Virus record (IMG/VR): IMGVR_UViG_3300001683_000001 | Location: 1 to 64,000 of that record | Source: a virus | Length of the DNA stretch: 64,000 bases | Reading direction: 5' to 3' (one strand) | Shown here: piece after piece, positions 1 through 64,000 of the stretch | Layout of the letters: every line of letters begins with the position of its first letter | Numbering within the stretch: position 1 is the first letter of the stretch | Program-made: the position numbers and the translations under genes | Notes under the pieces: generated by a model | The model's input: the letters and a program-made list of their open reading frames with translations, nothing else | Told to the model about the DNA's origin: nothing | Database searches by the model: none

Positions 1-99
1 GTTCGTGGGATGGGGCCACATGCTCTCGCAAGGTGGAGTGTGCTGTGACGAGTGCAATTGGACTAAGGTTCTCCCGGCGAGAATGAAGGGGGTTCACCT

Positions 100-333
100 A
101 TGAGTATCGAAGCAACAGAACACCACGAAATCGTCCTTGAGGTCGAGTCAGAACTCAGAGGGCTACGCAAGGCGTTCGACTTGGTGCAGATTCACATCGA
201 GTCCTCTGCTGGTATCAAGGAAGGCGGCACGATGGAAATATATTTCAGGGCGGCATTGAGTTCAATCAATGAAGAAATCGAGTTCGCTCAGGGAGTCTTG
301 GACGAGATTACGGAGGATGATGAAGATGAGTGA
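100..333 (+). CDS. hypothetical acidic protein
   Basis: ORF in a run of stop/start-overlapping + strand genes. Confidence 0.6.
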   Translation: MSIEATEHHEIVLEVESELRGLRKAFDLVQIHIESSAGIKEGGTMEIYFRAALSSINEEIEFAQGVLDEITEDDEDE

Positions 334-688
334 GGTGCATGAGTGTTGCATCTGCTTCCAGCCGATGACCCACCCCTACATCGAGGATGACTATCTCGGC
401 AACGATGCCTACCCTGTGAAGGATGGCCGGTGCTGTGACCTGTGTGATTGCACAGTAGTCCTACCAGCCCGAATGCGGAGGCCGGGAACGATGTCGAACG
501 CCGCCCTGTTCATGATGCAGACCTCGATAATCGGTCGGGTGGCGAAGATACGCTTGAAGGCAGAGATAGGATTGTTAGACCATCCCGATTGCACCGAACC
601 CGAATGGATAAACCGACTGATGGAGATTGAGAAGGAGATGCACGACACCGCCATCCCCTTCTGCTTTCAGGAGGATGATGACGCATGA
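326..688 (+). CDS. Zn-finger protein (CCIC...GNDAYPVKDGRCCDLCD)
   Basis: Cys pattern common in small viral Zn fingers; start taken at MSEVHE overlapping the upstream stop. Confidence 0.6.
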   Translation: MSEVHECCICFQPMTHPYIEDDYLGNDAYPVKDGRCCDLCDCTVVLPARMRRPGTMSNAALFMMQTSIIGRVAKIRLKAEIGLLDHPDCTEPEWINRLMEIEKEMHDTAIPFCFQEDDDA

Positions 689-813
689 GCCGATGCAAGG
701 GTAATTTCCATCCCCATTGTGTCGAGGGGCGTTGCGCCTGTTGTATCAATTGGGAAGAATACCACTTCTCGATGTGCCGCTGTTGCGGGTTCCAATTTGA
801 GGTGAGCGAATGA
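685..813 (+). CDS. Cys-rich microprotein (42 aa, ends EVSE)
   Basis: Read manually; ATGA overlaps on both sides; not in ORF track. Confidence 0.55.
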   Translation: MSRCKGNFHPHCVEGRCACCINWEEYHFSMCRCCGFQFEVSE

Positions 814-980
814 GCGACCAAGTTCTCAGATGCGACAACGACGAATGCCGCATCGTCATATTCACAATGCAATCTCCGAAGTCCCGCCACAGGCAGATTG
901 AGGCGCGCATCTGCCCCGCTTGCATGATGGTTGCTCGATATGATTCGCGCGGGACTCCACTTGGGGAGGTGAGCGAATGA
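810..980 (+). CDS. Zn-ribbon microprotein (56 aa, CDNDEC...CPAC, ends EVSE)
   Basis: Read manually; GAGGTGA SD and ATGA coupling to both neighbours. Confidence 0.55.
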   Translation: MSDQVLRCDNDECRIVIFTMQSPKSRHRQIEARICPACMMVARYDSRGTPLGEVSE

Positions 981-1606
981 GTGACGACACCGAGATTATG
1001 TTCCCGATGATGGCCTTGCGGTTCATGAGCGAAGGCGGTATTCCACCTGACCTCTGCGACCCAAACGGCGACCCGATGGGTATCGGTGATGTGGCGTCCC
1101 TCTTGCTCCCTGCCTTCCAAGAACTCTGCGTAGGCATGGGCGTCAGCATGGACTTGATGATGGGTCGAGTGGCTGGTGAGGATTGGATAGCATTCACCGA
1201 TTCCGTCCATGAGGACAAAGAGGCATTCCAACATCCCGACAACGACTCACCGACCAAGCATGGGGTCGAGGCGGCGAAGGGAGGGGTGGACACGGCTGTT
1301 ATCCTCCCTCCCACCGGCGTCAGTTTTCAATCCGAGGACTTCAAAATCGAGGTCGATAGGATTGTTAAGGACTTCATGGAGAAGCAGGGCAGCGCGCTCG
1401 TCGAGGACATGAGGGGGTCAGAGGACCCTGAGTCGGTTAGAAGCCCTCAGATTGGCTCCATTGAGGAAGATACGGGCAGTTCCGACGACCCTGAGGTGTG
1501 TGGGTGCGAGTATCACCCCCGAAGCACCTACGAGTGTCCCTCCTGTTGGCGCGCGAGGAACGCCGAGTGGGATGTTGAGAATCCTGAGGACGGTGAGGAC
1601 GAGTGA
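977..1606 (+). CDS. hypothetical acidic protein with C-terminal CxCxxH-CxxC
   Basis: 209-aa ORF, GGAGGTGA SD. Confidence 0.65.
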   Translation: MSDDTEIMFPMMALRFMSEGGIPPDLCDPNGDPMGIGDVASLLLPAFQELCVGMGVSMDLMMGRVAGEDWIAFTDSVHEDKEAFQHPDNDSPTKHGVEAAKGGVDTAVILPPTGVSFQSEDFKIEVDRIVKDFMEKQGSALVEDMRGSEDPESVRSPQIGSIEEDTGSSDDPEVCGCEYHPRSTYECPSCWRARNAEWDVENPEDGEDE

Positions 1607-1758
1607 CCGCGATGGGAGAGCATCGGTGGGGGAGTCAATTCAAACTGACTCGCACCCGCAGGTGGTGGGTCTGCGACAAGTGCGGCCACCAACGGTCAGG
1701 TGGCCTATACAGAAGTCCTCCGAAGGCTGGATGCAAGGGCGACGGGAGTGAGTCCTGA
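1603..1758 (+). CDS. Zn-ribbon microprotein (HRW...CDKCG)
   Basis: GTG start overlapping upstream TGA; TGATG coupling to next gene. Confidence 0.45.
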   Translation: MTAMGEHRWGSQFKLTRTRRWWVCDKCGHQRSGGLYRSPPKAGCKGDGSES

Positions 1759-2396
1759 TGGCCTACAACACGCGGCGCAAGCAGGGAGGCCGGAGAGGCA
1801 AGCCCGTCACGCCAGCGCGCGGGAACCACCACCTACAACAGCGACCCATCATCGAGCAGGGATGCAAGAATGTGAGGTTGAATGGGTGTATGCTGAACGC
1901 TCATCAGAATGTGCTGGCGATGCTGACCCGGAAGGGACTCAGGAAGGTCAAGGATGGGAACCCTGACTTGGTGAGAATCGAGGTCGGCTCGATGGGCTTC
2001 CATTCGGATGACGGGTGGAAGACCCATTGGGAGTTCGGTGGGCCTCGTCAGCAGAAGGCCGAGCAGTTCGCCTCAGTCAGAGGCGGGGCTGTGGACGCTC
2101 ACGCTTGGGTCGTCTATACCACCCCGCAGGGTCAGGAGGTCATCATTGACCCCTACTTCTCTGCCTACGCTAACTACGCTCGCCAATGGGGAATCAAGAC
2201 GACGGATGTGAGTGCTTCTCGCGTCTTCCACAGCCTACGATTAGACGGTAGTGAGAAGGCCATAGAGCAACACGATATACTCAACATGATGATGGTCATC
2301 TTGACCGCCCAAACGGCTCCCAAGATTGCTCGCATCATCAAGCAGATTGGGAAGGCTCAACGACGCTTCGCCATCGGGGGTGATGAGAGTGAGTGA
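1758..2396 (+). CDS. hypothetical protein, possibly transglutaminase-like fold (C...HAWV...IIDP)
   Basis: GC..NA, HAW and IIDP resemble a transglutaminase-like catalytic triad; weak. Confidence 0.5.
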   Translation: MAYNTRRKQGGRRGKPVTPARGNHHLQQRPIIEQGCKNVRLNGCMLNAHQNVLAMLTRKGLRKVKDGNPDLVRIEVGSMGFHSDDGWKTHWEFGGPRQQKAEQFASVRGGAVDAHAWVVYTTPQGQEVIIDPYFSAYANYARQWGIKTTDVSASRVFHSLRLDGSEKAIEQHDILNMMMVILTAQTAPKIARIIKQIGKAQRRFAIGGDESE

Positions 2397-2510
2397 CCTC
2401 GCTTCCCAAATCCAAGCCGACCGTGTTCGGCAAGCCGCCGCGAAAGTCGCATATCGTCAGCGAAAGCAAGCCGCGAAAAACCGGAACCAACCGACCGATT
2501 CACAGCGCAA

Positions 2511-2565
2511 TTGTTCCACAGAACATGCGCGATTCTCGCGTGCGTGCGCGCACCCACGCGCGAGG
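2511..2565. repeat. bipartite element (palindrome + RY hairpin)
   Basis: TTGTTCCACAGAACAT, 8 bp, CTCGCG...CGCGAG. Confidence 0.9.
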
Positions 2566-2706
2566 CGAGGTGATGACCGTGACTAATTCGCATGATTGGG
2601 AGTGGGTCAAATTGGCCGACCCGGCTCATCGAGGATTCCATCTCTGCAAGCGATGTGGGGTCCGAGTCATCGGCGGCATCAAGAGATTGATAGTGGGGTG
2701 TGTCTG

Positions 2707-3282
2707 ATGCCAAATGTGCTACACCCCCATGACTACGATGAGTGGAATCATGTGAAGGCAAGGGCGCAGTATTATACTCCGGCGAAAAGGACATCGAGCA
2801 TGCACAGGCAGAAGGAGATAGACACCATAGAGGGTCGCATACAGCGTAAGGAACTCATCCCGGTCACAGGACGCACCCGCGTCCCACGCAGAGGCATAGG
2901 ACGCATCGTAGTATCTCTCTGCGGGAGGGAGGTCCGAGTCTATCACCTGTCTTGGTCGGCGTTGTCTTGCGAATGTGGTGAGAAACATGAGAAGGCTGAT
3001 TTTTTCGTAGTGAACCCCAATCCCAATCCTCGCCCTAACGACAACCCCTACGATGACCGTCCATGCCTTGAGTGTGGAGAGGTGGTCGAGCAAATCGGAG
3101 TCGGACGACCTCGTATTGTTTGTGCGGGGGAGTGTGCGAGGTTGCTGAACATCAAACAGACCGCCTCGCGTAGTAGCGACGAGAGAGAGCGAGAGCGAGA
3201 GAGGGCAGGGAGAGCGAGAGCGAGAGCGAGGTCGGCGGCAAGAAGGGCTACGGCACATCTCAGGGTTGGTCTGCATGAGTGA
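2707..3282 (+). CDS. Zn-binding basic protein (CLECG...CAGEC, RE/RA-rich tail)
   Basis: TGATG coupling; Cys motifs. Confidence 0.55.
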   Translation: MPNVLHPHDYDEWNHVKARAQYYTPAKRTSSMHRQKEIDTIEGRIQRKELIPVTGRTRVPRRGIGRIVVSLCGREVRVYHLSWSALSCECGEKHEKADFFVVNPNPNPRPNDNPYDDRPCLECGEVVEQIGVGRPRIVCAGECARLLNIKQTASRSSDERERERERAGRARARARSAARRATAHLRVGLHE

Positions 3283-3463
3283 TACCATCGAGTATGAGTG
3301 CCTCACGGATGGGTGTGGGTGCAGGTGTAGGAGCATGACTTCCCTGAGGAACTTGGGGCTGGCTACCTACTCTCGCCACATCATGCACCCTCGCTCGACC
3401 AATTACATCATGTTCTGTCGCAAACACTTCTCGGACTACCTCCACCGACGGGGGTGGATGTGA
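3275..3463 (+). CDS. small Cys/His protein
   Basis: Overlapping start; CxxxxC/C/H pattern. Confidence 0.45.
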   Translation: MSDTIEYECLTDGCGCRCRSMTSLRNLGLATYSRHIMHPRSTNYIMFCRKHFSDYLHRRGWM

Positions 3464-3522
3464 TGTCCGATTCCACATGGACAAATACATCATTTGACCA
3501 TTCAAAGTTCAAGGTGGCCTGA

Positions 3523-4377
3523 ATGAGTTTTAAGAGCATAACGCGCGAGCGCAGGGCCATCGCCAAAGCACTCGATTACCTCGCTTCCACCGCCTCTCAG
3601 GTGTGGGGCTACACAGCACCGGGGTCGTGCGTGACGGAGGCCCACATCATCGCAAAGGTCCTCACCCGATACTTCGGCATTCCCTCGACCGTGATAGCCG
3701 CCGACATGAGCGCATGGAACTCTGCCTCCGAGGCGAATCAGATGGAGATAGAGCAACGGCTCAAGGACGGCCATCCTCCTGAGAAGATGTTCGATGACCT
3801 CGGTATGAAGAATGGTATATTCCTCCGCCTGAGTCACAAAGGCCACGACGGGACTGACCCCAATTACGAGGGTCGCACCAACCCTCGCCATTATGGCCCC
3901 GACGCAGAGGGGTATGACGGTCACACAATCGTCCAAACACCGAACTTCATCATTGACTCCACGCTTGGTCAAATCAACCGCGACGAGCGCATCCAAGCAC
4001 CGAAGGTCATGGTGTATGAGCGCAAGCACTTCGGCCCGTTGTCTGACGACTATTCATGGCTGATGAACGAGGTCCCTATCCCGACGGCTCCCGTAGGCGC
4101 GAGGCCGGTTGGCTACGATGCCGATGGGAACCTCCATCCCCTCGACATGACGAAGGTCAGAGTCGAGAGTTTGGGGATGCTGACTCCGCATTCAATCAAG
4201 CCTGAGAAGGTGGCTATCGTGAAGGTGGGAGAGGACACATGGTTGGCCCTCTGCCTACGCCCCGACATCTCGGTTGAGAAGGAGATGGAGATTCATCAAT
4301 TCGACAATGGATGGTTCGGGCAGACGAACGCCATGAGCCGCACCGTCGAGAAGCGTCTGCGGCGGTCGGGTGCATGA
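3523..4377 (+). CDS. hypothetical protein, possibly transglutaminase-like (GSC...GH...IIDST)
   Basis: 284-aa ORF. Confidence 0.6.
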   Translation: MSFKSITRERRAIAKALDYLASTASQVWGYTAPGSCVTEAHIIAKVLTRYFGIPSTVIAADMSAWNSASEANQMEIEQRLKDGHPPEKMFDDLGMKNGIFLRLSHKGHDGTDPNYEGRTNPRHYGPDAEGYDGHTIVQTPNFIIDSTLGQINRDERIQAPKVMVYERKHFGPLSDDYSWLMNEVPIPTAPVGARPVGYDADGNLHPLDMTKVRVESLGMLTPHSIKPEKVAIVKVGEDTWLALCLRPDISVEKEMEIHQFDNGWFGQTNAMSRTVEKRLRRSGA

Positions 4378-4655
4378 GTCGAAAGGTCAGGCGCAGAGAA
4401 GGGCGCATAGCCGTCGTCAAGTGGGCGATGGTTGGAATGGTGGGTCAAACTCATTTCACGGCCTCAGATTGCGCCTATCATATCAGGAATGCCGAGTATA
4501 TTCCGATGGTGTGCGGCATCCAGCGAAGTAGCGCGCATCTGTGGGCCTCCGCGCATCGCGTGGGGAACATCTTGACGGCGATGGCTCGGCGTGGTGAAAT
4601 CAAGATGGAGGCTCCACCGGGAGTCGCTCACATCTACACTCTGCTTGACGAGTGA
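4374..4655 (+). CDS. putative winged-helix DNA-binding protein
   Basis: FTASD...HRVGNILTAMARRGEI pattern is wHTH-like. Confidence 0.4.
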   Translation: MSRKVRRREGRIAVVKWAMVGMVGQTHFTASDCAYHIRNAEYIPMVCGIQRSSAHLWASAHRVGNILTAMARRGEIKMEAPPGVAHIYTLLDE

Positions 4656-4720
4656 ACCCTCGACCCCTCCGGTCGTAGGAATCTCAGACTACTTGAACTC
4701 CGCAAGGTCGAGGATTTTCC

Positions 4721-4918
4721 ATGTTCGGGAGAACATCCTCGATTCCACATCGAATCTCAGCGAGTTTTTTCTCGTTAAATCATCGAAAAAAAGATGTTTT
4801 TTTCTCGTTTTGTCGGTGGCTTTCAATGTTCCACAGAACAAATCGTCGGAATCAGGCTGAAATCGGGGTTCTGTGGAACATTTCGGAATCCCTCGCGTGC
4901 GCGCGCGCGGGGGCGAGG
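4721..4918. repeat. cluster of three palindromes + RY hairpin
   Basis: Copies at 4721, 4826 and 4866; CTCGCG tract from 4892. Confidence 0.9.
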
Positions 4919-4958
4919 TGGCGATTCTTTCAAGACGGTGGGAGTCAGAGGGGAGATT

Positions 4959-5195
4959 GCGAACGGCAATCATCTCCACCTTGTCTGCAAACAGGGTGTC
5001 GGGGGTGCGGGGGCCGGTCGTGGTGTGCTAACTCACCTCATATCCCCGCATTCCCACCTACCAAGATTCAAGAGGGTGGGACACATCGTCAGGTCGCTTT
5101 CGGATAAATCATGGCCTCTCGCTTCATTGTGAGAGGGGTGACGGTGGGCCGGGAGTGAGGGTGGTTCCTCGGTTATAACCCACCGTCACCGGCAA
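4959..5195 (+). ncRNA. candidate structured ncRNA(s)
   Basis: Two class-II promoter boxes (4929, 5067) have no ATG at +30 and are followed by stems 5001-5012/5044-5055 (2 G-U), 5115-5122/5129-5136 and 5137-5148/5179-5190. Confidence 0.4.
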
Positions 5196-5238
5196 CCCAA
5201 CCGCCTCTGAGATTAACCACCACTCATCCAATGAATCT

Positions 5239-5670
5239 GTGTCTGCGCTGCGCGGTATTGGAGTGGTTAAATCGGTTATAGCCCTCTGCATCGTAATGAT
5301 GCTCGTCCTTGCTATCATGATGCCCCCTCTGCCTGAGCGAGTGATAATATGGTGGGACGAAGGTCAATGCTGGTGGTTCGATGGAACCATCGAGGACAAG
5401 TGGATTGAGGAAGGCGATGGGAATGCTCTGACGAAGGACTACCTGTTCCTCGTCAATGGAACTCTTAGTGACCTCGATGAAGACGGGATAACTCCGATGT
5501 TCGGCAACAACACGACCCGCATCTCGATGGTCATGCACGGCGATGCGTGGGACTACGATTGGTTTGAGGTCGGCATGTATTACGAGGGGTATGCGTGCGA
5601 CACCGTTCCCTTGCGAGAGGCGGTCATATCAGGGACACTTGAAATCCTGATTTGGGCGACAGATTCTTGA
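5239..5670 (+). CDS. membrane-anchored hypothetical protein
   Basis: N-terminal hydrophobic helix, acidic ectodomain. Confidence 0.55.
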   Translation: MSALRGIGVVKSVIALCIVMMLVLAIMMPPLPERVIIWWDEGQCWWFDGTIEDKWIEEGDGNALTKDYLFLVNGTLSDLDEDGITPMFGNNTTRISMVMHGDAWDYDWFEVGMYYEGYACDTVPLREAVISGTLEILIWATDS

Positions 5671-5694
5671 CGGTGGGGCTGAGTAGCAACGGGC

Positions 5695-5865
5695 ATGGAA
5701 CGAGCGTGGAAGTTTGGTGTGACCGACCAACCACAGCGTATGGGGCGTAGCATCCAAGCCATCGTGTTAGCCAATCCAATAGGGACAGAGTTCGTGCTAA
5801 AACGAGAGGACGATATGATAGTCATCAGACCGAGAGGACAGCCCCATGATTTCCAAGATGACTAA
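5695..5865 (+). CDS. 56-aa hypothetical protein
   Basis: ATG lies 31 nt after promoter box TTCTTGACGGTGGG (5664). Confidence 0.5.
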   Translation: MERAWKFGVTDQPQRMGRSIQAIVLANPIGTEFVLKREDDMIVIRPRGQPHDFQDD

Positions 5866-6397
5866 CCCGCTTTCAGTCGAACACCTGCTCCGGGTCAGGG
5901 AGATTTACAGGACTCTCAGGCATGAGCGAGAAGAACTATTCGGAGGGTTGCAGTTCAGCATGTCTTGGCTTCGCATCCGCTACCTCAAGCGCGGCACTAT
6001 CCGCACGATGGCTACTGCCTCGTTCGACCCACCCACGCTCTCTCTCCACAGGGATGCTTTCGACTACAACCACCCTGTCGTTCTCAGGGGTCTGATTCAC
6101 CACGAACTCATTCACTTCATTCTCGGTCCTGAGATTGGTCATTCACGCCTGTTCTCCACCTGCGAGCGCGAGTGGTGCGAGTGGGATGACTACCGCTACC
6201 ACCGAGGCAAGTTTGTGCGGCTCATCGAGGAACACGCTCGGTCAGATGGACGGCTCCACCGATACGAGTGTCCGAACTGTGAAATCGTCCTTCTCAGGTC
6301 GAGGGAGATGAAGCCCGAATCGGCTTGCTCCGATTGCTGTGAGTCATTCAACGATGGAGTATGGTCAGAGTCCTATATCTTGAGATGCGCTGATTGA
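5858..6397 (+). CDS. SprT-like zinc metalloprotease
   Basis: HHELIH...GH, then YECPNC...CSDC. Confidence 0.75.
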   Translation: MTNPLSVEHLLRVREIYRTLRHEREELFGGLQFSMSWLRIRYLKRGTIRTMATASFDPPTLSLHRDAFDYNHPVVLRGLIHHELIHFILGPEIGHSRLFSTCEREWCEWDDYRYHRGKFVRLIEEHARSDGRLHRYECPNCEIVLLRSREMKPESACSDCCESFNDGVWSESYILRCAD

Positions 6398-6442
6398 TAA
6401 GGGACCGACAGCCCCGGCGACCTACAAAGGAGAGAATACACA

Positions 6443-6925
6443 ATGACTACAACAGTTCCGACCATAGATAAAATGACGATGAAAGCCATGACGAGGAAGG
6501 CCATTGAAGACGCCTTCGTTGCGAGGGGTTGCACGACCTCTCAGAAGACGGCGGGAGCCGTCAAATATACCCCGATTTCGTTCGGTGAAAGTGACCAGCG
6601 GCTTGCCGCGATTTACGGTTCCAAAGGCGGAGCCGCGTCGGTGTGGATTAAGGAGGAAACTTGGACGAGATTGCGACCCCATGTGAATCCCGATAATATC
6701 CGAGTCGAGGATGTAGATTTATTCGGTCGTGGCTTCCAATGGGCCGTCCATTTTGACCACCACGATGACCCCCTAATCCTACACTTGGCCGACATCGCCG
6801 TCGAGTGTGGAACTGAGCGTTGGGAGAGAGCGAAGATGCGCCGCGAGGCCGACTCTCGCCGCGAGTCCATACGGGCAGAACGCGAAGCCGAGATGGCAGA
6901 ACGGAAGCGCGACCCCTTCGCGTAG
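6443..6925 (+). CDS. hypothetical protein
   Basis: AAAGGAG SD; TTGATAAG box at ~6394. Confidence 0.65.
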   Translation: MTTTVPTIDKMTMKAMTRKAIEDAFVARGCTTSQKTAGAVKYTPISFGESDQRLAAIYGSKGGAASVWIKEETWTRLRPHVNPDNIRVEDVDLFGRGFQWAVHFDHHDDPLILHLADIAVECGTERWERAKMRREADSRRESIRAEREAEMAERKRDPFA

Positions 6926-7023
6926 GCGCGAACAGCGCGTGCGTGACGACCCTCGATGAACCCGTTCCATAGGAATAGTCAGATTCGGAGCATTCATAAC
7001 CAACGGCTTGACCCCTACGGGGC

Positions 7024-8370
7024 ATGAGTAGTGGAAAAACCGCAATCATAACCCCTGATGACCTACCATTGACCGACCTCGTGGACACCCACACCGAGCA
7101 TCTCTCGGATTGGGAATCGAAGTTCTGCCGGGATGTTCATCGTCGCTGTGGCTACGATGTCCCAAGCCCGAAGCAGATGGCTGTCCTTCACCGTATTCAG
7201 ACGAAGGTGGCGAAGGTTCTCAACACCGAGAGTGGAGCCATCGTGAGGCATCGTCCTCACAACGACCGACCGACCCTGAGCGAGAGCGACCAAGAGGCCC
7301 TCGATGGTCTGCAAGATGCCCTCGACAACGACAGGGTTCCCGACAAGAGCAAAGACTTCGCCGCCGACCTAATCAGGAAGGGCAAGAAGTATGGCCTCTC
7401 GGAGAAGCAGATGTATTGGGTTCGCAAACTCGGCGGGGTCACAGCCGCCACCGTAGCCAGCATCCCGACCAACCCTGAGATTGAGGCACTTCGACCATAC
7501 CTCCCCTACCTTAGCGAGAAGTCCGCCAAGTTCGCTGGCGACCTCGTTAAGCAGTATGACCTCAGAGGCTCCCTGAGTAGCAACCAATGGACATGGGTCG
7601 AGAAGATGACCATCACCGGCAAGGAGGCGCACAGGACCGCGCTCCGCGAGGACAACGCGGTCATCCCTGACTACACGGCTGTCGTCGAACTATTCGACAG
7701 GACAGAAGGGACCCTCAAGCAACCCAAGATACACCTGCTGGTGGATGCGGGCGATGGGGTTCCCTTCCGACCCGGCTGGACACCCATGATGAGGGAACTC
7801 GTCGTCCGAGCCAAGAGGCGCAACAACGAGGACCCCGACACCCTCTATGTCGAGATAGCCAACCGGACTGTTCAGATGGTAGAGAAGGACGATGGGACCA
7901 ACCGCAGAGGTCGCTCTGAGTCGAGCCGCCCTGAGAGCATGGGTCAGGTCGAGAAGACCCCCAAGATATTCCGTCCTCGGAACCACACCCCTGATGATGT
8001 CCTCATCGTCATGGAGCAGTTCCGCAACGACCCCCTCGGCACGATAGTCCGACTCGGCAAGGCAACAGGCCGATGTTCGTTCTGCGGCTCGCCGCTGTGG
8101 GAACGCCGAAGCCGCGCTCATGGCTACGGCCCGGTCTGCGCCAAGCACTACGGCCTTGAGTGGTCCCACGACCACGCTGATGAGGTCGAGGCTGGTATCG
8201 AGGAAGCCGTTAGCCGACAGGTCATGGAACTACGCCCCGGAGTGTGGTCTGTGGTGGATGTTGAACTCAACGAGGTCATCATCTCCTACGACAACATCGA
8301 GCAAGCACAGGCAGACATTGACGAGTGGTCCCGCTTGGAGCGCACCTACACGGACGGGGGTGAGGCGTGA
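7024..8370 (+). CDS. hypothetical protein with three F..DL....LSxKQ helical repeats and a C-terminal DUF6011-like Zn finger
   Basis: GRCSFCGSPL...S...GYGPVCAKH motif. Confidence 0.65.
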   Translation: MSSGKTAIITPDDLPLTDLVDTHTEHLSDWESKFCRDVHRRCGYDVPSPKQMAVLHRIQTKVAKVLNTESGAIVRHRPHNDRPTLSESDQEALDGLQDALDNDRVPDKSKDFAADLIRKGKKYGLSEKQMYWVRKLGGVTAATVASIPTNPEIEALRPYLPYLSEKSAKFAGDLVKQYDLRGSLSSNQWTWVEKMTITGKEAHRTALREDNAVIPDYTAVVELFDRTEGTLKQPKIHLLVDAGDGVPFRPGWTPMMRELVVRAKRRNNEDPDTLYVEIANRTVQMVEKDDGTNRRGRSESSRPESMGQVEKTPKIFRPRNHTPDDVLIVMEQFRNDPLGTIVRLGKATGRCSFCGSPLWERRSRAHGYGPVCAKHYGLEWSHDHADEVEAGIEEAVSRQVMELRPGVWSVVDVELNEVIISYDNIEQAQADIDEWSRLERTYTDGGEA

Positions 8371-8510
8371 TGGGAAGCCACACCACCTTCGACCTGATGG
8401 AGAGCCTCCGACTGTGGTTCCCCGACTTCGACGACGAGATGCTCCGCGAACTCTTGGAGAGCATCTCCGACCGACCTGACCTCCTGACCCTGATAGGCGG
8501 GTGGGCCTGA
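8370..8510 (+). CDS. 46-aa hypothetical protein
   Basis: TGATG coupling, GGGGTGAGG SD. Confidence 0.4.
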   Translation: MGSHTTFDLMESLRLWFPDFDDEMLRELLESISDRPDLLTLIGGWA

Positions 8511-8785
8511 TGTCCTACGCCTACGACTTCTGACCGGTTGAATCGGTCGCGCCGCCGGACGCTCTCCGGTATCAATCTCGATGGCTCCGGGTGCTGACCG
8601 TATCTCAGGCAGGGTGGAGGACCGATTCAGCCGATTCTGACCCAAATGGAGGCTCATACAGCCCGTCCAACCGGTTAGAGGCCCCGATAGAGCCTGATAT
8701 GGTTCAACGCGCTCTACGGCCCTCTATTCTGAATCGGCATTTTCGACCTGATTTTTCCTGATTCCTGTATTCTCGGCATTACCGA

Positions 8786-8880
8786 ATGTTCCGCAGAACA
8801 TGAGCGAACCTCGCGCGTGGGTGCGCGCGCCCGCGCGTAGGCGGGAGCGCAGGTGAGTGCGAGCGAGTGGGCGACGCTCT
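8786..8880. repeat. bipartite element
   Basis: ATGTTCCGCAGAACAT, 8 bp, CTCGCG. Confidence 0.9.
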
Positions 8881-8889
8881 CGGCGGGGC

Positions 8890-9180
8890 TTACTGTCCGC
8901 CGCCATAATGGAACCACATCTCAATCCAATCGGGGTTGTGAGCGCGGTCCAATCCGTCAAGACACTTCTTGCAGATGCGCCCTGCGGCGAGGGCCTCGTT
9001 CCATCCGTCGAAGTCCATCCTCACGATGCCGTCTTCCCAACCCTCGTTCTCGACCGAAAGGCCGAGGATGTTGCAGGTGTTATCCACTCGGATTGTAGTG
9101 ACTTCGTGAGTGTGGCTCACACCGTAGGAGAAGTGAATCTTCCCCTGTGGGGTGACTTGGTAAAGGAACCTCTCAGACAT
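8890..9180 (-). CDS. hypothetical protein (early cassette 1)
   Basis: GAGGTGG SD; TGAGATG junction. Confidence 0.6.
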   Translation of the reverse strand: MSERFLYQVTPQGKIHFSYGVSHTHEVTTIRVDNTCNILGLSVENEGWEDGIVRMDFDGWNEALAAGRICKKCLDGLDRAHNPDWIEMWFHYGGGQ

Positions 9181-9181
9181 C

Positions 9182-9391
9182 TCAATCCCACCTCATTTCA
9201 AGTGCTTCTCGGAGGGTGTGAAAGACAGCGATAAAATCCCCGTTGGCTTCAATAACCCACCATGTTGCTCCACCTATCGCGGAGCCGAGTTCTCGGTTCT
9301 GCTCGATGGTAGTTTGACCGCTTGCACTCACCCACACACCGGCCTGTGTCGAAGTGAAGGTTCCATAGGTTCCAATCTTGGTCCGGCTCAT
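9182..9391 (-). CDS. hypothetical protein (early cassette 1)
   Basis: GGAGGCGAACTGAGATG junction. Confidence 0.6.
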   Translation of the reverse strand: MSRTKIGTYGTFTSTQAGVWVSASGQTTIEQNRELGSAIGGATWWVIEANGDFIAVFHTLREALEMRWD

Positions 9392-9392
9392 C

Positions 9393-9938
9393 TCAGTTCG
9401 CCTCCAATCCTGTTAGTGTGTCGTCGCTCACCGAGTTATCTACGGTGGTGAAGATTGCTGACTTCCCTACTTGGATTGCCTCGATTGTCTGAGCGACTGT
9501 GTTGATGATGCCAGCCTTTGCCTCGACGATTGCCGCAGGGACGACGCGAGGGCGGAGGGAGTTCCGGTGGAGGGACACAGCGAGAGGGACGGTGACGAAG
9601 CAGACCTCGGTGTTGTAGCCAGCGGCCTCTGCCTTGTCGAGTAGTGCAACCACTCGCTCAAGGTTGGTTCCGGTAGTGTCGTAGAGGACGCTCTCGGTTG
9701 GGTTGGAGAAGACTCCATCCAACATCTCTGCGACTACTGCCTGTGACCATGCGTGGATTGCCTGAGGGTCCTTTGGGTTGTAGTCAGGGTGGGTCTTCTT
9801 GACCTCATCACAGTCGATGCGAGTGAAGGTTGGGAATCGGCGGGAAGCGACTGTGGATTTACCTGCTGCTGGTAGTCCCATCATCACGACGAACTTGCGC
9901 TCGGAGGGGGTCGCCGCCGGTTGCGTCTTGTAGTGCAT
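9393..9938 (-). CDS. P-loop kinase, zeta-toxin/AAA_33-like
   Basis: MGLPAAGKST, IDCDEVK, LYDTTG, RNxxRPRVVP; start set 31 nt from TTCATATA box. Confidence 0.75.
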   Translation of the reverse strand: MHYKTQPAATPSERKFVVMMGLPAAGKSTVASRRFPTFTRIDCDEVKKTHPDYNPKDPQAIHAWSQAVVAEMLDGVFSNPTESVLYDTTGTNLERVVALLDKAEAAGYNTEVCFVTVPLAVSLHRNSLRPRVVPAAIVEAKAGIINTVAQTIEAIQVGKSAIFTTVDNSVSDDTLTGLEAN

Positions 9939-9954
9939 GGCACTACAAGGCAGG

Positions 9955-10026
9955 GGTTCCCTATATGAATGGATAGGGTAAATCAATGCTTTTTACCCTC
10001 AATATCGCATTTTCTGACCACGCCGC
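9955..10026 (-). promoter_or_regulatory. class-I (putative early) ~70-bp promoter, copy 1
   Basis: 32 bp identical to 13097-13128; TTCATATA 31 nt before ATG. Confidence 0.75.
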
Positions 10027-10033
10027 GACCCCT

Positions 10034-10118
10034 CTCGCGTGAGGCGCGGTCGCGGACGCTCGCCCTCGCATGCGCGCGCACCCCCACGCGCGAGAACCGA
10101 CCATGTTCCACAGAACAT
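10034..10118. repeat. bipartite element
   Basis: CGCGAG, 8 bp, ATGTTCCACAGAACAT (10103). Confidence 0.9.
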
Positions 10119-10201
10119 CTCATGGTTCCAATCGGAAGTAGCCACACCGCTTCGGTCAAGAACCTCGTCGCGTCATGGGGTCAAATCACAGAGGTAGCGT
10201 A

Positions 10202-10435
10202 ATGCAGATTCAGGGAGTAGAATTGGAAGTATGGCTTGGGTTGCTGACGGCGGTTCTCGCTCTCGGCATTTGGGCCTTGAAGCGGTATCAGACCGTCATG
10301 GCTGATGGGAAGGTCACGCTGGACGAGGCGATAGATTCGATTGATGAGTCAGAGGCACTCATAGACAAGGTAGTGGGTGAAGCCGAGAAGGTCGAGGACG
10401 CCCTCGACGCGGCTAAGGAGAGCGGCTCGGAGTGA
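10202..10435 (+). CDS. small membrane protein, holin-like
   Basis: N-terminal TM followed by ADGKVTLDE; GAGGT SD. Confidence 0.5.
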   Translation: MQIQGVELEVWLGLLTAVLALGIWALKRYQTVMADGKVTLDEAIDSIDESEALIDKVVGEAEKVEDALDAAKESGSE

Positions 10436-10693
10436 GTGAGTCGAATGCCTTCTGATTCCGACCTCGATAGATTCACAGACCTCATCCGAGAATGCCGTGA
10501 AGATGTGAGGAACATCCGTGAGAACCACCTTGCTCACATCGAGTCAGACATCGCCAACATCAACACCAGCGTAGCACTCATCGAACATCGGCTGGAACCC
10601 CTTGAGGATTTCATCGGGGAGTTCAGTCGAAAGGTGATGACTCTGTTCCTTGCGGCAGTAGCCGCCAGCATTGGGATTCCATTGGCGTTGTGA
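10436..10693 (+). CDS. coiled-coil protein with C-terminal TM (holin/XhlA-like)
   Basis: NHLAHIE coiled coil plus C-terminal hydrophobic helix. Confidence 0.5.
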   Translation: MSRMPSDSDLDRFTDLIRECREDVRNIRENHLAHIESDIANINTSVALIEHRLEPLEDFIGEFSRKVMTLFLAAVAASIGIPLAL

Positions 10694-10699
10694 GGATGT

Positions 10700-11554
10700 G
10701 TGTCGTTGTCCGAGGATGAAGCAGATTCAATAATCGAGGTCATCAACCTACGCGCTCAGGAACTCCGCGCTCTCGTCATCACCGTCGGGTCTATCTTGGC
10801 CCTTATCCTTCCAGCCGTTGAGATGATTGGGATTCTCGACCTCACCCCCTATGGCGAGGGCGATGATGAGTGGGTCACGGATGATGATTGGGAGTATGAA
10901 TCTGACTTCACCTGTGGGGATGGTTCGACCATTCAAGCATCGCTGGTGAATGACGGCTACAAAAATTGCCGGGACGGGAGTGACGAGCCTCTTGAGCCTG
11001 AACCTGAGCCGGTGCAGAATAATACGACAGTCATCTTGCCTCCGAGTGGTTGCACCGACCCCAATGCGGCGAACTATAACCCCGATGCAGAGGAAGACGA
11101 TGGGACCTGTGAGTATCATGGAGAGGAACCGGTTCTCGGATGCACCGACCCGGAGGCTGAGAACTACGACGACGGGGCCGAGGAAGACGATGGCTCATGC
11201 GTGTATGAGCCGGTCGAGGAATCCGATTGCAGACCTCAGATGTATGATGCCTACTATGACCTTGAGTCCGGCTTCAACGAGTCAGCCAATATGACGATGA
11301 TTTGGGATGCAGACCTGACCTGTGACGAGGCTCATAACCTCACCGTGATTTGGACATTCTACGACAACGCTACCGACGAGTGGGTGGGGATTCAGGAGCA
11401 ATTGGAATACTTGACCTTCGGTATGGATTGGGACTATGTGAATCTCACAATCTACACCGTCCCTGCTGGAACCTACAACATCTATTCCACCTTCTATCTC
11501 GATGTGACCGACACCTACTACATCGGAACCGAATGGTTGGGTGTCGAGGTATGA
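10700..11554 (+). CDS. membrane-anchored acidic protein with an LDLa-like module and two GCTDPxAxNY...DDGxC repeats
   Basis: TM segment; FTCGDG...CRDGSDE; two GCTDP repeats. Confidence 0.7.
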   Translation: MSLSEDEADSIIEVINLRAQELRALVITVGSILALILPAVEMIGILDLTPYGEGDDEWVTDDDWEYESDFTCGDGSTIQASLVNDGYKNCRDGSDEPLEPEPEPVQNNTTVILPPSGCTDPNAANYNPDAEEDDGTCEYHGEEPVLGCTDPEAENYDDGAEEDDGSCVYEPVEESDCRPQMYDAYYDLESGFNESANMTMIWDADLTCDEAHNLTVIWTFYDNATDEWVGIQEQLEYLTFGMDWDYVNLTIYTVPAGTYNIYSTFYLDVTDTYYIGTEWLGVEV

Positions 11555-11726
11555 CGATGGAATCATTCATCCTGATTCTTTTCGCCGGAATCTGCTTCGG
11601 CGTGTGCGTGGATGTCTATCTCGCTCGGAAGGGCTTCTAACGACCCCGATGGAAGCCTATACAGCCCGTCGAAGCGGTTCAAGGCCCCGATAGAGCCTGA
11701 TAGGGTTCGACGCGCTCTGAGGGCGT

Positions 11727-11834
11727 CTATTGTCGGATGGTGATTTTGCCGTGAGCGAGGGCAAGAATCAGGACTACTCCAAGTGGTCCCATCAGGACAA
11801 GACAAGGGAAGACACAGAATGCCGGAATGGACAT
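11727..11834 (-). CDS. 35-aa membrane micropeptide (paralog of 32266-32379)
   Basis: MSIPAFCVFPCLVLMGPLGVVLILALAHGKITIRQ read manually. Confidence 0.6.
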   Translation of the reverse strand: MSIPAFCVFPCLVLMGPLGVVLILALAHGKITIRQ

Positions 11835-11835
11835 C

Positions 11836-12813
11836 TCAGTTCAGCCCCTCGTTGCCGTCCTCGATGTCCTCGGCCATGTCTTGAAGTTCTGCCTCAGTCG
11901 AGATTTGCTTGGTTCGGACATAGCGGTCAATGACTATCTCGCCCATCTTGCTGTTCCTGTTCTGCTTGCCCCATGACTTTGCCTGAGCATCGGTGGCCTT
12001 GAACTTCTTGAATCCGAACTTGGTCACACAGGCGTTCCCGACGAACATCCCGACATGGGTTCCGTCTGCTCGCTGTGCGATTACCGGGAAGGTCGAGGAC
12101 TTGCGGATGGTCTTCGCGCAAGCCTCACAGTCACAGCCGTCGAATCGTGAGGGGAAGGTGGTTCCCTCAGGCCACACAGGGATGTGGAGATTGACCTTCA
12201 CATCGTAGTGCATCTTGCTCACATAGCCGGTGGAATTGTTGGCGTGTTCCCCGGTGTAGCGGTTGTAGCGGAATTGGCCGTTTGCACAGTCCTTGCATGC
12301 CAATGACGAGCGTGTCGTGGTGTAGCCATACTCTGCAACCCTTGAGTCGCGGCCTGACTTCCCCATGAGGAACTTCTTGCGGAGGGAGTGACCCTCGACT
12401 GTTCCGTCCTGAGGTGTGCGAGCGAAGTGGTGGTTGGTCACATCAGGCGAGTCAGCGACCGGCTGGCCGTAGGAGTAGCATTCCTCAATCTCGCGTGGGG
12501 TCTTGCCGTTGTCGCAGTAGGGAGAACCGTCGCTGAAAAAGCGGCTGGTGGGTGTGTTGAGCCATACTTGGAAGTCAGCCTCCACGCCAGCCTCGTTCCA
12601 TGCTTGCATCCATGAAACCCTCTCGGTGTTGTCGGTGCTTCCCTCAGGCAGAAGGTAGTCGTATTGTGTCTTCCTTCCGTAGCATCCTCGACACTCGACA
12701 GGGAGCCTCATGTCCCTGCGAACTGCCCTGACCGTCATTGGGGTGATGCCCCACATCTCAGGTGTCGTGTCTATCTCGGTTATGGTCGTCAAGGTCTTCG
12801 CGCTGTGGCCCAT
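11836..12813 (-). CDS. Zn-binding hypothetical protein (early cassette 2)
   Basis: CRGC, CKDC, CEACAKTI...VGNAC. Confidence 0.7.
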   Translation of the reverse strand: MGHSAKTLTTITEIDTTPEMWGITPMTVRAVRRDMRLPVECRGCYGRKTQYDYLLPEGSTDNTERVSWMQAWNEAGVEADFQVWLNTPTSRFFSDGSPYCDNGKTPREIEECYSYGQPVADSPDVTNHHFARTPQDGTVEGHSLRKKFLMGKSGRDSRVAEYGYTTTRSSLACKDCANGQFRYNRYTGEHANNSTGYVSKMHYDVKVNLHIPVWPEGTTFPSRFDGCDCEACAKTIRKSSTFPVIAQRADGTHVGMFVGNACVTKFGFKKFKATDAQAKSWGKQNRNSKMGEIVIDRYVRTKQISTEAELQDMAEDIEDGNEGLN

Positions 12814-12948
12814 TCAGTTCGCCTCCAATGGTAGCATGATGCGGCATCGACGACTTGGAACGAATGGCATTGGCTCGCTGTCGAAGGCCATCCACTCGTT
12901 CCCGTATTGGTCGGTGTAGTAGCGTCGGTTGATTCCTGTGCTGACCAT
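12814..12948 (-). CDS. 44-aa hypothetical protein (ends LEAN)
   Basis: Read manually; coupled junctions on both sides. Confidence 0.45.
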   Translation of the reverse strand: MVSTGINRRYYTDQYGNEWMAFDSEPMPFVPSRRCRIMLPLEAN

Positions 12949-12949
12949 C

Positions 12950-13045
12950 TCAAATGCCCCCTATTGCTATCATTCGGCACGCACACTCTATGACGGCCAC
13001 AGCCGCCCTTGTTAGGTTTTCGTTGGTTATTATTTGCTGGCTCAT
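12950..13045 (-). CDS. 31-aa leader microprotein of cassette 2
   Basis: ATG 32 nt from TTGATATA box. Confidence 0.45.
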   Translation of the reverse strand: MSQQIITNENLTRAAVAVIECACRMIAIGGI

Positions 13046-13065
13046 AGAGCCAGCAGGGCGGGCAT

Positions 13066-13145
13066 CCCCTATATCAATGAATAGGGTAAATGACTACTTT
13101 TTACCCTCAATATCGCATTTTCTGACCACACCGACGGTCCCTTTC
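13066..13145 (-). promoter_or_regulatory. class-I promoter, copy 2
   Basis: TTGATATA 32 nt before ATG 13045. Confidence 0.75.
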
Positions 13146-13213
13146 GCGAACCCCGCGCCTCGCGCGCACACCTGCGCGCACACGCGAGGATGAGGCCGTG
13201 TTCTGTGGAACAT
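13145..13213. repeat. bipartite element
   Basis: CGCGAG, 9 bp, GTGTTCTGTGGAACAT (13198). Confidence 0.9.
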
Positions 13214-13283
13214 TACTCAAGTAGTCAGTCCAGCACAGGTCGGATAGTCATCGTGAAGAACCGGCGACAGTCCTCCTTCTCCG

Positions 13284-15668
13284 ATGGCGGAGCGTAGGCG
13301 TGGATTCTTCGACCGCTTTCTCAGACGACGAGCGAGTCCTGAGCAGACGGCAAAATTGAATGAAATGATGCAGGGGTCTGAAATGGATTGGGATGGAAAA
13401 GCACTTGCTTCCATGAGTAGGATTCAGATGGCGACGAAGGCGGGACAGCCGAAGTCGCAGGGTGCGGCGACTCCGGTATCGTATGACCTGCTCCGTGATA
13501 TTTCCACGAAGTCGGAAGTAGTCAATGCAATCCTCCGTCGAGCCGTTGATGATACTCTCGCCAACGGCTACCAATTCATCCTCGCTCCCGGCAAGGAACG
13601 GGGTAGTGACGAGCAATTATGGAAGGTATCAGAGTTCTTCCGCATTCCCAACCCGGACGATATGGGTGACGAGTGGTTGGAGTCGCTTCTATTCGACCTC
13701 ATCCTGTTCGGTGATGCCTACCTTGAACTCGACGGCACGATGGATAAGGCCAGCAACGAGGGAGAGGATTGGAACTTCGGTGGCGACCTCAAGGCGATAT
13801 GGCCGGTCGCATCTGAAACCATCAAGATTATTCCAGCCAAGCAGACACCCAAGCCACCCAAGATGGCGTATGTTCAGACCATCAACCGAAACACCCGCAG
13901 GTTCTCCGCCGACAAGATAATTCACATAGCGAAGTTCAAGCAAGGACGGGCATACGGGTCCAGCCCAATCATCCCCCTCCTTGAAACCATCACAGGCCAA
14001 TTGAATCTGTCCAATTATCTCAACGCTCTCTACACCGGAACGCTTCCCAAGACTATCATGAATGTGGGCGACATTTCCAACAGCGAGATGAAGGCGATGC
14101 TCGCTCTGATTGAACAGCAATTGAGTGGAGGCAAGTCGCCCTTCGGACTCATCGCCATCAACGGTGGAACCGGATTCAATATGCACAGACTTCTCGACTC
14201 GACGAGGGAGGGCGCGCAGTTAGACCTGCTCTATTACTACCGTGAGGAAATCTGCGCCGTCTTCGGAATCCCACCAATGAAACTCGGTTGGGTGCAGACC
14301 GGCAAACTCGCCAACCCGGAACAGCAATTGGATGCTTGGTATGATGTTGTAGAGTCCTATCACCACCGACTCTCTGCGATGATTAACAACAAGATTCTGC
14401 CCTTGCTTGGAATCACCGATTGGAAGTTCCAATTCATCTCAATCAGACCAGCGCGTGAAACCGAACGAGCAGACACTCTCAAGTCACAGGCAATAGCCAT
14501 CTCCACACTTCGACAGGAGTCGGCTATCAGCATCAACGAGGCGCGCGAGATTATCGGATTCCCCATGTTGGAATCGCCCCTCGCGCACGACCCGTTCTTC
14601 ATCTCGCCCAAACTCCAAATCAATCAACCTGCGGAGGCTGACCAATCAACCGATGTTCCATCGTTGGTGGACCTATACCCACCCGAACCCGAACCCGAAG
14701 GCGAAGGCAAGGGCGCAGGGGAGTTCCCGCAATTTACAGACGAGCATACACTCTCCGCAGACTTCTCTGAGGAATCGAAGGCGGCAGTAGGTAGCAAGCG
14801 GGCTGAGAACAGGAAGCCATACGACAAGATTGAGTCCAACACGACCAAGACTCTCAACGAGGCATTCGGGGAGAATCAATCAGTCTTCGCAAAGCGTCTG
14901 ATGGATGCCTACAACGCTCGCTTTCAGCCGGACGATGTGATAGAACTCTCGTTGAACGGTAGCCGCCTGAGCAAGAGTGTGAGGAAGGCCATCAACCCCT
15001 ACGACATTGAGTGGGCGGTGGATTTACTCGACACCGAACTCGCTGGCCTCTTTGAGAAGCAGGTAGTCGCCGCCAGCACTTCTCTCACATCCGCCTACGA
15101 CAAGACCCTCATCGAACTCGCTAAGGGAACCGGACTTGAGTTCGCTTTCACCATTCAAGATGCAGAGGCGATGGCCTATTGGAACAGTCGTTGGAGAGTC
15201 CCTGCGCTTCGGCATACACTCGGCGCATATCGCAAGCAGATTCTCACAGTCTTCGACCGCATGAACGCTGAGAGGCAATCATGGGATTGGGCCGCGCGAA
15301 GGATGCGTGGTTCCATTGACCCATCAGGCAAGTCATACCCACGCTTCTTCTACGATAGGATAGCCCGGACTGAAACGCGCCGGGTCGTCGAGAATGCTCA
15401 CCTATCGGGACTCAAGAAGGCCGGATTCAAACAGGTTCAGAGGCTCGTCACGGTGGACAAGGTGACGGACGCTGACCTGTGCGCTCCGTTTGAGAATGAG
15501 GTCTATCCGTTGGACAAGTCAGGAGGGGTCCTTCCGGCTCATCCGAACTGCCGCTGTGACTTCGTAGCCTACCTTCCGGCTGATGAGGCCAAACCTATCG
15601 CTCCACTATCGGACAGCGAGATACTCAAGCCCGATGTTGAGGGGGCTGAAATCCTTGACCTGCAATAG
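13284..15668 (+). CDS. portal protein fused to a MuF/SPP1-gp7 head morphogenesis domain
   Basis: LILFGDAY, YGSSP, EICAVFGIPP (HK97-type portal); RIARTET...PAHPNCRC (MuF). Confidence 0.85.
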   Translation: MAERRRGFFDRFLRRRASPEQTAKLNEMMQGSEMDWDGKALASMSRIQMATKAGQPKSQGAATPVSYDLLRDISTKSEVVNAILRRAVDDTLANGYQFILAPGKERGSDEQLWKVSEFFRIPNPDDMGDEWLESLLFDLILFGDAYLELDGTMDKASNEGEDWNFGGDLKAIWPVASETIKIIPAKQTPKPPKMAYVQTINRNTRRFSADKIIHIAKFKQGRAYGSSPIIPLLETITGQLNLSNYLNALYTGTLPKTIMNVGDISNSEMKAMLALIEQQLSGGKSPFGLIAINGGTGFNMHRLLDSTREGAQLDLLYYYREEICAVFGIPPMKLGWVQTGKLANPEQQLDAWYDVVESYHHRLSAMINNKILPLLGITDWKFQFISIRPARETERADTLKSQAIAISTLRQESAISINEAREIIGFPMLESPLAHDPFFISPKLQINQPAEADQSTDVPSLVDLYPPEPEPEGEGKGAGEFPQFTDEHTLSADFSEESKAAVGSKRAENRKPYDKIESNTTKTLNEAFGENQSVFAKRLMDAYNARFQPDDVIELSLNGSRLSKSVRKAINPYDIEWAVDLLDTELAGLFEKQVVAASTSLTSAYDKTLIELAKGTGLEFAFTIQDAEAMAYWNSRWRVPALRHTLGAYRKQILTVFDRMNAERQSWDWAARRMRGSIDPSGKSYPRFFYDRIARTETRRVVENAHLSGLKKAGFKQVQRLVTVDKVTDADLCAPFENEVYPLDKSGGVLPAHPNCRCDFVAYLPADEAKPIAPLSDSEILKPDVEGAEILDLQ

Positions 15669-15790
15669 TCCGAATACCGAGTATGACCCATACGCACCGA
15701 GGGGTTGGGAACCGATACTCCTGAGTGCCGCATGGGGGCAAGAGTGGTTGAGGGTGCGGCGTAGGGCCTATGAGCAATTGAGTGGTTGAG

Positions 15791-16183
15791 ATGGCGAAGA
15801 CAGACCCGTTCGCTAAGTTCGCTCGCGCCCTCTCCAAGAGTGGGTCGAAGATGGGTCATAAGACCACTCCACACATCATAGACATCCTTGCTCACAGGGT
15901 CCTCAAGAACGCCAAGCGGCGCGCTCCCGTCCGCACCGGCGCGCTCCGCGCAAGCGGTCGTGTGGAGGCGGGGAGCAACGCCAACCAGCGCATCGTGGCC
16001 TTCGGGGGTGGCTACACCGGGGTCGAGTATGCGAAGGCTGTCGAGTATGGGAGATATTCCTACGCACCAGCGGCTCCACAGCCGTTCCTACGCCCTGCAT
16101 TCATCGAGGAAATGCGTGGAGTGCGTAGCAAACTCAAGGCCGCATTTCAGAAGGAACTTGACGACTTGGGTGTGTCCTACTAA
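15791..16183 (+). CDS. HK97 gp10-like neck/tail-completion protein
   Basis: AKRRAPVRTGALRAS, YAKAVEYG, PQPFLRPA. Confidence 0.85.
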   Translation: MAKTDPFAKFARALSKSGSKMGHKTTPHIIDILAHRVLKNAKRRAPVRTGALRASGRVEAGSNANQRIVAFGGGYTGVEYAKAVEYGRYSYAPAAPQPFLRPAFIEEMRGVRSKLKAAFQKELDDLGVSY

Positions 16184-17835
16184 TGGCCGAAGTCGAGGTG
16201 GAGAAGGGACCCACCTGTCGGCAAGCGGATGAGTCCTACAATGAGTGCGTTAGCCGGAAGGTCAGCGAACTGATTGGGACCGAGGGAATGGAGTCAGACC
16301 AAGCCATCGCCGCAGCATCTTCGATGTGCGAAACCATGTGTAGTGAGAAGGCCGAGGCAGATTCAGAATCGTCAAGAACCCCGACGAGGGAGGAAGACGG
16401 CATGAGCCACGCTCTTGAGTTAGAGAACCCAACAGTCATCACGGACAAATCCAAGTTTGATTCTATCAGCATTGAGCCTACTGAGGTCGAGGTGCATTAT
16501 CGCATAGTATCGCCCTTCACAGTCGTTGAGAAGACCAACAAGGCTGGCGACAACGATGTGACCGTGACGGGACCTATCTATGTCGGGAGCGACGAGGTTC
16601 TCGACAGGCATGGGGAACTCGTAGATACGACCGCCATCATGGCCGCTTGGGAGGAATACCGGAAGAACCCCGTCATCCTCTACAACCACTCCAAGACCTA
16701 CGGAGTCATAGGCAAGATGGAGAGGGTCAAGATTGGCGAGTTCAACGAGATGCAGGTCCCGATAGGAACCGCCATCATTGACGGTGGCGAGAAGGACATC
16801 GTGAGGAAGATTCGCAAGGGCTTCCTCAAGGCGTTCTCCATCGGCTTCATCGCTCGCGGGATGGTCAAGGTCTGCGACGACGACGACGAGTGCTATCTCA
16901 GATTCACCGACATTGATTGGCTTGAAACTTCAATCGTAGATGTTCCGGCAAGTCCTGACGCACTATTCTCGGTCGAGAAGTCAGTTCATCAGGTGAATGT
17001 TCCACAGAACATGAACGACGAATGTGGATGTGGAAACGAATGTTGCGATGGAAAAGAGAAGGAGATGATTGCGCCCGATGTCTTCACCAGCGAGGAAGAA
17101 GCCCTTGCGCGAGCAGGGGAGATTGGATGTGCAGGTGTTCATGGGATGGAAGACGAGGGTGGCTACACGGTTTTCATGCCCTGCTCTACACATGATGAAT
17201 ACGAATCTACGATTGCCTCGGCTAAGAGCGAGTCGAATAGCGCATCGCTCAATAACCCCCTCGCAGCACCCGTTGAGTCAATGACCGCCGATGAGATGGA
17301 AATGGAAGTCGCCAATGAACAGGTGATTGAGATGTCTGAGGCTCCCGTAGAGGAAGTCAAAGTGGACATGATAGAAGACACAATTGAAAGTAAGGCTGTC
17401 GTAGAGGACCCCGAAGAAATCGAGGCCCCTGAACTACCGAAGCCTCTCGATGTTCTCTTGGATGTCGCAACATCTCTCAAGGCGATTGACGAGCGACTAA
17501 CCGCCGTCGAGTCATCTATCACACCACCGGCAGACGCGCCGGAGGTTGCAGAACTCAAGGCCGCACTCGCTGAGAAGGATGATGCACTCGCTACCATCGC
17601 TCAGGAGAAGGCTACCCAAGATGCTCAGGACGCATACGAAGCAGACATAACTGCCCGCGTCCAAGAAGTCCTATCCTCCTACGGCGTAGAAGCATCGGCA
17701 GAGCGCAAGACCGCAACGCCCGATGAGAAAGCACCTTCCACAGACATCACACGATTCGACCCACAACCCGAAACAAGCAAGGGCATGAACGGCCTTGCTA
17801 ATTGGTTAGAGGCCAACCTAATCGCAAGAGGCTAA
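16183..17835 (+). CDS. HK97-type prohead protease with C-terminal scaffold region
   Basis: DRHGE, PVILYNH, FSIGF, ETSIVDVPA; acidic coiled-coil C-terminus. Confidence 0.85.
   Translation: MAEVEVEKGPTCRQADESYNECVSRKVSELIGTEGMESDQAIAAASSMCETMCSEKAEADSESSRTPTREEDGMSHALELENPTVITDKSKFDSISIEPTEVEVHYRIVSPFTVVEKTNKAGDNDVTVTGPIYVGSDEVLDRHGELVDTTAIMAAWEEYRKNPVILYNHSKTYGVIGKMERVKIGEFNEMQVPIGTAIIDGGEKDIVRKIRKGFLKAFSIGFIARGMVKVCDDDDECYLRFTDIDWLETSIVDVPASPDALFSVEKSVHQVNVPQNMNDECGCGNECCDGKEKEMIAPDVFTSEEEALARAGEIGCAGVHGMEDEGGYTVFMPCSTHDEYESTIASAKSESNSASLNNPLAAPVESMTADEMEMEVANEQVIEMSEAPVEEVKVDMIEDTIESKAVVEDPEEIEAPELPKPLDVLLDVATSLKAIDERLTAVESSITPPADAPEVAELKAALAEKDDALATIAQEKATQDAQDAYEADITARVQEVLSSYGVEASAERKTATPDEKAPSTDITRFDPQPETSKGMNGLANWLEANLIARG
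16997..17012. repeat. palindrome in prohead protease CDS
   Basis: ATGTTCCACAGAACAT encoding NVPQNM. Confidence 0.85.
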
Positions 17836-17867
17836 TGGGAAGAACACAAAAAAATAGAGGGAATAAA

Positions 17868-18914
17868 ATGACTGACGAACAATTTACAGATGTAGTAGAG
17901 CGAGTGAAAGCCGCATTGGGTGGAGCATCATCCAGCACAGGTGGAACTATGCTACCGACTGAAACCGCAGACGAAATAATCCGCATCGTGTATGAGAGAA
18001 ACTTCATGCGAAGTCTATTCCCCTCACTACCGATGGGAACACAGACCGTGAATGTGCCGAGCCTCACAGGCTCCGTCACATTCCACGAACAGACGCTTTC
18101 CATGTCGGAGGCTGGAACCGCCGCAACCGAGTCGCGCAACGCGACCGGCGAATTGGTGCTGACCCTCAAGACCATGATAGCGAACTGCCCTGTTGGGAAC
18201 TACCTGATTGCATACGGTGTTGAAGGATTACTCTCGGTCATCCGCGACGACATCGGCTCTCGCCTTGCCTTCAACGAGGCAAGCCTATTCATCAACGGCG
18301 ACACGACTACCACTTCATCCTACGCAGACAACATCAACGGACTCTACAATGCCTCAACCAATGTGACCGGTGTGAGCGCAACCGTGAACGATTACCTACT
18401 GATGTTCAACGGCCTCCGCAAGCAAGCAGGGAAGACCGTCACAGTCGCAGGGACCTTTGGTCTTGATGACCTACGGACGGGCCTGAATGAATTGGGCGTG
18501 TATGCAGAGAACCGGGACGACCTCGCACTCATCGTGCCGAGGAACTTGGAAGTTCAGATTCTTGGAATCACCGAACTACAAACTGTGGACAAATATGGAC
18601 CCAACGCGACTATCCTCAACGGAGAGGTCGGCAAGATTTACGGAATCAGCGTCTTCGCTACTTCCGCTATCGCCACCAACCTCAACGCGACCGGTGTCTT
18701 CGACGGCATAACCACCAACAAGACGGTGGCTGTTCTGTGCAACAGGCGTTCCCCAATAATCGGGAACTCGACTGTGAGCGACCGCAGGTTCTCGATAGAC
18801 TTCCACGACGAGCCAACGAAGGACCGATTCGTCTTGATTCCACGACAGGACATAGCATTCGGTCTGCGCTACGCAGATGCCGTCTGCAAGATGGTCGGAA
18901 TCACCACAGTCTGA
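17868..18914 (+). CDS. major capsid protein (HK97 fold)
   Basis: GGTMLPTE, FINGD, GKIYGISV; position after protease. Confidence 0.85.
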   Translation: MTDEQFTDVVERVKAALGGASSSTGGTMLPTETADEIIRIVYERNFMRSLFPSLPMGTQTVNVPSLTGSVTFHEQTLSMSEAGTAATESRNATGELVLTLKTMIANCPVGNYLIAYGVEGLLSVIRDDIGSRLAFNEASLFINGDTTTTSSYADNINGLYNASTNVTGVSATVNDYLLMFNGLRKQAGKTVTVAGTFGLDDLRTGLNELGVYAENRDDLALIVPRNLEVQILGITELQTVDKYGPNATILNGEVGKIYGISVFATSAIATNLNATGVFDGITTNKTVAVLCNRRSPIIGNSTVSDRRFSIDFHDEPTKDRFVLIPRQDIAFGLRYADAVCKMVGITTV

Positions 18915-19012
18915 GTCGGCTGACCGCTACTACTGACTGACTAACTATCACCATTGAGGCCGCGCCTTGCGCGCCGCGACGGTGAATAACCCCAACAAGG
19001 GAGGAATAGGAC

Positions 19013-19693
19013 ATGGTGACGACAGGTATCACGATGGGGCCACTCATCATTGATGAATCCACAGTCACCTATCTCGACTACTGCACTCTTGCTGATGTGG
19101 AGGCATACGCAGGGGTCAATTTCAGCGATGGGATTGGACCCACAGATGCCGAGATTGGGACGATGATTACCAACGCTTCTCGACTCGTAGATACCTTCGC
19201 CGGAGTTCAGATTGCCGGAACTGTATCAGCCACCGAGTTTTTCGACGCCAACATCTTCCAATCTCACCTCGTTCTCACTCGCAGACCCGTCGCCTCGGTG
19301 ACGAACATTTGGGAGGTTGATGACGCCGGGAGTGAAACGGCGTTGGTGCAGGGCAGGGTTCGGAACACCTCCGACTATTTCCTCCACGACGGGGATGCGG
19401 GAATCGTTCGGTTCATGGGGAACCTTGAGAGGACCGCGAAGGAGTATATCAAAGTCCAATACATCTCAGGCAACACCACTCCACCACCCGAAGCCAAGAT
19501 GGCTACAATCATGCTCGTAGTTCGCAACGCCGCGCGCGCCGCACTCAACGACGAGAACTGCATGGACCGCATCAAGGAGATGTGGTCGCGCTTGCTCAGG
19601 TCAGCCGACGATGATGTGAGTGATATGCTCGCTCTCGTCAAGAATAACGCCCCCGTTGCGGTGGCGACTTTCGGGCTGGATGGGGCATACTGA
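19013..19693 (+). CDS. head-tail adaptor
   Basis: YCTLADV...ASRLVD...PV..V; synteny. Confidence 0.7.
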   Translation: MVTTGITMGPLIIDESTVTYLDYCTLADVEAYAGVNFSDGIGPTDAEIGTMITNASRLVDTFAGVQIAGTVSATEFFDANIFQSHLVLTRRPVASVTNIWEVDDAGSETALVQGRVRNTSDYFLHDGDAGIVRFMGNLERTAKEYIKVQYISGNTTPPPEAKMATIMLVVRNAARAALNDENCMDRIKEMWSRLLRSADDDVSDMLALVKNNAPVAVATFGLDGAY

Positions 19694-20211
19694 TGGCTAT
19701 CACAGACGCAGGTGTCCCGGCCATTGACCCTCACACGATGCTGACGAGTCTGCTGACGAGCAACATGACCTCACCGGATGGAGTATGGACTCCGACCGTC
19801 AATGCAGAATGGCTTGAGTTCAAGAAGCAGAAGACCTACCAAATCGCCATCACACCTCTCTACTCAGCCTCCACCGAGTTCAACCTCACAGGAGGCAACA
19901 GCACAGCCGAGCCACGCATCTCCACAGCATACTACTCCATCACCCTGTTCGCTCCCACTCGCATCAAGGTGTGGGGCCTCTATCAGAAGGCGATGCTCGT
20001 TCTCAACAATCAGACCTTGACCTCTCCGCAATCGGGTGGGACCTACGCTGGTGTGGCCTCGACAGACTACCACTTCGTCAGAGTCATCCGAACCGAGGAA
20101 TCGAAAGCCGTCCGCATCTCCGACCCTGACTGTGGTCCGGGCAAGACCAATGATTCTGATTGTGTAGGCTACCGTGTGGAAATCACAGTAGCCTGTCGCT
20201 GGAATGAGTGA
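19693..20211 (+). CDS. putative tail terminator/completion protein
   Basis: Size and synteny. Confidence 0.45.
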   Translation: MAITDAGVPAIDPHTMLTSLLTSNMTSPDGVWTPTVNAEWLEFKKQKTYQIAITPLYSASTEFNLTGGNSTAEPRISTAYYSITLFAPTRIKVWGLYQKAMLVLNNQTLTSPQSGGTYAGVASTDYHFVRVIRTEESKAVRISDPDCGPGKTNDSDCVGYRVEITVACRWNE

Positions 20212-20256
20212 GTAGGCTCAACGGTTAAAAGCCCCGAAGATGGGGAGGTTCAAACA

Positions 20257-20673
20257 ATGGGTCTTGCAGATTTACTCAAGGACGAATTGAAAGCATTGTG
20301 TGTGGAACACGAACTCGCCACAGACGGAACGAAGTCTGACTTGGTGGCTCGCTTAGAGCCGGTGTTGTCGTGGGACAACGAGAACGATGGAAATGAGGCC
20401 GAGGAAGGCCCCATAGAGGCCGAGGAAGCATCTGAGGGTGGTAATACCGCATCTGAGGGTGACGATGACTCAGAACAGCCTCAATCAGATGACGCTCAAT
20501 TCATCCACGACACCTACATGAAAGTGCTTGGTCATGGACCGGACGAGGGTCACATGAATCATTACTGCAAGATGTTGCTCTACGGGAATATGTCGCGCGA
20601 TGATGTGACTTATGGAATCGAGAATTGTATGGAAGCCCTACGACTCAACGCAGAACTTTCGGAAGATGAGTAA
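20257..20673 (+). CDS. SAP-domain protein
   Basis: LKDELKALC...L.TDGTKSDLVARL. Confidence 0.75.
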   Translation: MGLADLLKDELKALCVEHELATDGTKSDLVARLEPVLSWDNENDGNEAEEGPIEAEEASEGGNTASEGDDDSEQPQSDDAQFIHDTYMKVLGHGPDEGHMNHYCKMLLYGNMSRDDVTYGIENCMEALRLNAELSEDE

Positions 20674-21059
20674 TGCCCTATAAGGACCCGGTAAAACGCC
20701 GGGAATACAACCGTCGCTATCAGAAGGCATACTACCGCAAGCATATCGTTGTGATGCGTCAGAGGGTCAAGAACCGCAAGCGTGAGATTAGACGCTGGTT
20801 TGAGGAATACAAACAGGGGTTTGAGTGCGAAGTCTGCGGCTTCTCCGGTGAGGAATGTGCGTGGTCACTTGAGTTCCATCATAAGGACCCATCGGAGAAG
20901 GACAACATCATCGCCTACATGGTCGGCAACGCCTACTCCAAGAAGCGCATCCAAGCGGAGATAGCGAAGTGTTCTGTCCTCTGCGCCAACCACCATCGTC
21001 AATTGCATTTCGATGAGCGTCAGGCTCGGCTGGCTCAGGAAGATGACGAGCAAGAATGA
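20673..21059 (+). CDS. HNH-type endonuclease
   Basis: CEVCG...LEFHHKDP...KC.VLCANHH. Confidence 0.75.
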   Translation: MPYKDPVKRREYNRRYQKAYYRKHIVVMRQRVKNRKREIRRWFEEYKQGFECEVCGFSGEECAWSLEFHHKDPSEKDNIIAYMVGNAYSKKRIQAEIAKCSVLCANHHRQLHFDERQARLAQEDDEQE

Positions 21060-21101
21060 GCCGCCTTCGGCAGACTTGCCAGCAGGTCCAACCGACCCGA
21101 A

Positions 21102-21236
21102 ATGTTCTGTGGAACATCGCCCTCGCGTGCGCGTGCGCGCGAGCGCGTGAGGCCAAACTTCGATTCCAGCCTGATTTCGACGATTCGCCTCGCAGGTGTG
21201 TGGGGGCGCGGGCGCGTGTGTGCGCGCGGGCGCGAG
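21102..21236. repeat. bipartite element
   Basis: ATGTTCTGTGGAACAT plus two RY tracts. Confidence 0.9.
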
Positions 21237-21277
21237 GAACGGCGAGTTCAAGACGGTGGGGATTCGTGGCGGGAATC

Positions 21278-21637
21278 ATGGCGAAGAAGGGCGTTGTCCT
21301 GTGTGGTAGGAAGTGGAAGGGTCGCTGTGATATTCACGACCGGAAGTGTTCCATCCCTGTCGAGTTCCCATCAGGAGATTCTCGGTTGGATTTCGTAGCC
21401 AAGATGAGGCGCATGGGAGGGCAGAGTCACTCGGCTGATTCTGACCATCGCTGTGACCTATGCGAGCGCGAGCGTCAGGAAGGAAGGCACGCTGGTTGGT
21501 ATCGAACTGACCCGAAGGATGGAAAGGTCAAACCGACGGCTCTCGTTGAGAGGTTGGAGAAGGAGCGGCGAGAGAAGCGCGAGAGGATTGAGAAGGAGAA
21601 GCGCAAGAGAGCCAAACGACACCGCGACAGTCAATAA
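21278..21637 (+). CDS. basic Cys/His protein
   Basis: ATG 31 nt after class-II promoter 21247. Confidence 0.6.
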   Translation: MAKKGVVLCGRKWKGRCDIHDRKCSIPVEFPSGDSRLDFVAKMRRMGGQSHSADSDHRCDLCERERQEGRHAGWYRTDPKDGKVKPTALVERLEKERREKRERIEKEKRKRAKRHRDSQ

Positions 21638-21641
21638 CCCC
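21631..21641 (+). promoter_or_regulatory. class-III (putative late) promoter TSAATAACCCC (also 17249, 18983)
   Basis: 30-32 nt before ATGs of structural genes. Confidence 0.6.
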
Positions 21642-21660
21642 TTCATGTGAGTCGTATGGC

Positions 21661-22056
21661 ATGGCTGTCCATGCTTTCACCGGAGTCACCGGAAAAATTA
21701 CCACTAACGGCACTCTTGTTGGATATGTGAGTGGCGACTTCACACTCGCTACTGCAACCGGCAAGTATGTGACTCTTGGAAGCAACAGCGCGACCGCAAA
21801 TACTCGCGGTCTGAACTCGGCAAGTGGAACTCTCAAGAAGGCTTGGGGTCTTGACGACGACGAATTGTATATTTGGTTCAATGGTGATTCGGAATACGAC
21901 ATCATCTTCGATGCTGATTCGGCAGGGACTCACTCCTACACGATTTCATCTTGCGTCATCACAGATTTTGCGATTGAGGGCCTTGAGGCAGGGAGCGAGG
22001 GCGCGTTAATGGTCAATGCTTCCTTTGAGGGCCTCACATGGACCCGCGATGTTTGA
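21661..22056 (+). CDS. tail tube protein
   Basis: Beta-rich 131 aa upstream of chaperone and TMP. Confidence 0.65.
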   Translation: MAVHAFTGVTGKITTNGTLVGYVSGDFTLATATGKYVTLGSNSATANTRGLNSASGTLKKAWGLDDDELYIWFNGDSEYDIIFDADSAGTHSYTISSCVITDFAIEGLEAGSEGALMVNASFEGLTWTRDV

Positions 22057-22114
22057 GAGTGACCCCTCCCATTGATAACGGTGGGGATTGCTGGTTAATT
22101 CCGAGGACGATAAG

Positions 22115-22453
22115 ATGTCGTGGATTGATGGCGCAATTGAATCGGGGAATGCTCCGATTGATGTGGATGTATCAGACCTCGACCTTGATGTGGATGTTAT
22201 CCAAGTCAAACCAATCTCAGCCAATGAATATAACCTACTCAAACAGGACCCCGAAGTCACCAAGATTACCGATGAGCAAGACCGCTTGGAAATCTTGGGG
22301 ATGCTCACCGTTTGCACGATGCTCAAGAAGTGCGACAATACTATCTCATGGGGCAAGTTCAGACAGATGCCTCTCACTCTCATCTCCAAACTCGCAACAC
22401 TATGCACCGAAGCCGTCGGAACCGATGGTGGTGGTGGTGTCTTGGGGGAATAG
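22115..22453 (+). CDS. tail assembly chaperone (G); -1 frameshift product GT extends to 22614
   Basis: Lies between tube and TMP; GGGGGAA just before the stop; -1 frame open to 22614. Confidence 0.7.
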   Translation: MSWIDGAIESGNAPIDVDVSDLDLDVDVIQVKPISANEYNLLKQDPEVTKITDEQDRLEILGMLTVCTMLKKCDNTISWGKFRQMPLTLISKLATLCTEAVGTDGGGGVLGE

Positions 22454-22626
22454 CGACAGCATCTCAATCGCCGGACGGTCAATACCTGTTCGCTCTGCTC
22501 ACTACAATCGGAATCACGCTCGACGAGTGGCGCGACCTCGACCCGCGAGATTCGGTGTTCTACTCAGCCGCATTCTCGGAGCAGAATCGACAGAAAAACA
22601 AGACTCGCAGATAGAGGTGATGACCT

Positions 22627-24834
22627 GTGGCTGATGACGCCAAACTCAAGGTCATCATCGAAGGCGATTCAAAGGCTCTCATCGCCGCTGTTGGGGCGGC
22701 ATCAGCCGCGACGGCATCAGGCGGCAAGGACATCAAAGGCTCTCTCGCTTCGATAGGGAAGGCATTCACCGTAATGGGAATCGCGGCGGTGGCGGCAGGG
22801 ACGGCAATCACAATCGGATTCGTGAAGAAGTCGGTGAATGCGTTCATCGAGTTTGAGCAAAGCCTGACCCGCATCAACGCTGTGATGACCGAACTCGATG
22901 CAACCCAACGACAGACTCTCCAACAGAGCATCCGCGACATCGCCGCCGAATCACAATTCACAGCCCGACAGGTCACGGACGCGGCGACCCAATTGGTCTT
23001 CGCAGGTATGGCCTATGACGACCTCATCGGTGACGAGGACAAAGGCATCACAGGTGCAGTATCAGCCCTCGTTGATTTCGCCATCGCCGCTGGAACCCCG
23101 GTCGAAACAGCCGCCGAGATTTCGATGGCCGCGCTGAGTGGATTCGGCTTGGAAGTCAAGGAGATGACGAGGGTCATGGATGTGATGATGACCACCTACA
23201 CCTCCGCCTTCGTGACGCTTGAGGAACTCGGTCAGACGATGAAGTTCCTCGCACCCACAGCGAGGGCCGCTGGTATCTCAATCGAGGAAGCCGCAGCAGC
23301 AGCGGGCGCACTCGGAAATGCGGGCCTAAAAGGGACTATTGCAGGGACCGGGTTGCGTATGTCTATCAACAAATTACTCTCTCCGACTGACGATGCCCGG
23401 AAGGTCATGGACGAACTCGGACTCTCCTTCTTCACACTCACTCCGCGAGGCGAAACAGCGCAAGTCGCGTTGCAGGGATTGTCCGGTTCCTTGCGCCAAT
23501 CCACACGCGAATTAGAGGCCACCAAGTTTGCCGTCGAAGCACTCAACAACGAACTCTCAGACCTTTCAATCGAACAGCAGAGGAACAGCCTCGCCATCGC
23601 TGAGATTCGACAGCGAGCCGCGCGTCAGGGTAGAACCTTGACTGACCAAGAAATCAAGACGGTCGAGAGGCTCCAAATGGCGAATGAGGACTTGAGCATC
23701 CAACAGCAACGACTCGGTATAGAGCAAGCGGTAGCGACGAAGGCACAGGAGAAGAACTCTAAAACGGTGGCTGACCAAAAGCGGCTATATGGTAGCCTCA
23801 ATCGAGAGGTTCAGATGCAGACCACAGGACTAACAAGCCTCGTTGATGTGATTAACCAATTGGAGGCGGCAGGTGCTACCACATCACAGGTCTTGGAGAT
23901 ATTCTCTGTGCGCGGTGGAACCGCCATCATGGCTCTCTTGGGACAGGCTGATGCCTTCCGAGATTTGACCGAGGCTAACTACGAATCACAGGGAGCGTTG
24001 GCGGCATTCATTGAGGAAATCAAGACCTCGGTAGCCTTCGCTATGATGCAAGTCAAATCGAACTTTGAAGAAACCCAATTGGTCATCGGTGAAATCTTCG
24101 CAGACCTACTCACGATGGATGGTGGGGTTGCCGAGGCGATGAACGGAATCGCGGAGAGTATTCGCGCTAACAAGGAGGATTGGAAGGACTTGGCTAAATC
24201 AATAGGCGACACCATCGTCCCGTTGCTTTTCGCAATACCCGCCCTCATCGACGGCATCACACGCGCATTCGCAAACATGAGGCCATTCCTCAATGTAATC
24301 GTAGGGCTGTTCAAACTTCTCGGAATCATTCTATGGCCCGTCTTCAAACTCCTTGAGGGAATCGCATGGGTAGTGGAAAAACTCACCGGCTCAGGCAAAG
24401 CAGGTAGCGTGGCTGCTTCGGCAGGTGCGGGGGTGGCAACAGGAGCCGCTATCGGTAGTATCATTCCGGGTGTCGGCACAGCCGTCGGAGCCGTTGTTGG
24501 AGGTGTTGCCGGAACCATCGGAGCGTTGCACGAAGGCGGAGTCACGACGGGGCCAAGTGTGAATCTCATTGGAGAGGCTGGCCCGGAGGCCATTATCCCA
24601 CTCGACAAACTTCCCCGAATTATCGCAGATGCCGGATATGTTCCACAGAACATGGCCGCATCCCCGCGCGGGGGGCCAGCGCAATCGGCAGGTGGATTAA
24701 CCATCAATTTCGGAAGCATCTCTATCTCAGGTGGAACCAACATGACGAGTGCATCAATTCGTGAAATCATGCGAACCGAGATGCCGAAAATCGTGAAGGA
24801 CTCCTACGCAAGTGGAGCAAGGGGAGTGGTCTGA
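22627..24834 (+). CDS. tape measure protein (TP901-type core)
   Basis: FEQSLTRINAV, LGQTMKFLAP, GLKGTIAGTGLR, GEAGPEAIIPL. Confidence 0.9.
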   Translation: MADDAKLKVIIEGDSKALIAAVGAASAATASGGKDIKGSLASIGKAFTVMGIAAVAAGTAITIGFVKKSVNAFIEFEQSLTRINAVMTELDATQRQTLQQSIRDIAAESQFTARQVTDAATQLVFAGMAYDDLIGDEDKGITGAVSALVDFAIAAGTPVETAAEISMAALSGFGLEVKEMTRVMDVMMTTYTSAFVTLEELGQTMKFLAPTARAAGISIEEAAAAAGALGNAGLKGTIAGTGLRMSINKLLSPTDDARKVMDELGLSFFTLTPRGETAQVALQGLSGSLRQSTRELEATKFAVEALNNELSDLSIEQQRNSLAIAEIRQRAARQGRTLTDQEIKTVERLQMANEDLSIQQQRLGIEQAVATKAQEKNSKTVADQKRLYGSLNREVQMQTTGLTSLVDVINQLEAAGATTSQVLEIFSVRGGTAIMALLGQADAFRDLTEANYESQGALAAFIEEIKTSVAFAMMQVKSNFEETQLVIGEIFADLLTMDGGVAEAMNGIAESIRANKEDWKDLAKSIGDTIVPLLFAIPALIDGITRAFANMRPFLNVIVGLFKLLGIILWPVFKLLEGIAWVVEKLTGSGKAGSVAASAGAGVATGAAIGSIIPGVGTAVGAVVGGVAGTIGALHEGGVTTGPSVNLIGEAGPEAIIPLDKLPRIIADAGYVPQNMAASPRGGPAQSAGGLTINFGSISISGGTNMTSASIREIMRTEMPKIVKDSYASGARGVV
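24638..24653. repeat. palindrome in tape measure CDS
   Basis: ATGTTCCACAGAACAT encoding YVPQNM. Confidence 0.85.
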
Positions 24835-27800
24835 TGGCTTCTATCAAACAGGAGATTACCAAGCCGTTCTCGCGGATGCAGAATGGCCTTGTCGAAATCC
24901 AACGATGGTGGCCCGCCTATGTGAAGAACGACGGGGTGGGTGGCTTGACGGTCAGTCCGACTCTCTACGCCACGAACTTCGGCCCCAAGACCAACGCTGA
25001 TGAGGGTGGTCTGAACGACGAATCAAACACACCGGGAGTCAGGGTCGAGGTCATTGACGACGACGGCACAACGACCGCTGGAACCTACACCCTGACCATC
25101 TCCGGCTCAGGGACCATGAACCCTCGCGTGACCGTCAATTACAATGGCGTCACCTACGCTTGGATGCTCGTTGCTCCGAGTGCAGAGGGAGTCAGCACCA
25201 CCGTAGTTCAAACGACATACGAGGTGGACCCCATAGGAGGGAATGACGAAGTAGCCACCGCTGGCTCTCCGTCGAAGAAGCCGACCAATTACACCGGACC
25301 ATTCCCGGTCTTCCAAACCATCCAAGAGTTCGCTGAGATGCTCGACACCTACCGGCACATCGCCGTAGGAGGCGGGACTGTGACTGACGACAGGAAGAAG
25401 GCGTGGCTTCCACATGGTCTGATTGGTCGAGATGGAGTGTCGTCTGCGGCTGTTTTACCCGACATGGATGCCGACCCCCGAATCACTTCCGCCGAGTATG
25501 ACGACACGATGAAAATCCGAGCGACGGTCTTCATGCCGATGATGCTCGACAACAACCAATTCGACAAGCGAATCACCGGTGCAGATGTGTCGTTCGCTTG
25601 GCCTGAGAATCCTCTTGATACACTTTGGGATGGCCTCAAGCAACAGGGCATCACTCGCTACGATGCTGACCCTACGGGAGCCGACAAGACCACTATCCGC
25701 TACAAAGAGTGCGGGTATTCCGGCGACCACCTTCTCGGAGCCGTTGGAGCGTGGTCATACTACCAAAATGCCGCGACCTACAAATCCACAGGTGGAAGCA
25801 CGACAACCAACATGGGATTCGGGAACCCCGACATCTCTCTCGACACGACCGCCTCCATAGGTCCGAAGTATCGGATGAGGATGGCTCTCGCTTGCTTCCT
25901 CAAGGACGGCACATACACACTCAACGACGGGGGCGACATCATCCCCTACATCTACGACCCGGACCGCACCATTGGAGGCACGAATACGGACACCCTCTAT
26001 GCGGTGTGGGACGGCAAGAAGGGCTACGGCACATCTCAGCCTATCAAGGACGATTGCTCGGCTCAGATTTACCCCATGTTCGACTTCGTGCAGGGGCCAC
26101 TCACACCAGCATCTCAGGGCAACAATTTCGATTCATCGGTGGTGGAACAGGAGGCTATGTGGTGGCCCGCCATCAAGACCTCTCAAGCCCTCAACACTAC
26201 TCAGATAATCAACCCTCGACAGTTCCTCGTCAGGCCCAATCCTAAACGCACCAAAATACTCGCAATCGAGAAGAGCAATACGGGTTCCATCAAAGTCTAT
26301 ATCGACGCGAACTCGACGGATGGAGTGACCTTCACCGGAGGTCCTCAGATGCCGGTGTTCATCAGCGGAATGACCGGTTCCCTCGGCACAGATGCCGACA
26401 ACGCAAGCACCCGCTGGAACGCCAATGACGATGGGGATAGGGGAACCGCTGCTTGGTGGGCGTGGGGGATTGAGAATAAGATTGACCATAACGGGTGGTG
26501 GCTGATGAATGCGGTGAGTGCTGTGACGACAGGCAATTTTGGAATCGGCACGAAGACCTACCAAAGCATCGAGATTCTCTTAGCAAATGATGTGTGGTCA
26601 AGCACCGCCACATCTCTCTACTCGCTGGTGTCGTCAGACGCCTACATCACACAGGGTCGGTTGGGAGGGCCGCGCGATGACCGAGGCTACAATGGAATCC
26701 AAATGCAGATGACGGCGGGAATTGGTTCAGGGGCTTTCGATGGTCTGAGAGGGACATCAACAGGGTTCTTCGCAGGGTGTGGTCAGCCTGATAGTTCGGC
26801 TCCGGTCGGAGGTTCCACAGACACAACCTATCCGGGTCGTCCGACGCTGTATGAACCCGAACAGACGAACTCTGATGGACAGGTCGTGAGCGCGACGAAC
26901 TTCACGGCTCGGAGCATCAGTATCAGAGCCGCCGATGACCTACGATTTGCTACTGCTCCCACCGTGTCTTCGTTAGGTGGCGGGGTCCTTCGACTACCGC
27001 CTCCGATTGGTTGGGATATTGCGAAATTATACTACACCGGCAACAACAGCATAGCCGTGTCCACATACAGGGATTATCTCACTCAAGCATCCGGCGGAAT
27101 CACAACCAAAGGTGCGCTCAATTCACGGTGGTCTGCGCGAGGTATTCACATTCCGTTTTGGTCATACATCAACGAGGATGGTCGCCATGCTTGGGACCAC
27201 ACCAAACCCGGAACAGGAGGGGGAACATGGCTCTATGGTCGCAACCGTCCCTTCCCTCCGAGTGAGAGGGTCGGAACCCGATGTGCCTACTCGCCCTCGC
27301 TACTGCCTGACGCGACGACCGCAGGTGGCTATACAGCAACCGCAACCGGGAACTATCTCGGTGCTGGTGTCGAGTCCACGAAGTATGGATTGACCGAGAT
27401 GGGTTGCTCTCCGGTATGGCTGGACATGGAGATGCGCGCCTTCGTGCCTGTGCGTGACCAACGCCTTGTCCTCATCGAGTTCGACAACGGGGTATCGTAT
27501 GGGAGGACAGGCAGACACTCGATGTTCACACAGGGAGGGACCGAGAACTCCCTGTTCGGTCATGGCTTCTATCCCGTATGGGATGGGACCGGCATGGGAA
27601 CCGGGTCTTTTGCGGATAACTACCCTATGGTGAAGACGACCTACGATTTTAATCACATTATGGGAACAGCGGCGGAAATCAACCTCGGCTCCAATCCTCC
27701 TGATATGTCGCATAACCTCCCGACCTACACGACCAACCGTCCCGCGCTGTGGGTGTGGGGCGCGGGGGGGAACTTCTTCACCTCTGATTGGTCGGAGGAT

Positions 27801-29537
27801 TTAGCAGACCGATTCCCCATCACAGGGGCCGGTGGAAATCATGGTTGGGGAGGTCTTGGGAATGGCTACGGCTACGGCACTCCAACCTCTATTGTAGAGG
27901 GAACCCATTTGATGAGAGTCGTCTTCACCGAAGGGGGCATGAAGTATATCCTCGATGGGTCGAACATGGGAACCGATGTGACCAGCGCACAGCCCGTTTG
28001 GGGCATGACTGTGAAGGTCGCTGATGCTTGCGTATTCGACCAAGAGGGAACTCTGAATAACGAGCAAGGCACATCGAACTCACCCATCCGTCCGAACATG
28101 AATATGAGTCACAGCGATTTGCAGATTGACGCCCTCACGCTCAGGCAGATACCGACGCCAGCGATGGTTCCATTCAAGGTTGATAGCATGAAACAACAGC
28201 CATCCAATGTGGCGCGATTCACCTCCCTAACGATGGAGGTGGAAAATGTGAGCGCGTCGAAGGGCATGGACATCACGGCGACACTCCTTGAACCACCAAC
28301 GACTCTCAATGGAATGCAGACAGAGGCATCCACCGTCATCACCGGATTCGATGATGTGAGTCTTGGAATCGCCGGAGGATATGGCTCACTCGATTTGACG
28401 GGTCTGCCGACCTCGGCCATCACCAATGGGTTCGTCATCAGGTGGAACTTCTACATCCCCCATTCCAACCAGCCGGACTACCATCCGATTGATTGGAACG
28501 CGACTCCAATAATCAGGTCTTGGGAGGTCATTTACGACATCACACCGACATCGGCTCTGACCTGCATTGGGAACACCTTCAACGGCGACACGACACCACC
28601 CATAGACAGCAAGGTCGGCAACATGGTGTCGTTCCGAGGAACAGGAACCACCACCGATGCCGACCTCAAGATAGCGAAGGTCAAGTTCGACTTCGGTGAT
28701 GGTGTGGTGACGGGCTGGATTCCCTTCGCTGACCTCACTCTCGCCACCACTACCTACGATGCCGCCCATGTCTATACGAAGGCAGGGACCTTCTCTGCCG
28801 TTGCATACGCGATGGACGACTCAGACAACGAGAGCGTGGCTTCCACAGCCATCTCCGTCGTTGTCGCAGAGGGGTTGCCGGTTGCAGTTCTCAGAGCAAC
28901 GCCCGGACGCATCTATAAGACGAACGACATCACCCTCGATGGCTCGTCTTCCTACATCATATCGAGTGATGCGAGCCGGACCATTTCTCAGTATGTCTTC
29001 ACGCCGGGTGACGGGTCCTCCGCTACTACCCAATCGGGTTCCTCTCTCACCCACACCTACAACACCGCAGGGGAATACACCGCGACCCTCACGGTCAAGG
29101 ACAACGCAACACCTCAGAATACCTCTATCGCCGCCTCGGTCATAGTGGAGATTCTTGCGGCAGACACGGCTGTTGATTTGCTGGCTCAATTGAATACTCG
29201 ACCTGCCGCATTCCAAGAGCAACAAAGTGCATCTCTTGGAATTACTCCGGTTCTCGATACAGCCTATCCCGAAGTGTCCGATACCGGCCAACGCACAGAC
29301 GAGTTCCTCTTGACCGGTTCGTTCCTCAAAGGCACATCCACAGCAGACATCACAATCATGCAGGGCTACCTCGCTGACGGGACTCTCCTTGCGATAGAAT
29401 GGGAAACTACCGATTGGTCAGGCAACGCATCAGTCAAGACCTTCACAGGGAGGATGATGTCCTTCGACTTCGATAGGGAAGGTGGAAGTCATGGTGAAAC
29501 ACCCTACTCTGCAACATTCGTCCGAGATACTGCGTGA
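24834..29537 (+). CDS. large tail-tip/adhesin protein with two C-terminal PKD domains
   Basis: FDFGDG...HVYTKAGTF and FTPGDG...HTYNTAGEYTATLTV; follows TMP. Confidence 0.75.
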   Translation: MASIKQEITKPFSRMQNGLVEIQRWWPAYVKNDGVGGLTVSPTLYATNFGPKTNADEGGLNDESNTPGVRVEVIDDDGTTTAGTYTLTISGSGTMNPRVTVNYNGVTYAWMLVAPSAEGVSTTVVQTTYEVDPIGGNDEVATAGSPSKKPTNYTGPFPVFQTIQEFAEMLDTYRHIAVGGGTVTDDRKKAWLPHGLIGRDGVSSAAVLPDMDADPRITSAEYDDTMKIRATVFMPMMLDNNQFDKRITGADVSFAWPENPLDTLWDGLKQQGITRYDADPTGADKTTIRYKECGYSGDHLLGAVGAWSYYQNAATYKSTGGSTTTNMGFGNPDISLDTTASIGPKYRMRMALACFLKDGTYTLNDGGDIIPYIYDPDRTIGGTNTDTLYAVWDGKKGYGTSQPIKDDCSAQIYPMFDFVQGPLTPASQGNNFDSSVVEQEAMWWPAIKTSQALNTTQIINPRQFLVRPNPKRTKILAIEKSNTGSIKVYIDANSTDGVTFTGGPQMPVFISGMTGSLGTDADNASTRWNANDDGDRGTAAWWAWGIENKIDHNGWWLMNAVSAVTTGNFGIGTKTYQSIEILLANDVWSSTATSLYSLVSSDAYITQGRLGGPRDDRGYNGIQMQMTAGIGSGAFDGLRGTSTGFFAGCGQPDSSAPVGGSTDTTYPGRPTLYEPEQTNSDGQVVSATNFTARSISIRAADDLRFATAPTVSSLGGGVLRLPPPIGWDIAKLYYTGNNSIAVSTYRDYLTQASGGITTKGALNSRWSARGIHIPFWSYINEDGRHAWDHTKPGTGGGTWLYGRNRPFPPSERVGTRCAYSPSLLPDATTAGGYTATATGNYLGAGVESTKYGLTEMGCSPVWLDMEMRAFVPVRDQRLVLIEFDNGVSYGRTGRHSMFTQGGTENSLFGHGFYPVWDGTGMGTGSFADNYPMVKTTYDFNHIMGTAAEINLGSNPPDMSHNLPTYTTNRPALWVWGAGGNFFTSDWSEDLADRFPITGAGGNHGWGGLGNGYGYGTPTSIVEGTHLMRVVFTEGGMKYILDGSNMGTDVTSAQPVWGMTVKVADACVFDQEGTLNNEQGTSNSPIRPNMNMSHSDLQIDALTLRQIPTPAMVPFKVDSMKQQPSNVARFTSLTMEVENVSASKGMDITATLLEPPTTLNGMQTEASTVITGFDDVSLGIAGGYGSLDLTGLPTSAITNGFVIRWNFYIPHSNQPDYHPIDWNATPIIRSWEVIYDITPTSALTCIGNTFNGDTTPPIDSKVGNMVSFRGTGTTTDADLKIAKVKFDFGDGVVTGWIPFADLTLATTTYDAAHVYTKAGTFSAVAYAMDDSDNESVASTAISVVVAEGLPVAVLRATPGRIYKTNDITLDGSSSYIISSDASRTISQYVFTPGDGSSATTQSGSSLTHTYNTAGEYTATLTVKDNATPQNTSIAASVIVEILAADTAVDLLAQLNTRPAAFQEQQSASLGITPVLDTAYPEVSDTGQRTDEFLLTGSFLKGTSTADITIMQGYLADGTLLAIEWETTDWSGNASVKTFTGRMMSFDFDREGGSHGETPYSATFVRDTA

Positions 29538-29580
29538 GAGGGGTAGGGATTCATAACGAGAATCGAAGGCGGTGTGGTTG

Positions 29581-29889
29581 ATGGATGAAGAATACGATGA
29601 AGATGAAATTGCAGAAGCGATGAAGAATATGCACTCTCAGAACCAGCGAGTAGAGGTCATCATCAGTCAGACCATGATGGAGATTGAGATTGAACTCTCG
29701 GAGATGGAGATACAGTTCTCCGACCTCCCTGTTCAGGATGCCGAGATTGCAGGTCGAGAAGCATACAGGATTGCGGAGGAACAGGGATTGCTCGACCCCG
29801 AAGATTTGGAACTGTTCTCGTTGATGTTCAGAGAGGCTCTGTTTAACGGCATCCGACTCAACCGAACCTTCATTGAAGCATGGTCTTGA
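29581..29889 (+). CDS. acidic hypothetical protein
   Basis: ATG 31 nt after TTCATAAC. Confidence 0.55.
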   Translation: MDEEYDEDEIAEAMKNMHSQNQRVEVIISQTMMEIEIELSEMEIQFSDLPVQDAEIAGREAYRIAEEQGLLDPEDLELFSLMFREALFNGIRLNRTFIEAWS

Positions 29890-29894
29890 GAAGA

Positions 29895-29995
29895 CGCGCG
29901 TAGAGCGTGTCGAGGCCATCTGCGGTCAATTGGGGCCTCTAACCGACTCGACACGCTCTATGGGGCCTCTATTGGTTCAGAATCGGCAAGAATCT
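29895..29995. repeat. intergenic family-2 repeat (representative; also ~8656, 11657, 32383, 34110, 38872, 51455, 52700, 58620, 60870)
   Basis: TAGAGCGYGTCGA...TCRACRCGCTCTATGGSSCCTCTATTGGTTCAGAATCGGCAAG. Confidence 0.75.
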
Positions 29996-30047
29996 GCTCA
30001 TGTGGGTTCCCGAATCGTGATGAACCGTGAGAATCAGGTCAGAGGGT

Positions 30048-31112
30048 ATGGCGAACTCGATAGTCGTGACCATCAACAATAGCACAGCCCTGAGTGGAGT
30101 CCGTCGCGTGAGGATGCGGCGAACCATGAACGCACCATCTTCGGCTACGGTTGAAATCAACAATGTCGCAAATGTCCGAGGCTTCTCTGCCGACAGAGGT
30201 GATACCATCAAGATTCAGGCCAGCCCACGCGGTCCTCGCTCTCTCGTCCCGACCGTGTTCTACGGGACAATCACAGACATCGAAACCACATCCTCGACAT
30301 TCACCATCACGGCTCTCGACACCCTCGGCCTTCTCGGCAACGAAATCATCCTGACCAATCCTTCATCCATAGCCACACAGGAAGATGCGGCAACGGTGGT
30401 GAAGCAGATTGTCGCTGATTCCAATTACGACCTCTCACTCGATGGGATGATTGGCGAAACCAATGTTGTCCTATCAGCGGGACTCAACCTCGTAGGGAAG
30501 ACTCGATTGGCGGGAGTGCAGAGTGTCCTCTCGTTGGTGAATTGCATCCCGGCTAAGTTCGTTATCGAGGCCGACATGGACAAGGCTGGAATTAGGTTGC
30601 TCCAATTACATGAGGTGGAAGACACATCAGTCACTCCCTACACCGCTGGAAGTCTTCCGCGAACGAGCGACCCCCTCGACCTCTATCCCACCATGATAGA
30701 ACGGAATGAGGACGAGGTGGATTTGGTCAATTTAGTGACGGTCAAAAACACCTCGCTGAACATCCAAGTCACAGAGCCAATTACTGTTCCAACCAATCCA
30801 ATCCACAGGCTCTACGAAGAAAACTCAATCACGGATGAAACCCAAGCCCGGTTGTTTGCTCGACAGACCCTCCAACAGCAGGGTCGCACGAAGGCCCGAT
30901 GGGATGTGGAAGCACAGCCTGAGAGATTCGACATCAAGGCTGGCGACATCATTAGTTTTGCATCGGTGGATGGTGGTCTTGCAGGGAGGCAGAGAGTGTT
31001 CGATGTCCGTTGGACTTTCCAACCATCAGGCTCATCCACATTCCTCTCCGTCGGACGGCAAGAACCTGACTTCCTCTCGGCTCTCAGATTCGCCTCCAAT
31101 CTCTCGACCTGA
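30048..31112 (+). CDS. baseplate hub/Tal-like tail protein
   Basis: VFYGTI...ITALD..G.L; IKAGDII; synteny. Confidence 0.65.
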   Translation: MANSIVVTINNSTALSGVRRVRMRRTMNAPSSATVEINNVANVRGFSADRGDTIKIQASPRGPRSLVPTVFYGTITDIETTSSTFTITALDTLGLLGNEIILTNPSSIATQEDAATVVKQIVADSNYDLSLDGMIGETNVVLSAGLNLVGKTRLAGVQSVLSLVNCIPAKFVIEADMDKAGIRLLQLHEVEDTSVTPYTAGSLPRTSDPLDLYPTMIERNEDEVDLVNLVTVKNTSLNIQVTEPITVPTNPIHRLYEENSITDETQARLFARQTLQQQGRTKARWDVEAQPERFDIKAGDIISFASVDGGLAGRQRVFDVRWTFQPSGSSTFLSVGRQEPDFLSALRFASNLST

Positions 31113-31137
31113 GAAATCAGGCTGGAATCGCACTTTC

Positions 31138-31191
31138 CTCGCGTGTGCGCGCACACCTGCGCGCGAGAGTCGCTCATGTTCTGCGGAACAT
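31138..31191. repeat. bipartite element
   Basis: CTCGCG..CGCGAG, 8 bp, ATGTTCTGCGGAACAT (31176). Confidence 0.9.
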
Positions 31192-31334
31192 TTTAATCAA
31201 AACACAAGAACGGGAGGTCGCCTTGACGGCAAACAGGGACAGCCGAGGCTATGTCCCGAATCATATCGGAGCCGAGCCGAGCCTCGCGCGCGTGAGCGCG
31301 CGTGCGCTTATGCCCGCGTAGTTCGCGCGATGCC

Positions 31335-31414
31335 GAAAGGGACCGTCGGCGTGGTCAGAAAATGCGATATTGAGGTCGAAACCTATTGATTTGCCCTATC
31401 TATTGATATAGGGG
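31335..31414 (+). promoter_or_regulatory. class-I promoter, copy 3
   Basis: GTGGTCAGAAAATGCGATATTGAGG...TTGATATA 32 nt before ATG 31435. Confidence 0.75.
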
Positions 31415-31434
31415 AGGCCGACGCAGGTCATTAC

Positions 31435-32208
31435 ATGACCTGCGAAATGAAGCCGAACAACACTCCAACCAGCCGAGGTTCCGTCGGAGTATGCTACGCT
31501 GCCGACCGCACCGACATCCAAGTCACTCACAGCCTTGAGAGCAACGGATGGAAGCCATGCAAGATGGGAGTCCTTGCGAACTTCTCAGTAGCGGCCCTCA
31601 AGGAACTCGGCCTCTCGACCTACCGCATCAACAGAATCGCAATCAAGTATGTCTTCGTCGAGGCTGGAACACAGACCCGATACGACGAGATTCGGAATGA
31701 GCCATCTTGGCTCGGCCTCTGCATGAATGAGGGCAAGTCACAACACGGCGGGATGGATTGGCATGGGAACAAAATCCCTCAAACTCACTACTTCACCATC
31801 TATGTCCTCACCACCAAGAGGGTCAGGGGAGAGGTCATTCGCCGCCCTCTCAACGAGGTCATGCAGACTATCACTCACGAACTCGTCCATGTGGCTCAGG
31901 GAGCCGAGGACCGCCTTCACTACACCTACTACAACAAGGGCTGGAAGGTTCGCTACACGACCCCATCGGGAACCAGCATGACCTACTATCAGGGAGAGGA
32001 CGAACTCTCATGGGAAGACCGAGGCCATGAGTGGGAGGCCGTCAGCCACCAGCGCGTGACCCTCGCCAACATCCTCAACCCGGACCACGATTCCCTCACC
32101 GTTCGCATCAAGGGCCTCAACCATGAGGACGCAAACAACGGCTGGAATGTTCGCTACAATGAGATGGAGATGTCCTTCAATTACACCGAGATGGAGATGT
32201 CGGCATGA
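31435..32208 (+). CDS. zincin metallopeptidase (early cassette 3)
   Basis: THELVHVAQ...EWEA. Confidence 0.75.
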   Translation: MTCEMKPNNTPTSRGSVGVCYAADRTDIQVTHSLESNGWKPCKMGVLANFSVAALKELGLSTYRINRIAIKYVFVEAGTQTRYDEIRNEPSWLGLCMNEGKSQHGGMDWHGNKIPQTHYFTIYVLTTKRVRGEVIRRPLNEVMQTITHELVHVAQGAEDRLHYTYYNKGWKVRYTTPSGTSMTYYQGEDELSWEDRGHEWEAVSHQRVTLANILNPDHDSLTVRIKGLNHEDANNGWNVRYNEMEMSFNYTEMEMSA

Positions 32209-32265
32209 AGACCGAGAGATTCCTCGACGACCTGACGGCCGAAATCTTCGGGGGGTCGAACTGAG

Positions 32266-32379
32266 ATGAGCGTGCAGATTCCCGCATGGTCTTTCGGCCT
32301 CATGGTGGTTGTGAGTATGCCCTTCGGAATGCTTCTCGTATGGGCCTTCGCTTCCGGCAAAATTACCCTCCGTCAATAG
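32266..32379 (+). CDS. 37-aa membrane micropeptide (paralog of 11727-11834)
   Basis: MSVQIPAWSFGLMVVVSMPFGMLLVWAFASGKITLRQ read manually. Confidence 0.6.
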   Translation: MSVQIPAWSFGLMVVVSMPFGMLLVWAFASGKITLRQ

Positions 32380-32445
32380 ACGCATTCGACGCGCTCTATT
32401 GGCCTCTTTTCGACGAGGGTGAAATGGGTGTTTTCGGGAGGTCCT

Positions 32446-32510
32446 TCGCGCGTGCGCGCGCGTGGGGGTGCGCGAGCGCACGCGAGATTCGCCCATGTTC
32501 CATAGAACAT
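32446..32510. repeat. bipartite element
   Basis: CGCGAG, 8 bp, ATGTTCCATAGAACAT (32495). Confidence 0.9.
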
Positions 32511-32578
32511 TAGTCCGCACTCGGAACCGAAATCACAGCCCAAATGGTGATGACCCTCCGATATTGAGAAGTGAGTGA

Positions 32579-34096
32579 ATGGGCGATTCACTATCCACTC
32601 GACTCTCGATGGAGCAAGCGAAGGAGATAGCCCTCTATCCCGATAGGTGGGCTTGCTTCTTCCGCACCATTGACGGCAAGGAGTTCAGTCTTGCCGAGCG
32701 ACCCTACCTCATTGAGATTTATCGGCACTTCACACCCAAGATGAAAAACAACAAGGCGAAGATAATCCTGTTGAAATGTTCGCGCAAAGTGGAGAAGACC
32801 GAAACCCTCTGCAACATCCTGATGTATGGCCTCCTGAACATCCCCTACTTCAACGCCGTCTATACGGCTCCACGACAGCCGCAGGTCACACGCTTCGTGG
32901 AGGAACGACTCAACGGCGCGCTCATGTCCAGCATCAACGATGGGTGTCTGATGCGACCTCGCATCAAGCAATCTGTGAGCCATCAGACCTTTGATGTCGG
33001 AGCGCGGAACTACAACCACTTCTACGCCTACTCCAATTGGGGTGATGCACACGCTCTGCTCGGCATCGAGGGCGACCTCTGTTGCATAGACGAATATCAG
33101 GACTCAGGTGCGGATGTTCTGCCGATGCTGTTGGAGATATTGGCGATGTCTGATTTCAAGTGGGTGTTGATTAGCGGAACGGCGCGAGAACAGGGGTCGT
33201 CATTTTGGAAATTATGGGAGCAATCCACGAAGGGAGAGTGGGATGGAGAGAAGTGGAGTCACGGTGAGAGCGAGGACGACATCATGGGCTATCACATCAA
33301 CCAATTGATGCACCCCGACATCACACAGGAAGACCTCGATATGAAGAAGCGAACCTACACTCCACGCCGATTCGCTAACGAGGTCATGGGCGAGTTCTTC
33401 GCGGGAGCCACGAAGCCCCTGACCTTCGACGAAGTTCTCGGAACATTGGACAAAGAGCGAGAGGTAGTCAAAGGTGTGAAGCCTCCTGATGAAACCGTGA
33501 TGGGAGTGGATTGGGGCAATCAGACAACGGTGATGATAATGAACGCCGAGGGAGATATTCTCAACGCGGTCAAATTAGACAGTCGTGCTGACCATGATGA
33601 TGACGAGGTGGAGAGAATCAAGGAACTCATCCTCCGCTACAATTGCACTCAGGTTGTGTGCGACATTGGCTTCGGCGCGAGGCAGGTCAAGGAACTCCAA
33701 CGAGAGTTCGGGGAGAGGGTCAAGTCGTGCTACTACTCAAGCCGTCCAATGACCCCCTTTGAATATAAAAAACGGGATAATAATCGGAACCTCATCTTCA
33801 TGTGCGTCGTGGACAGAACATCCTACATCGAGGACACCATCGAGGCCATCAAGAATGGGGAAGTCACAATCCCATACGCTACGACAGAATTGGAGTGGGT
33901 CATCCATGAGTGGACAGCCCTGAACTCGTCAGCGGAGAACGACTTGCTCAACACGCGCCCTGTGCGTGGTCAGACCTTGACTAAGTTCGGCAGGGACGGG
34001 GATGACCACGCCTTCCATGCGTTGCTCTATGCGAGGCTCGCGTTGGGCTTCGTCATGGACTCAGGTCTTCCGCAGATACGAGTCTTCGGAGAATAG
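32579..34096 (+). CDS. terL: terminase large subunit
   Basis: KCSRKVEKTE (Walker A-like), IDEYQ, ISGT, RFANEVMGE, MGVDWG, DDHAFHA. Confidence 0.8.
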   Translation: MGDSLSTRLSMEQAKEIALYPDRWACFFRTIDGKEFSLAERPYLIEIYRHFTPKMKNNKAKIILLKCSRKVEKTETLCNILMYGLLNIPYFNAVYTAPRQPQVTRFVEERLNGALMSSINDGCLMRPRIKQSVSHQTFDVGARNYNHFYAYSNWGDAHALLGIEGDLCCIDEYQDSGADVLPMLLEILAMSDFKWVLISGTAREQGSSFWKLWEQSTKGEWDGEKWSHGESEDDIMGYHINQLMHPDITQEDLDMKKRTYTPRRFANEVMGEFFAGATKPLTFDEVLGTLDKEREVVKGVKPPDETVMGVDWGNQTTVMIMNAEGDILNAVKLDSRADHDDDEVERIKELILRYNCTQVVCDIGFGARQVKELQREFGERVKSCYYSSRPMTPFEYKKRDNNRNLIFMCVVDRTSYIEDTIEAIKNGEVTIPYATTELEWVIHEWTALNSSAENDLLNTRPVRGQTLTKFGRDGDDHAFHALLYARLALGFVMDSGLPQIRVFGE

Positions 34097-34224
34097 ACGA
34101 ATCTGACCCGATTAGAAGCCCATAGAGCGCGTCGGAGATGCTCAGGGGGTATCGGGAGGGGCAAGAGCGACAACAACCTCTACGACCCCTTCATTGAAGA
34201 CGGTGGGGCATTTCCTCCCTGTTC

Positions 34225-35964
34225 ATGCCGTTGGTGAAGATTACCATCCCGTCGAAGTCCAATCTACCTGACCTGTGGGAAGACATCCAACCGGACTTCC
34301 CCATGCCGTCACCACGACCATACCAAGCAGAATCACTCTCGGTCATTAAGTGGGCGTTGGACAACGACGACTTCGACAACATCGTCGTCCAAGCACCGAC
34401 CGGCATCGGGAAGTCGGCCATCGCCATGACGATGCAGAAGTGGTTCCAATCGGCATACCTGCTCACTCCGACGCTCGGCCTGACTCAGCAGTATCGTCGT
34501 GACTATGGGAACATGATGAAGGAGGTCAAGGGACGAGCGAACTTCCCCTGTTGGGTGCGAACCGGCGATGCCGCCAACGCTCCCTGTTGGACGAGCAGGG
34601 GAGTCTGTCCTCACACCAAGCGGGATGACCCATGTCCCTACTACGAGCAGAAGTATGAGGCGGCTGACGCGAGGCTCACCCTGTCGAACCCTGCCTACCT
34701 GTTCCGAGTGATTCAGGGCGACACCCTGTTCGACCAGCGGGACTTCGCCATCATTGACGAGGCTCACAACATGGAGCCGTTCCTACTCGACTTGTTTGAG
34801 GTTCGCATAACCCTCAAGGACTACACGATGGTCTTCGGTCCTCGCGCGAACTTCCCCATGCACTACCACCCTGCTGATTGGGTCGAGCCTCTCACCGAGA
34901 TGAGGAAGTCAGCGGAGTTCGGGATAGCGGCGGCAGAGGACAGCGGCGATGATGTCGCGCTCGACAAGTTCCGCGCTCTGCTCGACAAGACCTCGGTTGC
35001 GATTGAACTGCTCAGGAACCCGAACCAAGTGGTCGTCGAGAACGAGAGCGACAGGGCTGGTCGCTATCTGAAAATCAAACCAATCCGAGTCAAGGAAATC
35101 GCCGCTGAACGGTTGGAGCAAATCTCTCGGAAGCGCATCTTCCTATCAGCCACCATCCTCGACATAGACACCTTCCTGAATAACCTCGGATTGGAGTCCC
35201 AACGAACCCTCTATGTGAACATCACACAGTCACCCTTCCCACCTCAGAACTTCAACATCCACATCGCTCCCTGCGGTTCGATGTCCTACGCCAAGCGAGC
35301 CAAATCTCTGCCTCGCCAAATCAACGCCATCGCCGCCATCATGGAACGGTTCCCACACAAACGCGGGGTCATCCTCCCACACAGCCACGCCATCCGCACA
35401 GAGATAGTGGAGAGCCTCAAGGAGAGGGGCTATGGAGATAGGGTCATCACTCACGGCTCAGACCCCAAAGGTCGCAAGGCCGCGCTCCGAGAGTTCTTTG
35501 AGAATCCGGCTGACGACCTCGTTCTCATCAGCACCTATGTCGGGGAGGGATTCGACTTCAAGGGAAGGCTGGCGGAGTGGCTGGTCATCTGCAAGATTCC
35601 CTACCTCCCAATCAAGGGCGATGCCGTCATCGAGATGCGGATGCAAGAGGACGAGCATGAGTGGCGAGCCAAGCATGAAGGCTCTCCCAAGTGTCCCTAC
35701 GAGCCTCCATCGAAATACTCCAACGGCCTCTGTGGTTCCTTCTCCTGTCCGGCTCCCTGCAAGGCGTGGTATCGTCTGCAAACCGCCCTCAAGTTAGTGC
35801 AGGGTGCTGGTCGGATTATCCGAAGCCCGACCGACCGAGGACACCTGTTCATCCTCGATGGTTCTTGGGAGCGATTCGCCCGTCAGAATACGCACCTGTT
35901 CCCGGCGTGGTTCCGCAACGGTATCACCGATTGCCCGGTGTGGTTGAAGCGGCACACGGTTTAG
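34225..35964 (+). CDS. XPD/DinG/Rad3-family SF2 helicase with Fe-S cysteines
   Basis: APTGIGKS, KGRANFPC, CPYY, IIDEAHN, LSAT, QGAGRIIR. Confidence 0.9.
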   Translation: MPLVKITIPSKSNLPDLWEDIQPDFPMPSPRPYQAESLSVIKWALDNDDFDNIVVQAPTGIGKSAIAMTMQKWFQSAYLLTPTLGLTQQYRRDYGNMMKEVKGRANFPCWVRTGDAANAPCWTSRGVCPHTKRDDPCPYYEQKYEAADARLTLSNPAYLFRVIQGDTLFDQRDFAIIDEAHNMEPFLLDLFEVRITLKDYTMVFGPRANFPMHYHPADWVEPLTEMRKSAEFGIAAAEDSGDDVALDKFRALLDKTSVAIELLRNPNQVVVENESDRAGRYLKIKPIRVKEIAAERLEQISRKRIFLSATILDIDTFLNNLGLESQRTLYVNITQSPFPPQNFNIHIAPCGSMSYAKRAKSLPRQINAIAAIMERFPHKRGVILPHSHAIRTEIVESLKERGYGDRVITHGSDPKGRKAALREFFENPADDLVLISTYVGEGFDFKGRLAEWLVICKIPYLPIKGDAVIEMRMQEDEHEWRAKHEGSPKCPYEPPSKYSNGLCGSFSCPAPCKAWYRLQTALKLVQGAGRIIRSPTDRGHLFILDGSWERFARQNTHLFPAWFRNGITDCPVWLKRHTV

Positions 35965-35999
35965 CACAGTTCAAGACGGTGGGGATTGACCATACTTGC

Positions 36000-37157
36000 A
36001 TGAATGCGGGAGTCCTCCAACGACAGGCGGCTCGATGGAAGCGTCAGGCGGATGCTGGCGAAATGCCTGAGGAACTATTCCGAGTCATCGCCAAAGGAAC
36101 CAGCGGGACTGAGAAGCGACAGGTGACTAACCTCGCTCGCGTGTCGAGAATCGTCGCATCCAATGGAACCATCAGACCCTACGACGAGTTCAAGCACGAT
36201 TGGAATTATGAACGCTCCTTTTACGGGACTCACGACACATGCGAACTATGCGGGAAGAACCCCATCGTAGAGAATTGTGTCTTGCTCGACATGGAGGCCG
36301 ACAATCGAATCATCATCGGGAATGTATGCGTCTATCGCTACATGGAAATTGAGGTGGACGGAATCACACTCAAGGGAGAGGACAAAGAGAAGTTTTTGCG
36401 AGAGAACATGAACAGGGCGAAGACCGACCATCGCCGCGCTCAGTTCGCCTCCAATTGGCCCACCATGCTCACCGACCTCAAACGATACGAGGACTTGATG
36501 ACGAGCCGGTATTGGAGCAACGGTAGAAAGACCCCCAAGAGCAAGGAGTGGGAGTCCCTCCATAGGTGTGCTGTGAATCGCATGGCGAAACATGGGTATC
36601 TCGGTCCCAAGATGATAGGGCGATGGGAAGTCTTCATGGAAAATGCCGAGGTCAATCTCAGAGCGTGGAACGAGGAACAGGAAGTGCTGGCCGAGGAACG
36701 AAGGATTCGACATGAGCAAGACCAGCAGAGGCGGAAAAAATTGGCTCAGGAACTCAACCAAAAGCGGAACGAATGGAACGCGCTGGCGGATGAGTGGAAC
36801 GAGAAGGCTCAGGGGGTCGAGCGTGGCTTCAACGATTGGGAGCGACGAATGGTTCCGAAGGTGGTTCAGATGATTCGATATACAGGTCCCGCTACTCTCC
36901 GGGGAGGGTATCTGACTTTCCATGATGAAGTCGTGGCGAAGACCTCACTTCAATCAGGGTCTTACGACAGTTCAAATCCACAGGTCAAGGAACTCCAAGA
37001 GTGGAGTCAAGAGGCTGGCTTCCTCAACGCATGGGAGGCATTGTTCATCGAGTCGGTGACGGTGCGATTGATGTGTGGGCGAGTCCTGTCTGAGAAGCAA
37101 GAGGAAATCGTCAGTAGAATCCGAGCCAAGTGGAAGCATCGGGTGACTCCGGCATGA
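36000..37157 (+). CDS. hypothetical protein with CELCGK...IGNVC Zn motif and C-terminal WE..F....LSEKQ module
   Basis: Start fixed by promoter 35970. Confidence 0.7.
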   Translation: MNAGVLQRQAARWKRQADAGEMPEELFRVIAKGTSGTEKRQVTNLARVSRIVASNGTIRPYDEFKHDWNYERSFYGTHDTCELCGKNPIVENCVLLDMEADNRIIIGNVCVYRYMEIEVDGITLKGEDKEKFLRENMNRAKTDHRRAQFASNWPTMLTDLKRYEDLMTSRYWSNGRKTPKSKEWESLHRCAVNRMAKHGYLGPKMIGRWEVFMENAEVNLRAWNEEQEVLAEERRIRHEQDQQRRKKLAQELNQKRNEWNALADEWNEKAQGVERGFNDWERRMVPKVVQMIRYTGPATLRGGYLTFHDEVVAKTSLQSGSYDSSNPQVKELQEWSQEAGFLNAWEALFIESVTVRLMCGRVLSEKQEEIVSRIRAKWKHRVTPA

Positions 37158-37444
37158 CGAGATTCCTTCTCGACAAGGACATCCCGAAGGCGGTCCTGAC
37201 TCCACACAATCGCAATCTCGGTCAGGTCGCACGCGAGGCTCCTGTCTATGGGATTGCAGTTCTCGATGTCTGTCCCAATCCAAACTGCCGCCGAGATGGT
37301 CCGATGGACGCTCTCATGCTCGGACCTCTGAACCTGTGGCCGAACATGGCGGTGGTCTGTGGCGACGAGGGATGTGGAGTTCATTGGGTGATGGTCGGAG
37401 TGCCGCCTGAGAAGACCCAATGGATTCTGTCCGAAAACGAATGA
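37154..37444 (+). CDS. Zn-ribbon protein
   Basis: CPNPNC...CGDEGC; ATGA overlap. Confidence 0.55.
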   Translation: MTRFLLDKDIPKAVLTPHNRNLGQVAREAPVYGIAVLDVCPNPNCRRDGPMDALMLGPLNLWPNMAVVCGDEGCGVHWVMVGVPPEKTQWILSENE

Positions 37445-37509
37445 CCGTCCGGTGTGCCGACCTCTCAGCGTCACCGGTGACGAGAACTCGGTTCCATACC
37501 GATTTGGGA

Positions 37510-37563
37510 ATGTTCTGTGGAACATGCCCGGTCCTCGCGTGAGCGCATGCGCGCGCGCGTGAG
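37510..37563. repeat. bipartite element
   Basis: ATGTTCTGTGGAACAT, 8 bp, CTCGCG. Confidence 0.9.
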
Positions 37564-37576
37564 GCGCAAGGGACCT

Positions 37577-37645
37577 CGGTGTAGTCAGAAATCGGGTTTT
37601 CAGGCTCCAAAACCATTGATTTACCCTATTCATTGATAAGGGAGA
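37577..37645 (+). promoter_or_regulatory. class-I promoter, copy 4
   Basis: GTAGTCAGAAA...TTGATTTACCCTATTCATTGATAAG 32 nt before ATG 37665. Confidence 0.7.
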
Positions 37646-37664
37646 GGCCCCCCCTGCTCTCGCT

Positions 37665-38060
37665 ATGCGAGAGCAGATTTCAACCCACGCCCTACAAAGA
37701 GCAGACAGCAGACTCGTCGGTGACGAGGCTGAAATCGTGCGCCAAGCGGTGCGCGACGCCATCCGCCGCTACCCCGGCAAGTCCGTCGGAGTCATCGCTC
37801 ACCGACTGAACTCACAGCGCAACGAGGCATGGGGTCAGACCAGCAACGGAGATTGCGTCGTAGCCATCGTCCGAGGCGGCTCGGTGAAGACAATCTACCT
37901 GCGCCGAGCCACACAGACCTTCGACCTCTCCGTCAGCCGCACCGATGTCTTGGTGGATATGACCGGGACTGTCCTCTCCAAGCCCATCGTTGGGCGCGGC
38001 CACCAGCCTCGCCGCAACGACGAGCCAAAGAACATCTTCATCATGAACAGGAGGAACTGA
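37665..38060 (+). CDS. hypothetical protein (early cassette 4)
   Basis: STHALQR...VVAIVRGG; ATG 32 nt from TTGATAAG. Confidence 0.65.
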   Translation: MREQISTHALQRADSRLVGDEAEIVRQAVRDAIRRYPGKSVGVIAHRLNSQRNEAWGQTSNGDCVVAIVRGGSVKTIYLRRATQTFDLSVSRTDVLVDMTGTVLSKPIVGRGHQPRRNDEPKNIFIMNRRN

Positions 38061-38062
38061 AC

Positions 38063-38881
38063 ATGAGCAACACAAACCCCCTCTGCACCTACAACGACAT
38101 GGGTGACTTCGGCAAGCGGGACTACGGCTCGGTGGATGAATACGAAGCCAGCGATTCTTGCCTGACGGTCATTCACAATAGGACGACCTCGACCGGCGAC
38201 CAACCTGCTAACATCGGAGTCCTTGCAGACTACTGTGTGGAGGCGTTCAGGAACCTCGGAATGTCCGAGCGCAGAATCGACGAGCAAGTGATTCGCCTCA
38301 CCTTCCTCCGACAAGCCGACCAAGAGGACTTCAACGAGGAAGCGAACACGGCTGGCGACGAATGGTGTGGGGTGTGTAATTCTTCCCAATTAGGAAGCAT
38401 GACCTTTGAACACCACATCTTCCTAATCACCAACGGAGGTCACGAAGCCAACGACGACGAGATAAACTTGGAAGAAGTCATGCGGTGCTTGACTCACGAA
38501 CTTGTTCATGCCGCACAGGCCGCGAAGGACACCCTCCACTACACATGGTTCCCTGTGAGGGGAGTGTGCAAGATTCGCTTCATGGACGGCAACGGGATTC
38601 AGAAGGCTTGGGACGATGGCGTGGGAAGCCTCGACTACTACGACAGAGCATGGGAGTGGGAGGCATACGCCAAGCAGACCAACCTGATGCTGACCATCTT
38701 CGACACGACCTCTATCCGAATCACGAATCTCGTCGTGGAAAACATCCGCCCCGAAACCCGCGAGGATATGTTCGTGGGAGCATGGAACGCCTTCATCGGA
38801 GGCGAGGTAGTCAGCCAAGCATCTGAGCAGGGACAGTTCCTCCGAACGGCCCTATGCTCCCGCCGCGCCCGTTCTTGCTGA
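38063..38881 (+). CDS. zincin metallopeptidase, paralog of 31435-32208
   Basis: THELVHAAQ..D.LHY...R.WEWEA. Confidence 0.75.
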   Translation: MSNTNPLCTYNDMGDFGKRDYGSVDEYEASDSCLTVIHNRTTSTGDQPANIGVLADYCVEAFRNLGMSERRIDEQVIRLTFLRQADQEDFNEEANTAGDEWCGVCNSSQLGSMTFEHHIFLITNGGHEANDDEINLEEVMRCLTHELVHAAQAAKDTLHYTWFPVRGVCKIRFMDGNGIQKAWDDGVGSLDYYDRAWEWEAYAKQTNLMLTIFDTTSIRITNLVVENIRPETREDMFVGAWNAFIGGEVVSQASEQGQFLRTALCSRRARSC

Positions 38882-39019
38882 TTCCGGGTCAATAGAGGCC
38901 CCATAGAGGCCGTCTGACGCTCAGGACGCCCCGATACAGCCCTAATGCCCTCAACGCGCTCTGCACCCGCTCCCTCGCACTCGCCTCTGCGAGCGCACAT
39001 CTGCGCCCACCCGCCCCTA

Positions 39020-39095
39020 CGCGAGCGCATACCCGCGCGTGCGCGCCCACGCTCGCGCGCACACGCGAGAGAATCGCTCATGTTCCACAGAACAC
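39020..39095. repeat. bipartite element
   Basis: RY tract, CGCGAG, 10 bp, ATGTTCCACAGAACAC (39080). Confidence 0.9.
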
Positions 39096-39184
39096 GACCG
39101 GTTCCGTCACCGGTGACTTTCGGAACCACTCACAACAGACATCGCCCTCTCCTTCAAGACGGTGGGAGTCACACGCTGGTTGGT

Positions 39185-41182
39185 ATGGCCGATGAGGAAG
39201 GTGATGGAATCGAGGTCATCCAATCCACCGATAGCGCAAGCAAGTTCTCGGTGGTGGTGACGGACAATGAAGTCGTTCTCATCTTCCTCTCGTCCACGAA
39301 AGGTCGCATGGACTTCTCGGTCGAGATTGACGGCACTCCACACGGCAAGGTCAATCTCCTTTCACAGCACAGCATCGCGCGGCTCGCGGGAGCCGTCGGC
39401 ATCAGCCCGAAGGTGAAGGATGAGTTCAAGACGACGATGCTCAAAGTCGGAGTAGTCCTTCGTGATGGAACCTACACACCCGCACCGGAATCACAGGCCG
39501 AGAACGAGATGGAATCCTTCATCGGGGAGGACTCGACATTAGGAGCAATCCAACCGAAGACGATTGATGAGTTCCTCGGCTCCAATCTCCTAATTGACCG
39601 CATCAACAAGATACTCCACCAATCCCGAACCAGCCCCTTCATCGGTGACGATGCGAACCTCATGCTGACCTTCTTCGTCATCGTATCGTGCAAGACCGCC
39701 AGCCCTCTCAATCTTGAGATGGTCGCGGTGTCGGCGGCGGGGAAGACCTACATGGTTCTCACCGCACGCAACGGAGTTCCCAAGTCTATGTGCATGGTGC
39801 TGGCTGGCGCGTCCCGCGAGGCTCTGAAATACGACTACGATGAAGTAGATGAGCAAGGGAACTTCATCATCAATGTGGATGGGAAGTGTATCATCATCTT
39901 GGAGAAGGATGAGTCGTCAGCATTCGTGCGGAAGATGAAGCCGTTGATGAGTGGTGACGACGATGAACTAATTTGGAAAACCCCGATGAAGAACGACCTC
40001 ACCGGCGAGATAGAAACGCGGGACTTCATCATCCGAGGCCAGCCCTCGTTCATCACCCTGACCACGCGCAATCCCCGCGAGCAAGAGCAGGTCACTCGAC
40101 AATTGCTGATGACTCCTGATACTACACAGGGCAAGGTGAAGGCTGTCGTCGGGAACTCCCTACTTGCGAAGGCTCGCCCCGAAGACTTCTCTGTCCACCC
40201 TGACCTGAAACTACTCCAAGCCTCGATGCTGTCGTTGGGGAAGTATCGAATCCGCAACATCTTCGCTCCCCTCATGGCTGAGTTCTTCCCCTCCAAAAGC
40301 GCGCAGCACCAGCGCGACATCAACAAGGTGCTGTCCATCATAGATTCCATCACTCTCATCCATCAGAAGCAACGCCCCATCGAGAGCGATGCTAATGGCG
40401 ACTTCCTCCTATCTTCGGTCGAGGACAATGTGATTGGATTGATGTTCGCTGACCTCGTTCTGAGAGCCAGCCTATCCGGTGTTCCTGACGACTCATGGAT
40501 GATATTCCAGCAGATGCAAGAGATGGTCGAAGCCAAGAAGTCGCTGACGATTGATGGGATGCTCCAATGGCTCCACATCAACGCCGTCAATGTGTCTAAG
40601 AACGGACTCAAGGAGAAGCATCTCCCAACGCTTGAGGACATTGGCTTAATCGAAGTGGCTCGTCGAGGTGGAGGTAGGGGTGGAGGACGCAAGACCTACC
40701 GAATCGTGAAGACGCGAGAGGCCATGTCCAGCAGGTATGCACTCGCGCCTCTATTCATTGAGGGTGTGCGTCGGGCGTTGCCTAACCTAATGGAAGATTT
40801 TGACGACATCCTCGCCCGGTGTGACCCTCCCAATACCGGAAGGAATCTTGCCTATGGAGAAGCCAAGATTCTGAAATCTCTCGGCTGTTCCAACAAGGAC
40901 CAATCGCGGGTCATGCGTGCGCTCGTTCTACCAAGCTATCTCAGACCTACGAACACCGATACGATGCTATGGGATGCTATGAAAGATGCCAAGTTCCGTG
41001 ACCTCTGCTTCTCCGGCAAATCATGGCTCGACGATGGTCTGACCGACGATGCGACTGAGGCATTGGCGAGTCGTAGAGAAATCGAGAGCGACATCCAAGA
41101 AGCGAGTCGTGATGAAAGTCTGAGTATTGATGCCGACCTGTGGGAGAACATCGCAGAGGCTCACTATTCCGATACCGAATAA
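39185..41182 (+). CDS. MCM-related AAA+ ATPase, putative replicative helicase, with C-terminal wHTH
   Basis: IGD...PLN...SAAGKT, FITLTT, LEDIGLIEV; first gene of the replication operon. Confidence 0.6.
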   Translation: MADEEGDGIEVIQSTDSASKFSVVVTDNEVVLIFLSSTKGRMDFSVEIDGTPHGKVNLLSQHSIARLAGAVGISPKVKDEFKTTMLKVGVVLRDGTYTPAPESQAENEMESFIGEDSTLGAIQPKTIDEFLGSNLLIDRINKILHQSRTSPFIGDDANLMLTFFVIVSCKTASPLNLEMVAVSAAGKTYMVLTARNGVPKSMCMVLAGASREALKYDYDEVDEQGNFIINVDGKCIIILEKDESSAFVRKMKPLMSGDDDELIWKTPMKNDLTGEIETRDFIIRGQPSFITLTTRNPREQEQVTRQLLMTPDTTQGKVKAVVGNSLLAKARPEDFSVHPDLKLLQASMLSLGKYRIRNIFAPLMAEFFPSKSAQHQRDINKVLSIIDSITLIHQKQRPIESDANGDFLLSSVEDNVIGLMFADLVLRASLSGVPDDSWMIFQQMQEMVEAKKSLTIDGMLQWLHINAVNVSKNGLKEKHLPTLEDIGLIEVARRGGGRGGGRKTYRIVKTREAMSSRYALAPLFIEGVRRALPNLMEDFDDILARCDPPNTGRNLAYGEAKILKSLGCSNKDQSRVMRALVLPSYLRPTNTDTMLWDAMKDAKFRDLCFSGKSWLDDGLTDDATEALASRREIESDIQEASRDESLSIDADLWENIAEAHYSDTE

Positions 41183-41228
41183 GCAAGCCCGCTTTGTTCA
41201 TAACGGTGGGAGTCTGTGGTCGATAGTC

Positions 41229-42476
<1,248 letters not shown>

Positions 42477-42478
42477 GC

Positions 42479-43366
42479 ATGGCGAAGAAGCGCAAGAATT
42501 ACGACGCGATAATCGAGTCCTGTGATACGGGAACTTCGATGGCGAATCAACCACCTCTCTATCACATCAAGTTCCAAGCGTTCTCAGGCGGGGGCAAGAC
42601 CCACCAATCTCTTGCGAACTTCAACCACTTCTGCAAGGGTAGGAAGCCTGAAGAATGTCTGATGACCGTCATTGATTGTGACTTGGAAGGACAGGCTTCG
42701 CTCATTCGTCGCACAGACATTCTCAGTCCTGAACTTAGACCCCGTTTATTCCGCAAGGTTTGTAGTAATCCCGATGAGGTGAATGAGGTCACGCTGGCCT
42801 TCATTGACCTGCATAGGAAGCATTACGAAAAATACCCTGAGGGAGTGCGTGTAATGATGTTCGACAACGAGGCCGCATACTACCTGTCGTGCCGTGACTT
42901 CTACGCACAGGAAGTGCATGGTCAATCGGAGGCTGACCTACTCCTGTCCCGACAGGCTCAAGCCATCTCTGAAGGCAAGAAGACCCTCCCTGCATTTGCG
43001 GAGGGACAGATGCACTCCTACAAAGTAATCAACAGAGTGTTCTACACGCCCTTCCAACGGCTCAAGATGGCCGCTGAGATGTTCCACTTCCACTTCTTCC
43101 TGACGACCCTGCTCAGGGAATACACCGAGAACTACGGACAGGCCAACGAGAAGAAGGTCGTCGCGTCTGCTGGTCGTGCCGATATGACCGACCCCCTATT
43201 TGAGTGGATTATTGAACTCGATGTCCAGCAGAGGACGAAGCGTGGTAATTTGCAGACGCGCTACCGCGCCATCACGCGCAAGAGCCGAAATTGTAAGCCA
43301 TTCCAAATGGTCAATCCCACTCCTGAGAAGTGGTGGAAGGCCGTCGAGGATAACACCTTCCGGTGA
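42479..43366 (+). CDS. Sak4/AAA_24-like RecA-fold ATPase
   Basis: SGGGKTH, VIDCD, MMFDN; lies between SSB and exonuclease. Confidence 0.6.
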   Translation: MAKKRKNYDAIIESCDTGTSMANQPPLYHIKFQAFSGGGKTHQSLANFNHFCKGRKPEECLMTVIDCDLEGQASLIRRTDILSPELRPRLFRKVCSNPDEVNEVTLAFIDLHRKHYEKYPEGVRVMMFDNEAAYYLSCRDFYAQEVHGQSEADLLLSRQAQAISEGKKTLPAFAEGQMHSYKVINRVFYTPFQRLKMAAEMFHFHFFLTTLLREYTENYGQANEKKVVASAGRADMTDPLFEWIIELDVQQRTKRGNLQTRYRAITRKSRNCKPFQMVNPTPEKWWKAVEDNTFR

Positions 43367-43371
43367 TGATG

Positions 43372-44571
43372 ATGAAGGTCCCATACTTGTCGGCTTCTCG
43401 ATTGAAACTTGCACAGGATTGCACCTTTGCCTACGCTGAGAAATACGGCTCAGGGTCGAAGGATGCTTTCACGGCTAAGATGGTCGGTGAGCATCGCAAC
43501 AATATGCAAGCGGCGAGGAACGGAACCAATCTCCATAACGCCCTTGAGGAATGGCGGCGACCCAACCCCAAGACGGGTAGAGTTCGTCGCCCCCTGTTCA
43601 AAAAACTCGTAGAACTCTACGACAAGGAGTGCGCTCGGAACGAGGTGGATTTCAATGTCTATGAAGACGGCAAAGAGATGCTCACACGATGGTTCGCCAA
43701 GCGAGGTGTGACCACCGTCAAGATTCTCGATGTGGAGCAATCGTTAGGCACTCACAGCGCACCCTTCATCCTCCCCCTCGGCACACCAATCTTCGGCTTC
43801 ATTGACCTCATTGTCGAGCATGACGATGGGACCATCGAACTGATTGACTACAAATCGCAGAGGAAGCCAATCAAGCAAGAGGAAGCAGACTCCGATATAC
43901 AGGCAGGTATCTATCTCGCTGTGGCGTCTGAGATATGGCCTGACCGACCTCTACGATTCACCTTCGACCTGCTCAGATACGGAACCATGACGACCGTGTG
44001 GAGTGACTCCAAAATCAAGTCGTTCAAGACATGGCTTCATGGTCAATACGAATGGCTATCCAATCTGACCGACCCTCAACCCACCATCGGGAACGGATGC
44101 AAGTGGTGTCCCTATGTCGAACTATGTCCAACAGCCCAAGACCTGATTCAGAATGGCTCTTGGGATTTGGTCGTGGGGGATGACCCTACGAGCCTCGATA
44201 GGGATGCGATGCTCTCGACCCTTGCCGCCGTCAAAGCGGCGAAGTCAATCCTCGACAAGAAGCAGAGAGAGATGACTCAGAACATCAAGGATGAGTGGTT
44301 CGACTCCTTCGCAAGTGGAGAGGTGATTACCACCGACAATTGGAAGGTGTCTTTCGATGATAGGAAGCGCACCGAGTTCATCCCTTCCGAGGTTCAACGC
44401 TTGGTCCCTCCGGGCGTCTTCGGGCAGATGGTGGGATTGACTAAGACCGCTGTTGAACGGGTGTTGCCGATACTCCCCGAAGATGTAGCGGAGCAGGTTC
44501 GTGCGAGCGCAATAGTGAAGCCCTACCGCGCTCTGACTATACAGCGTAGTAGCGATGCCGACACCCAATGA
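43372..44571 (+). CDS. PD-(D/E)xK RecB/Cas4-like exonuclease
   Basis: LSASR, GTNLH, GFIDL...IDYKS, QxxxY, CKWCPY...CP. Confidence 0.85.
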   Translation: MKVPYLSASRLKLAQDCTFAYAEKYGSGSKDAFTAKMVGEHRNNMQAARNGTNLHNALEEWRRPNPKTGRVRRPLFKKLVELYDKECARNEVDFNVYEDGKEMLTRWFAKRGVTTVKILDVEQSLGTHSAPFILPLGTPIFGFIDLIVEHDDGTIELIDYKSQRKPIKQEEADSDIQAGIYLAVASEIWPDRPLRFTFDLLRYGTMTTVWSDSKIKSFKTWLHGQYEWLSNLTDPQPTIGNGCKWCPYVELCPTAQDLIQNGSWDLVVGDDPTSLDRDAMLSTLAAVKAAKSILDKKQREMTQNIKDEWFDSFASGEVITTDNWKVSFDDRKRTEFIPSEVQRLVPPGVFGQMVGLTKTAVERVLPILPEDVAEQVRASAIVKPYRALTIQRSSDADTQ

Positions 44572-44947
44572 AGACTCTGAACAGGACTCATCTGAAGACT
44601 CTGAACAGGACTCATCGAAAGGGCCGCGTCGAGTGCCTTCATCGAAATACGGAACCCGCCGATTCGGACGCATGGGGAAGACCGACGGTCGGAATGTGAA
44701 GCGACTGTGGAAGGCCATGATTATTGCTGGTGCGGTGTTCCCAAATGGAGGGCCTCTGACGACGAGTCAGATAGTCGAACTACCCAACCAGCCATTTGAG
44801 ATTCACAGGCTCACCAACCACCTCGCAAAGAAGCCTCACCTGTTCATGTGCGCCGGGACTGAACGAGTAGCCGGACTCGATGGTCGAACTCGCTACCCGC
44901 AGAAGACATGGCTGGCCCATCCCGAAGCCTACGACGACACCTCCTGA
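44555..44947 (+). CDS. putative wHTH protein
   Basis: LTTSQI...RLTNHLAK; N-terminal 24-bp tandem duplication (EDSEQDSS x2). Confidence 0.5.
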   Translation: MPTPNEDSEQDSSEDSEQDSSKGPRRVPSSKYGTRRFGRMGKTDGRNVKRLWKAMIIAGAVFPNGGPLTTSQIVELPNQPFEIHRLTNHLAKKPHLFMCAGTERVAGLDGRTRYPQKTWLAHPEAYDDTS

Positions 44948-44970
44948 GGCCGATTCGGACGACGCTCGAC

Positions 44971-45103
44971 CTCGCGCGCCCTCGCGTGCGCGAGGCAAAC
45001 CTCGATTTCAGCCCAATTTCGCAAGTCCCTCACGCGCGCGCGCATGCGCTCACGCGAGGACCGGGCATGTTCCACAGAACATTTCCCCTGTTCGGGGGAA
45101 CAC
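44971..45103. repeat. bipartite element with two palindromes
   Basis: Copies at 45067 and 45088 (CTGTTCGGGGGAACAC). Confidence 0.9.
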
Positions 45104-45171
45104 GGACTTGAACCGGAGGCTGTTTTCGACTTCCCGTTTGATTCAAGACGGTGGGAGATTGCCGGGTGGTT

Positions 45172-46200
45172 ATGTGGTCCGAAACTTATCGTCCAAACAG
45201 CCTCGATGAAATCATTGGACAAGACCACATCATCCCCCGCCTCCGCTACATGGTCGAGCGACTACATCAGGAGGGTGATGATGGAGCGTTCCCACATCTG
45301 ATGTTCGCCGGTCAGGCTGGCGTGGGGAAGACCGCCACAGCCATCGCTCTGATGAAAGACCTATTCGGTGAGGATTGGAAGATGAACTTCATCGAACTCA
45401 ATGCGAGCGACTCTCGTAGCATCTCCGACATCCGCACGACAGTCAAGGACTTCTCTCGTCGAGGCGTCATTGGTTCATACACTTTCGATGGGAAGCAACA
45501 GGAGTTCCCCTTCAATGTCGTCTTCCTCGATGAGTGTGACCATCTCACCCCTGACGCACAGGCCGCGTTGAGGCGAATCATGGAGAGGTTCGCCAAGCAG
45601 ACTCGATTCATCCTCTCCTGTAATTATCCACACCGAATCATCGGACCCATCAAGGACAGGTGTGCCTTCGCTGACTCAAGGTTCCATCCTATCCCATCTA
45701 AGGCCATTTGCGAGGCTCTCAGGGCCGTTGCGGACCGTGAGGGCCTCGATATAACACCGGAGGCTCTGACGGTCTTAGGACACGCCTCTCGCGGCTCGAT
45801 GCGAAAGGCGTTGAATCTGCTATTCACAGCCACTCGCGTTCCGAGTCGAGTGGAGAAGGAGGATGTCCGTCTGATAGTCAATCAGATGAACCCCAAAAAG
45901 ATGCGGGAACTACTTGGCTTGGCGATAGAGGCGAACCGCCATCAGGACCCGATTGAGAATCAGCGGATTCACAGACGCATTGACTCGCTCATCGAGAGGT
46001 TCGGTGAGCGTGGTCTGAGTGGGGCTGAGATTCTCGACGAACTCTATCGCGTGGTAGCCGAGGACGAGGCTGTTCCACTCCCTCTCCGACGACGCATCTT
46101 GGAGAGCATGGGGGAGGCCCTCCATTACAGTTCAACATCACAGGACGACCTACTGTCTGTGAAGACCTTCATCAGACGAGTATGCACAGGAGGCGAGTAG
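45172..46200 (+). CDS. rfcS: replication factor C small subunit (clamp loader)
   Basis: WSETYRP, PHLMFAG..GVGKT, ELNASD, LDECD.LT.DAQ.ALRR. Confidence 0.92.
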   Translation: MWSETYRPNSLDEIIGQDHIIPRLRYMVERLHQEGDDGAFPHLMFAGQAGVGKTATAIALMKDLFGEDWKMNFIELNASDSRSISDIRTTVKDFSRRGVIGSYTFDGKQQEFPFNVVFLDECDHLTPDAQAALRRIMERFAKQTRFILSCNYPHRIIGPIKDRCAFADSRFHPIPSKAICEALRAVADREGLDITPEALTVLGHASRGSMRKALNLLFTATRVPSRVEKEDVRLIVNQMNPKKMRELLGLAIEANRHQDPIENQRIHRRIDSLIERFGERGLSGAEILDELYRVVAEDEAVPLPLRRRILESMGEALHYSSTSQDDLLSVKTFIRRVCTGGE

Positions 46201-46485
46201 ATGAAAAGCGACGAGATAGACAACGGCGACAACGAGGAAATCATGGAACTCATCAGAGGACGATTGGCGATAGGTATCGAACGGTATGGACATGGAGTCC
46301 GAGCCGAGGAAGACACTCGCCACTTCGGAACTGAGAAGGACACTTGGGTCGAGATGGCTCTTGAGGAAGTCCTCGACAATCTCATCTACATCACCGCTGA
46401 GATAATTCGCATCCAGCGTCGAGCAGAACGGATTAGAACCCCGACCGACGAGAACGACTCGGACATAATGGGTTTGGCTGATTGA
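46201..46485 (+). CDS. small MazG-like all-alpha NTP pyrophosphatase (tentative)
   Basis: R...G..RYG...W...ALEE..D...Y pattern. Confidence 0.4.
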   Translation: MKSDEIDNGDNEEIMELIRGRLAIGIERYGHGVRAEEDTRHFGTEKDTWVEMALEEVLDNLIYITAEIIRIQRRAERIRTPTDENDSDIMGLAD

Positions 46486-46582
46486 TGCGGGGGTAGAATA
46501 GACATGATTAGCCAGCCCAATCCGACCCAAATCTCTCTCGGTTCCACTTGACCGTTGCATGAAGTCGGATGGTGTCCATCCA

Positions 46583-46596
46583 TTCAAGACGGTGGG
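46583..46596 (+). promoter_or_regulatory. class-II promoter TTCAAGACGGTGGG (representative; also 4929, 5067, 5664, 21247, 22072, 34194, 35970, 39153, 41197, 45142, 51566, 52971, 61633)
   Basis: Fixed 30-32 nt spacing to the ATG of replication genes. Confidence 0.8.
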
Positions 46597-46613
46597 AGTT
46601 CCTCGTTGTTCGT

Positions 46614-49280
46614 ATGACGCGCGTCCCGTTCCTGATTGTGTCCATAGACTACACCGAGGACCCGACCTTCCTCACGCACCTGCGGGTGAAAGGACTCGAT
46701 GGTCAGAACCATGTTTTGACGGTCGAGAATTGTGTCCCTCGGTTTTGGACTGAGAAGAACCCGTCCAGCATTCCGAACCTCCCTCCGTTGGTGAAGTCAT
46801 GGAAGCCGTCCGGGTTGCGGAGCGTCACCGGCGCAGAACTGTTTGAGGTTCGTGTGGAGAACCTCTCAGACCGGCGTGAGATGAAGGAGTTCTTCTACCC
46901 CCATTACTCAGCAGATGTAGCATGGCGGTCGCTGGTCAGATGGATTTACGATTGGACCGCTGTGATTGATGTGGATGAGGCCGCACTCAAGGGTCCCAAC
47001 AATCTCCGTCCTCTGCACATCACACCGAGCGAAACTGACTACTCGGAGTTCACTCTCGATGTCCTGTGGTTCGACATCGAAACCGAGGATTCTCTCGACA
47101 TGAAGACCTCACCCAAGCGAGTCGTCAGCATCGCCATCTTGGACAGCGTGACGGGCATTCACGAAATCGGCACGACCTGTCCCACCAGCGAACGACAGGT
47201 GCAGAGATTCCTCGCATCTCAAGAGGCATTGGAGTCTATCGTAGAACACACGGCCCCTATCCCTCCCATCCCTACCGACAAGGTGGTTGTGAAGTCGTTC
47301 TCCTTCGATGACCCCGACACCAACGAGGCGGCTCTCCTATGGTGGTTCAAGGAGAGGGTCGAGGCATTGGACAGGGACCTACTTGGAGGACAGAACATCC
47401 TCGGCTACGACATCCCCTATCTCAAGAACAGGAGCCGGAGAATGCGACGGGAGATGAGTCGTCGCTACTACGATTCTGTGCCTGTCTTTCACCGGTTCCC
47501 GAATCTCGATTCGATTACTCGACGACCCTTATTCGATTCTAAGCGAGCGTATGCCGAGCAGGTGCGTGGGGAACTCACATCAGGTTCTCTCGTTTGGATG
47601 TCTGAGCAGGTGCTTGGCTATGGCAAGGTTCCGAGGACTCGCATCACCGAACTCATGGTGCGCGACCCCATGATGCTCGCCATCTACAACGCTTGGGATA
47701 ATGTCTGCGTTGCTCGGTGTATGGACGAACTGAATCTCATCCCATTCTACCTCGCCAAAGCCGCCTTCAACAGTTCCCTGATTCAGAACATCCACTCCAA
47801 CATGATGCTCATCGAGGACACGATGGGACACCTGCTGATGAGGCAGAACATGGTGATGCCTTCCCTCGATGTCGTGCGCGACCGGATGGAGGTCGCAGAG
47901 GTAGAGGGAGGCTTCGTCATGGAGAACCCAAGCGGGGTCTTTCTGAACGCCTTTGAACTCGACAACGCGACCGAATATCCGGCGCAGATAATCAACGGCA
48001 ATTTCTGTCCCTCTACCATCGTCAGTAAGGACGACTACCCCGACGGGTTCCCCTTCCCTGTGACCAGCACTCCATCAGGTCGCTACTACCGTCGTGACCG
48101 TGACGGAATCATCCCCGGAGTCCTGAGGACCCTGACGGCTCAACGCCGACAGACTCAGAGCGAGATGAGGAAGGCCCTCGCTGACGATGATGATGAGATG
48201 GCGAACATCCTCGACATGAAGCAGAGGGTGATGAAGGAATCGAGTAATTCGTTCTACGGCGTCATGGCGTCCGGTTCGACCGAGAAGACGAGGGGCCGAC
48301 CCTTCCGGCTCGTCAATCCCGCCATCGCCTCGGACATCACCGAAGGGGCGCGACTTCACAACGAGTGGAATCGGAAGAAAATCGAATCAACGATTCTACT
48401 GTTCTCAGCCGAAGGAATCGAGCCGAATGTTCCACAGAACATGCCCGACCTCGCGGGCGCGCACGCGAGGCTCGACGGATTTCCACTTGAGTTCCGAGTG
48501 ATTGGACAGGACACAGATTCGTGCAAGGTGTTCATCTCCAACCAGCCCGAAGCCGAGGAAGCGATTCGTCCATTCACCGAGTCCGACATCACATCTTCGG
48601 CCAACCTATTATGCCTCATACTGAACGGAACCTACGACGAGTTCGTGCAGACCACATACGGCATCGAACGCAACGAGATGTTGATGGTCAAGCCGGACGC
48701 ATACTACGAGAGATATTTCGCATGGGGAGTGAAGAAGCGATATGCCTATCGAGAGTTCAACGGCAAGGATGGATTCCGGGGAGTCGAGATACGCCGGTCG
48801 TCTGTTCCACAGGTAGTGAAGACAGCCCAACACCGAGTATTCAAATCAATCCTGAATGGATGCGACAAGCGGGAACTCAACGAGATTCTCAGGGACATCC
48901 ACGATACCATCCTCGATGTAGAGAAGACACCCAATATCCACTTCGGACAACCGTTCGGAATCAAGACGGCAGGGACCCAAGCACACAAAGCCGCGATGTG
49001 GTCGAACGACCATCTCGACACCGACTTCGACATAGGCGACAAGCCGACGCTGTATGTCGCCAAGTCTGCTTCGACATCCCTTCCCTCTAACCGAGTAGTC
49101 GCTATCGTGTTTGGGGAGGACCCGTCGTCGTTCGGAATCATGGTAGATAGAGAGAAGTCGTTCGCCAAACATTTCACGAACTCACAATCTTGGTCAGGCA
49201 TCCTCGGTGCATTCAACACCTCATGGGAATCTGCGCTTGCAGGTATGAGCCAATCCTCCCTCGTAGAGTGGTTCACATGA
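46614..49280 (+). CDS. polB: family B DNA polymerase
   Basis: FDIET, NILGYDIPYL, YNAWD, DNATEYP, KxxxNSFYG, DTDS, KKRY; start fixed by promoter 46583. Confidence 0.92.
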   Translation: MTRVPFLIVSIDYTEDPTFLTHLRVKGLDGQNHVLTVENCVPRFWTEKNPSSIPNLPPLVKSWKPSGLRSVTGAELFEVRVENLSDRREMKEFFYPHYSADVAWRSLVRWIYDWTAVIDVDEAALKGPNNLRPLHITPSETDYSEFTLDVLWFDIETEDSLDMKTSPKRVVSIAILDSVTGIHEIGTTCPTSERQVQRFLASQEALESIVEHTAPIPPIPTDKVVVKSFSFDDPDTNEAALLWWFKERVEALDRDLLGGQNILGYDIPYLKNRSRRMRREMSRRYYDSVPVFHRFPNLDSITRRPLFDSKRAYAEQVRGELTSGSLVWMSEQVLGYGKVPRTRITELMVRDPMMLAIYNAWDNVCVARCMDELNLIPFYLAKAAFNSSLIQNIHSNMMLIEDTMGHLLMRQNMVMPSLDVVRDRMEVAEVEGGFVMENPSGVFLNAFELDNATEYPAQIINGNFCPSTIVSKDDYPDGFPFPVTSTPSGRYYRRDRDGIIPGVLRTLTAQRRQTQSEMRKALADDDDEMANILDMKQRVMKESSNSFYGVMASGSTEKTRGRPFRLVNPAIASDITEGARLHNEWNRKKIESTILLFSAEGIEPNVPQNMPDLAGAHARLDGFPLEFRVIGQDTDSCKVFISNQPEAEEAIRPFTESDITSSANLLCLILNGTYDEFVQTTYGIERNEMLMVKPDAYYERYFAWGVKKRYAYREFNGKDGFRGVEIRRSSVPQVVKTAQHRVFKSILNGCDKRELNEILRDIHDTILDVEKTPNIHFGQPFGIKTAGTQAHKAAMWSNDHLDTDFDIGDKPTLYVAKSASTSLPSNRVVAIVFGEDPSSFGIMVDREKSFAKHFTNSQSWSGILGAFNTSWESALAGMSQSSLVEWFT
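48427..48470. repeat. complete bipartite element inside polB
   Basis: ATGTTCCACAGAACAT, 7 bp, CTCGCGGGCGCGCACGCGAG. Confidence 0.9.
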
Positions 49281-49411
49281 ACGGTGACGACATAGACGAT
49301 TGGTCGGATAAGCACATCGGCAGTTTGGGATTGATGAGGACGGTTATCGGGTTCGTCAATCTTATCATCGGGCTGGTCATCATGTCGAAACTATTCGGGT
49401 GGTTGGGATGA
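49277..49411 (+). CDS. 44-aa membrane peptide
   Basis: ATGA overlap with polB; hydrophobic C-terminus. Confidence 0.45.
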   Translation: MNGDDIDDWSDKHIGSLGLMRTVIGFVNLIIGLVIMSKLFGWLG

Positions 49412-49887
49412 ATCCCTCCACTCCCTCACGACGCACCCAAGTCTATCGCCTTCTTCGGAATGAGTGTGGCTTCACGCACCATCAGGCGCGCCATCTCATC
49501 ATGCGTCACTTGAGCAATCTCGGTGACTTCCGCAACATCTTCTACAAAGGACTCAAGGCTGACCGAGAGGTGTGGTTAGAGGCTGCTCAACCGATAGCAA
49601 GTTTGAGTCTGCGAGATGACGCGCTTGAGGCAGGGCGTTCCATCCTGAATCAATGCTGGCCTTCCTACCGCCTCACAGGGGCCACAGGACCGGGGCCTGA
49701 GATGCCTTTCACCTGTGCCTCCTTTGCGGCGAGGATGGTGAAAGAGATTCAGGGGTTCAACCCCACTCAGGGGCGAATCCTGTGGAGTCAGATTGAACTC
49801 ATCCTCAGGCGTGAAGAACGGGATGCAGAAGCCGCTTGGATAGACAGGATGATTCCGACCTATCTGAAAGTCAAGGGGGTGCTGTGA
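49408..49887 (+). CDS. hypothetical protein
   Basis: ATGA overlap. Confidence 0.5.
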   Translation: MNPSTPSRRTQVYRLLRNECGFTHHQARHLIMRHLSNLGDFRNIFYKGLKADREVWLEAAQPIASLSLRDDALEAGRSILNQCWPSYRLTGATGPGPEMPFTCASFAARMVKEIQGFNPTQGRILWSQIELILRREERDAEAAWIDRMIPTYLKVKGVL

Positions 49888-50078
49888 GTGTTCGTTGGAA
49901 CATCGGTGAAACCGGAGCAACACCACGATTCTCGCACTCCCTACGGGGCCTTTACGAATCTGAATATCTCAATTCCCTCAATGGGACCCTTCATAGGTGG
50001 GGCCGTAGTCGAGCGGAGTGCCGCGAGAGAGGCGGCAGAACCAAAACCGAATGAAAAACCAATAAGGAGAATGAAAAT

Positions 50079-51308
50079 ATGAACGAAGATGAGAACAGAA
50101 CAGGAGCGCAACAGAGAATGCGAGATGCTGTCGAACTTCTCGGTGGAAGGGCGTCGAAAGACGACTACATCGCAGAGGTTCATCGGCTCTCGGTGGAGGA
50201 CGGGGGTTCTCCACGAATTGATGTCTTGGAGAAGACGGCCCTGAGGGGTCCAGCACTCCAAGCCGCCGGACTTGCTAAGGTCAAGGTCAATGTGGGAGGC
50301 GACGAGGAATACCAAGTATGGCTCCAAGAGGACGCCCAAGCACTACTCGACACAGTAGGTCGAGTCACCGTAGGGGGAGGCACAGGAGCCACAGGAGGCT
50401 CTACCATCCTAACACAAACCACCACCACCACCACCACCAGCACGAAGGTTGCCGGAGATGTGTGGTTCGGATTGACCCGCCGCGACCCAAGCGACTACCC
50501 CGACACCGAGCAGGTGCAGATGATTAACAACCCAACAGGATTCGTAGATGGCCTCGACTTCATGGAACTCATGGCTATCGCCTTCAAGAAGGGCTACCAC
50601 CACATCTCAGAGGGACCAACCGGATGCGGCAAGACAATGGCCGAGAAGGAGTTCTGCTACCAAATGGGAATCCCCCTCTACCGGATTAACTGCAAGGACG
50701 GCCTGACTTGGGATGACCTAATTGGCTACATGACCGCAGACGAGAAAGGGACCACCTTCATTGATGGTCTTCTGACCCGCGCTGTCCGCTACGGCGGCAT
50801 CATGTATGTGGACGAGATGACCTCCGCACTACCGGCAGTAATGACCGGCCTCAACGCGGTCTTAGACAGCGGCAAACTCGTTGTCCCAATGACCGGCGAA
50901 ACCCTGACCGCCCACGACGATTTCCGTGTGGCTGGTTCGTTCAACCCCGGCTACGCTGGAACCAACGAATTGAATCAGGCTACCGCCCGCCGCTTTGCTG
51001 GTCGCTTCATCTTCGACTACCTTGAGGCAGATGTCGAGGTCAAGGTCATCCAGCAACAGTCAGGAGTAGGCAACCCTGAGGTGGCGCGCGAACTCGTCAC
51101 CCTCGCCAACGACCTGAGGACCCTGCAAACACAGAACGACATCGAGATGGACTGTGGGACAGCCACCCTCGTCAATTGCATGGGCTGGCTGACCGACATC
51201 TCGCTGACCCGCGCTGTCGAAATCTGCATCATCGGACAGGCAATCCCTGACGACCGCCAGCAAGTTAGGCTGGCGTGCCGCCAGCGGTTGTCGAACTTCG
51301 ACTCTTGA
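50079..51308 (+). CDS. MoxR/CbbQ-NorQ-type AAA+ ATPase
   Basis: GPTGCGKT, DLIG, FIDGLLT.A..YG, DEM, NPGYAGT.ELN.A..RRF. Confidence 0.88.
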   Translation: MNEDENRTGAQQRMRDAVELLGGRASKDDYIAEVHRLSVEDGGSPRIDVLEKTALRGPALQAAGLAKVKVNVGGDEEYQVWLQEDAQALLDTVGRVTVGGGTGATGGSTILTQTTTTTTTSTKVAGDVWFGLTRRDPSDYPDTEQVQMINNPTGFVDGLDFMELMAIAFKKGYHHISEGPTGCGKTMAEKEFCYQMGIPLYRINCKDGLTWDDLIGYMTADEKGTTFIDGLLTRAVRYGGIMYVDEMTSALPAVMTGLNAVLDSGKLVVPMTGETLTAHDDFRVAGSFNPGYAGTNELNQATARRFAGRFIFDYLEADVEVKVIQQQSGVGNPEVARELVTLANDLRTLQTQNDIEMDCGTATLVNCMGWLTDISLTRAVEICIIGQAIPDDRQQVRLACRQRLSNFDS

Positions 51309-51318
51309 ATACGAAAAA

Positions 51319-51352
51319 GGCGGGGGGGCCACGCGCTCCCCCGCCCACTACT
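51319..51352. terminator. GC hairpin after the MoxR gene
   Basis: GGCGGGGG...CCCCCGCC stem directly downstream of the stop. Confidence 0.35.
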
Positions 51353-51595
51353 CACACTCTTGCTCCCATCGCAGGGAGGGGGGCGCGGCGTTGGGAGCCG
51401 TTCGATTCTCACGCCCCCCTTCCAAACTCAATTTCACAGGCTCACAGGCGGCGCGCGTAGAGCGCGTCTGTGATGCGTGGTCTGTATCGGGACTCCTGAG
51501 GACTTCAACGCGCTCTATGACCCCTTCATTGACCCGTATTCGGCAAGGGTGGTGGGTCCCTCTCCTTCAAGACGGTGGGAGGGATAGCGTGAGGT

Positions 51596-51820
51596 ATGAC
51601 CGACAGAGATGGTGAGCGAATGGATGTAATCGAGCAGCGACTCGGAGAGGTCTTGGAGAGGCTCCGAGATTTGGAGCGACGGCTCACCTCGATAGCATCT
51701 GCCGCGAACCCTACTGTCGTCAGCATTCGACATCCAAACCAGCGGACACTATGGTCGCCTCATCAGGAGCGAACCGTAGGCGAGGAAGTTCTCAAGGGTG
51801 AGGACGATGAAGCCTTCTGA
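51596..51820 (+). CDS. small coiled-coil protein
   Basis: ATG 30 nt after promoter 51566. Confidence 0.55.
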   Translation: MTDRDGERMDVIEQRLGEVLERLRDLERRLTSIASAANPTVVSIRHPNQRTLWSPHQERTVGEEVLKGEDDEAF

Positions 51821-52697
51821 CCTGTTGGGAAGCAAGGCCACCCACCAACCTCTCCGAGCGTGGTTGAAGACATGGAGCAACGGCGTGAGGCCAACACCGA
51901 ATATCGTGATAGTCACAGGTGCGAGTGGGGTAGGCAAGACGACGCTCGTCACCACGCTATCTGAGGCGGTTGGACTTCACCCGCAGATGTGCGAGGTCGG
52001 GAACCTCAAGGCATCACTCGCCCAAGCCAATACACCCACCTTCCTCGGTCAGCGTAGGTTGGCTATCTTGGATGACTCGTCGTTCCTCTCCCGCCGTGAG
52101 TGGAAGGACTTGGAGAAGACCCTCTCCCTCAACCCCATCCCACTCGTCCTCATCGCTGAGAGCGAGCGCGATGTGGCGTGGCCCATACGCAGGGGTGCGC
52201 TGGTGATTCGGACACCACCCCCGACCCGACAGAACCTCATCGAACTGCTGGCTCTCCACACCGACCGACTCGGCCTTCCACACGACGAGGCTGATTGGAA
52301 TCAGATTGCTGATGTCGCCTCGACTTGGCGAGCCGCGATTCTGAGGCTTCGGACTTCCCCACACACAGGCGGGCGCGCCATCGCGCGCGAGGGAGCGCGA
52401 TGTTCTGCGGAACATTCGCACGATGCTGGAACCACCGAGGAACGGAGAATCCTCGCTGGTCATCACGCTGGTCGAACCATCTCGGTTCACCCGATGGCTA
52501 TCCTCTCAGCCGCCGAGTTCAACGGGGCGAATCCGAATCATGTGGAAGTCGGGAATCGCCTCCACTCTTGGTCGTGGGAGTCGGACGACCTGACGAGGGT
52601 CGCCCACGACTACCTGACCACTCTGCGAGCCTCGACCCAAGACCGAGTTCCATTCCGTCAGCGAACCCTGCGTGGTTCCGTGAAGCGACTCAGGTGA
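51807..52697 (+). CDS. divergent/truncated RFC large subunit-like ATPase
   Basis: P.DLLG...L..WL..W, GASGVGKTT, ILDD, PLVLI. Confidence 0.6.
   Translation: MKPSDLLGSKATHQPLRAWLKTWSNGVRPTPNIVIVTGASGVGKTTLVTTLSEAVGLHPQMCEVGNLKASLAQANTPTFLGQRRLAILDDSSFLSRREWKDLEKTLSLNPIPLVLIAESERDVAWPIRRGALVIRTPPPTRQNLIELLALHTDRLGLPHDEADWNQIADVASTWRAAILRLRTSPHTGGRAIAREGARCSAEHSHDAGTTEERRILAGHHAGRTISVHPMAILSAAEFNGANPNHVEVGNRLHSWSWESDDLTRVAHDYLTTLRASTQDRVPFRQRTLRGSVKRLR
52374..52415. repeat. bipartite element inside the RFC-L-like CDS
   Basis: CGCGAG, 8 bp, ATGTTCTGCGGAACAT (52400). Confidence 0.85.
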
Positions 52698-52794
52698 ATC
52701 CTTGCTGATTCTGAGCCAATAGAGGGGCCATAGAGGCCGTTGAACCCCTCAGAGGTCCCGATACGGAACTTTGGCCCTCCATGCGCTCAGGCAC

Positions 52795-52909
52795 GCTCGC
52801 CTCCGCACTCGCCTCCGCACTCGCACTCGCCCTCGCGCGCTCCCTCGCCCTCGCGTGCGCGCGTGGGCGCGCACCCACACGCGAGAACCGGGCGTGTTCC
52901 ACAGAACAT
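52795..52909. repeat. bipartite element preceded by CGCACTCGCCTC tandem repeats
   Basis: GTGTTCCACAGAACAT at 52894. Confidence 0.9.
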
Positions 52910-53000
52910 TTCCAATCTCGTTTGAGAAAGTCGCTTAGGCTCCACAGGACCTACGGGACCAACCTGTTCATTCAAGACGGTGGGGAATGTTCGACGACTC

Positions 53001-53795
53001 ATGCTCACACCCAACAGCGAAGTATCGAGGACCGCCTCGATAAGAATCTCAGCCAACGAATGCGCCGGAACTCTGAGGCGAGTCGTTCTCAACAAACCCT
53101 CCAATCCGGTGAGAGTCCTGTTCACGGACGAGGGCATGAGCGTATGGACACACGACCTCGCCAAGACCATTCAGGTTCTCATCACCAAAGCCAATGTCGC
53201 GCTCAAGGTGAAGGAGCCATGCGTGTTGCTCATTGACCCGTTGCCGTTCGCCAATCTACTCGACAATAAGTTCAGCGGAGAGATGGTTCAGATAACGACG
53301 AAGGCCAACCGGCCAATCGTCATCAAGAACCGAGTCGGAGCCAAGTCGGTCTTCCATCCAGCCGACGAGGATGATTGCTTCCTGATTCCCGATAGGTGGT
53401 TGCTTCCCAAGAACTCAGATGGGTGGTTCACTCTCCCCATGAAGGACAACGAGGTCTGCACCACGAAGGTCACGATTGACCGAGGCGAACTCTCAGGTGG
53501 GCTGACCGACATGAAGGTCGCCAATGCTCCCTATGTGGTGTTCAATTTCAACCCCTCCAAATCTTCCTGTTCCTCAGGTCATTGGGGAACCAAGACTAAC
53601 CAATCTCACACCAACATCAAGGCGACCGTCGAGGGGGATGCGGCAGAGGTCGTCTTCACCGAATCGCTTGGAGTCATCCTCTCGCACATGGACGAGGACA
53701 CCTTCGTCATCTACAAACATAAGGACATCCCGTTCGTGGTAATAGAAAATGGCGACACGACCATCATAGCCACCGAAGCACAGAGGGAATCCTGA
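53001..53795 (+). CDS. putative PCNA-like sliding clamp
   Basis: ~264 aa, two-domain alpha/beta pattern (FTDEGMSV...D), located among RFC/PolB/primase. Confidence 0.5.
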   Translation: MLTPNSEVSRTASIRISANECAGTLRRVVLNKPSNPVRVLFTDEGMSVWTHDLAKTIQVLITKANVALKVKEPCVLLIDPLPFANLLDNKFSGEMVQITTKANRPIVIKNRVGAKSVFHPADEDDCFLIPDRWLLPKNSDGWFTLPMKDNEVCTTKVTIDRGELSGGLTDMKVANAPYVVFNFNPSKSSCSSGHWGTKTNQSHTNIKATVEGDAAEVVFTESLGVILSHMDEDTFVIYKHKDIPFVVIENGDTTIIATEAQRES

Positions 53796-54052
53796 TGTCT
53801 GACCGAGGCAACCTCTACGACCCCAAGCGGGGGAAGTTCGACATCAGGGAAGCAGAGAAGTCACTTGGCCTCCATGATAGCGACGACCGGAAGGAGATGA
53901 TTCGCCTGTCTGTCGTGACTGACCTCCTATGCGCTCATGCAGGTATCACGGACGAACAGGTGCAGATGGCCTATGAGCAACGCATCAAGACCTATGTCGC
54001 TGAAACGGTAGCGACCTTGCGTTCTATCGTTGGAGATGACCCGAATGAGTGA
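53795..54052 (+). CDS. hypothetical protein
   Basis: TGATG coupling. Confidence 0.55.
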   Translation: MSDRGNLYDPKRGKFDIREAEKSLGLHDSDDRKEMIRLSVVTDLLCAHAGITDEQVQMAYEQRIKTYVAETVATLRSIVGDDPNE

Positions 54053-54057
54053 TGACC

Positions 54058-55269
54058 ATGCAGTTCAGTATCGAAGACTTCGATGATGTATGCAACCACT
54101 TCGGATTCGACACCTATCCACGCACAGTCGGCAACCCTCGGCAGAGCCTCGTCTATGCGAGTGAAGAAGCCTACCTCAAGTTCTCCAAATGGAACGGGAA
54201 CTCCCCCTGCTTCATCAGCACCGGGGGCTACTCCAACATCCAATTCGACATAGGCGGCAAGCAATCTCCGAGGACAATCCACCACACTCTGACCTTCTTC
54301 GACTTCGACCACGAAACGAAGCCTGAGAATGCCTTCGCGGATGCACAGCGATTGTCTGAGTTCCTTCGGGAGATGGACATCGCTCATTGGGTGCAATACT
54401 CAGGGTCGAAGGGCTACCACCTGTTCATCATCCATGCTCCGACCAAGTTCAAGTTCGACTATCGAGATGGGAGCAACGAGGCTCTCAAGCGGATTCTCCA
54501 TCAGACCCAAGACTACCTCCGTCAGACCATCGGCCTCAACACCCTCGACGAGCAGACGATGGGCGACCCCAAGCGACTGTGCCGATTCCCATACTCACTC
54601 CATGTGGATAGACATGGGAAGGCATCGGGTCATCATGCACTTCCGGTTCCGGTTGAGGAACTCGATGTGGTGAATCACGACGACATCGTGATGCGCGCAT
54701 GTTCTGTGGAACATCCCGAATTGCCTGAGATTATCGGACGACGACTGACCCTCCGAGAGTTCATCTCAGAATTGGGCATCCGACTCGACGCACCCGAAAC
54801 AAAGATTCGGCCTGTCGTCGGAGGTGACTTCGACTTCGGGGATTCTGATAAGGAGGCGTTCCGATTCATCGCGTCACTTGAGCATAGGTGCATGGGCGTG
54901 GTGAATGAACTCAGACGACGCAACCCACCACACAAAGCGAGAGTCTTCGCCGCCCTGTTCGCCAAGACACTCGGCCTTCCTCAATCGGCGTTTGAGAAGG
55001 TGTGGATGGAGATGGGAACCAGCATGGGATATGTGGACTTGCACAACCACGAACACCGAGCCTATCAGATGGCGACCATCTTCGACAACCCGAACTACCA
55101 TTCCTTCCCCACTTGCACCACCCTCAAGGCGAACGGATGCTGTGTGGGTGAGATATGCCCTCGCTATGCTGAGATGGAGCGCATCGACTATCAACCGAAG
55201 CAAGTGGAGCGCAAGTGGTCGAGCAAGAGTGGGAGCAACGAAGACGCCGAAATATGGGAAGATGTTTGA
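54058..55269 (+). CDS. priS: archaeo-eukaryotic primase, PriS fused to PriL C-terminal Fe-S domain
   Basis: FFDFD, SGSKGYH, D..RL.RFP.S.H; C...PPH...CxTL...CC....CP. Confidence 0.85.
   Translation: MQFSIEDFDDVCNHFGFDTYPRTVGNPRQSLVYASEEAYLKFSKWNGNSPCFISTGGYSNIQFDIGGKQSPRTIHHTLTFFDFDHETKPENAFADAQRLSEFLREMDIAHWVQYSGSKGYHLFIIHAPTKFKFDYRDGSNEALKRILHQTQDYLRQTIGLNTLDEQTMGDPKRLCRFPYSLHVDRHGKASGHHALPVPVEELDVVNHDDIVMRACSVEHPELPEIIGRRLTLREFISELGIRLDAPETKIRPVVGGDFDFGDSDKEAFRFIASLEHRCMGVVNELRRRNPPHKARVFAALFAKTLGLPQSAFEKVWMEMGTSMGYVDLHNHEHRAYQMATIFDNPNYHSFPTCTTLKANGCCVGEICPRYAEMERIDYQPKQVERKWSSKSGSNEDAEIWEDV
54699..54714. repeat. palindrome in primase CDS
   Basis: ATGTTCTGTGGAACAT preceded by ATGCGCGC. 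Confidence 0.85.
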
Positions 55270-56071
55270 GAGCATCGAGCGCACACGCGCCTTCCTCGAT
55301 GACGCATCGCTTGGTCAAATGCTCGGCTTCTATCGCTACCTCCACGACCATCTTCAAACTGACCCAACAGACGACCTTTCGCCTATGGATGTCTATGACC
55401 TGCGTGAGCAGGTGGGAGGGATGATTCTGACTGAGATGATGGGGCGTCATAGGCGCATAGACCACCGCGAGCATTGGGTCATGGTGGAGTATCTCTCGCA
55501 CCTCGGATTTGAGGTCGTTCATCTCAAGACAGGGGAGGGAGATATGAAGACTGAACGAGTCGCTATCGAGAGGAAGGAGGACGACTTCCTTCCCTCTCTA
55601 TTTGACGGTCGAAGTCTGCGTCAATTGAGTGCGATGAGAGAGGCATCTGAGTTCTCCTACCTATTGGTCACGAAGTCATTCCAGCAGGTCAAGGAGGGGG
55701 CGTTGAAGCAGGGTGTGAGCGAGGCCACACTCCTGTCGTTCGTTGCATCCCTGTGCGCGGTAGGCTACCCTCCAATCTTCATCGAAGGCAAGCACGATGC
55801 GGCCTCCCTGATTCACCGCATCGTCGGCAAAATCGAGGACGATAAACACCGTCTGTATGTGCCTCGACCAGCCTCTCCACAGGTGTTGGATTATCGCAAC
55901 GCACTCATCGAAGGACTACCCAATATCGGTCCCAAATTGCGGCGTCGAATCATCGCGATTTACCCATCCATCTCATCTCTATGCGAGGCCACCATCGAGG
56001 ATTTGACGAACATCGAAGGTGTCGGTAAAACCACCGCCGAACGCATCATTTCGGTCCTCAATTCAGCCTGA
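55262..56071 (+). CDS. ERCC4/XPF (Hef-like) structure-specific nuclease with HhH2
   Basis: IDHRE, GD, IERK..DF..S..DGR...QL; LPNIG, IEGVG..TAERI. Confidence 0.88.
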   Translation: MFESIERTRAFLDDASLGQMLGFYRYLHDHLQTDPTDDLSPMDVYDLREQVGGMILTEMMGRHRRIDHREHWVMVEYLSHLGFEVVHLKTGEGDMKTERVAIERKEDDFLPSLFDGRSLRQLSAMREASEFSYLLVTKSFQQVKEGALKQGVSEATLLSFVASLCAVGYPPIFIEGKHDAASLIHRIVGKIEDDKHRLYVPRPASPQVLDYRNALIEGLPNIGPKLRRRIIAIYPSISSLCEATIEDLTNIEGVGKTTAERIISVLNSA

Positions 56072-56108
56072 TTCTGAACTGTCGAAACTCAGGGAGGACC
56101 AGCGCGTC

Positions 56109-56151
56109 ATGTTCGCGGGAACATCCGCGCTCTCGCACGCGCACACGCGAG
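56109..56151. repeat. bipartite element
   Basis: ATGTTCGCGGGAACAT, 7 bp, CTCGCA...CGCGAG. Confidence 0.85.
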
Positions 56152-56277
56152 GGAAAATCACCCCAATCAGGTTGGAATCAACGATTCCGCCACATCTACT
56201 CCACCCCCTACGAACCTGACTATCCAACCAAACTGAATACAACCGTTCATAAGGAACCTAATGACCCCGTAGGGGTG

Positions 56278-58512
56278 ATGACGACCACGACGACAGCCCC
56301 GAATATGTTTAGCCGCCGACCAGCAACCGCTTTCCTCGACAGAGCGAAGACTCGCAGATTTTTCCGAGAAGCCCGACTGATGTCCGGCGAACTTCAAGGG
56401 AAGGGTTCCGCCGTGAAGCGCATCATCCTGAACGATGAGGACAAGGCTTGCACAGACGGCAAGAGCATTTGGATTCCGAGGACGATGCACGACGACGAGA
56501 GGACGAACGAGATTATGCAAGAAGCCATCTTGGCCCATGAGGTTGCAGGTCACATGCGATACACCGACTTCGCTGTGTGGGACAACCAAGTCGTCAAGGC
56601 CATCAAGGAGGGGAAGGCTGACTCCATGCTACATCAGTTCGTCAATCTCTTGGAGGACGCTCGCATCAACCACCTACTCGGTCAGGACTTCAAGGGGTCG
56701 GGCAAGAGGCTCGACTTCACTCACGAAGTTTTCATGGAGAAGCACAAAAAGGAAGTCACCGATAAATCGCCACTCAAGCAACAGGCATTCGTGGCGATGA
56801 TGACCGAGGCTATCGCTCACAAACCACATTGGTCAGGGCGGTCTGAGATTATCGAGTTCATGGATGAGAACAGGACCCTCCTGATGAGTGGGGTCAAGCA
56901 ATCCTCGACAGCCACCATTGTCGTCCAAGCCAAGAAACTTCTCAAGGCATTCCGAGAGGCGTTCGATGACGACTCTGAGGAAGACCCTGAGATGGGAGAT
57001 GTCGAGGGCATCGAGGGTGACGAGATGAGCGATGTTCAGGAGTCGGCTCAGGAGCAGAGGCGTCAGGGTCGCAAGCCCAAGCAAGTCAGCCGAACGAGGT
57101 TCAACGACATGAAGGAACCAAAGGAGTCCGACTGTGATGGCGATGGTCAGGGCGATGGCTCAGGCGATTGCGATGGCTCAGGCGAGGATGGCGAGGATGG
57201 TTCAGGCTCAGGCGAAGGCGAGGGCGATGGAGATTCAGACGGCGATGGCGATGGCTCAGGAGAGGGCGATGGTCAGGGCGATGGCTCAGGCGATTGCGAT
57301 GGAGATGGCGATGGCGATGGTCAGGGCGATGGCGATGGCGCAGGTCAGAAGTCATTTGAGCAAGGCCGCGACAACAGCGGCGACGAGAAGTCCGACTCAG
57401 GCTACACCGACGGCACAGGATTGGACGGCGACGAGGACGCTGGTCACGGTGGCGGCTACGGCGGCTTCACCTCTGACGACAGCGGCTTCACCGAAACTTG
57501 GGCGTCCCTCCTTGATACAGCAGGGGCAGACCTTGAGAACGACATGGTAGAAGCCTTCGATGACGAGGCTGGCCTTGAGTCAGAGGTATCAGGAATTATC
57601 GAGGACGCTAACGAGGGCTGCTTTGAGTCCAACGACGGCTACCACACCGTCAGCGTGACGGCCAGCGTCAGAGGTATCACCGACCGCTACCACGACGAGA
57701 TGGATGCGACCGAACATGCCGAGGAATACGACCGAATAGCAAGGGAGAACCGAGGCAACATCCGCCGCATCACGAAGGAGATTACCCGCCGCATCAAGGG
57801 TAGCGACCCACGAATGCTGACTGAGCAGACGAGTGGGCGCGTCAATGCACGACAGGCATTCAAGACCACCTCGGCACTCAAGGGTCAATACGACACCCGC
57901 CGCATCTTCGCTCAGAAGATTGACCCGAAGGACCCCACCATGAACGCCATCATTCTGATTGACTCATCCGGCTCGATGGCGGGAGGCGCAGGTGGTTCCA
58001 ACAAGACGCTCGCCAAGTGCGCGGCAGAGGCCGCTACTGTGATGTCCGAGGTCTTCAACGGCCTGAGGTTCAATTACGAGATTTGCGACTTCGCCTCAAG
58101 TCACGGAACGACCATGAGAGTCCGCAAGCCAATGACCACCAAACTCACCTCTCAGAGCAAGGCTACCATCGCCATGCCGACAGCAGGTGGAAGCAACGCC
58201 GACGGCTATGCGGTCGAGTGGTGCTTGGACAGGCTGGCACAGTTCCCCGGCAATAGGATGCTCGTCGTCATCTCCGACGGTCGCCCTGCGGGAGCCTCGC
58301 CACCGGGAATGGACGACGAGGCACACCTCATCTCTGTGGTCAAGAACGCTCCGAAGGGAGTGGGCGTCTTCTCCATCGGCATCGGTGGCTACGACACCTC
58401 CGAGTTCTACGAGAACAGCGCGAAGGTCACGGACACCAGCAGGTTCGCTGAACAGGCAATCCCAATCCTCCGCCGCGCACTCAAGAAGGTCATCCCGTCG
58501 AGGAATGGTTGA
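56278..58512 (+). CDS. CobT/NorD-like vWA protein: N-terminal HExxH-like domain, Gly/Asp linker, C-terminal vWA
   Basis: ACTDGK.I, AHEVAGH, NLLED.RI; IDSSGSM, DG, VISDG.P. Confidence 0.85.
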   Translation: MTTTTTAPNMFSRRPATAFLDRAKTRRFFREARLMSGELQGKGSAVKRIILNDEDKACTDGKSIWIPRTMHDDERTNEIMQEAILAHEVAGHMRYTDFAVWDNQVVKAIKEGKADSMLHQFVNLLEDARINHLLGQDFKGSGKRLDFTHEVFMEKHKKEVTDKSPLKQQAFVAMMTEAIAHKPHWSGRSEIIEFMDENRTLLMSGVKQSSTATIVVQAKKLLKAFREAFDDDSEEDPEMGDVEGIEGDEMSDVQESAQEQRRQGRKPKQVSRTRFNDMKEPKESDCDGDGQGDGSGDCDGSGEDGEDGSGSGEGEGDGDSDGDGDGSGEGDGQGDGSGDCDGDGDGDGQGDGDGAGQKSFEQGRDNSGDEKSDSGYTDGTGLDGDEDAGHGGGYGGFTSDDSGFTETWASLLDTAGADLENDMVEAFDDEAGLESEVSGIIEDANEGCFESNDGYHTVSVTASVRGITDRYHDEMDATEHAEEYDRIARENRGNIRRITKEITRRIKGSDPRMLTEQTSGRVNARQAFKTTSALKGQYDTRRIFAQKIDPKDPTMNAIILIDSSGSMAGGAGGSNKTLAKCAAEAATVMSEVFNGLRFNYEICDFASSHGTTMRVRKPMTTKLTSQSKATIAMPTAGGSNADGYAVEWCLDRLAQFPGNRMLVVISDGRPAGASPPGMDDEAHLISVVKNAPKGVGVFSIGIGGYDTSEFYENSAKVTDTSRFAEQAIPILRRALKKVIPSRNG
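57134..57342 (+). repeat. GGCGAT/GGCTCA low-complexity repeats encoding the Gly-Asp linker
   Basis: (GD)n/GDGSG repeats in the vWA gene. Confidence 0.8.
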
Positions 58513-58708
58513 GGATGGAATCCTCCCCTCGCGGGGCGTGCATGACCGCGCTCTCGCTCACACACACGGACACACCCGCGAGAGCGAGCGCAGGGAGCGC
58601 GCAGGGAGCGCGTCAATCTCCCATCGGGGCCTCTAACCCATTCAACGGCCTCTATGGCCCCTCTATTGGTTCAGAAACACCAAGAACTTCGTCTGTGAGA
58701 GATAGACC

Positions 58709-60460
58709 ATGAGTAGAGCCGACCCGCCTCGGATGGGATGGTGGGTGAATGACGGGAAGCATCGTAGTCGTCATCAGAATAATACTGAAGATTTTCCACT
58801 CAGTCTTGCAGACCTTCACAATGACGGCTGCACCTCCATCATTACTGACGGGTTAGACAAGTTCAGCAGGTTCGCTGGAACCAATTTCAGTTCCCAATCG
58901 CTCGTCACGCTTGAGGACCGTGACTACGAACTCGGACATTCTATACCTCACAGAATCGAGCCGGGTGGTGGGTCTGCGTTCGTATGGGGATGGTCGGACC
59001 ACGACGGGGAAGGGCAGAATAACATGGCTCAGACGGAGCCGCTTTCGCAGGGGCGCGAAGGTGCGTATGTGAGGCCGGAACTCCGCTACATCTCTTGCTC
59101 CGACGCGCTTCACAACGCCGCTGACTTCCGCGCATGGCTCGCGCGATTGGGCGATACCCCCTCAGGAATTGGGAACCGACAGGAGATGATTGGACACATC
59201 CAACGACACGCCTCCGCGCTTGTTGATAATCTCCCTAAACTCGGTCCGTCCAGCGGAGGGTCATGGCCGGATAGAATCAAACTCAATGTCGCACATCATC
59301 AGGGTGTCCTGTTCAACGACATCTCGATTGAAACGGGTGGTGATAAAATATGGTCGCCGGAAGGGAATTGGAACTCCGACATCTCGTTCGGTGAGGACGG
59401 CAAGGTCGTAGTCCTAACTACGGACCGCAACACCAAAAAAGCGAGGTTTGGATTCCCTGCTGACTACGAGGCCGAGAGGCAATTGGCGAACTACTGTGCT
59501 AAGGAAACTCACAACCTAATGGAACGCTCCCCAATGCACCTATCAAGGACGGGAACTTGGCGTTGCACTCAGCAAGCATTCAGAGAGGTTGCTATGACGA
59601 GTCGAATGATGCAAATCCTCGCCTCTCCCGACCGAGGTGGGAGGGCGGATATACAGAAGGCCAATGTCCATCCTCGCCCTCACATATCCACGGTTGGCGC
59701 ACTCATGCACATCTACGAGATGATGAGGATAGTCCATGTCGAGAAGTCCGCCGACGGAACCGGAGCGACCGCCTACCTCGCGTCTTCGATGGGTGAGTTC
59801 ATCAGCCCCGCTATGGAGCCGGATGGGTTCGGTGGAGAAGCGTATGGTCAGAGCCTCCCGCTATTCTGCATCCCGGTGAATATGGTAGGGGGCCGAGATG
59901 ACTTGACCTTCGGAGATTGGATAGTCGTCGGGACCCATGCTATTCCATCAGGCTCACACGCGGTCGAGATTCTGACCGCTGTGCATGGAGAGAACGGAGT
60001 CTATGATGTGATGAAGCCCAACGGGACACATAGGACGAACACCGTCCTCGTCGGTATTCGTGATAGGGTCATCAACCTCCCCGACAGGACCCTCACCAAG
60101 CACTACTTCTCACCGCCGGAATTGATGCACATGGCTGTCGCCTCTGAGCGAGTCGTCACCACTCATACTGTTGATGAAACTCAAGTCAAAATGGATGCGA
60201 GGAATATGAGAAAGAAGTGGGTTCCGACATGGAAGGATAACCGAGGGAGGAAAACCCTCAATCTCGCAGGGAGGAAGAAGGTCAGGCTTCACGATGTCGT
60301 GCGTTGCTCGACCTGCAACGGGAAGGTCGAAATCAAGGCCGACATCGGGAACACCGCCATCGTCGGCAAGTGTCCTCATTGTAGCGAGGACTCCGTTCAC
60401 TTCCCTCACCTCGTCATGGGTGCAGACATTCCCAAATCGCTACCGGCCCGTTCTCAATAA
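58709..60460 (+). CDS. hypothetical protein with C-terminal Zn ribbon (start uncertain)
   Basis: 583-aa ORF; CSTC...CPHC. Confidence 0.6.
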   Translation: MSRADPPRMGWWVNDGKHRSRHQNNTEDFPLSLADLHNDGCTSIITDGLDKFSRFAGTNFSSQSLVTLEDRDYELGHSIPHRIEPGGGSAFVWGWSDHDGEGQNNMAQTEPLSQGREGAYVRPELRYISCSDALHNAADFRAWLARLGDTPSGIGNRQEMIGHIQRHASALVDNLPKLGPSSGGSWPDRIKLNVAHHQGVLFNDISIETGGDKIWSPEGNWNSDISFGEDGKVVVLTTDRNTKKARFGFPADYEAERQLANYCAKETHNLMERSPMHLSRTGTWRCTQQAFREVAMTSRMMQILASPDRGGRADIQKANVHPRPHISTVGALMHIYEMMRIVHVEKSADGTGATAYLASSMGEFISPAMEPDGFGGEAYGQSLPLFCIPVNMVGGRDDLTFGDWIVVGTHAIPSGSHAVEILTAVHGENGVYDVMKPNGTHRTNTVLVGIRDRVINLPDRTLTKHYFSPPELMHMAVASERVVTTHTVDETQVKMDARNMRKKWVPTWKDNRGRKTLNLAGRKKVRLHDVVRCSTCNGKVEIKADIGNTAIVGKCPHCSEDSVHFPHLVMGADIPKSLPARSQ

Positions 60461-60501
60461 CCATAATCATCAAGGACTGTGGAACTTCCGATTGGAAGTC
60501 C

Positions 60502-60867
60502 ATGCCGCCGAAACGAATCCCGAAGCCACTCAAGAAGGCCATCCTCGGTTCGCTATTTTCCAGCACTATGAATGACTCCCTTCCCTCTGCTGCCGTAGCC
60601 GACCGAGTGAATAACAACCCACAAGTTCCAGCGAGGATGATGAAGACCCCGAAGCAAATGGCGTATCTACTCAATCAGATGATACGGGAATATCCCGGCA
60701 TCATCGAAACTCAGTTCCTCAATCGGAACGGAATGAGCCGACATGGAGTCAGGAGATTCCGCAAGGGCTACCTCCCAATCAAGGGCGTCACACTTGCCGA
60801 AGCCGAGCAAGCCGTAGGGGTCACTCGGAAGAAGCAGAATCAGGCCAAGAACCCCGATTCAGAATAA
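60502..60867 (+). CDS. basic putative wHTH protein
   Basis: AILGSL...SAAVADRV...TPKQMAYLL. Confidence 0.5.
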   Translation: MPPKRIPKPLKKAILGSLFSSTMNDSLPSAAVADRVNNNPQVPARMMKTPKQMAYLLNQMIREYPGIIETQFLNRNGMSRHGVRRFRKGYLPIKGVTLAEAEQAVGVTRKKQNQAKNPDSE

Positions 60868-61033
60868 ACGCCCGTAGAGCGCGTCGAGGGTATTTGGGCT
60901 GTATGGGGGCCTCGGAGGGCATAGACGCGCTCTATCACGCCGTAGGGAGGGTGTATGGGGCTGTTCAACGCCGCCTCCTACCCATCGAATCTCACAGAAT
61001 GGTGAATAGCCTCAAGAGTCCCTCAACAATCCA

Positions 61034-61333
61034 ATGGACACCATGATGGATTACAGCATCGTTTGGACAACGGCAGGGAAGGAGATGGTCGGCCACGACA
61101 TTCACGGTGACGAACTCATCAAGGTCACTACGGGTGGAACCCATTGGGATTTCATCTTCATTCGTCATGGAGGATTTGGGAAGGTCAGAGTAGGAGCAGG
61201 TTGTCGCTACAACCCTCTCGCTATGATTGAGCAGATGCACACCCATCTATTGAACGAGGACAGCATTGAAAACGACATCGAGATGAGCGACATCATTGAC
61301 TTCTCAAAATCCCTCAGACGCAGGTGGGGATGA
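61034..61333 (+). CDS. hypothetical protein
   Basis: TGAATAG box ~31 nt upstream. Confidence 0.55.
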   Translation: MDTMMDYSIVWTTAGKEMVGHDIHGDELIKVTTGGTHWDFIFIRHGGFGKVRVGAGCRYNPLAMIEQMHTHLLNEDSIENDIEMSDIIDFSKSLRRRWG

Positions 61334-61611
61334 TGCTCACTTGGGTCAGAGCAATTGGAGCCGCGACCCATCTATTCGCATACGGCTTGAATATGGAACT
61401 CCTTGCTCATCTCGTTGAGCATGAAGACAGGTGGGTGATGAACGCTGGCGGGAGGCAATTCACGGTAGCAGGGAATGGCTGTGCCGACCCTGTTGCATTC
61501 ATCGAGCAGATGGTATCTCCGACTTTGCCGAAGACCATTCACATCGAGGATTCGTGGATAGTTCAGTTCTACCCTCCCAATGGTGAATCGTGGGAAGTTT
61601 GGGGCGAGTGA
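61330..61611 (+). CDS. hypothetical protein, weakly similar to the upstream neighbour (G.GC..P.A.IEQM)
   Basis: ATGA overlap. Confidence 0.5.
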   Translation: MMLTWVRAIGAATHLFAYGLNMELLAHLVEHEDRWVMNAGGRQFTVAGNGCADPVAFIEQMVSPTLPKTIHIEDSWIVQFYPPNGESWEVWGE

Positions 61612-61656
61612 TTTCGCTTCCTAACATCGGCCTGATAACGGTGGGATTTCAACAAA

Positions 61657-61773
61657 ATGTTCTGTGGAACATGCCCGTCCCTCGCGGGCGCAGGTGCGCC
61701 CCCGCGTGCGCGCGCGCGCGTAGGCGCATGTCCGAGCGGATGCCCGCCCACGCACGCAGGGCGCGAGCGCGAG
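61657..61773. repeat. bipartite element with long (CG)n tract
   Basis: ATGTTCTGTGGAACAT, 8 bp, CTCGCG. Confidence 0.9.
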
Positions 61774-61828
61774 GTTCCCGACACCGTGAAAACCCGCCAA
61801 TCGTCAGACTATTGGTTGAGGTCAGGCT

Positions 61829-64000
<2,172 letters not shown>

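Follow-up and report, generated by a model that had tools for sequence, protein, structure and literature searches.

The immunity repressor of the cluster A mycobacteriophages binds as a monomer to stoperators, asymmetric 13-bp sites that follow the direction of transcription and number 20-30 in a genome of ~50 kb; their consensus co-varies with the reader, and syntenic sites differ between relatives (PMC6550527, PMC9283540). The 20-30 dispersed repressor sites lie mostly off promoters, and each subcluster has its own consensus (PMC6550527). The PeSL cassettes of T4-type phages, in turn, combine a promoter with a terminator hairpin, and recombination shuffles gene modules (Arbiol et al. 2010, PMC2839356). 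In the halovirus HF2, a tailed archaeal virus belonging to a polymerase group akin to that of the magroviruses, intergenic repeats of 29-58 bp are oriented promoters that contain BRE/TATA and for which the start site has been mapped, and they are probable binding sites of viral regulators (Russ et al. 2021, PMC8707807).

The DNA studied here comes from a tailed virus of marine archaea with a genome of 80,646 bp (80.6 kb). The window, by which we mean the whole stretch that was analysed, comprises positions 1-64,000 of record IMGVR_UViG_3300001683_000001. It carries a dispersed 16-bp palindrome, ATGTTC-N4-GAACAT (P), an adjoining GC-rich hairpin-prone tract (H) and a satellite motif (S). Like stoperators, the ~28 copies of P in the whole genome (at <=2 mismatches) keep no fixed position relative to a promoter-like motif (TTCAAGACGGTGGG), related viruses have a distinct consensus, and orthologous sites have been switched in place, for a reader that is here putative. 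Unlike stoperators, P is a perfect palindrome without asymmetry or orientation, with H at either side; a repressor gene, an integrase and ParB were not found in the studied virus, which gives no sign of a temperate lifestyle; the host is archaeal; and the sites of relatives often lie deep within genes. A role in lysogenic immunity is unsupported, since a search of the genome found no integrase (PF00589).

The likeness to PeSLs lies in repeated intergenic cassettes with a GC-rich stem-loop and adjoining promoters (regulatory in PeSLs, promoter-like at some copies here), in their clustering in plastic genome regions, the surroundings of the DNA polymerase gene among them, and in the shuffling of modules between units. 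In the studied virus a stem-loop-prone tract accompanies 17 of the 27 copies, and just 6 have the promoter-like motif within 150 nt. In contrast to PeSLs, the palindromic protein site is a separate addition, the promoter-like motif is often absent by P, and P also occurs alone and within genes; mini-circles are known for PeSLs only. As in HF2, repeat families of a tailed archaeal virus keep their position among relatives, but P is palindromic, has no AT-rich box, stands at a variable distance from starts and is intragenic as well. The REP elements of enterobacteria are GC-rich imperfect palindromes past the 3' ends of genes, some BIMEs also have an IHF site, and Rickettsia palindromic elements insert in frame into protein-coding genes. 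Each of these features (after-gene GC-rich palindromes, a putative protein-binding motif, in-frame gene insertions) recurs here, but in contrast to REP/REPIN-RAYT systems the viral genome gave no match to a Y1 (RAYT) transposase (PF01797) while controls matched, although such an enzyme might be encoded by the host; the viral unit is much shorter (about 45-60 nt), and its conserved core is a 16-bp palindrome that appears to co-evolve in place between lineages.

With ParB-parS the family shares a 16-bp palindromic DNA site, and one 8-mer (TGTTCCAC) matches half of Bacillus parS. However, the half-sites are arranged 6-4-6 or 7-2-7 rather than 8-0-8, ~28 sites are dispersed rather than a few lying near the origin, sister viruses differ in sequence, and a six-frame search of the whole genome gave no ParB_N match (PF02195) at E<=0.01, with controls matching. 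ParB-parS identity was therefore rejected, and with it the link to parS drawn in a preliminary description of this DNA. Our leading reading, which we put forward tentatively, is that P represents stoperator-like genome-wide sites embedded in PeSL/REP-like boundary cassettes.

Copies of the palindrome and their placement

The P family is non-random. Exact copies number 15 in the window against 0.01 expected, a count that 0 of 100 shuffles reached, and 17 in the whole 80,646-bp genome against 0 for a reversed control; at <=2 mismatches, the window holds 25 against 2.85 expected. All 22 palindromes of the preliminary description match P, 15 exactly and 7 with one or two mismatches. The largest gap between copies in the window, 6,538 bp, agrees with the ~6.5 kb given there; regular spacing was not borne out (CV 0.75 versus 0.95 for random placement, P value about 0.1, not significant). 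Copies missing from the first list were also seen at 49888 and 38768 (1 mismatch each) and at 32826 (2 mismatches), the last being probably a chance match. Table 1 gives the arrangement at each locus.

Table 1. Arrangement and setting of P, H and S in the window. P is exact unless mismatches are given; distances in nt are those between neighbouring elements.
Position	Elements in order	Setting
2511-2564	P (1 mismatch), 8 nt, H (2535-2564)	Intergenic; GAGGTGATG start context next
4721-4917	P 4721 (exact), AT-rich tract (about 4770-4815), P 4826 (1 mismatch), S (4850-4865), P 4866 (2 mismatches), 10 nt, H (4892-4917)	Cluster; promoter-like motif downstream (4929-4942)
8786-8846	P, 8 nt, H	Left border of minus-strand accessory cassette 8890-9938
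10065-10118	H, 8 nt, P (10103)	Inverted relative to 8786 copy; right border of cassette 8890-9938
13159-13213	H, 9 nt, P (1 mismatch)	Divergent region upstream of portal gene
16997-17012	P alone	Within prohead protease/scaffold gene; reads NVPQNM, variable Cys-rich linker
21102-21236	P, 4 nt, H (21122-21143), S (21161-21176, minus), second H (21189-21236)	Upstream of promoter-like motif at 21247
24638-24673	P, 8 nt, mini-palindrome CCCCGCGCGGGG	Within tape-measure-like gene; P reads YVPQNM
31115-31191	S (31115-31130), H (31138-31167), 8 nt, P	
32441-32510	H, 8 nt, P	~70-100 nt upstream of large terminase gene
37510-37564	P, 8 nt, H	55 nt identical to inverted copy 45028-45082
39030-39095	GC tract/H, 10 nt, P (1 mismatch)	Promoter-like motif 57 nt downstream
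44971-45103	Second H (44971-44994), diverged S, H (45028-45058), 8 nt, P 45067, degenerate P 45088	Marks one junction of the rearranged replication block
48427-48469	P, 7 nt, H	Within DNA polymerase B gene
49888-49903	P (1 mismatch), without H	Directly after stop codon
52368-52415	H, 8 nt, P	Within second clamp-loader-like ATPase gene; reads RCSAEH
52796-52909	Long CTCGCN-periodic GC tract/H, 8 nt, P (1 mismatch)	Sliding-clamp gene lies downstream; second junction of rearranged replication block
54699-54714	P alone	Within primase-polymerase gene; reads CSVEH
56109-56180	P, 7 nt, H (56132-56151), diverged S (56165-56180)	ERCC4-HhH nuclease gene on one side, VWA gene on the other
61657-61767	P, 8 nt, long GC tract	Upstream of giant collagen-like gene; P starts 11 nt past promoter-like motif 61632-61645

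About 20 of the 27 copies are intergenic, in a genome of which only 16% is non-coding. They typically lie 8-115 nt past the upstream stop codon, and P occurs in both orientations with respect to the coding strand. Distinct from P is the promoter-like motif, found on the plus strand 16-18 nt before ATGs at ~17 places, mostly without P. Judged by this placement, P is not the promoter, a role that the other motif would fit. Nor is it a simple transcription operator, as had been concluded earlier, given the lack of a fixed distance to the promoter-like motif and the intragenic copies.

Since most copies are inter-cistronic, transcribed and just past stop codons, an element acting in RNA has to be weighed, in which P (a 6-bp stem with a 4-nt loop) and H would form transcript hairpins for 3'-end protection, processing or attenuation, and the sequence variants of related viruses would represent stem covariation. 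Symmetric double substitutions between relatives do preserve pairing, and in most copies H forms a somewhat more stable fold than shuffled sequence does. We consider this distinctly unlikely, however. The stems within one genome have the same sequence, without covariation between copies, and therefore point to sequence-specific recognition and not to structure alone; P occurs in both orientations, and its G-T and A-C outer-pair variants show no strand bias; there is no Rfam match, and many H tracts have weak z-scores for folding.

The GC-rich tract and the proposed boundary cassettes

CTCGC lies 4-10 nt from P in 17 of the 27 copies, where it opens H, and is exactly 8 nt away in 11. The bipartite arrangement first described for the window stands, with CTCGC 7-10 nt from P in 15 copies and exactly 8 nt away in 10; at P 21102, one further window copy, it is only 4 nt away. 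With just 172 occurrences of CTCGC and 163 of GCGAG in 80.6 kb, chance falls far short of accounting for the phasing. The 8-nt linker is semi-conserved (GSSCGRWY), and H is found at either side of P. Alternation of purines and pyrimidines, another element of the preliminary description, amounts to 0.68-0.81 in 17 of 17 H tracts versus 0.51 in shuffled sequence and 0.48 in the genome, so that all 17 tracts have the alternating character of Z-DNA/cruciform tracts, with perfect runs of 10-20 nt only. Hairpin stability is modestly above that of shuffles (z -0.8 to -4.3) and weak for many tracts. The alternation is real, and we read it as the property of a (CG/CA)n-type slippage tract rather than of a demonstrated Z-DNA switch. 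The satellite S was recovered in four copies, at 4850, 21161 (minus strand), 31115 (rather than 31113) and 56165, and the sequence at 45003 is a more diverged relative.

It had been proposed that a dimeric protein at P, phased by 8 bp to a Z-DNA- or cruciform-switching tract, forms a chromosome-organising or supercoil-insulating device. The exact 8-nt phasing in 11 copies with its semi-conserved linker, the 68-81% alternation of every H tract, and the CCTCGCG...CGCGAGG tracts that adjoin two palindromes of the relative G001, spelled in another dialect, would suit such a device. We nevertheless regard it as highly improbable: H is missing from 10 of the 27 copies here, from nearly all those of the relative G003 (which have AAACTTG 20-40 nt away instead) and from 12 of the 14 in G001; its length and content vary freely, from ~40 nt to ~200 nt, among relatives that are 76-89% identical; and perfect alternation is confined to the short runs given above. 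H is seldom or never present in relatives and varies extremely from one close relative to the next; it is not the obligatory phased partner it was taken for.

The P-H units of the studied virus sit at the seams of cassette exchange and block rearrangement. Both copies bordering the accessory cassette, 8786 and its inverted counterpart 10103, are kept in the relative L035, where the cassette between them has been replaced and the H of the 8786 copy has grown to ~200 nt. The RFC-PolB block is flanked by P junctions in the studied virus, whereas G003 and G001 have it at another place. Between the copies at 37510 and 45067, identity extends over precisely P, linker and H (55 nt), with unrelated flanks, and the PolB copy at 48427 is an in-frame insertion of the whole unit, 12-13 residues without counterpart in four relatives.

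These last two observations, together with the enrichment of units in intergenic DNA and at rearrangement seams, are what one might expect of a selfish copy-and-paste mini-element (like a Rickettsia palindromic element, REP, REPIN or MITE) that is merely tolerated. We think this very unlikely, because transposition offers no explanation for orthologous sites that switch sequence in place by symmetric substitutions, as described below. Moreover, many copies consist of P alone without insertion, such as the PrimPol site at 54699, which replaces the YRPxY codons of relatives with length unchanged; no consistent target-site duplication was seen; neither a Y1/RAYT transposase nor an integrase was found in the genome; and the bipartite unit is absent, among the matches listed, from 185,579 prokaryotic species genomes.

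On the stoperator-like reading that we favour, the putative reader would bind across the viral genome as a transcription roadblock or boundary mark, much as at the stoperators of cluster A mycobacteriophages. In the studied virus most sites would be built into short boundary cassettes, in which a linker of 8 nt joins P to H, a GC-rich stem-loop tract prone to slippage; placed just after stop codons and upstream of the TTCAAGACGGTGGG motif, P plus H may end or insulate one transcription unit ahead of the next. Archaeal termination normally occurs via T-tracts and not hairpins, and no T-tract follows H, which counts against this reading, as do the palindromic form of P and its variable distance from the promoter-like motif. 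Being repeated sequence, the cassettes would be copied as units and act as recombination seams, and this could lead to cassette swaps, to the transposition of a block and to insertions that stay in frame within protein loops able to tolerate them.

Dialects in related viruses and the putative reader

In relatives at 49-59% PolB identity ATGTTC-N4-GAACAT was not found, and each has its own palindrome. That of G003 is CTATTGA-NN-TCAATAG (29 sites versus 0.5 expected) and that of G001 is CTACTGR-NN-YCAGTAG (14 copies); further relatives have RTGTCGA-NN-TCGACAY, ATGTTGA-NN-TCAACAT or ATATCGA-NN-TCGATAT. All of these have a 7-2-7 arrangement and occur at 0.28-0.69 sites per kb, and the six dialects differ by single steps. 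Conservation thus fails for the sequence of P itself but holds for a 7-2-7 palindrome at similar density. Between the sister lineages L193 and L192/L194, which share 76-78% DNA identity, two orthologous sites (with flanks identical at 47/60 and 44/60 positions) have undergone the same symmetric double substitution, C5>T with G12>A.

Marks of the same density that are spelled differently suggest a putative reader co-evolving with its sites, and the dialects combined with symmetric double substitutions in place point to one that is trans-acting and twofold-symmetric. There is good support from these comparisons for P as the recognition site of such a sequence-specific, if still putative, reader, in keeping with the dimeric protein first postulated. 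Such co-evolution in place is also hard to square with chance or with a repeat that is purely selfish.

Pfam and PHROGs scans of ~70 ORFs yielded no regulator-type DNA-binding domain, which counts against the reading we favour, and this lack of a viral candidate would suit a site for a host (Poseidoniales-like) protein, with dialects following host lineages rather than viral genes; so would the G+C range of 37-56% across viruses of different dialects, which suggests different hosts. We hold a host factor to be improbable, though, as dialects differ between sister viruses whose replication proteins are 80-91% identical and whose G+C is similar, and prokaryotic genomes contain, among the matches listed, only scattered single copies of exact P at chance level and no bipartite form. 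The most likely candidate for the reader is a virus-encoded protein that binds DNA as a dimer.

The main rival, doubtful but in our view not negligible, is a DNA-level self-mark for packaging by terminase, replication initiation or initiator titration, recombination or exonuclease control (as a two-way Chi) or nuclease protection. Only the number of sites per genome would then matter, so that they would settle wherever the sequence tolerates them. The similar density in all dialects fits, as does G003, where most sites lie deep within genes and are evenly spread along them, a placement at which a permanent roadblock would be costly and which counts against the roadblock reading. Coding sequence is bent to hold sites: besides the PolB insertion and the replaced PrimPol codons, the tape-measure-like protein has ~6+3 residues more than that of G003 at the 24638 site. 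Clusters of two or three palindromes surround AT-rich tracts in the studied virus (4721-4881), G003 (59278-59552) and G001 (21285-21402), and a palindrome lies 30-170 nt past the stop codon of a small-terminase-like HTH gene at at least 11 loci in at least four dialects. The virus also has genes for a replisome of its own and for a PD-(D/E)XK nuclease. However, changes of dialect are not matched by changes in the N-terminal HTH-like helix of the terminase-like protein, neither ParB nor an Orc1/Cdc6-like protein was found in the genome, spacing is not regular, and a pure DNA mark needs neither the intergenic preference nor the placement after stop codons.

The dialects themselves lend good support to a reader whose specificity would shift quickly between related viruses, with ~30 sites per genome apparently re-tuned in place.

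Abundance and placement of the palindrome

The 16-bp palindrome ATGTTC-N4-GAACAT (P) occurs in 15 exact copies in the window against 0.01 expected, and in 25 copies with up to two mismatches against 2.85 expected; the whole genome holds 17 exact copies, and none of the reversed control sequence. All 22 palindromes of the preliminary description match P. Its two counts for the adjoining GC-rich tract (H) were also reproduced, with a CTCGC boundary 7-10 nt from P in 15 window copies and exactly 8 nt away in 10. The genome has about 27 good copies of P; in 17 of them CTCGC lies 4-10 nt from one edge (11 at exactly 8 nt), and the linker between P and H is semi-conserved as GSSCGRWY. Four copies of the satellite motif reported beside some palindromes were confirmed, further ones having diverged, and a test for regular spacing between sites was not significant.

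The hosts of such viruses are among the most abundant surface-ocean archaea, the viruses themselves are not culturable, and we know of nothing on their regulatory or chromosome biology. The present genome (80,646 bp, 56% G+C, with a 91-bp terminal repeat; its first 64 kb form the window) has no close DNA relative that we could find in the phage collection. Among its products are the portal, prohead protease, major capsid, tape-measure and large terminase proteins and an archaeal-type replisome with a family B polymerase (PolB), RFC-like clamp loader, primase-polymerase (PrimPol), XPD-like helicase, ERCC4-HhH nuclease, PD-(D/E)XK nuclease and a MoxR-like ATPase (AAA_5), near which lies a protein with weak VWA-domain matches. 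A sliding clamp, recognised from its predicted structure, is encoded as well. Magroviruses have been described with the same gene set (PMC5434244). Nearly all genes lie on the plus strand.

Roughly 20 of the 27 copies of P are intergenic, in a genome that is about 16% non-coding, and P typically starts 8-115 nt past the upstream gene's stop codon. The intragenic copies sit at tolerant spots. In PolB, the whole unit of P, linker and H is an in-frame insertion of 12-13 residues that is absent in four relatives, and the tape-measure-like gene has about 6+3 extra residues at its copy; in the prohead protease gene P falls within a variable Cys-rich linker, and in PrimPol it takes the place of the relatives' YRPxY codons with length unchanged. 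The orthologous protease/scaffold linker of G003, a related viral contig, holds that virus's own palindrome. A giant collagen-like ORF has no P site over 8.5 kb, and its G003 counterpart is built with GGACCTACAGGA repeats.

A separate plus-strand motif, TTCAAGACGGTGGG, is strongly conserved, stands 16-18 nt before ATG in about 17 places, and is a better promoter candidate than P. Sites of this kind make up a repeat family apart from P, YTTCAAGACGGTGGGAG (with variants TTGATAACGGTGGG and TTCATAACGGTGGG), and its ACGGTGGG core has 17 plus-strand and two minus-strand occurrences. Since the motif usually lies 16-18 nt before ATG, it is probably the main promoter of the virus, a TATA-like box with near-leaderless starts. 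In just six cases is the promoter-like motif preceded by a P-H module at a distance of 150 nt or less, and P 61657 lies just downstream of such a motif; therefore, P is neither a core promoter nor a fixed-position operator. A module of about 30 nt, GGTCAGAAAATGCGATATTGAGGGTAA, is common to two regions upstream of minus-strand gene groups, and the related GATATTGAGAAG precedes the terminase gene; this module may represent a second promoter/ribosome-binding class.

Features with coordinates (window positions unless stated otherwise)
Feature	Position	Strand	Remarks
Minus-strand cassette	8890-9938	minus	three genes
GGTCAGAAAATGCGATATTGAGGGTAA module	9939-10100; 12949-13160	minus-strand sense	upstream of two minus-strand gene groups
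DUF3721 motif	17013-17060		Cys-Gly-rich (CGCG...CC); linker of prohead protease/scaffold fusion, adjoining intragenic P
YTTCAAGACGGTGGGAG-family sites	4929-4942; 5664-5677; 21247-21260; 22072-22085; 34194-34207; 35970-35983; 39153-39166; 41197-41210; 45142-45155; 46583-46596; 51566-51579; 52971-52984; 61632-61645		also at 73.6 and 74.2 kb of genome
Replication block	45172-52697 (G003: 63456-70413)		RFC, 94-aa protein, PolB, MoxR-like ATPase, second clamp-loader subunit
Sliding clamp	53001-53795		no Pfam or PHROG match
Collagen-like ORF	61829-64000, on to genome 70339		2,836 residues, largely CCGGAGCAACCGGA-type nonamers
P0001-type small-terminase-like gene	genome 77910-78512 (L157:13910-14512)		HTH, coiled coil, acidic tail
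Microsatellites	genome 78.6-79.0 kb		(CA)n/(GT)n and (CG)n, in 625-nt gap after the P0001-type gene

Dialects of the palindrome in related viruses

Five contigs with 49-59% PolB identity hold no copy of this virus's P. The relatives use other palindromes of the 7-2-7 format, each lineage with its own spelling, or dialect: ATGTTCY-RY-RGAACAT in this virus; CTATTGA-NN-TCAATAG in G003 (29 sites with up to two mismatches against 0.5 expected), L026, L028 and L029; CTACTGR-NN-YCAGTAG in G001; RTGTCGA-NN-TCGACAY in L160, L161 and L193; ATGTTGA-NN-TCAACAT in L162-164, L191, L192 and L194; and ATATCGA-NN-TCGATAT in L218. Single-step changes at positions 3-6 connect the half-sites into a network, in which this virus's palindrome is one or two steps from ATGTTGA, and site density is alike across dialects (0.28-0.69 per kb).

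The sister viruses L193 and L192/L194 share 76-78% identity in DNA and 80-91% in most replication proteins. Two of their sites are exactly orthologous, with flanks identical at 47/60 and 44/60 positions, and both differ by the same symmetric pair, C5>T and G12>A. These substitutions are in-place re-tuning of the sites to a changed twofold-symmetric specificity, and neither chance nor a purely structural role nor a transposing selfish repeat explains them easily. Exact conservation of the P position at PrimPol codon ~216 in all lineages proved only partly true: the YRPxY codons are palindrome-prone, and the site lies 25-35 codons away in the ATGTTGA, RTGTCGA and ATATCGA lineages.

Exact P gave 20 single, chance-level matches in IMG/VR, where no second virus with this dialect was found. 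Among JGI metagenomes, the bipartite P-H pattern was found in a true close relative, L035 (2.1 kb), and in an unrelated GC-rich contig, L036. The same pattern had no match in prokaryotic species genomes, and P alone matched singly in scattered, unrelated taxa; there is therefore no host signal among the matches listed. Recognition of the sites by a host factor is possible at a lower probability.

The GC-rich tract and recombination seams

H is about 80% G+C and bounded by CTCGCG...CGCGAG. Its purine/pyrimidine alternation, as first described, holds in every tract (0.68-0.81, against 0.51 in shuffled sequence and 0.48 genome-wide). Because hairpin stability is only moderately above that of shuffles (z -0.8 to -4.3), alternation is the more consistent property. 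RNA hairpins are a possible reading of these repeats, though not among the more probable, and Rfam and tRNA scans gave no match.

H is not an obligate partner of P; it is rare beside the relatives' palindromes and variable in the close relative. Most G003 sites are intragenic and evenly spread along genes, with AAACTTG 20-40 nt away instead of H (23 occurrences against about 2 expected), and G001 has a CCTCGCG...CGCGAGG tract beside just 2 of 14 sites. L035, the sole close relative found (76-89% identical), keeps both P sites and half-sites; its H at the 8786 locus consists of GCAGGTGCGT-like repeats over some 200 nt, and the other H differs internally. We therefore regard H as a fast-evolving, slippage-prone accessory. 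A Z-DNA switch, suggested by the alternation, is likewise possible at lesser probability. Genome-wide in G003 (L030-L034), AAACTTG/CAAGTTT occurs 58+48 times where about 23 would be expected; it is found on either strand, for the most part within genes, and its association with the G003 palindrome at 20-40 nt is strong.

A minus-strand cassette lies between the inverted modules at 8786 and 10103; it includes a zeta-toxin/AAA_33-type kinase (E 3.5e-13) here and consists of one unrelated ORF in L035. In this virus, two P junctions enclose a block of 7.5 kb that runs from RFC to the second clamp-loader subunit; G003 and G001 have the block behind the ERCC4 gene, and the two junctions there are one P cluster. 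The 37510 and 45067 copies are identical over exactly P, linker and H (55 nt), with unrelated flanks. No consistent target-site duplications were found around H or P-H, and a selfish element is a possible explanation of lower standing. In their seam behaviour the modules match the PeSL cassettes known from T4-type phages (PMC2839356). As marks of the seams of module exchange, these repeats matter for reading the mosaicism of metagenomic viral genomes.

Candidate readers and possible functions

The sequence comparisons give good support to P as the recognition site of a co-evolving reader of twofold symmetry, most likely a protein. Among about 70 ORFs scanned against Pfam and PHROGs, none had a regulator-type DNA-binding domain, and genome searches found no integrase, Y1 transposase or ParB; with ParB not found, we reject the suggested link to parS. 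Several candidate readers were discarded. The 264-aa protein just downstream of a P cluster is a sliding clamp, with a confident PCNA/beta-clamp fold (pLDDT 93; matches at E 1e-11); the AAA_16 protein whose gene contains P 52400 is a second clamp-loader-like subunit rather than Orc1/Cdc6; and small proteins of 94 and 85 aa have no dialect pattern. In the 190-aa, small-terminase-like P0001 family, the N-terminal HTH-like helix, putatively the recognition helix, does not co-vary with dialect. In P0001 proteins the N-terminal HTH-like region is accompanied by a helical hairpin and an acidic tail. Weak small-terminase hints come from phrog_6902 (E 0.009, in 3 of 24 members) and from language-model neighbours at 0.91 (Terminase_5, DUF2280 and HTH_20), and the structure model had no significant fold match. 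A P site lies 30-170 nt past the P0001 stop codon at at least 11 loci in at least four dialects.

The function of the P sites is inferred. We favour a reader that would bind P genome-wide in the manner of stoperators (PMC6550527). Embedded in boundary cassettes, the sites of this virus would end or insulate transcription units, and the cassettes would also act as seams for recombination. Chief among the rivals is a self-mark at the DNA level, serving packaging, replication or recombination, which accounts better for the constant density and for the relatives' intragenic sites, but less well for placement after stop codons in this virus.

The magrovirus and Poseidoniales-virus literature that we searched makes no mention of such repeats. 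It is conceivable, if rather unlikely, that magrovirus-like archaeal viruses have a previously undescribed self-marking system, in which a twofold-symmetric reader that evolves fast recognises roughly one 16-bp site in every 2-3 kb of the genome, every site is re-tuned in place when specificity changes, the marks tell the virus's own DNA from that of the host or of co-infecting viruses in packaging, replication/recombination or protection, and the GC-rich alternating tract is a lineage-specific structural accessory. If true, viruses would have in such self-marks an equivalent of Chi sites or of uptake-sequence dialects. The existence of six or more dialects, single steps apart and re-tuned in place between sister viruses, is a clear signature of strongly selected DNA-protein recognition, and the dialects enable motif-based sorting of these viruses into specificity classes. 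The palindromes of two dialects, ATGTTCTGTGGAACAT and ATGTTGACTTCAACAT, provide defined DNA baits for pull-down of the reader, and the dialects together offer a natural specificity-switch series for the co-evolution of one protein with about 30 sites.

What the first reader, a model, noticed from the sequence alone, without database searches (positions are those of the whole stretch)
8656..39117. Four paralogous 'early' gene cassettes dispersed between core modules and bracketed by the repeat elements
Seen: cassettes 8656-10118 (-), 11657-13213 (-), 31138-32510 (+) and 37470-39117 (+). Each begins with a bipartite element next to the same ~70-bp promoter (32-bp identity at 9989-10020 and 13097-13128; copies 1 and 2 carry an internal AGGGTAAA/TTTACCCT inverted repeat) and each ends with a family-2 repeat, three of them also with another palindrome. 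Payloads are mixed: cassettes 3 and 4 share a zincin, cassettes 2 and 3 share a terminal micropeptide, and cassettes 1 and 2 share the junction TTGGAGGCGAACTGA. Cassettes 1 and 2 are the only minus-strand genes in the window. Inference: a moron-like, repeat-bounded cassette system for host-takeover or anti-defence genes, shuffled by recombination between shared ends, possibly via the encoded Sak4/Cas4-like/SSB module.
Basis: partly seen in the sequence, partly recalled or inferred. Interest (0 to 1): 0.82.

Follow-up and report, generated by a model that had tools for sequence, protein, structure and literature searches.

The report
Promoter-hairpin gene cassettes, marine virus
An uncultured 80-kb marine tailed virus, probably of archaea, carries five small accessory gene units that all start with the same promoter and a hairpin over the start codon. 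Related viruses hold the same units at other places and in other orientations, so this works like the shuffling promoter cassettes known from T4-type phages.

Summary
Four units in the window, plus a fifth outside it at 75399-77101, start with one conserved promoter module of about 115 bp (PROMc). Each module ends in a perfect 7-10 bp palindrome over the start codon. Those of the four window units are the only four hairpins with stems of 9 bp or more in the 80.6-kb genome.

The zincin pair, the shared micropeptide, the shared 15-nt junction and the minus-strand coding are all confirmed.

PROMc with its palindrome is kept in at least five related lineages with GC from 37 to 55%. The stem sequence differs in almost every copy. 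Its payloads (a kinase, a 131-aa protein, a zincin) occupy at least eight different slots and both orientations, while the core genes stay syntenic.

The flanking palindrome/GC and roughly 100-nt repeats are not specific to the units. They mark most operon boundaries in the genome.

Early timing, anti-defence function and the recombination mechanism remain untested.

The closest known systems are the PeSL cassettes of T4-type phages, phage morons, and the shared early promoters of archaeal viruses. Earlier notes from this scan describe comparable promoter-hairpin cassettes on other DNA. My verdict is a new variant of a known kind.

The parts
9918..10028 (-). PROMc copy of cassette 1. The perfect 10-bp palindrome at 9927-9949 contains the ATG of the kinase gene.
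   Evidence: nhmmer E 2e-31; hairpin scan; DNA fold z -4.1
10036..10118 (.). Bipartite element upstream of cassette 1: GC tract 10036-10095 plus palindrome 10103-10118. It lies between the divergent cassette 1 and the plus-strand gene at 10202.
8890..9938 (-). Cassette 1 genes: P-loop kinase (Zeta_toxin/AAA_33 families) 9393-9938, 69-aa ORF 9182-9391, 96-aa ORF 8890-9180.
   Evidence: Pfam E 4e-13 and 1.3e-11; gene calls; AT skew reversed
8620..8849 (.). Distal boundary of cassette 1: family-2 repeat 8620-8738, palindrome 8786-8801, GC tract 8808-8849. The palindrome/GC pair is inverted relative to the one at 10036-10118.
   Evidence: (I15)
13023..13137 (-). PROMc copy of cassette 2. Palindrome 13035-13055 contains an ATG.
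   Evidence: nhmmer E 4e-34
13144..13213 (.). Bipartite element upstream of cassette 2: GC tract 13144-13179 plus palindrome 13198-13213 (one mismatch). It is divergent from the portal gene.
11727..13045 (-). Cassette 2 genes: 31-aa ORF 12950-13045, 44-aa ORF 12814-12948, Cys-rich 325-aa protein 11836-12813, 35-aa membrane micropeptide 11727-11834.
   Evidence: The 325-aa protein has 39-43% identical homologues on related virus contigs.
11625..11741 (+). Family-2 repeat at the distal end of cassette 2. It overlaps the last codons of the micropeptide and also follows the plus-strand gene ending at 11640.
   Evidence: nhmmer E 7e-25
31140..31308 (.). Elements upstream of cassette 3: GC tract plus palindrome 31176-31191, and a second GC tract 31269-31308.
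   Evidence: (D4, I11)
31343..31457 (+). PROMc copy of cassette 3. Palindrome 31422-31444 contains the ATG of the zincin gene.
   Evidence: nhmmer E 3e-32
31435..32379 (+). Cassette 3 genes: HExxH zincin 31435-32208 and 37-aa membrane micropeptide 32266-32379.
   Evidence: Weak WLM and PHROG matches; paralogy to 38063-38881; micropeptide
32376..32510 (.). Distal boundary of cassette 3: partial family-2 copy 32376-32416, GC tract 32443-32484, palindrome 32495-32510. The relocated terminase gene (32609-34096) follows.
37470..37572 (.). Left flank of cassette 4: 12-nt palindrome 37470-37481, palindrome 37510-37525, GC tract 37536-37572. The stretch 37508-37564 is identical, inverted, to 45030-45086.
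   Evidence: (I5)
37573..37687 (+). PROMc copy of cassette 4. Palindrome 37654-37676 contains the ATG of the 131-aa gene.
   Evidence: nhmmer E 1e-30; (z -5.9)
37665..38881 (+). Cassette 4 genes: conserved 131-aa protein 37665-38060 (the commonest PROMc payload in relatives) and HExxH zincin 38063-38881.
38868..39166 (.). Right flank of cassette 4: family-2 repeat 38868-38984, GC tract 39025-39067, palindrome 39080-39095, 12-nt palindrome near 39106, and the second-class promoter motif 39153-39166 that restarts the core operon at 39185.

Best explanation
The four window cassettes, and a fifth at 75.4-77.1 kb, are autonomous accessory transcription units. Each is headed by one conserved regulatory module, PROMc.

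What PROMc contains:
- about 70 bp of conserved upstream sequence;
- a TATA-like box (ATTGATATAGGGG type);
- 20-25 nt further on, a perfect short palindrome that holds the start codon.

The start codon sits 31-34 nt from the start of the box in 13 of 14 copies; in the 14th the palindrome holds no ATG. That spacing fits an archaeal-type promoter whose mRNA begins at or next to the ATG, that is, a leaderless mRNA. Internal genes are instead coupled through GGAGG-stop-start junctions.

A second promoter class (TTCAAGACGGTGGG, with the ATG 30-32 nt downstream) heads the core operons.

Over evolutionary time the PROMc units have been moved, inverted and re-loaded with different genes at operon boundaries. 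The most likely route is homologous or short-homology recombination between the dispersed promoter copies and the other intergenic repeats. This is the mechanism shown experimentally for the promoter-early stem-loop (PeSL) cassettes of T4-type phages.

Shown here: the repeats, the fixed geometry, the structure-conserved but sequence-variable palindrome, the accessory nature of the payloads, and their different slots and orientations in relatives.

Inferred: promoter activity, leaderless starts, an archaeal host, and recombination at the repeats.

Least certain is the role of the palindrome. My preferred guess, at about 30%, is a DNA-level hairpin or cruciform at the initiation site that makes the promoter depend on DNA topology or on a structure-binding factor. 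The alternative is a PeSL-like barrier to incoming transcription.
For: Promoter and palindrome within G000:
- Five PROMc copies.
- The only four perfect hairpins in 80.6 kb with a stem of 9 bp or more and a 2-4 nt loop are the PROMc start codons. Shuffled genomes give 0-5.
- All five copies fold with z -3.7 to -5.9.

Conservation in relatives:
- 14 copies across G000 and at least five related lineages keep perfect 7-11 bp stems, of different sequence in all but two copies, at a fixed distance from the box.
- PROMc is detected in relatives with GC from 37% to 55%, at E 1e-12 to 1e-21.
- Distant lineages keep the box-to-ATG spacing without the hairpin.

Second promoter class: 13 copies, all on the plus strand, with the ATG 30-32 nt downstream in 11 of them. 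It is conserved in G006.

Accessory and mobile payloads:
- The payload genes are absent from distant relatives, while the flanking core genes stay syntenic.
- The kinase is minus-strand in the old terminase slot in G000. It is plus-strand upstream of the clamp loader in G006 and after the tail genes in L140.
- The 131-aa gene occupies at least six slots.
- The zincin is plus-strand twice in G000 and inverted after the helicase in the G006 lineage.
- Near-identical G006-lineage genomes differ by 0, a 43-aa gene or a 270-aa gene inside one cassette.
- An exact 57-nt inverted identity lies between two dispersed elements.

Host and precedent:
- XPD-like helicase, XPF-like ERCC4-HhH2 nuclease, family B polymerase, clamp loader and prim-pol fit an archaeal-type virus. 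The polymerase's best named relatives are haloarchaeal tailed viruses.
- Precedents: PeSLs (PMC2839356), promoter-bearing intergenic repeats of halovirus HF2 (PMC8707807), and shared regulatory sequences of early anti-defence genes in archaeal viruses (PMC11065993).
Against: - There are no transcript data, so promoter activity, start sites and timing are all inferred.
- The closest genomes I could fetch share only about 65-75% protein identity. No breakpoint can be placed on a repeat at base-pair level.
- Operon boundaries are the only places where rearrangements are tolerated, so coincidence with intergenic repeats is expected anyway.
- The one fine-scale indel I could resolve (G006 lineage) is bounded by a gene end and the second-class promoter, not by PROMc.
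- PROMc copies do not cluster cleanly by genome or by payload, so neither concerted evolution nor co-transfer of promoter and payload is demonstrated.
- Terminase lies downstream of this promoter type in G000 and G006, which argues against a purely early or anti-defence regulon.
- The cassettes show no compositional anomaly.
- Host domain is not proven. The capsid and portal proteins' nearest named relatives are bacterial phages.
- G000 is a metagenome assembly, so its large-scale gene order is not independently verified.
Confidence: 0.6

Rival explanations
1. The repeats are purely regulatory. PROMc, the palindrome/GC elements and the family-2 repeats are promoters, operators and terminators found at every operon boundary. 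The cassettes are ordinary lineage-specific accessory operons that moved by generic illegitimate recombination at gene boundaries. The repeats play no part in that mobility.
For: - The elements occupy 25 of 42 intergenic gaps, not only cassette borders.
- In G006 the palindrome is mostly inside genes (25 of 34 copies), and cassettes are inserted tightly without GC tracts or family-2 repeats.
- The resolved indel in the G006 lineage has no PROMc at its borders.
- Family-2 copies have no common fold.
Against: - An exact 57-nt identity between two dispersed elements stands out in a family that is otherwise 70-87% similar.
- PROMc travels with different payloads, and the same payload is found behind PROMc at many slots.
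- G000 cassette 2 and the 131-aa cassette of L140 share the same hairpin and first codons but have different genes downstream.
Confidence: 0.25
2. The cassettes are non-autonomous, transposon-like elements. Cassettes 1 and 4 have terminal inverted repeats (palindrome plus GC tract, and for cassette 4 also a 12-nt palindrome). They would be mobilised in trans by an unidentified transposase or structure-specific nuclease.
For: Cassettes 1 and 4 are each flanked by inverted composite repeats of 58 to about 100 nt at roughly 70-75% identity.
Against: - No transposase or integrase was found among the genes scanned.
- No target-site duplication is visible.
- Cassette 3 has direct flanks, not inverted ones. 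Cassette 2 has the bipartite element on one side only. Cassette 5 has none.
- The same elements occur all over the genome in both orientations, so inverted pairs arise by chance about half the time.
- Relatives use different palindromes.
Confidence: 0.05
3. The unusual gene order of G000 (terminase moved, replication blocks swapped, cassettes at odd places) is a metagenome mis-assembly across repeats.
For: G000 is a metagenome-assembled record that contains exact repeats of 32 and 57 nt. Only G000 has terminase away from the portal gene.
Against: - Most repeat copies are only 65-87% alike, too divergent to confuse an assembler.
- Independent contigs carry the 131-aa and zincin pair (88% and 69% identical, on the same 16.6-kb contig) and the 325-aa gene (99% identical).
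- All core genes keep the plus orientation.
- Relatives from many samples show their own different cassette placements.
Confidence: 0.03
4. The host is a bacterium. The module would then be a bacterial promoter with a 5' untranslated hairpin, not an archaeal leaderless promoter.
For: Portal and capsid proteins have their nearest named relatives among bacterial phages. GGAGG junctions are also used in bacteria.
Against: - The sequence directly upstream of the ATG is the variable hairpin arm, so there is no conserved -10 box where a bacterial leaderless promoter needs one.
- About 25 first genes have the ATG at a fixed 30-34 nt from an A/T-rich box and no ribosome-binding site, while internal genes do have one.
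- The virus encodes XPD-like and XPF-like (ERCC4-HhH2) proteins, and its family B polymerase is nearest to those of haloarchaeal viruses.
Confidence: 0.1

Closest known systems
PeSL (promoter-early stem-loop) regulatory cassettes of T4-type phages RB49/phi1 (Arbiol et al. 2010, PMC2839356)
   Same: Both are a repeated intergenic module made of a strong host-type promoter plus a stem-loop. In PeSLs the stem-loop can lie just before the initiation site. Both sit mainly in front of non-essential ORFan genes and next to unusually plastic known genes. Both are associated with insertion, deletion, replacement and reshuffling between related genomes.
   Different: Here the promoter has archaeal TATA geometry with apparently leaderless mRNAs, not sigma-70 boxes plus Shine-Dalgarno. 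The stem-loop is a perfect palindrome centred on the start codon, and it co-varies with the first codons. There are only 3-5 copies per genome rather than about 50, and they are scattered between core modules rather than concentrated in hyperplastic regions. Units are often multi-gene and in either orientation. Mini-circles and terminator activity are untested.
Morons of lambdoid and other tailed phages
   Same: Both are extra transcription units with their own promoter, inserted between conserved core genes and present in some genomes but absent from relatives.
   Different: Morons do not share a common promoter module, and they usually differ in base composition from their surroundings. Here all units share one conserved module and match the genome's composition. 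A dedicated terminator is not shown.
Intergenic repeats of halovirus HF2 that carry promoters (Russ, Pfeiffer, Dyall-Smith 2021, PMC8707807)
   Same: HF2 is an archaeal tailed virus with two classes of multi-copy intergenic repeats containing TATA/BRE promoters with experimentally mapped start sites. One copy (IR4.5) has a 9-bp inverted repeat in place of the start-site motif.
   Different: In Haloferacalesvirus the repeats and their genomic positions are strongly conserved across the genus, whereas here the positions vary. No structure-conserved, sequence-variable palindrome over the start codon is described there. There is no detectable sequence relationship.
Conserved regulatory sequences of early anti-defence genes in archaeal viruses (Nat Commun 2024, PMC11065993)
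   Same: [quoted passage not shown] This is read there as an early anti-defence regulon.
   Different: That system is described for Sulfolobales viruses and is mostly single small genes near genome termini. Timing and anti-defence function were shown there but are untested here. Here terminase also lies downstream of this promoter type.
Hairpin early promoters of phage N4, and integron attC sites
   Same: Both are DNA signals in which a short hairpin is conserved as a structure rather than as a sequence. N4 promoters have a 5-7 bp stem and a 3-nt loop. This rests on my own knowledge, not on a paper read here.
   Different: N4 hairpins lie upstream of the start site and are read by a virion RNA polymerase. 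attC sites lie at the 3' ends of promoterless cassettes and need an integrase. No such polymerase or integrase was found here, and a normal TATA-like box is present.

Membership tests
PeSL-type mobile regulatory cassettes | Repeated intergenic motif containing a strong host-type promoter | tested here: inconclusive
   The repeat and the fixed TATA-like geometry are shown. Promoter activity was not measured.
PeSL-type mobile regulatory cassettes | A stable stem-loop is part of the motif | tested here: met
   Perfect 7-11 bp stems in 14 copies. They are the only such hairpins in the genome. Fold z -3.7 to -5.9.
PeSL-type mobile regulatory cassettes | Sits preferentially upstream of non-essential or ORFan genes and plastic loci | tested here: met
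   The payloads are absent from distant relatives and mostly lack a family match. Terminase and the clamp loader, next to PROMc, are the relocated core genes.
PeSL-type mobile regulatory cassettes | Indels and replacements between related genomes have the motif at their borders | tested here: inconclusive
   Units differ in slot, orientation and payload. However, the relatives are too distant for exact breakpoints, and the one resolved indel is bounded by a gene end and the other promoter class.
PeSL-type mobile regulatory cassettes | Sigma-70 promoter in a T4-type phage; circular by-products of recombination between motifs | tested here: not met
   The geometry is archaeal-type and leaderless, and the virus is not T4-like. 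Mini-circles cannot be tested with these tools. So this works like a PeSL but is not a member in the strict sense.
Phage morons | Present or absent between conserved flanking genes in related genomes | tested here: met
Phage morons | Own promoter and own terminator | not testable with these tools
   A promoter is inferred from sequence. No oligo-T terminator is evident, and family-2 repeats have no common fold.
Phage morons | Base composition differs from the neighbouring genes | tested here: not met
   Cassette GC is 0.53-0.60 against a genome value of 0.56.
Early anti-defence regulon of archaeal viruses | Shared conserved regulatory sequence around a TATA/BRE core in front of diverse accessory genes | tested here: met
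Early anti-defence regulon of archaeal viruses | Immediate-early transcription and inhibition of host defence | not testable with these tools
   No transcript or functional data are available. PADLOC gave no match, but it holds defence-system models, not anti-defence ones.
Transposon or MITE-like element | Terminal inverted repeats, target-site duplication and a cognate transposase | tested here: not met
   Inverted flanks occur only at cassettes 1 and 4. No duplication and no transposase were found.

The most novel reading that the evidence does not exclude
The start-codon palindrome is a structure-specific DNA signal, not an RNA element or a sequence-specific operator. It would extrude as a hairpin or cruciform exactly at the initiation site. 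That would make this promoter class depend on supercoiling or on a structure-binding viral protein. The virus encodes XPF-like and XPD-like enzymes. The result would be an N4-like 'hairpin promoter' logic in an archaeal virus. The same structure could mark the crossover point at which promoter modules are joined to new payloads. That would explain why perfect complementarity to each payload's first codons is always restored.
Probability: 0.15. Interest if true: 0.85.

Novelty: new variant of a known kind. Interest (0 to 1): 0.62.

Why it matters
Viruses of marine planktonic archaea are known only from metagenomes, and nothing is known about how they control their genes. This locus gives two candidate promoter classes with fixed leaderless geometry, conserved across lineages whose GC content ranges from 37 to 56%. 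It gives a defined set of accessory genes behind one of them. It also gives comparative evidence that these promoter-led units, and even terminase and the clamp-loader gene next to them, are relocated between related viruses.

This extends the 'mobile regulatory cassette' idea from T4-type phages to an archaeal-type virus. It also supplies a ready handle, the PROMc motif, for finding accessory or counter-defence genes in this group.

The structure-conserved, sequence-variable palindrome over the start codon is a clean feature with no established explanation. It can be tested directly.

Tried and rejected
Searches for relatives:
- Nucleotide search of the phage collection found nothing.
- The portal-based locus search found nothing.
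- The exact-palindrome scan of viral contigs gave only single chance hits.
- The terminase scan of metagenome contigs gave no relative closer than about 76-79%.
I therefore could not fetch the closest relatives: the 16.6-kb ENA contig carrying the 131-aa gene (88% identical) and the zincin (69%), and the 3.7-kb contig carrying the 325-aa gene (99%).

Payload function:
- The 131-aa protein gave a moderate model (pLDDT 70). Its only matches were weak: Foldseek E 0.2 or worse, and VIA Z of at most 6.1 to type III pantothenate kinase and Z 4-5 to RelE/ParE-type toxins. I treat this as inconclusive.
- The zincin model was unusable (pLDDT 40).
- PDB sequence searches were empty or gave only chance-level rows.
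- The protein atlas gave only unnamed viral clusters.

Other checks:
- Rfam found no family in the window, and there are no tRNAs.
- A formal pair count on an alignment of the hairpins was abandoned. MAFFT aligns the copies on the ATG, and the palindrome centre sits in two registers 2 nt apart. I used the direct hairpin scans instead.
- An identity matrix of PROMc copies showed no clean clustering by genome or by payload.
- I rejected start-codon masking in read-through RNA as the main role of the hairpin. The hairpin is kept equally in divergent contexts, where no co-directional upstream operon exists (cassettes 1, 2 and 5, G006b, L128a).

Full report
**What the record is.** The window is the first 64 kb of an 80,646-bp IMG/VR virus record with direct terminal repeats, estimated complete.
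- It encodes a tailed-virus structural module: portal, prohead protease, HK97-type capsid, tape measure and terminase.
- Its replication set is a family B polymerase, a clamp-loader ATPase, a prim-pol, a PD-(D/E)XK exonuclease, an XPD-like helicase and an ERCC4-HhH2 (XPF-like) nuclease.
- The polymerase's nearest named relatives are haloarchaeal tailed viruses. Relatives come from marine and Tara samples.
- I treat an archaeal host as likely but inferred.

**Checking the observation.** Repeat finding and a profile search confirm four copies of one promoter-like element, at 9918-10028(-), 13023-13137(-), 31343-31457(+) and 37573-37687(+).
- Each copy points into a short gene group.
- A fifth, diverged copy at 76997-77101(-) heads four minus-strand genes just outside the window.
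- Every well-supported minus-strand gene group in the genome (cassettes 1, 2 and 5) is driven by this element. The only other minus-strand call of comparable score, an 80-aa ORF at 72841-83 outside the window, has no PROMc copy.
- AT skew reverses over the two minus-strand cassettes in the window.
- The exact 32-nt identity, the 15-nt junction, the zincin paralogy (32% identity, E 2e-26, invariant HExxH) and the shared 35/37-aa membrane micropeptide are all confirmed.
- The junction is simply a GGAGG ribosome-binding site, a stop codon and the next start codon. It recurs at the end of a cassette-5 gene.

Each promoter copy ends in a perfect palindrome with a 3-nt loop that contains the ATG.
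- The stems are 9-10 bp in the four window copies and 7 bp in cassette 5.
- The whole genome contains only four perfect hairpins with stems of 9 bp or more and 2-4 nt loops, and they are exactly these four sites. Shuffled genomes give 0-5.
- All five copies fold far better than shuffles, with z -3.7 to -5.9.
- The stem sequences are all different. The 5' arm is the complement of each payload's first codons.

**The repeats are genome-wide.** The palindrome-plus-GC-tract element has 27 palindrome copies within one mismatch. The roughly 100-nt family-2 repeat has about 12 copies, in both orientations.
- A third motif, TTCAAGACGGTGGG, has 13 copies, all on the plus strand.
- Together these occupy 25 of the 42 intergenic gaps of 50 bp or more. 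Bracketing by repeats is therefore true but not specific to the cassettes.
- The third motif has the ATG 30-32 nt downstream in 11 of its 13 copies and is conserved in relatives. It looks like a second leaderless promoter class, used by core operons.
- Family-2 copies have no common fold.

**Relatives.**
- Distant relatives (G001-G005, terminase 70-76% identical) lack almost all cassette genes, while the flanking core genes stay in order. They use different palindromes.
- A scan for the promoter core found closer relatives: G006-G010, L128, L140 and L177.
- These relatives keep PROMc at E 1e-12 to 1e-21 even though their GC content ranges from 37 to 55%.
- They also keep the palindrome at the same distance from the TATA-like box, again with different stem sequences: 14 copies with stems of 7-11 bp.
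- More distant lineages keep the box-to-ATG spacing but have no hairpin.

**Cassette positions differ between relatives.**
- Kinase: minus-strand in the slot between the 7024 gene and the 10202 gene in G000; plus-strand between the nuclease gene and the clamp loader in G006; plus-strand after the tail genes in L140.
- 131-aa protein: found behind PROMc, or behind a weaker or undetectable version of it in the most distant lineages, in at least six slots and in either orientation.
- Zincin: inverted after the helicase in the G006 lineage, but plus-strand at two other slots in G000.
- Near-identical G006-lineage genomes differ by nothing, a 43-aa gene or a 270-aa gene inside one cassette.
- Terminase: next to the portal gene in every related contig where the context is visible, and inverted in place in the G006 lineage behind a PROMc-like promoter. 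Only in G000 has it moved next to cassette 3, and cassette 1 now sits in its old slot.
- An exact 57-nt inverted identity links the head of cassette 4 to the element upstream of the clamp loader.

**Interpretation.** The units behave like the PeSL cassettes of T4-type phages: a promoter plus stem-loop in front of plastic accessory genes, with recombination between copies reshuffling the genome (PMC2839356).
- They also resemble morons, the promoter-bearing intergenic repeats of halovirus HF2 (PMC8707807), and the shared early regulatory sequences of accessory genes in Sulfolobales viruses (PMC11065993).
- Three things differ here: the archaeal-type leaderless geometry, the perfect palindrome centred on the start codon, and the scattering of a few copies between core modules.

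**What remains open.**
- Timing, function and the recombination mechanism are untested.
- Payloads are a Zeta/AAA_33-type kinase, two HExxH zincins, a conserved 131-aa protein of unresolved fold, a Cys-rich 325-aa protein and small membrane peptides.
- The hairpin is kept in divergent contexts too, where no upstream operon runs in the same direction. This argues for a promoter-intrinsic role, probably at the DNA level, rather than masking of read-through RNA.

**Earlier notes of this scan.** Notes on this genome describe the genome-wide palindrome, the family-2 repeat and the 12-nt palindrome. I re-derived the parts I use.
- Notes on other genomes describe comparable leaderless promoter-hairpin cassettes in bacterial phages and CPR bacteria. 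They led me to the PeSL paper, which I read myself.

Noticed in passing
window 4929-52984 (13 copies, e.g. 21247, 34194, 39153, 45142, 46583, 52971); G006 (L091-L093): A second repeated motif, TTCAAGACGGTGGG, occurs 13 times, all on the plus strand. The ATG lies 30-32 nt downstream in 11 of the 13 copies, in front of core genes. It is conserved as TTCATAACGGTGGGA in relatives with 38% GC. It looks like a second leaderless promoter class.
   Followed up: partly
window 32609-34096, compared with relatives G001-G006 and L155-L172: The large terminase gene sits between the 7024-type gene and the portal gene in every relative whose context is visible, and it is inverted in place in the G006 lineage. 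Only in this genome has it moved about 20 kb, to behind the tail genes. Cassette 1 now occupies its old slot.
   Followed up: partly
window 37508-37564 and 45030-45086: These two stretches are an exact 57-nt inverted repeat, in a repeat family that is otherwise 70-87% similar. Recombination between them would invert 7.5 kb holding cassette 4 and five replication genes.
   Followed up: partly
whole genomes G000-G010, L140: Each lineage has its own 5-4-5 palindrome: TGTTC/GAACA here, and TGTTG, TGTCG, GGTCC, TATTG or TACTG half-sites in relatives. In G006, 25 of the 34 copies lie inside genes. A copy lies within about 60 nt of a boundary of each of the three G006 cassettes.
   Followed up: partly
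window 36440-36454 (minus strand): A third exact copy of the 15-nt junction TTGGAGGCGAACTGA lies antisense inside the well-supported plus-strand gene 35940-37157. A third copy is not expected by chance and it is unexplained.
   Followed up: no
window 55229-56071 and 34225-35964: An ERCC4 plus helix-hairpin-helix (XPF/Hef-like) structure-specific nuclease and an XPD-like helicase are encoded by the virus. These are archaeal/eukaryotic-type repair proteins that could act on branched or hairpin DNA.
   Followed up: no
window 11625-11741 and 32376-32416: One end of the family-2 repeat overlaps the last codons and the stop codon of the shared micropeptide gene, with 29 nt at 90% identity between cassettes 2 and 3. 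The micropeptide gene may therefore be part of a longer form of that repeat.
   Followed up: partly
L091 (G006) 19105-19917, compared with L119 and L113: Genomes 95-99% identical in this region differ by one gene inside a PROMc cassette. The variants are nothing, a 43-aa ORF or a 270-aa zinc-ribbon protein. The breakpoints lie at the stop codon of the 131-aa gene and at the second-class promoter motif.
   Followed up: yes
window 10706-11554: A very acidic 282-aa protein between cassettes 1 and 2 carries an LDL-receptor class A domain (Pfam E 7.5e-6). This is unusual in a prokaryotic virus.
   Followed up: no
L154 11399-13101 (genome 75399-77101): The fifth PROMc cassette lies outside the window and has four minus-strand genes of unknown function. 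Its 73-aa zinc-ribbon gene has a 62% identical homologue in plus orientation inside the replication module of G006.
   Followed up: partly

Follow-up and report, generated by a model that had tools for sequence, protein, structure and literature searches.

The genome of an uncultured tailed virus carries a short palindrome, ATGTTC-CACA-GAACAT in its core form (14 to 16 bp), that is scattered over intergenic DNA far above chance and is also written in frame into five genes; relatives of this virus carry palindromes of the same layout with different arms, and in two sister viruses those arms are under purifying selection as DNA. We consider it likely that the palindrome is a putative site for a sequence-specific dimeric DNA-binding factor and that the sites form a selected, genome-wide network, the factor being most probably encoded by the virus and coevolving with its sites.

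The window analyzed here is a stretch of 64,000 nucleotides (positions 1 to 64,000 of IMG/VR record IMGVR_UViG_3300001683_000001) from a genome of 80.6 kb (80,646 bp) with direct terminal repeats. Magroviruses are marked by genomes of 65 to 100 kb that encode their own PolB, clamp loader, AEP primase, helicase, and nucleases along with an HK97-type head module distantly related to that of haloviruses. The gene set (PolB, Prim-Pol, AAA+ clamp loader, helicases, PD-(D/E)XK nuclease, portal, capsid, and terminase) agrees with the description of magroviruses (PMC5434244). Searches with polB against cultured phages found nothing at the nucleotide level and only haloviruses at the protein level, where PolB is about 25% identical to theirs; some PolB homologues come from the marine samples of Tara Oceans. 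Judged from its genes, the virus is probably an uncultured marine archaeal-type tailed virus, magrovirus-like in that named magroviruses are matched by description. The magrovirus papers searched mention no cis-regulatory element.

A dispersed palindrome with a bipartite form

In the window, the 16-mer ATGTTCCACAGAACAT has 28 matches at up to three mismatches, against 0.56 expected from shuffled sequences. Across the 80,646-bp genome, the 14-mer TGTTC-N4-GAACA occurs 27 times versus 0.1 in shuffles, and the direct, mirror, and everted control patterns occur 0 times. Cores also occur as part of a bipartite element in which a spacer of 7 to 8 nt separates the core from a CG-rich hairpin tract, and this unit recurs with a conserved spacer and center; it measures 14 to 16 bp as core alone and 43 to 45 bp with the tract. 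Examples outside well-supported genes are as follows.

4721..4915, no strand assigned: cluster of three cores (4721, 4826, and 4866) plus tract in a large intergenic region, around an AT/T-rich stretch and just upstream of a promoter motif at 4929
8786..10118, no strand assigned: two bipartite elements in inverted orientation, bracketing a minus-strand three-gene cassette
37510..37562, plus strand: typical intergenic bipartite copy, with core, 8 nt, tract, and then the cassette promoter (fold z=-3.7)
45008..45102, plus strand: intergenic copy with tract, 8 nt, core, and a second palindrome (45088); a promoter motif follows about 60 nt downstream, at 45142
2511..2562, plus strand: core (1 mismatch) plus tract in the doubtful ORF 2393-2707

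The last of these had been placed by the first-pass annotation inside the early run of ORFs. The ORF concerned is weak (codon score 10.8, pI 11.4) and has no homologues, and the copy is, from the sequence, probably intergenic. The AT-rich stretch at 4721-4881, flanked by three cores, looks origin-like.

The core-plus-tract pattern was found in JGI metagenomes in one true relative only, the 2.1-kb fragment L087, which has the same two elements and promoter as positions 8786-10118 of the window with a different cassette gene between them; the arms are kept in both of its cores, and the centers differ. The exact core gave 20 single, unrelated matches in IMG/VR, which is chance level. Among 185,579 species genomes, the core-plus-tract pattern gave only seven single matches, in unrelated bacteria and not above chance, and thus no host source of the element.

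Intragenic copies lie in variable segments of core genes

The first-pass annotation had proposed that the element is carried in frame inside essential genes. This was borne out by five in-frame copies, and the coding signal is continuous in the same frame on both sides of each of them.

46614..49280, plus strand: family-B DNA polymerase gene polB (Pfam DNA_pol_B and exo domains; 73 homologues)
48427..48442, plus strand: perfect 16-nt core in polB, read as N-V-P-Q-N-M
48450..48469, plus strand: CG-rich tract CTCGCG...CGCGAG in polB, read as L-A-G-A-H-A-R, 7 nt from the core
16997..17012, plus strand: core without tract, encoding N-V-P-Q-N-M in the protease/scaffold ORF 16183-17835, where it lies in the linker that follows the S78 protease domain
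24638..24653, plus strand: core without tract, encoding Y-V-P-Q-N-M in the variable C-terminal part of the tape-measure gene 22627-24834
52372..52415, plus strand: tract, 8-nt spacer, and core (52400-52415, center TGCG) in the AAA+ clamp-loader-like gene 51798-52697, read as ...AREGARCSAEH
54699..54714, minus strand: core only (center TGTG on the plus strand) in the primase-polymerase gene 54049-55269, read as C-S-V-E-H

The peptides listed first for the protease, tape-measure, primase, and AAA+ copies (NVPQNM at 16997, YVPQNM at 24638, CSVEH at 54699, and CSAEH at 52400) were all recovered. All but one of the five intragenic copies match the 16-mer perfectly; the tract accompanies the polB and AAA+ copies, the protease, tape-measure, and primase copies being core only, and two orientations as well as different frames are in use. 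An ATG lies directly 3' of the 16997 core. The true start of polB is probably the ATG at 46614, judging from its spacing of 31 nt downstream of the promoter motif at 46583 and from 888-amino-acid relatives in the same cluster.

Between motif B and motif C (DTDS) of PolB, the element is translated as N-V-P-Q-N-M-P-D-L-A-G-A-H-A-R, and core and tract can form twin hairpins in single-stranded DNA (z=-2.4). The linker had been taken to be about 25 amino acids longer than usual; only some 10 to 12 residues relative to homologues can be credited to the element, and the rest is a hypervariable loop found throughout the family. Mapping on an AlphaFold model agreed with a surface position for the polB peptide, residues 623-634 forming a low-confidence loop (pLDDT<50) between two strands just before motif C. 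Across four variants of this lineage (90 to 98% PolB identity), NVPQN is invariant while adjacent loop residues change, and the tract peptide varies even among close variants.

Alignment with homologues showed lineage-specific loop gains in polB, in the tape measure (9 amino acids longer than in three relatives), and in a variable segment of the AAA+ protein (7 amino acids longer than in five relatives), but not in the protease (0 to 1 amino acid) or the primase (1 amino acid longer than in relatives). All five sites are hosted by hypervariable segments, and in every gene the gain is shorter than the full element. In the alignment, the protease site coincides with the palindrome that the relative G008 has (read as GVEANM) and lies near that of G003. 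As the protease and primase copies add 0 to 1 amino acid, these sites appear to have been written into existing sequence rather than inserted.

Related viruses carry their own palindromes

The TGTTC core is absent from sequenced relatives at 64% PolB identity or less. Six sequenced relatives from one part of the family (49 to 62% PolB identity) each have their own 5-N4-5 palindrome, with TGTTG, TATTG, or TATCG arms, in 15 to 34 copies against at most 0.23 expected and mostly inside genes; control patterns number 0 to 2. In these relatives, each arm is often six bases long (TGTTGA-N2-TCAACA). Identical codons are occupied across specificity classes, with symmetric changes such as GTT..AAC, ATT..AAT, and ATC..GAT in the PolB N-terminus. 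There, this virus and G013 encode the same class of peptide with codons that break the palindrome, and on this ground we rejected the view that peptide conservation by itself yields the intragenic palindromes. Overlapping codes, in which a DNA site is superimposed on coding sequence, have rarely been documented so cleanly: the same PolB and core-gene codons carry arms that change symmetrically, and viruses without the system encode the same peptide in nonpalindromic codons.

The PolB tree groups this virus with the TGTTG viruses as their sister and places a TATTG virus outside both, so that the TGTTC arm is derived. Half-site specificity shifts along the tree stepwise, at single positions. No comparable dispersed motif was found in G011, G012, or G013: the TATAAC-N6-GTTATA motif of G011 looks like intergenic promoters, and counts of GGTCC/GGACC arise from collagen-like repeats. 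The distant virus G015 has 13 evenly spaced GGTGATCACC sites.

Selection acts on the DNA of the palindrome arms

Synonymous-site conservation was assessed in the sister viruses G008 and G006, and the lineage of the present virus was covered by the polB peptides and the L087 fragment. G008 and G006 share 89.7% nucleotide identity; palindrome arms are 98.4% identical, flanks 90%, and centers 85%. Counted over 18 intragenic sites, every one of the 72 third-codon positions in the arms is conserved, versus a background of 82.1% (p=1.2e-6), compared with 16 of 18 third-codon positions in the centers. The claim that the constraint is on DNA rather than peptide, made earlier from the use of different frames, is upheld by this strong conservation in the sister viruses, by the two orientations and frames, and by the retention of NVPQN while its neighbors vary.

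These data bear on the view that the palindrome is a selfish miniature mobile element of the RPE, MITE, or REPIN kind, whose in-frame landings in loops were tolerated with no selection on the DNA. Such an origin would account for the recurrence of the bipartite unit with conserved spacer and center, the potential for twin hairpins, the extra 7 to 12 amino acids in loops of polB, the tape measure, and the AAA+ protein, the absence of the element from relatives at 64% PolB identity or less, and the elements flanking the swapped cassettes (L087 versus 8786-10118). However, insertion of a 16-nt core would break the reading frame, two of five copies leave length essentially unchanged, and the protease site coincides with a different palindrome in a sister virus; the homologous palindromes of relatives are under purifying selection, with free centers and covarying arms. 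Nor do the copies look like decaying ones free of DNA-level selection, given four perfect 16-mers out of five, an invariant NVPQN, and 72 of 72 conserved third positions. Copies in other IMG/VR contigs or in species genomes do not exceed chance, and no strong Pfam match (E<3e-6) to a transposase, integrase, or HUH protein is listed among the 79 ORFs. A proteome-wide Pfam/PHROG screen likewise had no transposase, integrase, or ParB among the matches listed, with an HNH endonuclease and the PD-(D/E)XK nuclease present. Taken together, we regard a selfish origin as quite improbable.

Still less credible, to the point of being very improbable, is a hairpin signal acting in RNA for termination, processing, or translation. 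In the core, a stem of 6 bp could close a 4-nt loop, and the tract folds into a GC hairpin, but both orientations relative to transcription occur, selection is symmetric on both arms whatever the strand, and folding of the copy at 16997, which has the core alone, is not significant (z=-1.2). The TGTTGA-N2-TCAACA form of the relatives would leave only a 2-nt loop, which is no proper loop, and would therefore fit a dimer site in double-stranded DNA better.

Spacing of sites and their relation to promoters

Sites are spaced more evenly than random placement would give in all seven genomes (gap CV of 0.56 to 0.84 versus 0.92 to 0.96; p=0.002 to 0.08 in four of them), although the evenness is weak in this genome alone (CV p=0.078). 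The suggestion of selection for spacing thus holds as a consistent family-wide trend and only weakly for the virus from which it was first drawn. Its companion, that intragenic copies fill what would otherwise be the longest gaps, was not significant here (p=0.10 to 0.24); the largest and the third-largest gap are nonetheless divided, by two of the five copies.

Genes of this virus have a well-defined promoter motif, TTCAAGACGGTGGGAG-N14-ATG. This separate, well-phased motif led us to reject the palindromes themselves as promoters. The distance from core to promoter motif is not fixed: three cores lie about 95 nt upstream of the start, and others are placed differently. This variability makes a classical operator role no more than a possibility.

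Even spacing and the lack of a fixed geometry relative to promoters could instead point to protein-binding sites with an architectural or replicative role, as dispersed centromere or clamp-loading sites (like parS/ParB or N15 SopB), origin-recognition boxes, or compaction anchors; the origin-like stretch flanked by three cores and the evenly spaced sites of G015 would also fit. Yet one site per transcription unit would produce even spacing too, 15 to 34 origins or centromeres per 80 kb would be unprecedented, and no strong match to ParB, ParA, or Orc1/Cdc6 is among those listed, the AAA+ ORF resembling RFC only weakly. We hold this explanation to be possible but doubtful.

Search for a putative binding factor

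A phyletic-pattern matrix, Pfam searches at E<=1, alignments of five candidate families, pI screening, and Atlas look-ups gave no binder and weak leads only. The sole gene whose presence matches the palindrome-bearing genomes, 61324-61611, encodes an acidic protein with no known fold. Several HTH-like or basic small proteins are encoded, none of which covaries with palindrome specificity, including the wHTH/HTH-like candidates at 44555-44947, 60502-60867, and 49399-49887. With their differing specificities, the palindromes of the different viruses form a natural series that could guide identification of the cognate protein.

That no viral binder was found is compatible with recognition by a host factor (a transcription factor, nucleoid protein, or defense component), each virus mirroring its own host, and the wide range of G+C content across the viruses compared (37.7 to 55.8%) implies different hosts. 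Against this, specificity changes stepwise at single positions along the PolB tree, as would be expected for a coevolving viral protein, and the bipartite element is not above chance in any species genome; we think a host factor unlikely.

Comparison with known systems

The closest parallel may be the stoperators of Cluster A mycobacteriophages (L5 and Bxb1), tens of sites of 13 to 17 bp found over the whole genome in intergenic and intragenic positions, whose consensus differs between related phages and coevolves with the phage's own DNA-binding protein (PMC6550527, PMC9283540). The present sites are similarly short, dispersed within and between genes, and far above chance (27 versus 0.1 here and 15 to 34 versus at most 0.23 in the six relatives), and their consensus likewise differs between related viruses, with covarying sites (TGTTC, TGTTG, TATTG, and TATCG at orthologous codons). 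However, stoperators lack symmetry, follow the direction of transcription, and are bound by a repressor monomer, whereas these sites are 5-N4-5 palindromes without orientation, in a virus whose host is probably archaeal, and in its relatives most of them lie in ORFs and are conserved to the codon.

Other systems share fewer features. The SopB repeats of N15, the KorB operators of RK2, and parS are palindromes of about 13 to 16 bp spread over a replicon and bound by a dimeric protein, some of them intragenic or far from promoters, as here; those systems have 4 to 12 sites and a recognizable ParB-family protein, in contrast to 15 to 34 sites and no ParB or ParA family in the strong Pfam matches listed for the 79 ORFs. 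The PeSL cassettes of T4-type phages are repeated intergenic modules of promoter and stem-loop that flank variable genes and mark cassette exchange. The cassette swap between L087 and positions 8786-10118 matches this pattern, but PeSLs are known only from intergenic DNA and not as palindromic protein sites within ORFs. Rickettsia palindromic elements are selfish insertions of 100 to 150 bp that decay and are not known to be under DNA-level selection. The first-pass annotation likened the intragenic copies to them, and the likeness extends to repeated palindromic DNA in frame in unrelated essential genes, in different frames and at tolerated surface positions. It fails for the protease and primase copies, which add no length (0 to 1 amino acid), for the size of the unit (14 to 16 bp, or 43 to 45 bp with the tract), and for the relatives' equivalents, which are positionally conserved, conserved at synonymous sites, and covarying. 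The presence of the Rickettsia elements in protein-coding genes is mentioned in PMC1166351 and PMC1458961.

A possible history and role of the network

If the sites do bind a coevolving viral factor, the network would be an ancestral trait of one part of an uncultured magrovirus-like family, its sites being retained wherever they lie, including inside ORFs, by means of synonymous codons and conservative replacements. The present lineage may then have switched position 5 of the half-site, from T(G/A)TTG to TGTTC. The conserved [IV]-[DE]-x-[ND] peptides hosting the old intragenic sites would not accommodate the new arm, and those sites would have been lost after the switch. The network may have been rebuilt mainly in intergenic DNA, with the core phased 8 bp from a CG-alternating, hairpin-prone tract, and also in five protein loops tolerant of it. 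Insertion or gene conversion probably delivered the polB and AAA+ copies, each with core plus tract, in one piece. Loop insertions that are specific to a lineage of replicative polymerases would thereby be explained as collateral of selection on DNA.

We infer that a protein dimer binds the sites, that this dimer is viral, and what its role may be. Our leading guess for that role is global regulation or silencing of transcription from dispersed operators; a part in genome architecture, segregation, or replication is about as likely. More tentatively, and with less than even confidence, this could be an undescribed cis-element system of an uncultured marine archaeal-type tailed virus clade, in which evenly placed 14-bp palindromes are held in ORFs by synonymous codons and drift in specificity with a noncanonical viral factor, the function having no viral counterpart (chromosome organization, or licensing of replication or packaging) and the switch having relocated sites to intergenic modules and loops. 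The sites offer a testable handle on gene regulation and genome organization in viruses of uncultured marine archaea.

Counting against a network of selected binding sites, the conserved CACA/TGTG center and spacer in this genome also fit a recent copy-and-paste spread of a longer repeat.

A dispersed palindrome in the window virus

The 16-mer ATGTTC-CACA-GAACAT had 28 matches at up to three mismatches (0.56 expected), and its inner 14-mer, TGTTC-N4-GAACA, occurred 27 times in the whole genome versus 0.1 in shuffles; direct, mirror, and everted control motifs of the 14-mer had no copies in the genome. Noncoding DNA, 13.7% of the genome, held 20 of the 27 sites. In most intergenic copies, the palindromic core was followed after 8 nt by an alternating CG tract with CTCGCG at one end and CGCGAG at the other, the two together forming a bipartite element. 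The first-pass annotation had placed the element in frame in polB and in the protease, tape measure, primase, and RFC-L-like genes; this was borne out, since in five window ORFs the core is in frame and the coding signal to either side of it shares that frame:

16997, core in the protease/scaffold ORF, read NVPQNM
24638, core in the tape measure gene, read YVPQNM
48427, core in polB, read NVPQNM, then the tract, read PDLAGAHAR
52400, tract and core in the AAA+ clamp-loader-like gene, read ...AREGARCSAEH
54699, core in the primase gene, read CSVEH

A copy at 2511, assigned by the same annotation to an early ORF run, is probably intergenic, as its ORF is weak and without homologs. When folded as single strands, some of the bipartite copies formed twin hairpins (z = -2.4 to -3.7), and a core-only copy gave nothing significant. 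At 4721-4915 of this 55.7% G+C genome, three cores within 160 nt enclose a stretch rich in T and A, with two TTTTTTCTCGTT repeats; a control region or origin-like locus may lie there.

Palindromes of related viruses

TGTTC-N4-GAACA was absent from ten relatives at 49-62% PolB identity, and except for a 2.1-kb metagenome fragment (L087), no other IMG/VR contig, JGI contig, or species genome carried the element above chance. A de novo palindrome count gave six relatives with palindromes of their own in the same 5-N4-5 design, against at most 0.23 copies in shuffles and 0-2 copies of control motifs. The majority of these copies are intragenic, usually read [VI]-[DE]-x-[ND], and none of the six viruses has a CG tract beside its palindrome.

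Palindromes of six related viruses (genome; palindrome; copies)
G008, G006; TGTTG-N4-CAACA; 34, 32
G003, G009, G014; TATTG-N4-CAATA; 15, 18, 15
G010; TATCG-N4-CGATA; 15

Synonymous-site conservation, which the first-pass annotation had proposed to test across relatives, was present in the sister viruses G008 and G006 (89.7% nucleotide identity), on which the test was made; the window lineage was assessed by peptides and one fragment. At their sites, identity was 98.4% in the arms, 85% across the central four bases, and 90% in flanking sequence. Over 18 intragenic sites, third-codon positions in the arms were identical in 72 of 72 cases, where the background for third positions is 82.1% (Fisher p = 1.2e-6), and central third positions were background-like (16/18). 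These substitution patterns indicate that the relatives' palindromic sites are selected as DNA. Many sites occupy exactly orthologous codons in viruses of differing specificity, with both arms changing symmetrically.

Codons at the PolB N terminus (genome; codons)
G008; GTT GTT GAC ATC AAC A
G009; GTT ATT GAA GTC AAT A
G010; GTT ATC GAA GTC GAT A

The same peptide class is encoded there by nonpalindromic codons in the window virus and in the related virus G013 (VIDVD and VIEID), which rules out the palindromes being a by-product of the peptide.

A putative binder and known systems

The network's function we infer from sequence. A dimeric double-stranded-DNA-binding protein is proposed because the arms are conserved, the center is free, co-variation is symmetric, and the geometry is 5-N4-5; a virus-encoded binder is favored, since specificity shifts stepwise along the viral tree. 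Our search for the binder did not identify it, and among the matches listed there was no strong one to transposase, integrase, HUH, or ParB families. The nearest described systems are the stoperators of Cluster A mycobacteriophages, which are likewise dispersed and lineage-specific (PMC6550527, PMC9283540), and dispersed palindromic partition or regulatory sites. The window system differs from both in symmetry, copy number, and embedding in coding sequence, and it is without a recognizable binder.

Two further loci were also noted:

60502-60867, a basic 121-aa protein with HTH-like look-alikes; its homologs in nine relatives have an extra C-terminal ribbon-helix-helix-like segment (…ITVNLP…), missing in the window virus
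61034-61611, two adjoining small paralogous genes with the common motif GxGCxxP…ΦΦE; 61324-61611 is the only gene confined to palindrome-bearing relatives whose contigs cover the region (that of G006 does not)

Insertions and the specificity switch

Each protein containing a copy was aligned with homologs from five to 34 relatives. The idea that the copies are lineage-specific loop insertions fits the lengths of PolB, the tape measure, and the AAA+ protein but not those of the protease (0-1 aa added) or the primase (1 aa). Compared with relatives at 62-65% identity, PolB has ~10-12 extra aa, and these fall exactly at the element; the loop in which they lie, from motif B to motif C, is hypervariable throughout the family. 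The tape measure (+9 aa) and AAA+ protein (+7 aa) gained theirs in variable segments. In the AlphaFold model of PolB (mean pLDDT 87.7), three stretches fell below 50: residues 1-15 (the overextended N terminus), 334-338, and 623-634. The third of these is the element peptide itself, QNMPDLAGAHAR; the mapping that the earlier reading had proposed thus places it in a loop, which joins strands 616-619 and 638-648 just ahead of the DTDS motif. The insert and NVPQN were kept in all four same-lineage variants (90-98% PolB identity), while the flanking residues vary, e.g., from MPDLAGAHAR to TASLTRARAR.

The PolB tree pairs the window virus with G008/G006 as its sisters and leaves G003 outside this group (support, 97-98), so the TGTTC specificity is derived, by a G-to-C change at half-site position 5. 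Read in the frame that sites usually take, the changed codon specifies Leu/Pro/His/Gln/Arg instead of Asp/Glu. This accounts for how few sites are shared: of 16 G008 intragenic positions mapped, the window virus has a site at only 1. This sole shared position is the protease linker, where NVPQNM (window virus) and GVEANM (G008) fill the same alignment columns, each peptide spelling its own genome's palindrome; a G003 site lies a few codons off. After the switch, the network would have been re-established in intergenic DNA and a few tolerant loops. The polB and AAA+ copies include the lineage-specific tract, set at the canonical distance of 7-8 nt. Such copies are unlikely to have evolved base by base and probably came in as whole blocks.

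In the protease ORF (16997-17015), an ATG directly follows the palindrome, here and in G008/G006, at the point where the protease domain meets a C-terminal part that is Cys-rich/scaffold-like; it may be a nested internal start.

Spacing and promoters

Selection for spacing, also proposed earlier, found partial support. The coefficient of variation of gaps was below random expectation in seven of seven genomes (0.56-0.84 versus 0.92-0.96), with p values of 0.002 (G008), 0.015 (G014), 0.054 (G009), and 0.078 (window virus). That intragenic copies fill the longest gaps could not be upheld: in the window virus genome, they did not even out spacing significantly beyond random placement (p = 0.10-0.24).

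The palindromes were rejected as the promoters, since there is a separate, sharply phased 16-nt motif, TTCAAGACGGTGGGAG (variants TTGAAGA and TTCATAA), with ATG at +30 to +32 and at least 12 copies:

Window 4929, 21247, 34194, 35970, 39153, 41197, 45142, 46583, 51566, and 52971; genome 73581 and 74186, TTCAAGACGGTGGGAG motif

The geometry is that predicted for a TATA-like box and leaderless start, and the motif would be a conserved promoter class. Its spacing to ATG led to several ORF starts being corrected, that of polB to 46614; no fixed distance between palindrome and motif was found.

Genome context and further repeats

The 80,646-bp IMG/VR record, whose initial 64 kb is the window, ends in direct terminal repeats. 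The window has 55.7% G+C and no tRNA genes. It encodes replication proteins (family-B polymerase, Prim-Pol type primase, AAA+ clamp-loader-like proteins, helicases, and a PD-(D/E)XK nuclease) and virion and packaging proteins (portal, HK97-type capsid, S78 prohead protease, tape measure, and large terminase). The published magrovirus gene set, compared by description only, agrees with it (PMC5434244); the magrovirus papers searched mention neither palindromes nor internal sequence repeats. Cultured haloviruses are only ~25% identical to its PolB, for which metagenomes supplied 73 relatives, some of marine origin (Tara Oceans) and many encoded on contigs of 76-86 kb.

Window 8786-10118 and L087:880-1730 share two inverted bipartite elements and a promoter, around a three-gene cassette in the window and one different minus-strand gene in L087, so the elements mark cassette-exchange points. 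The CG tract is expanded to ~190 nt in L087 and thus behaves like a hypervariable microsatellite. Many palindrome-free intergenic regions are filled by a second repeat family of ~70-90 bp, with arms ...GTAGAGCGCGTC... and ...GACGCGCTCTATGG...:

Window 8627-8728, 11642-11731, 29895-29992, 34117-34189, 38874-38961, 51452-51549, 52701-52788, 58623-58686, and 60869-60941, second repeat family

A giant collagen-like gene (2,836 aa, Gly-X-Y repeats) runs from 61829 through 64000 to genome position 70339; it has no palindrome site with a CACA-type center and forms the largest site-free gap (~9 kb). A distant virus, G015 (IMGVR_UViG_3300029288_003882; L041, L152-L156; PolB 27% identical), carries 13 copies of a perfect 10-bp palindrome, GGTGATCACC, one per ~2.5-11 kb over 84 kb, and may be an independent case of a dispersed-palindrome network.
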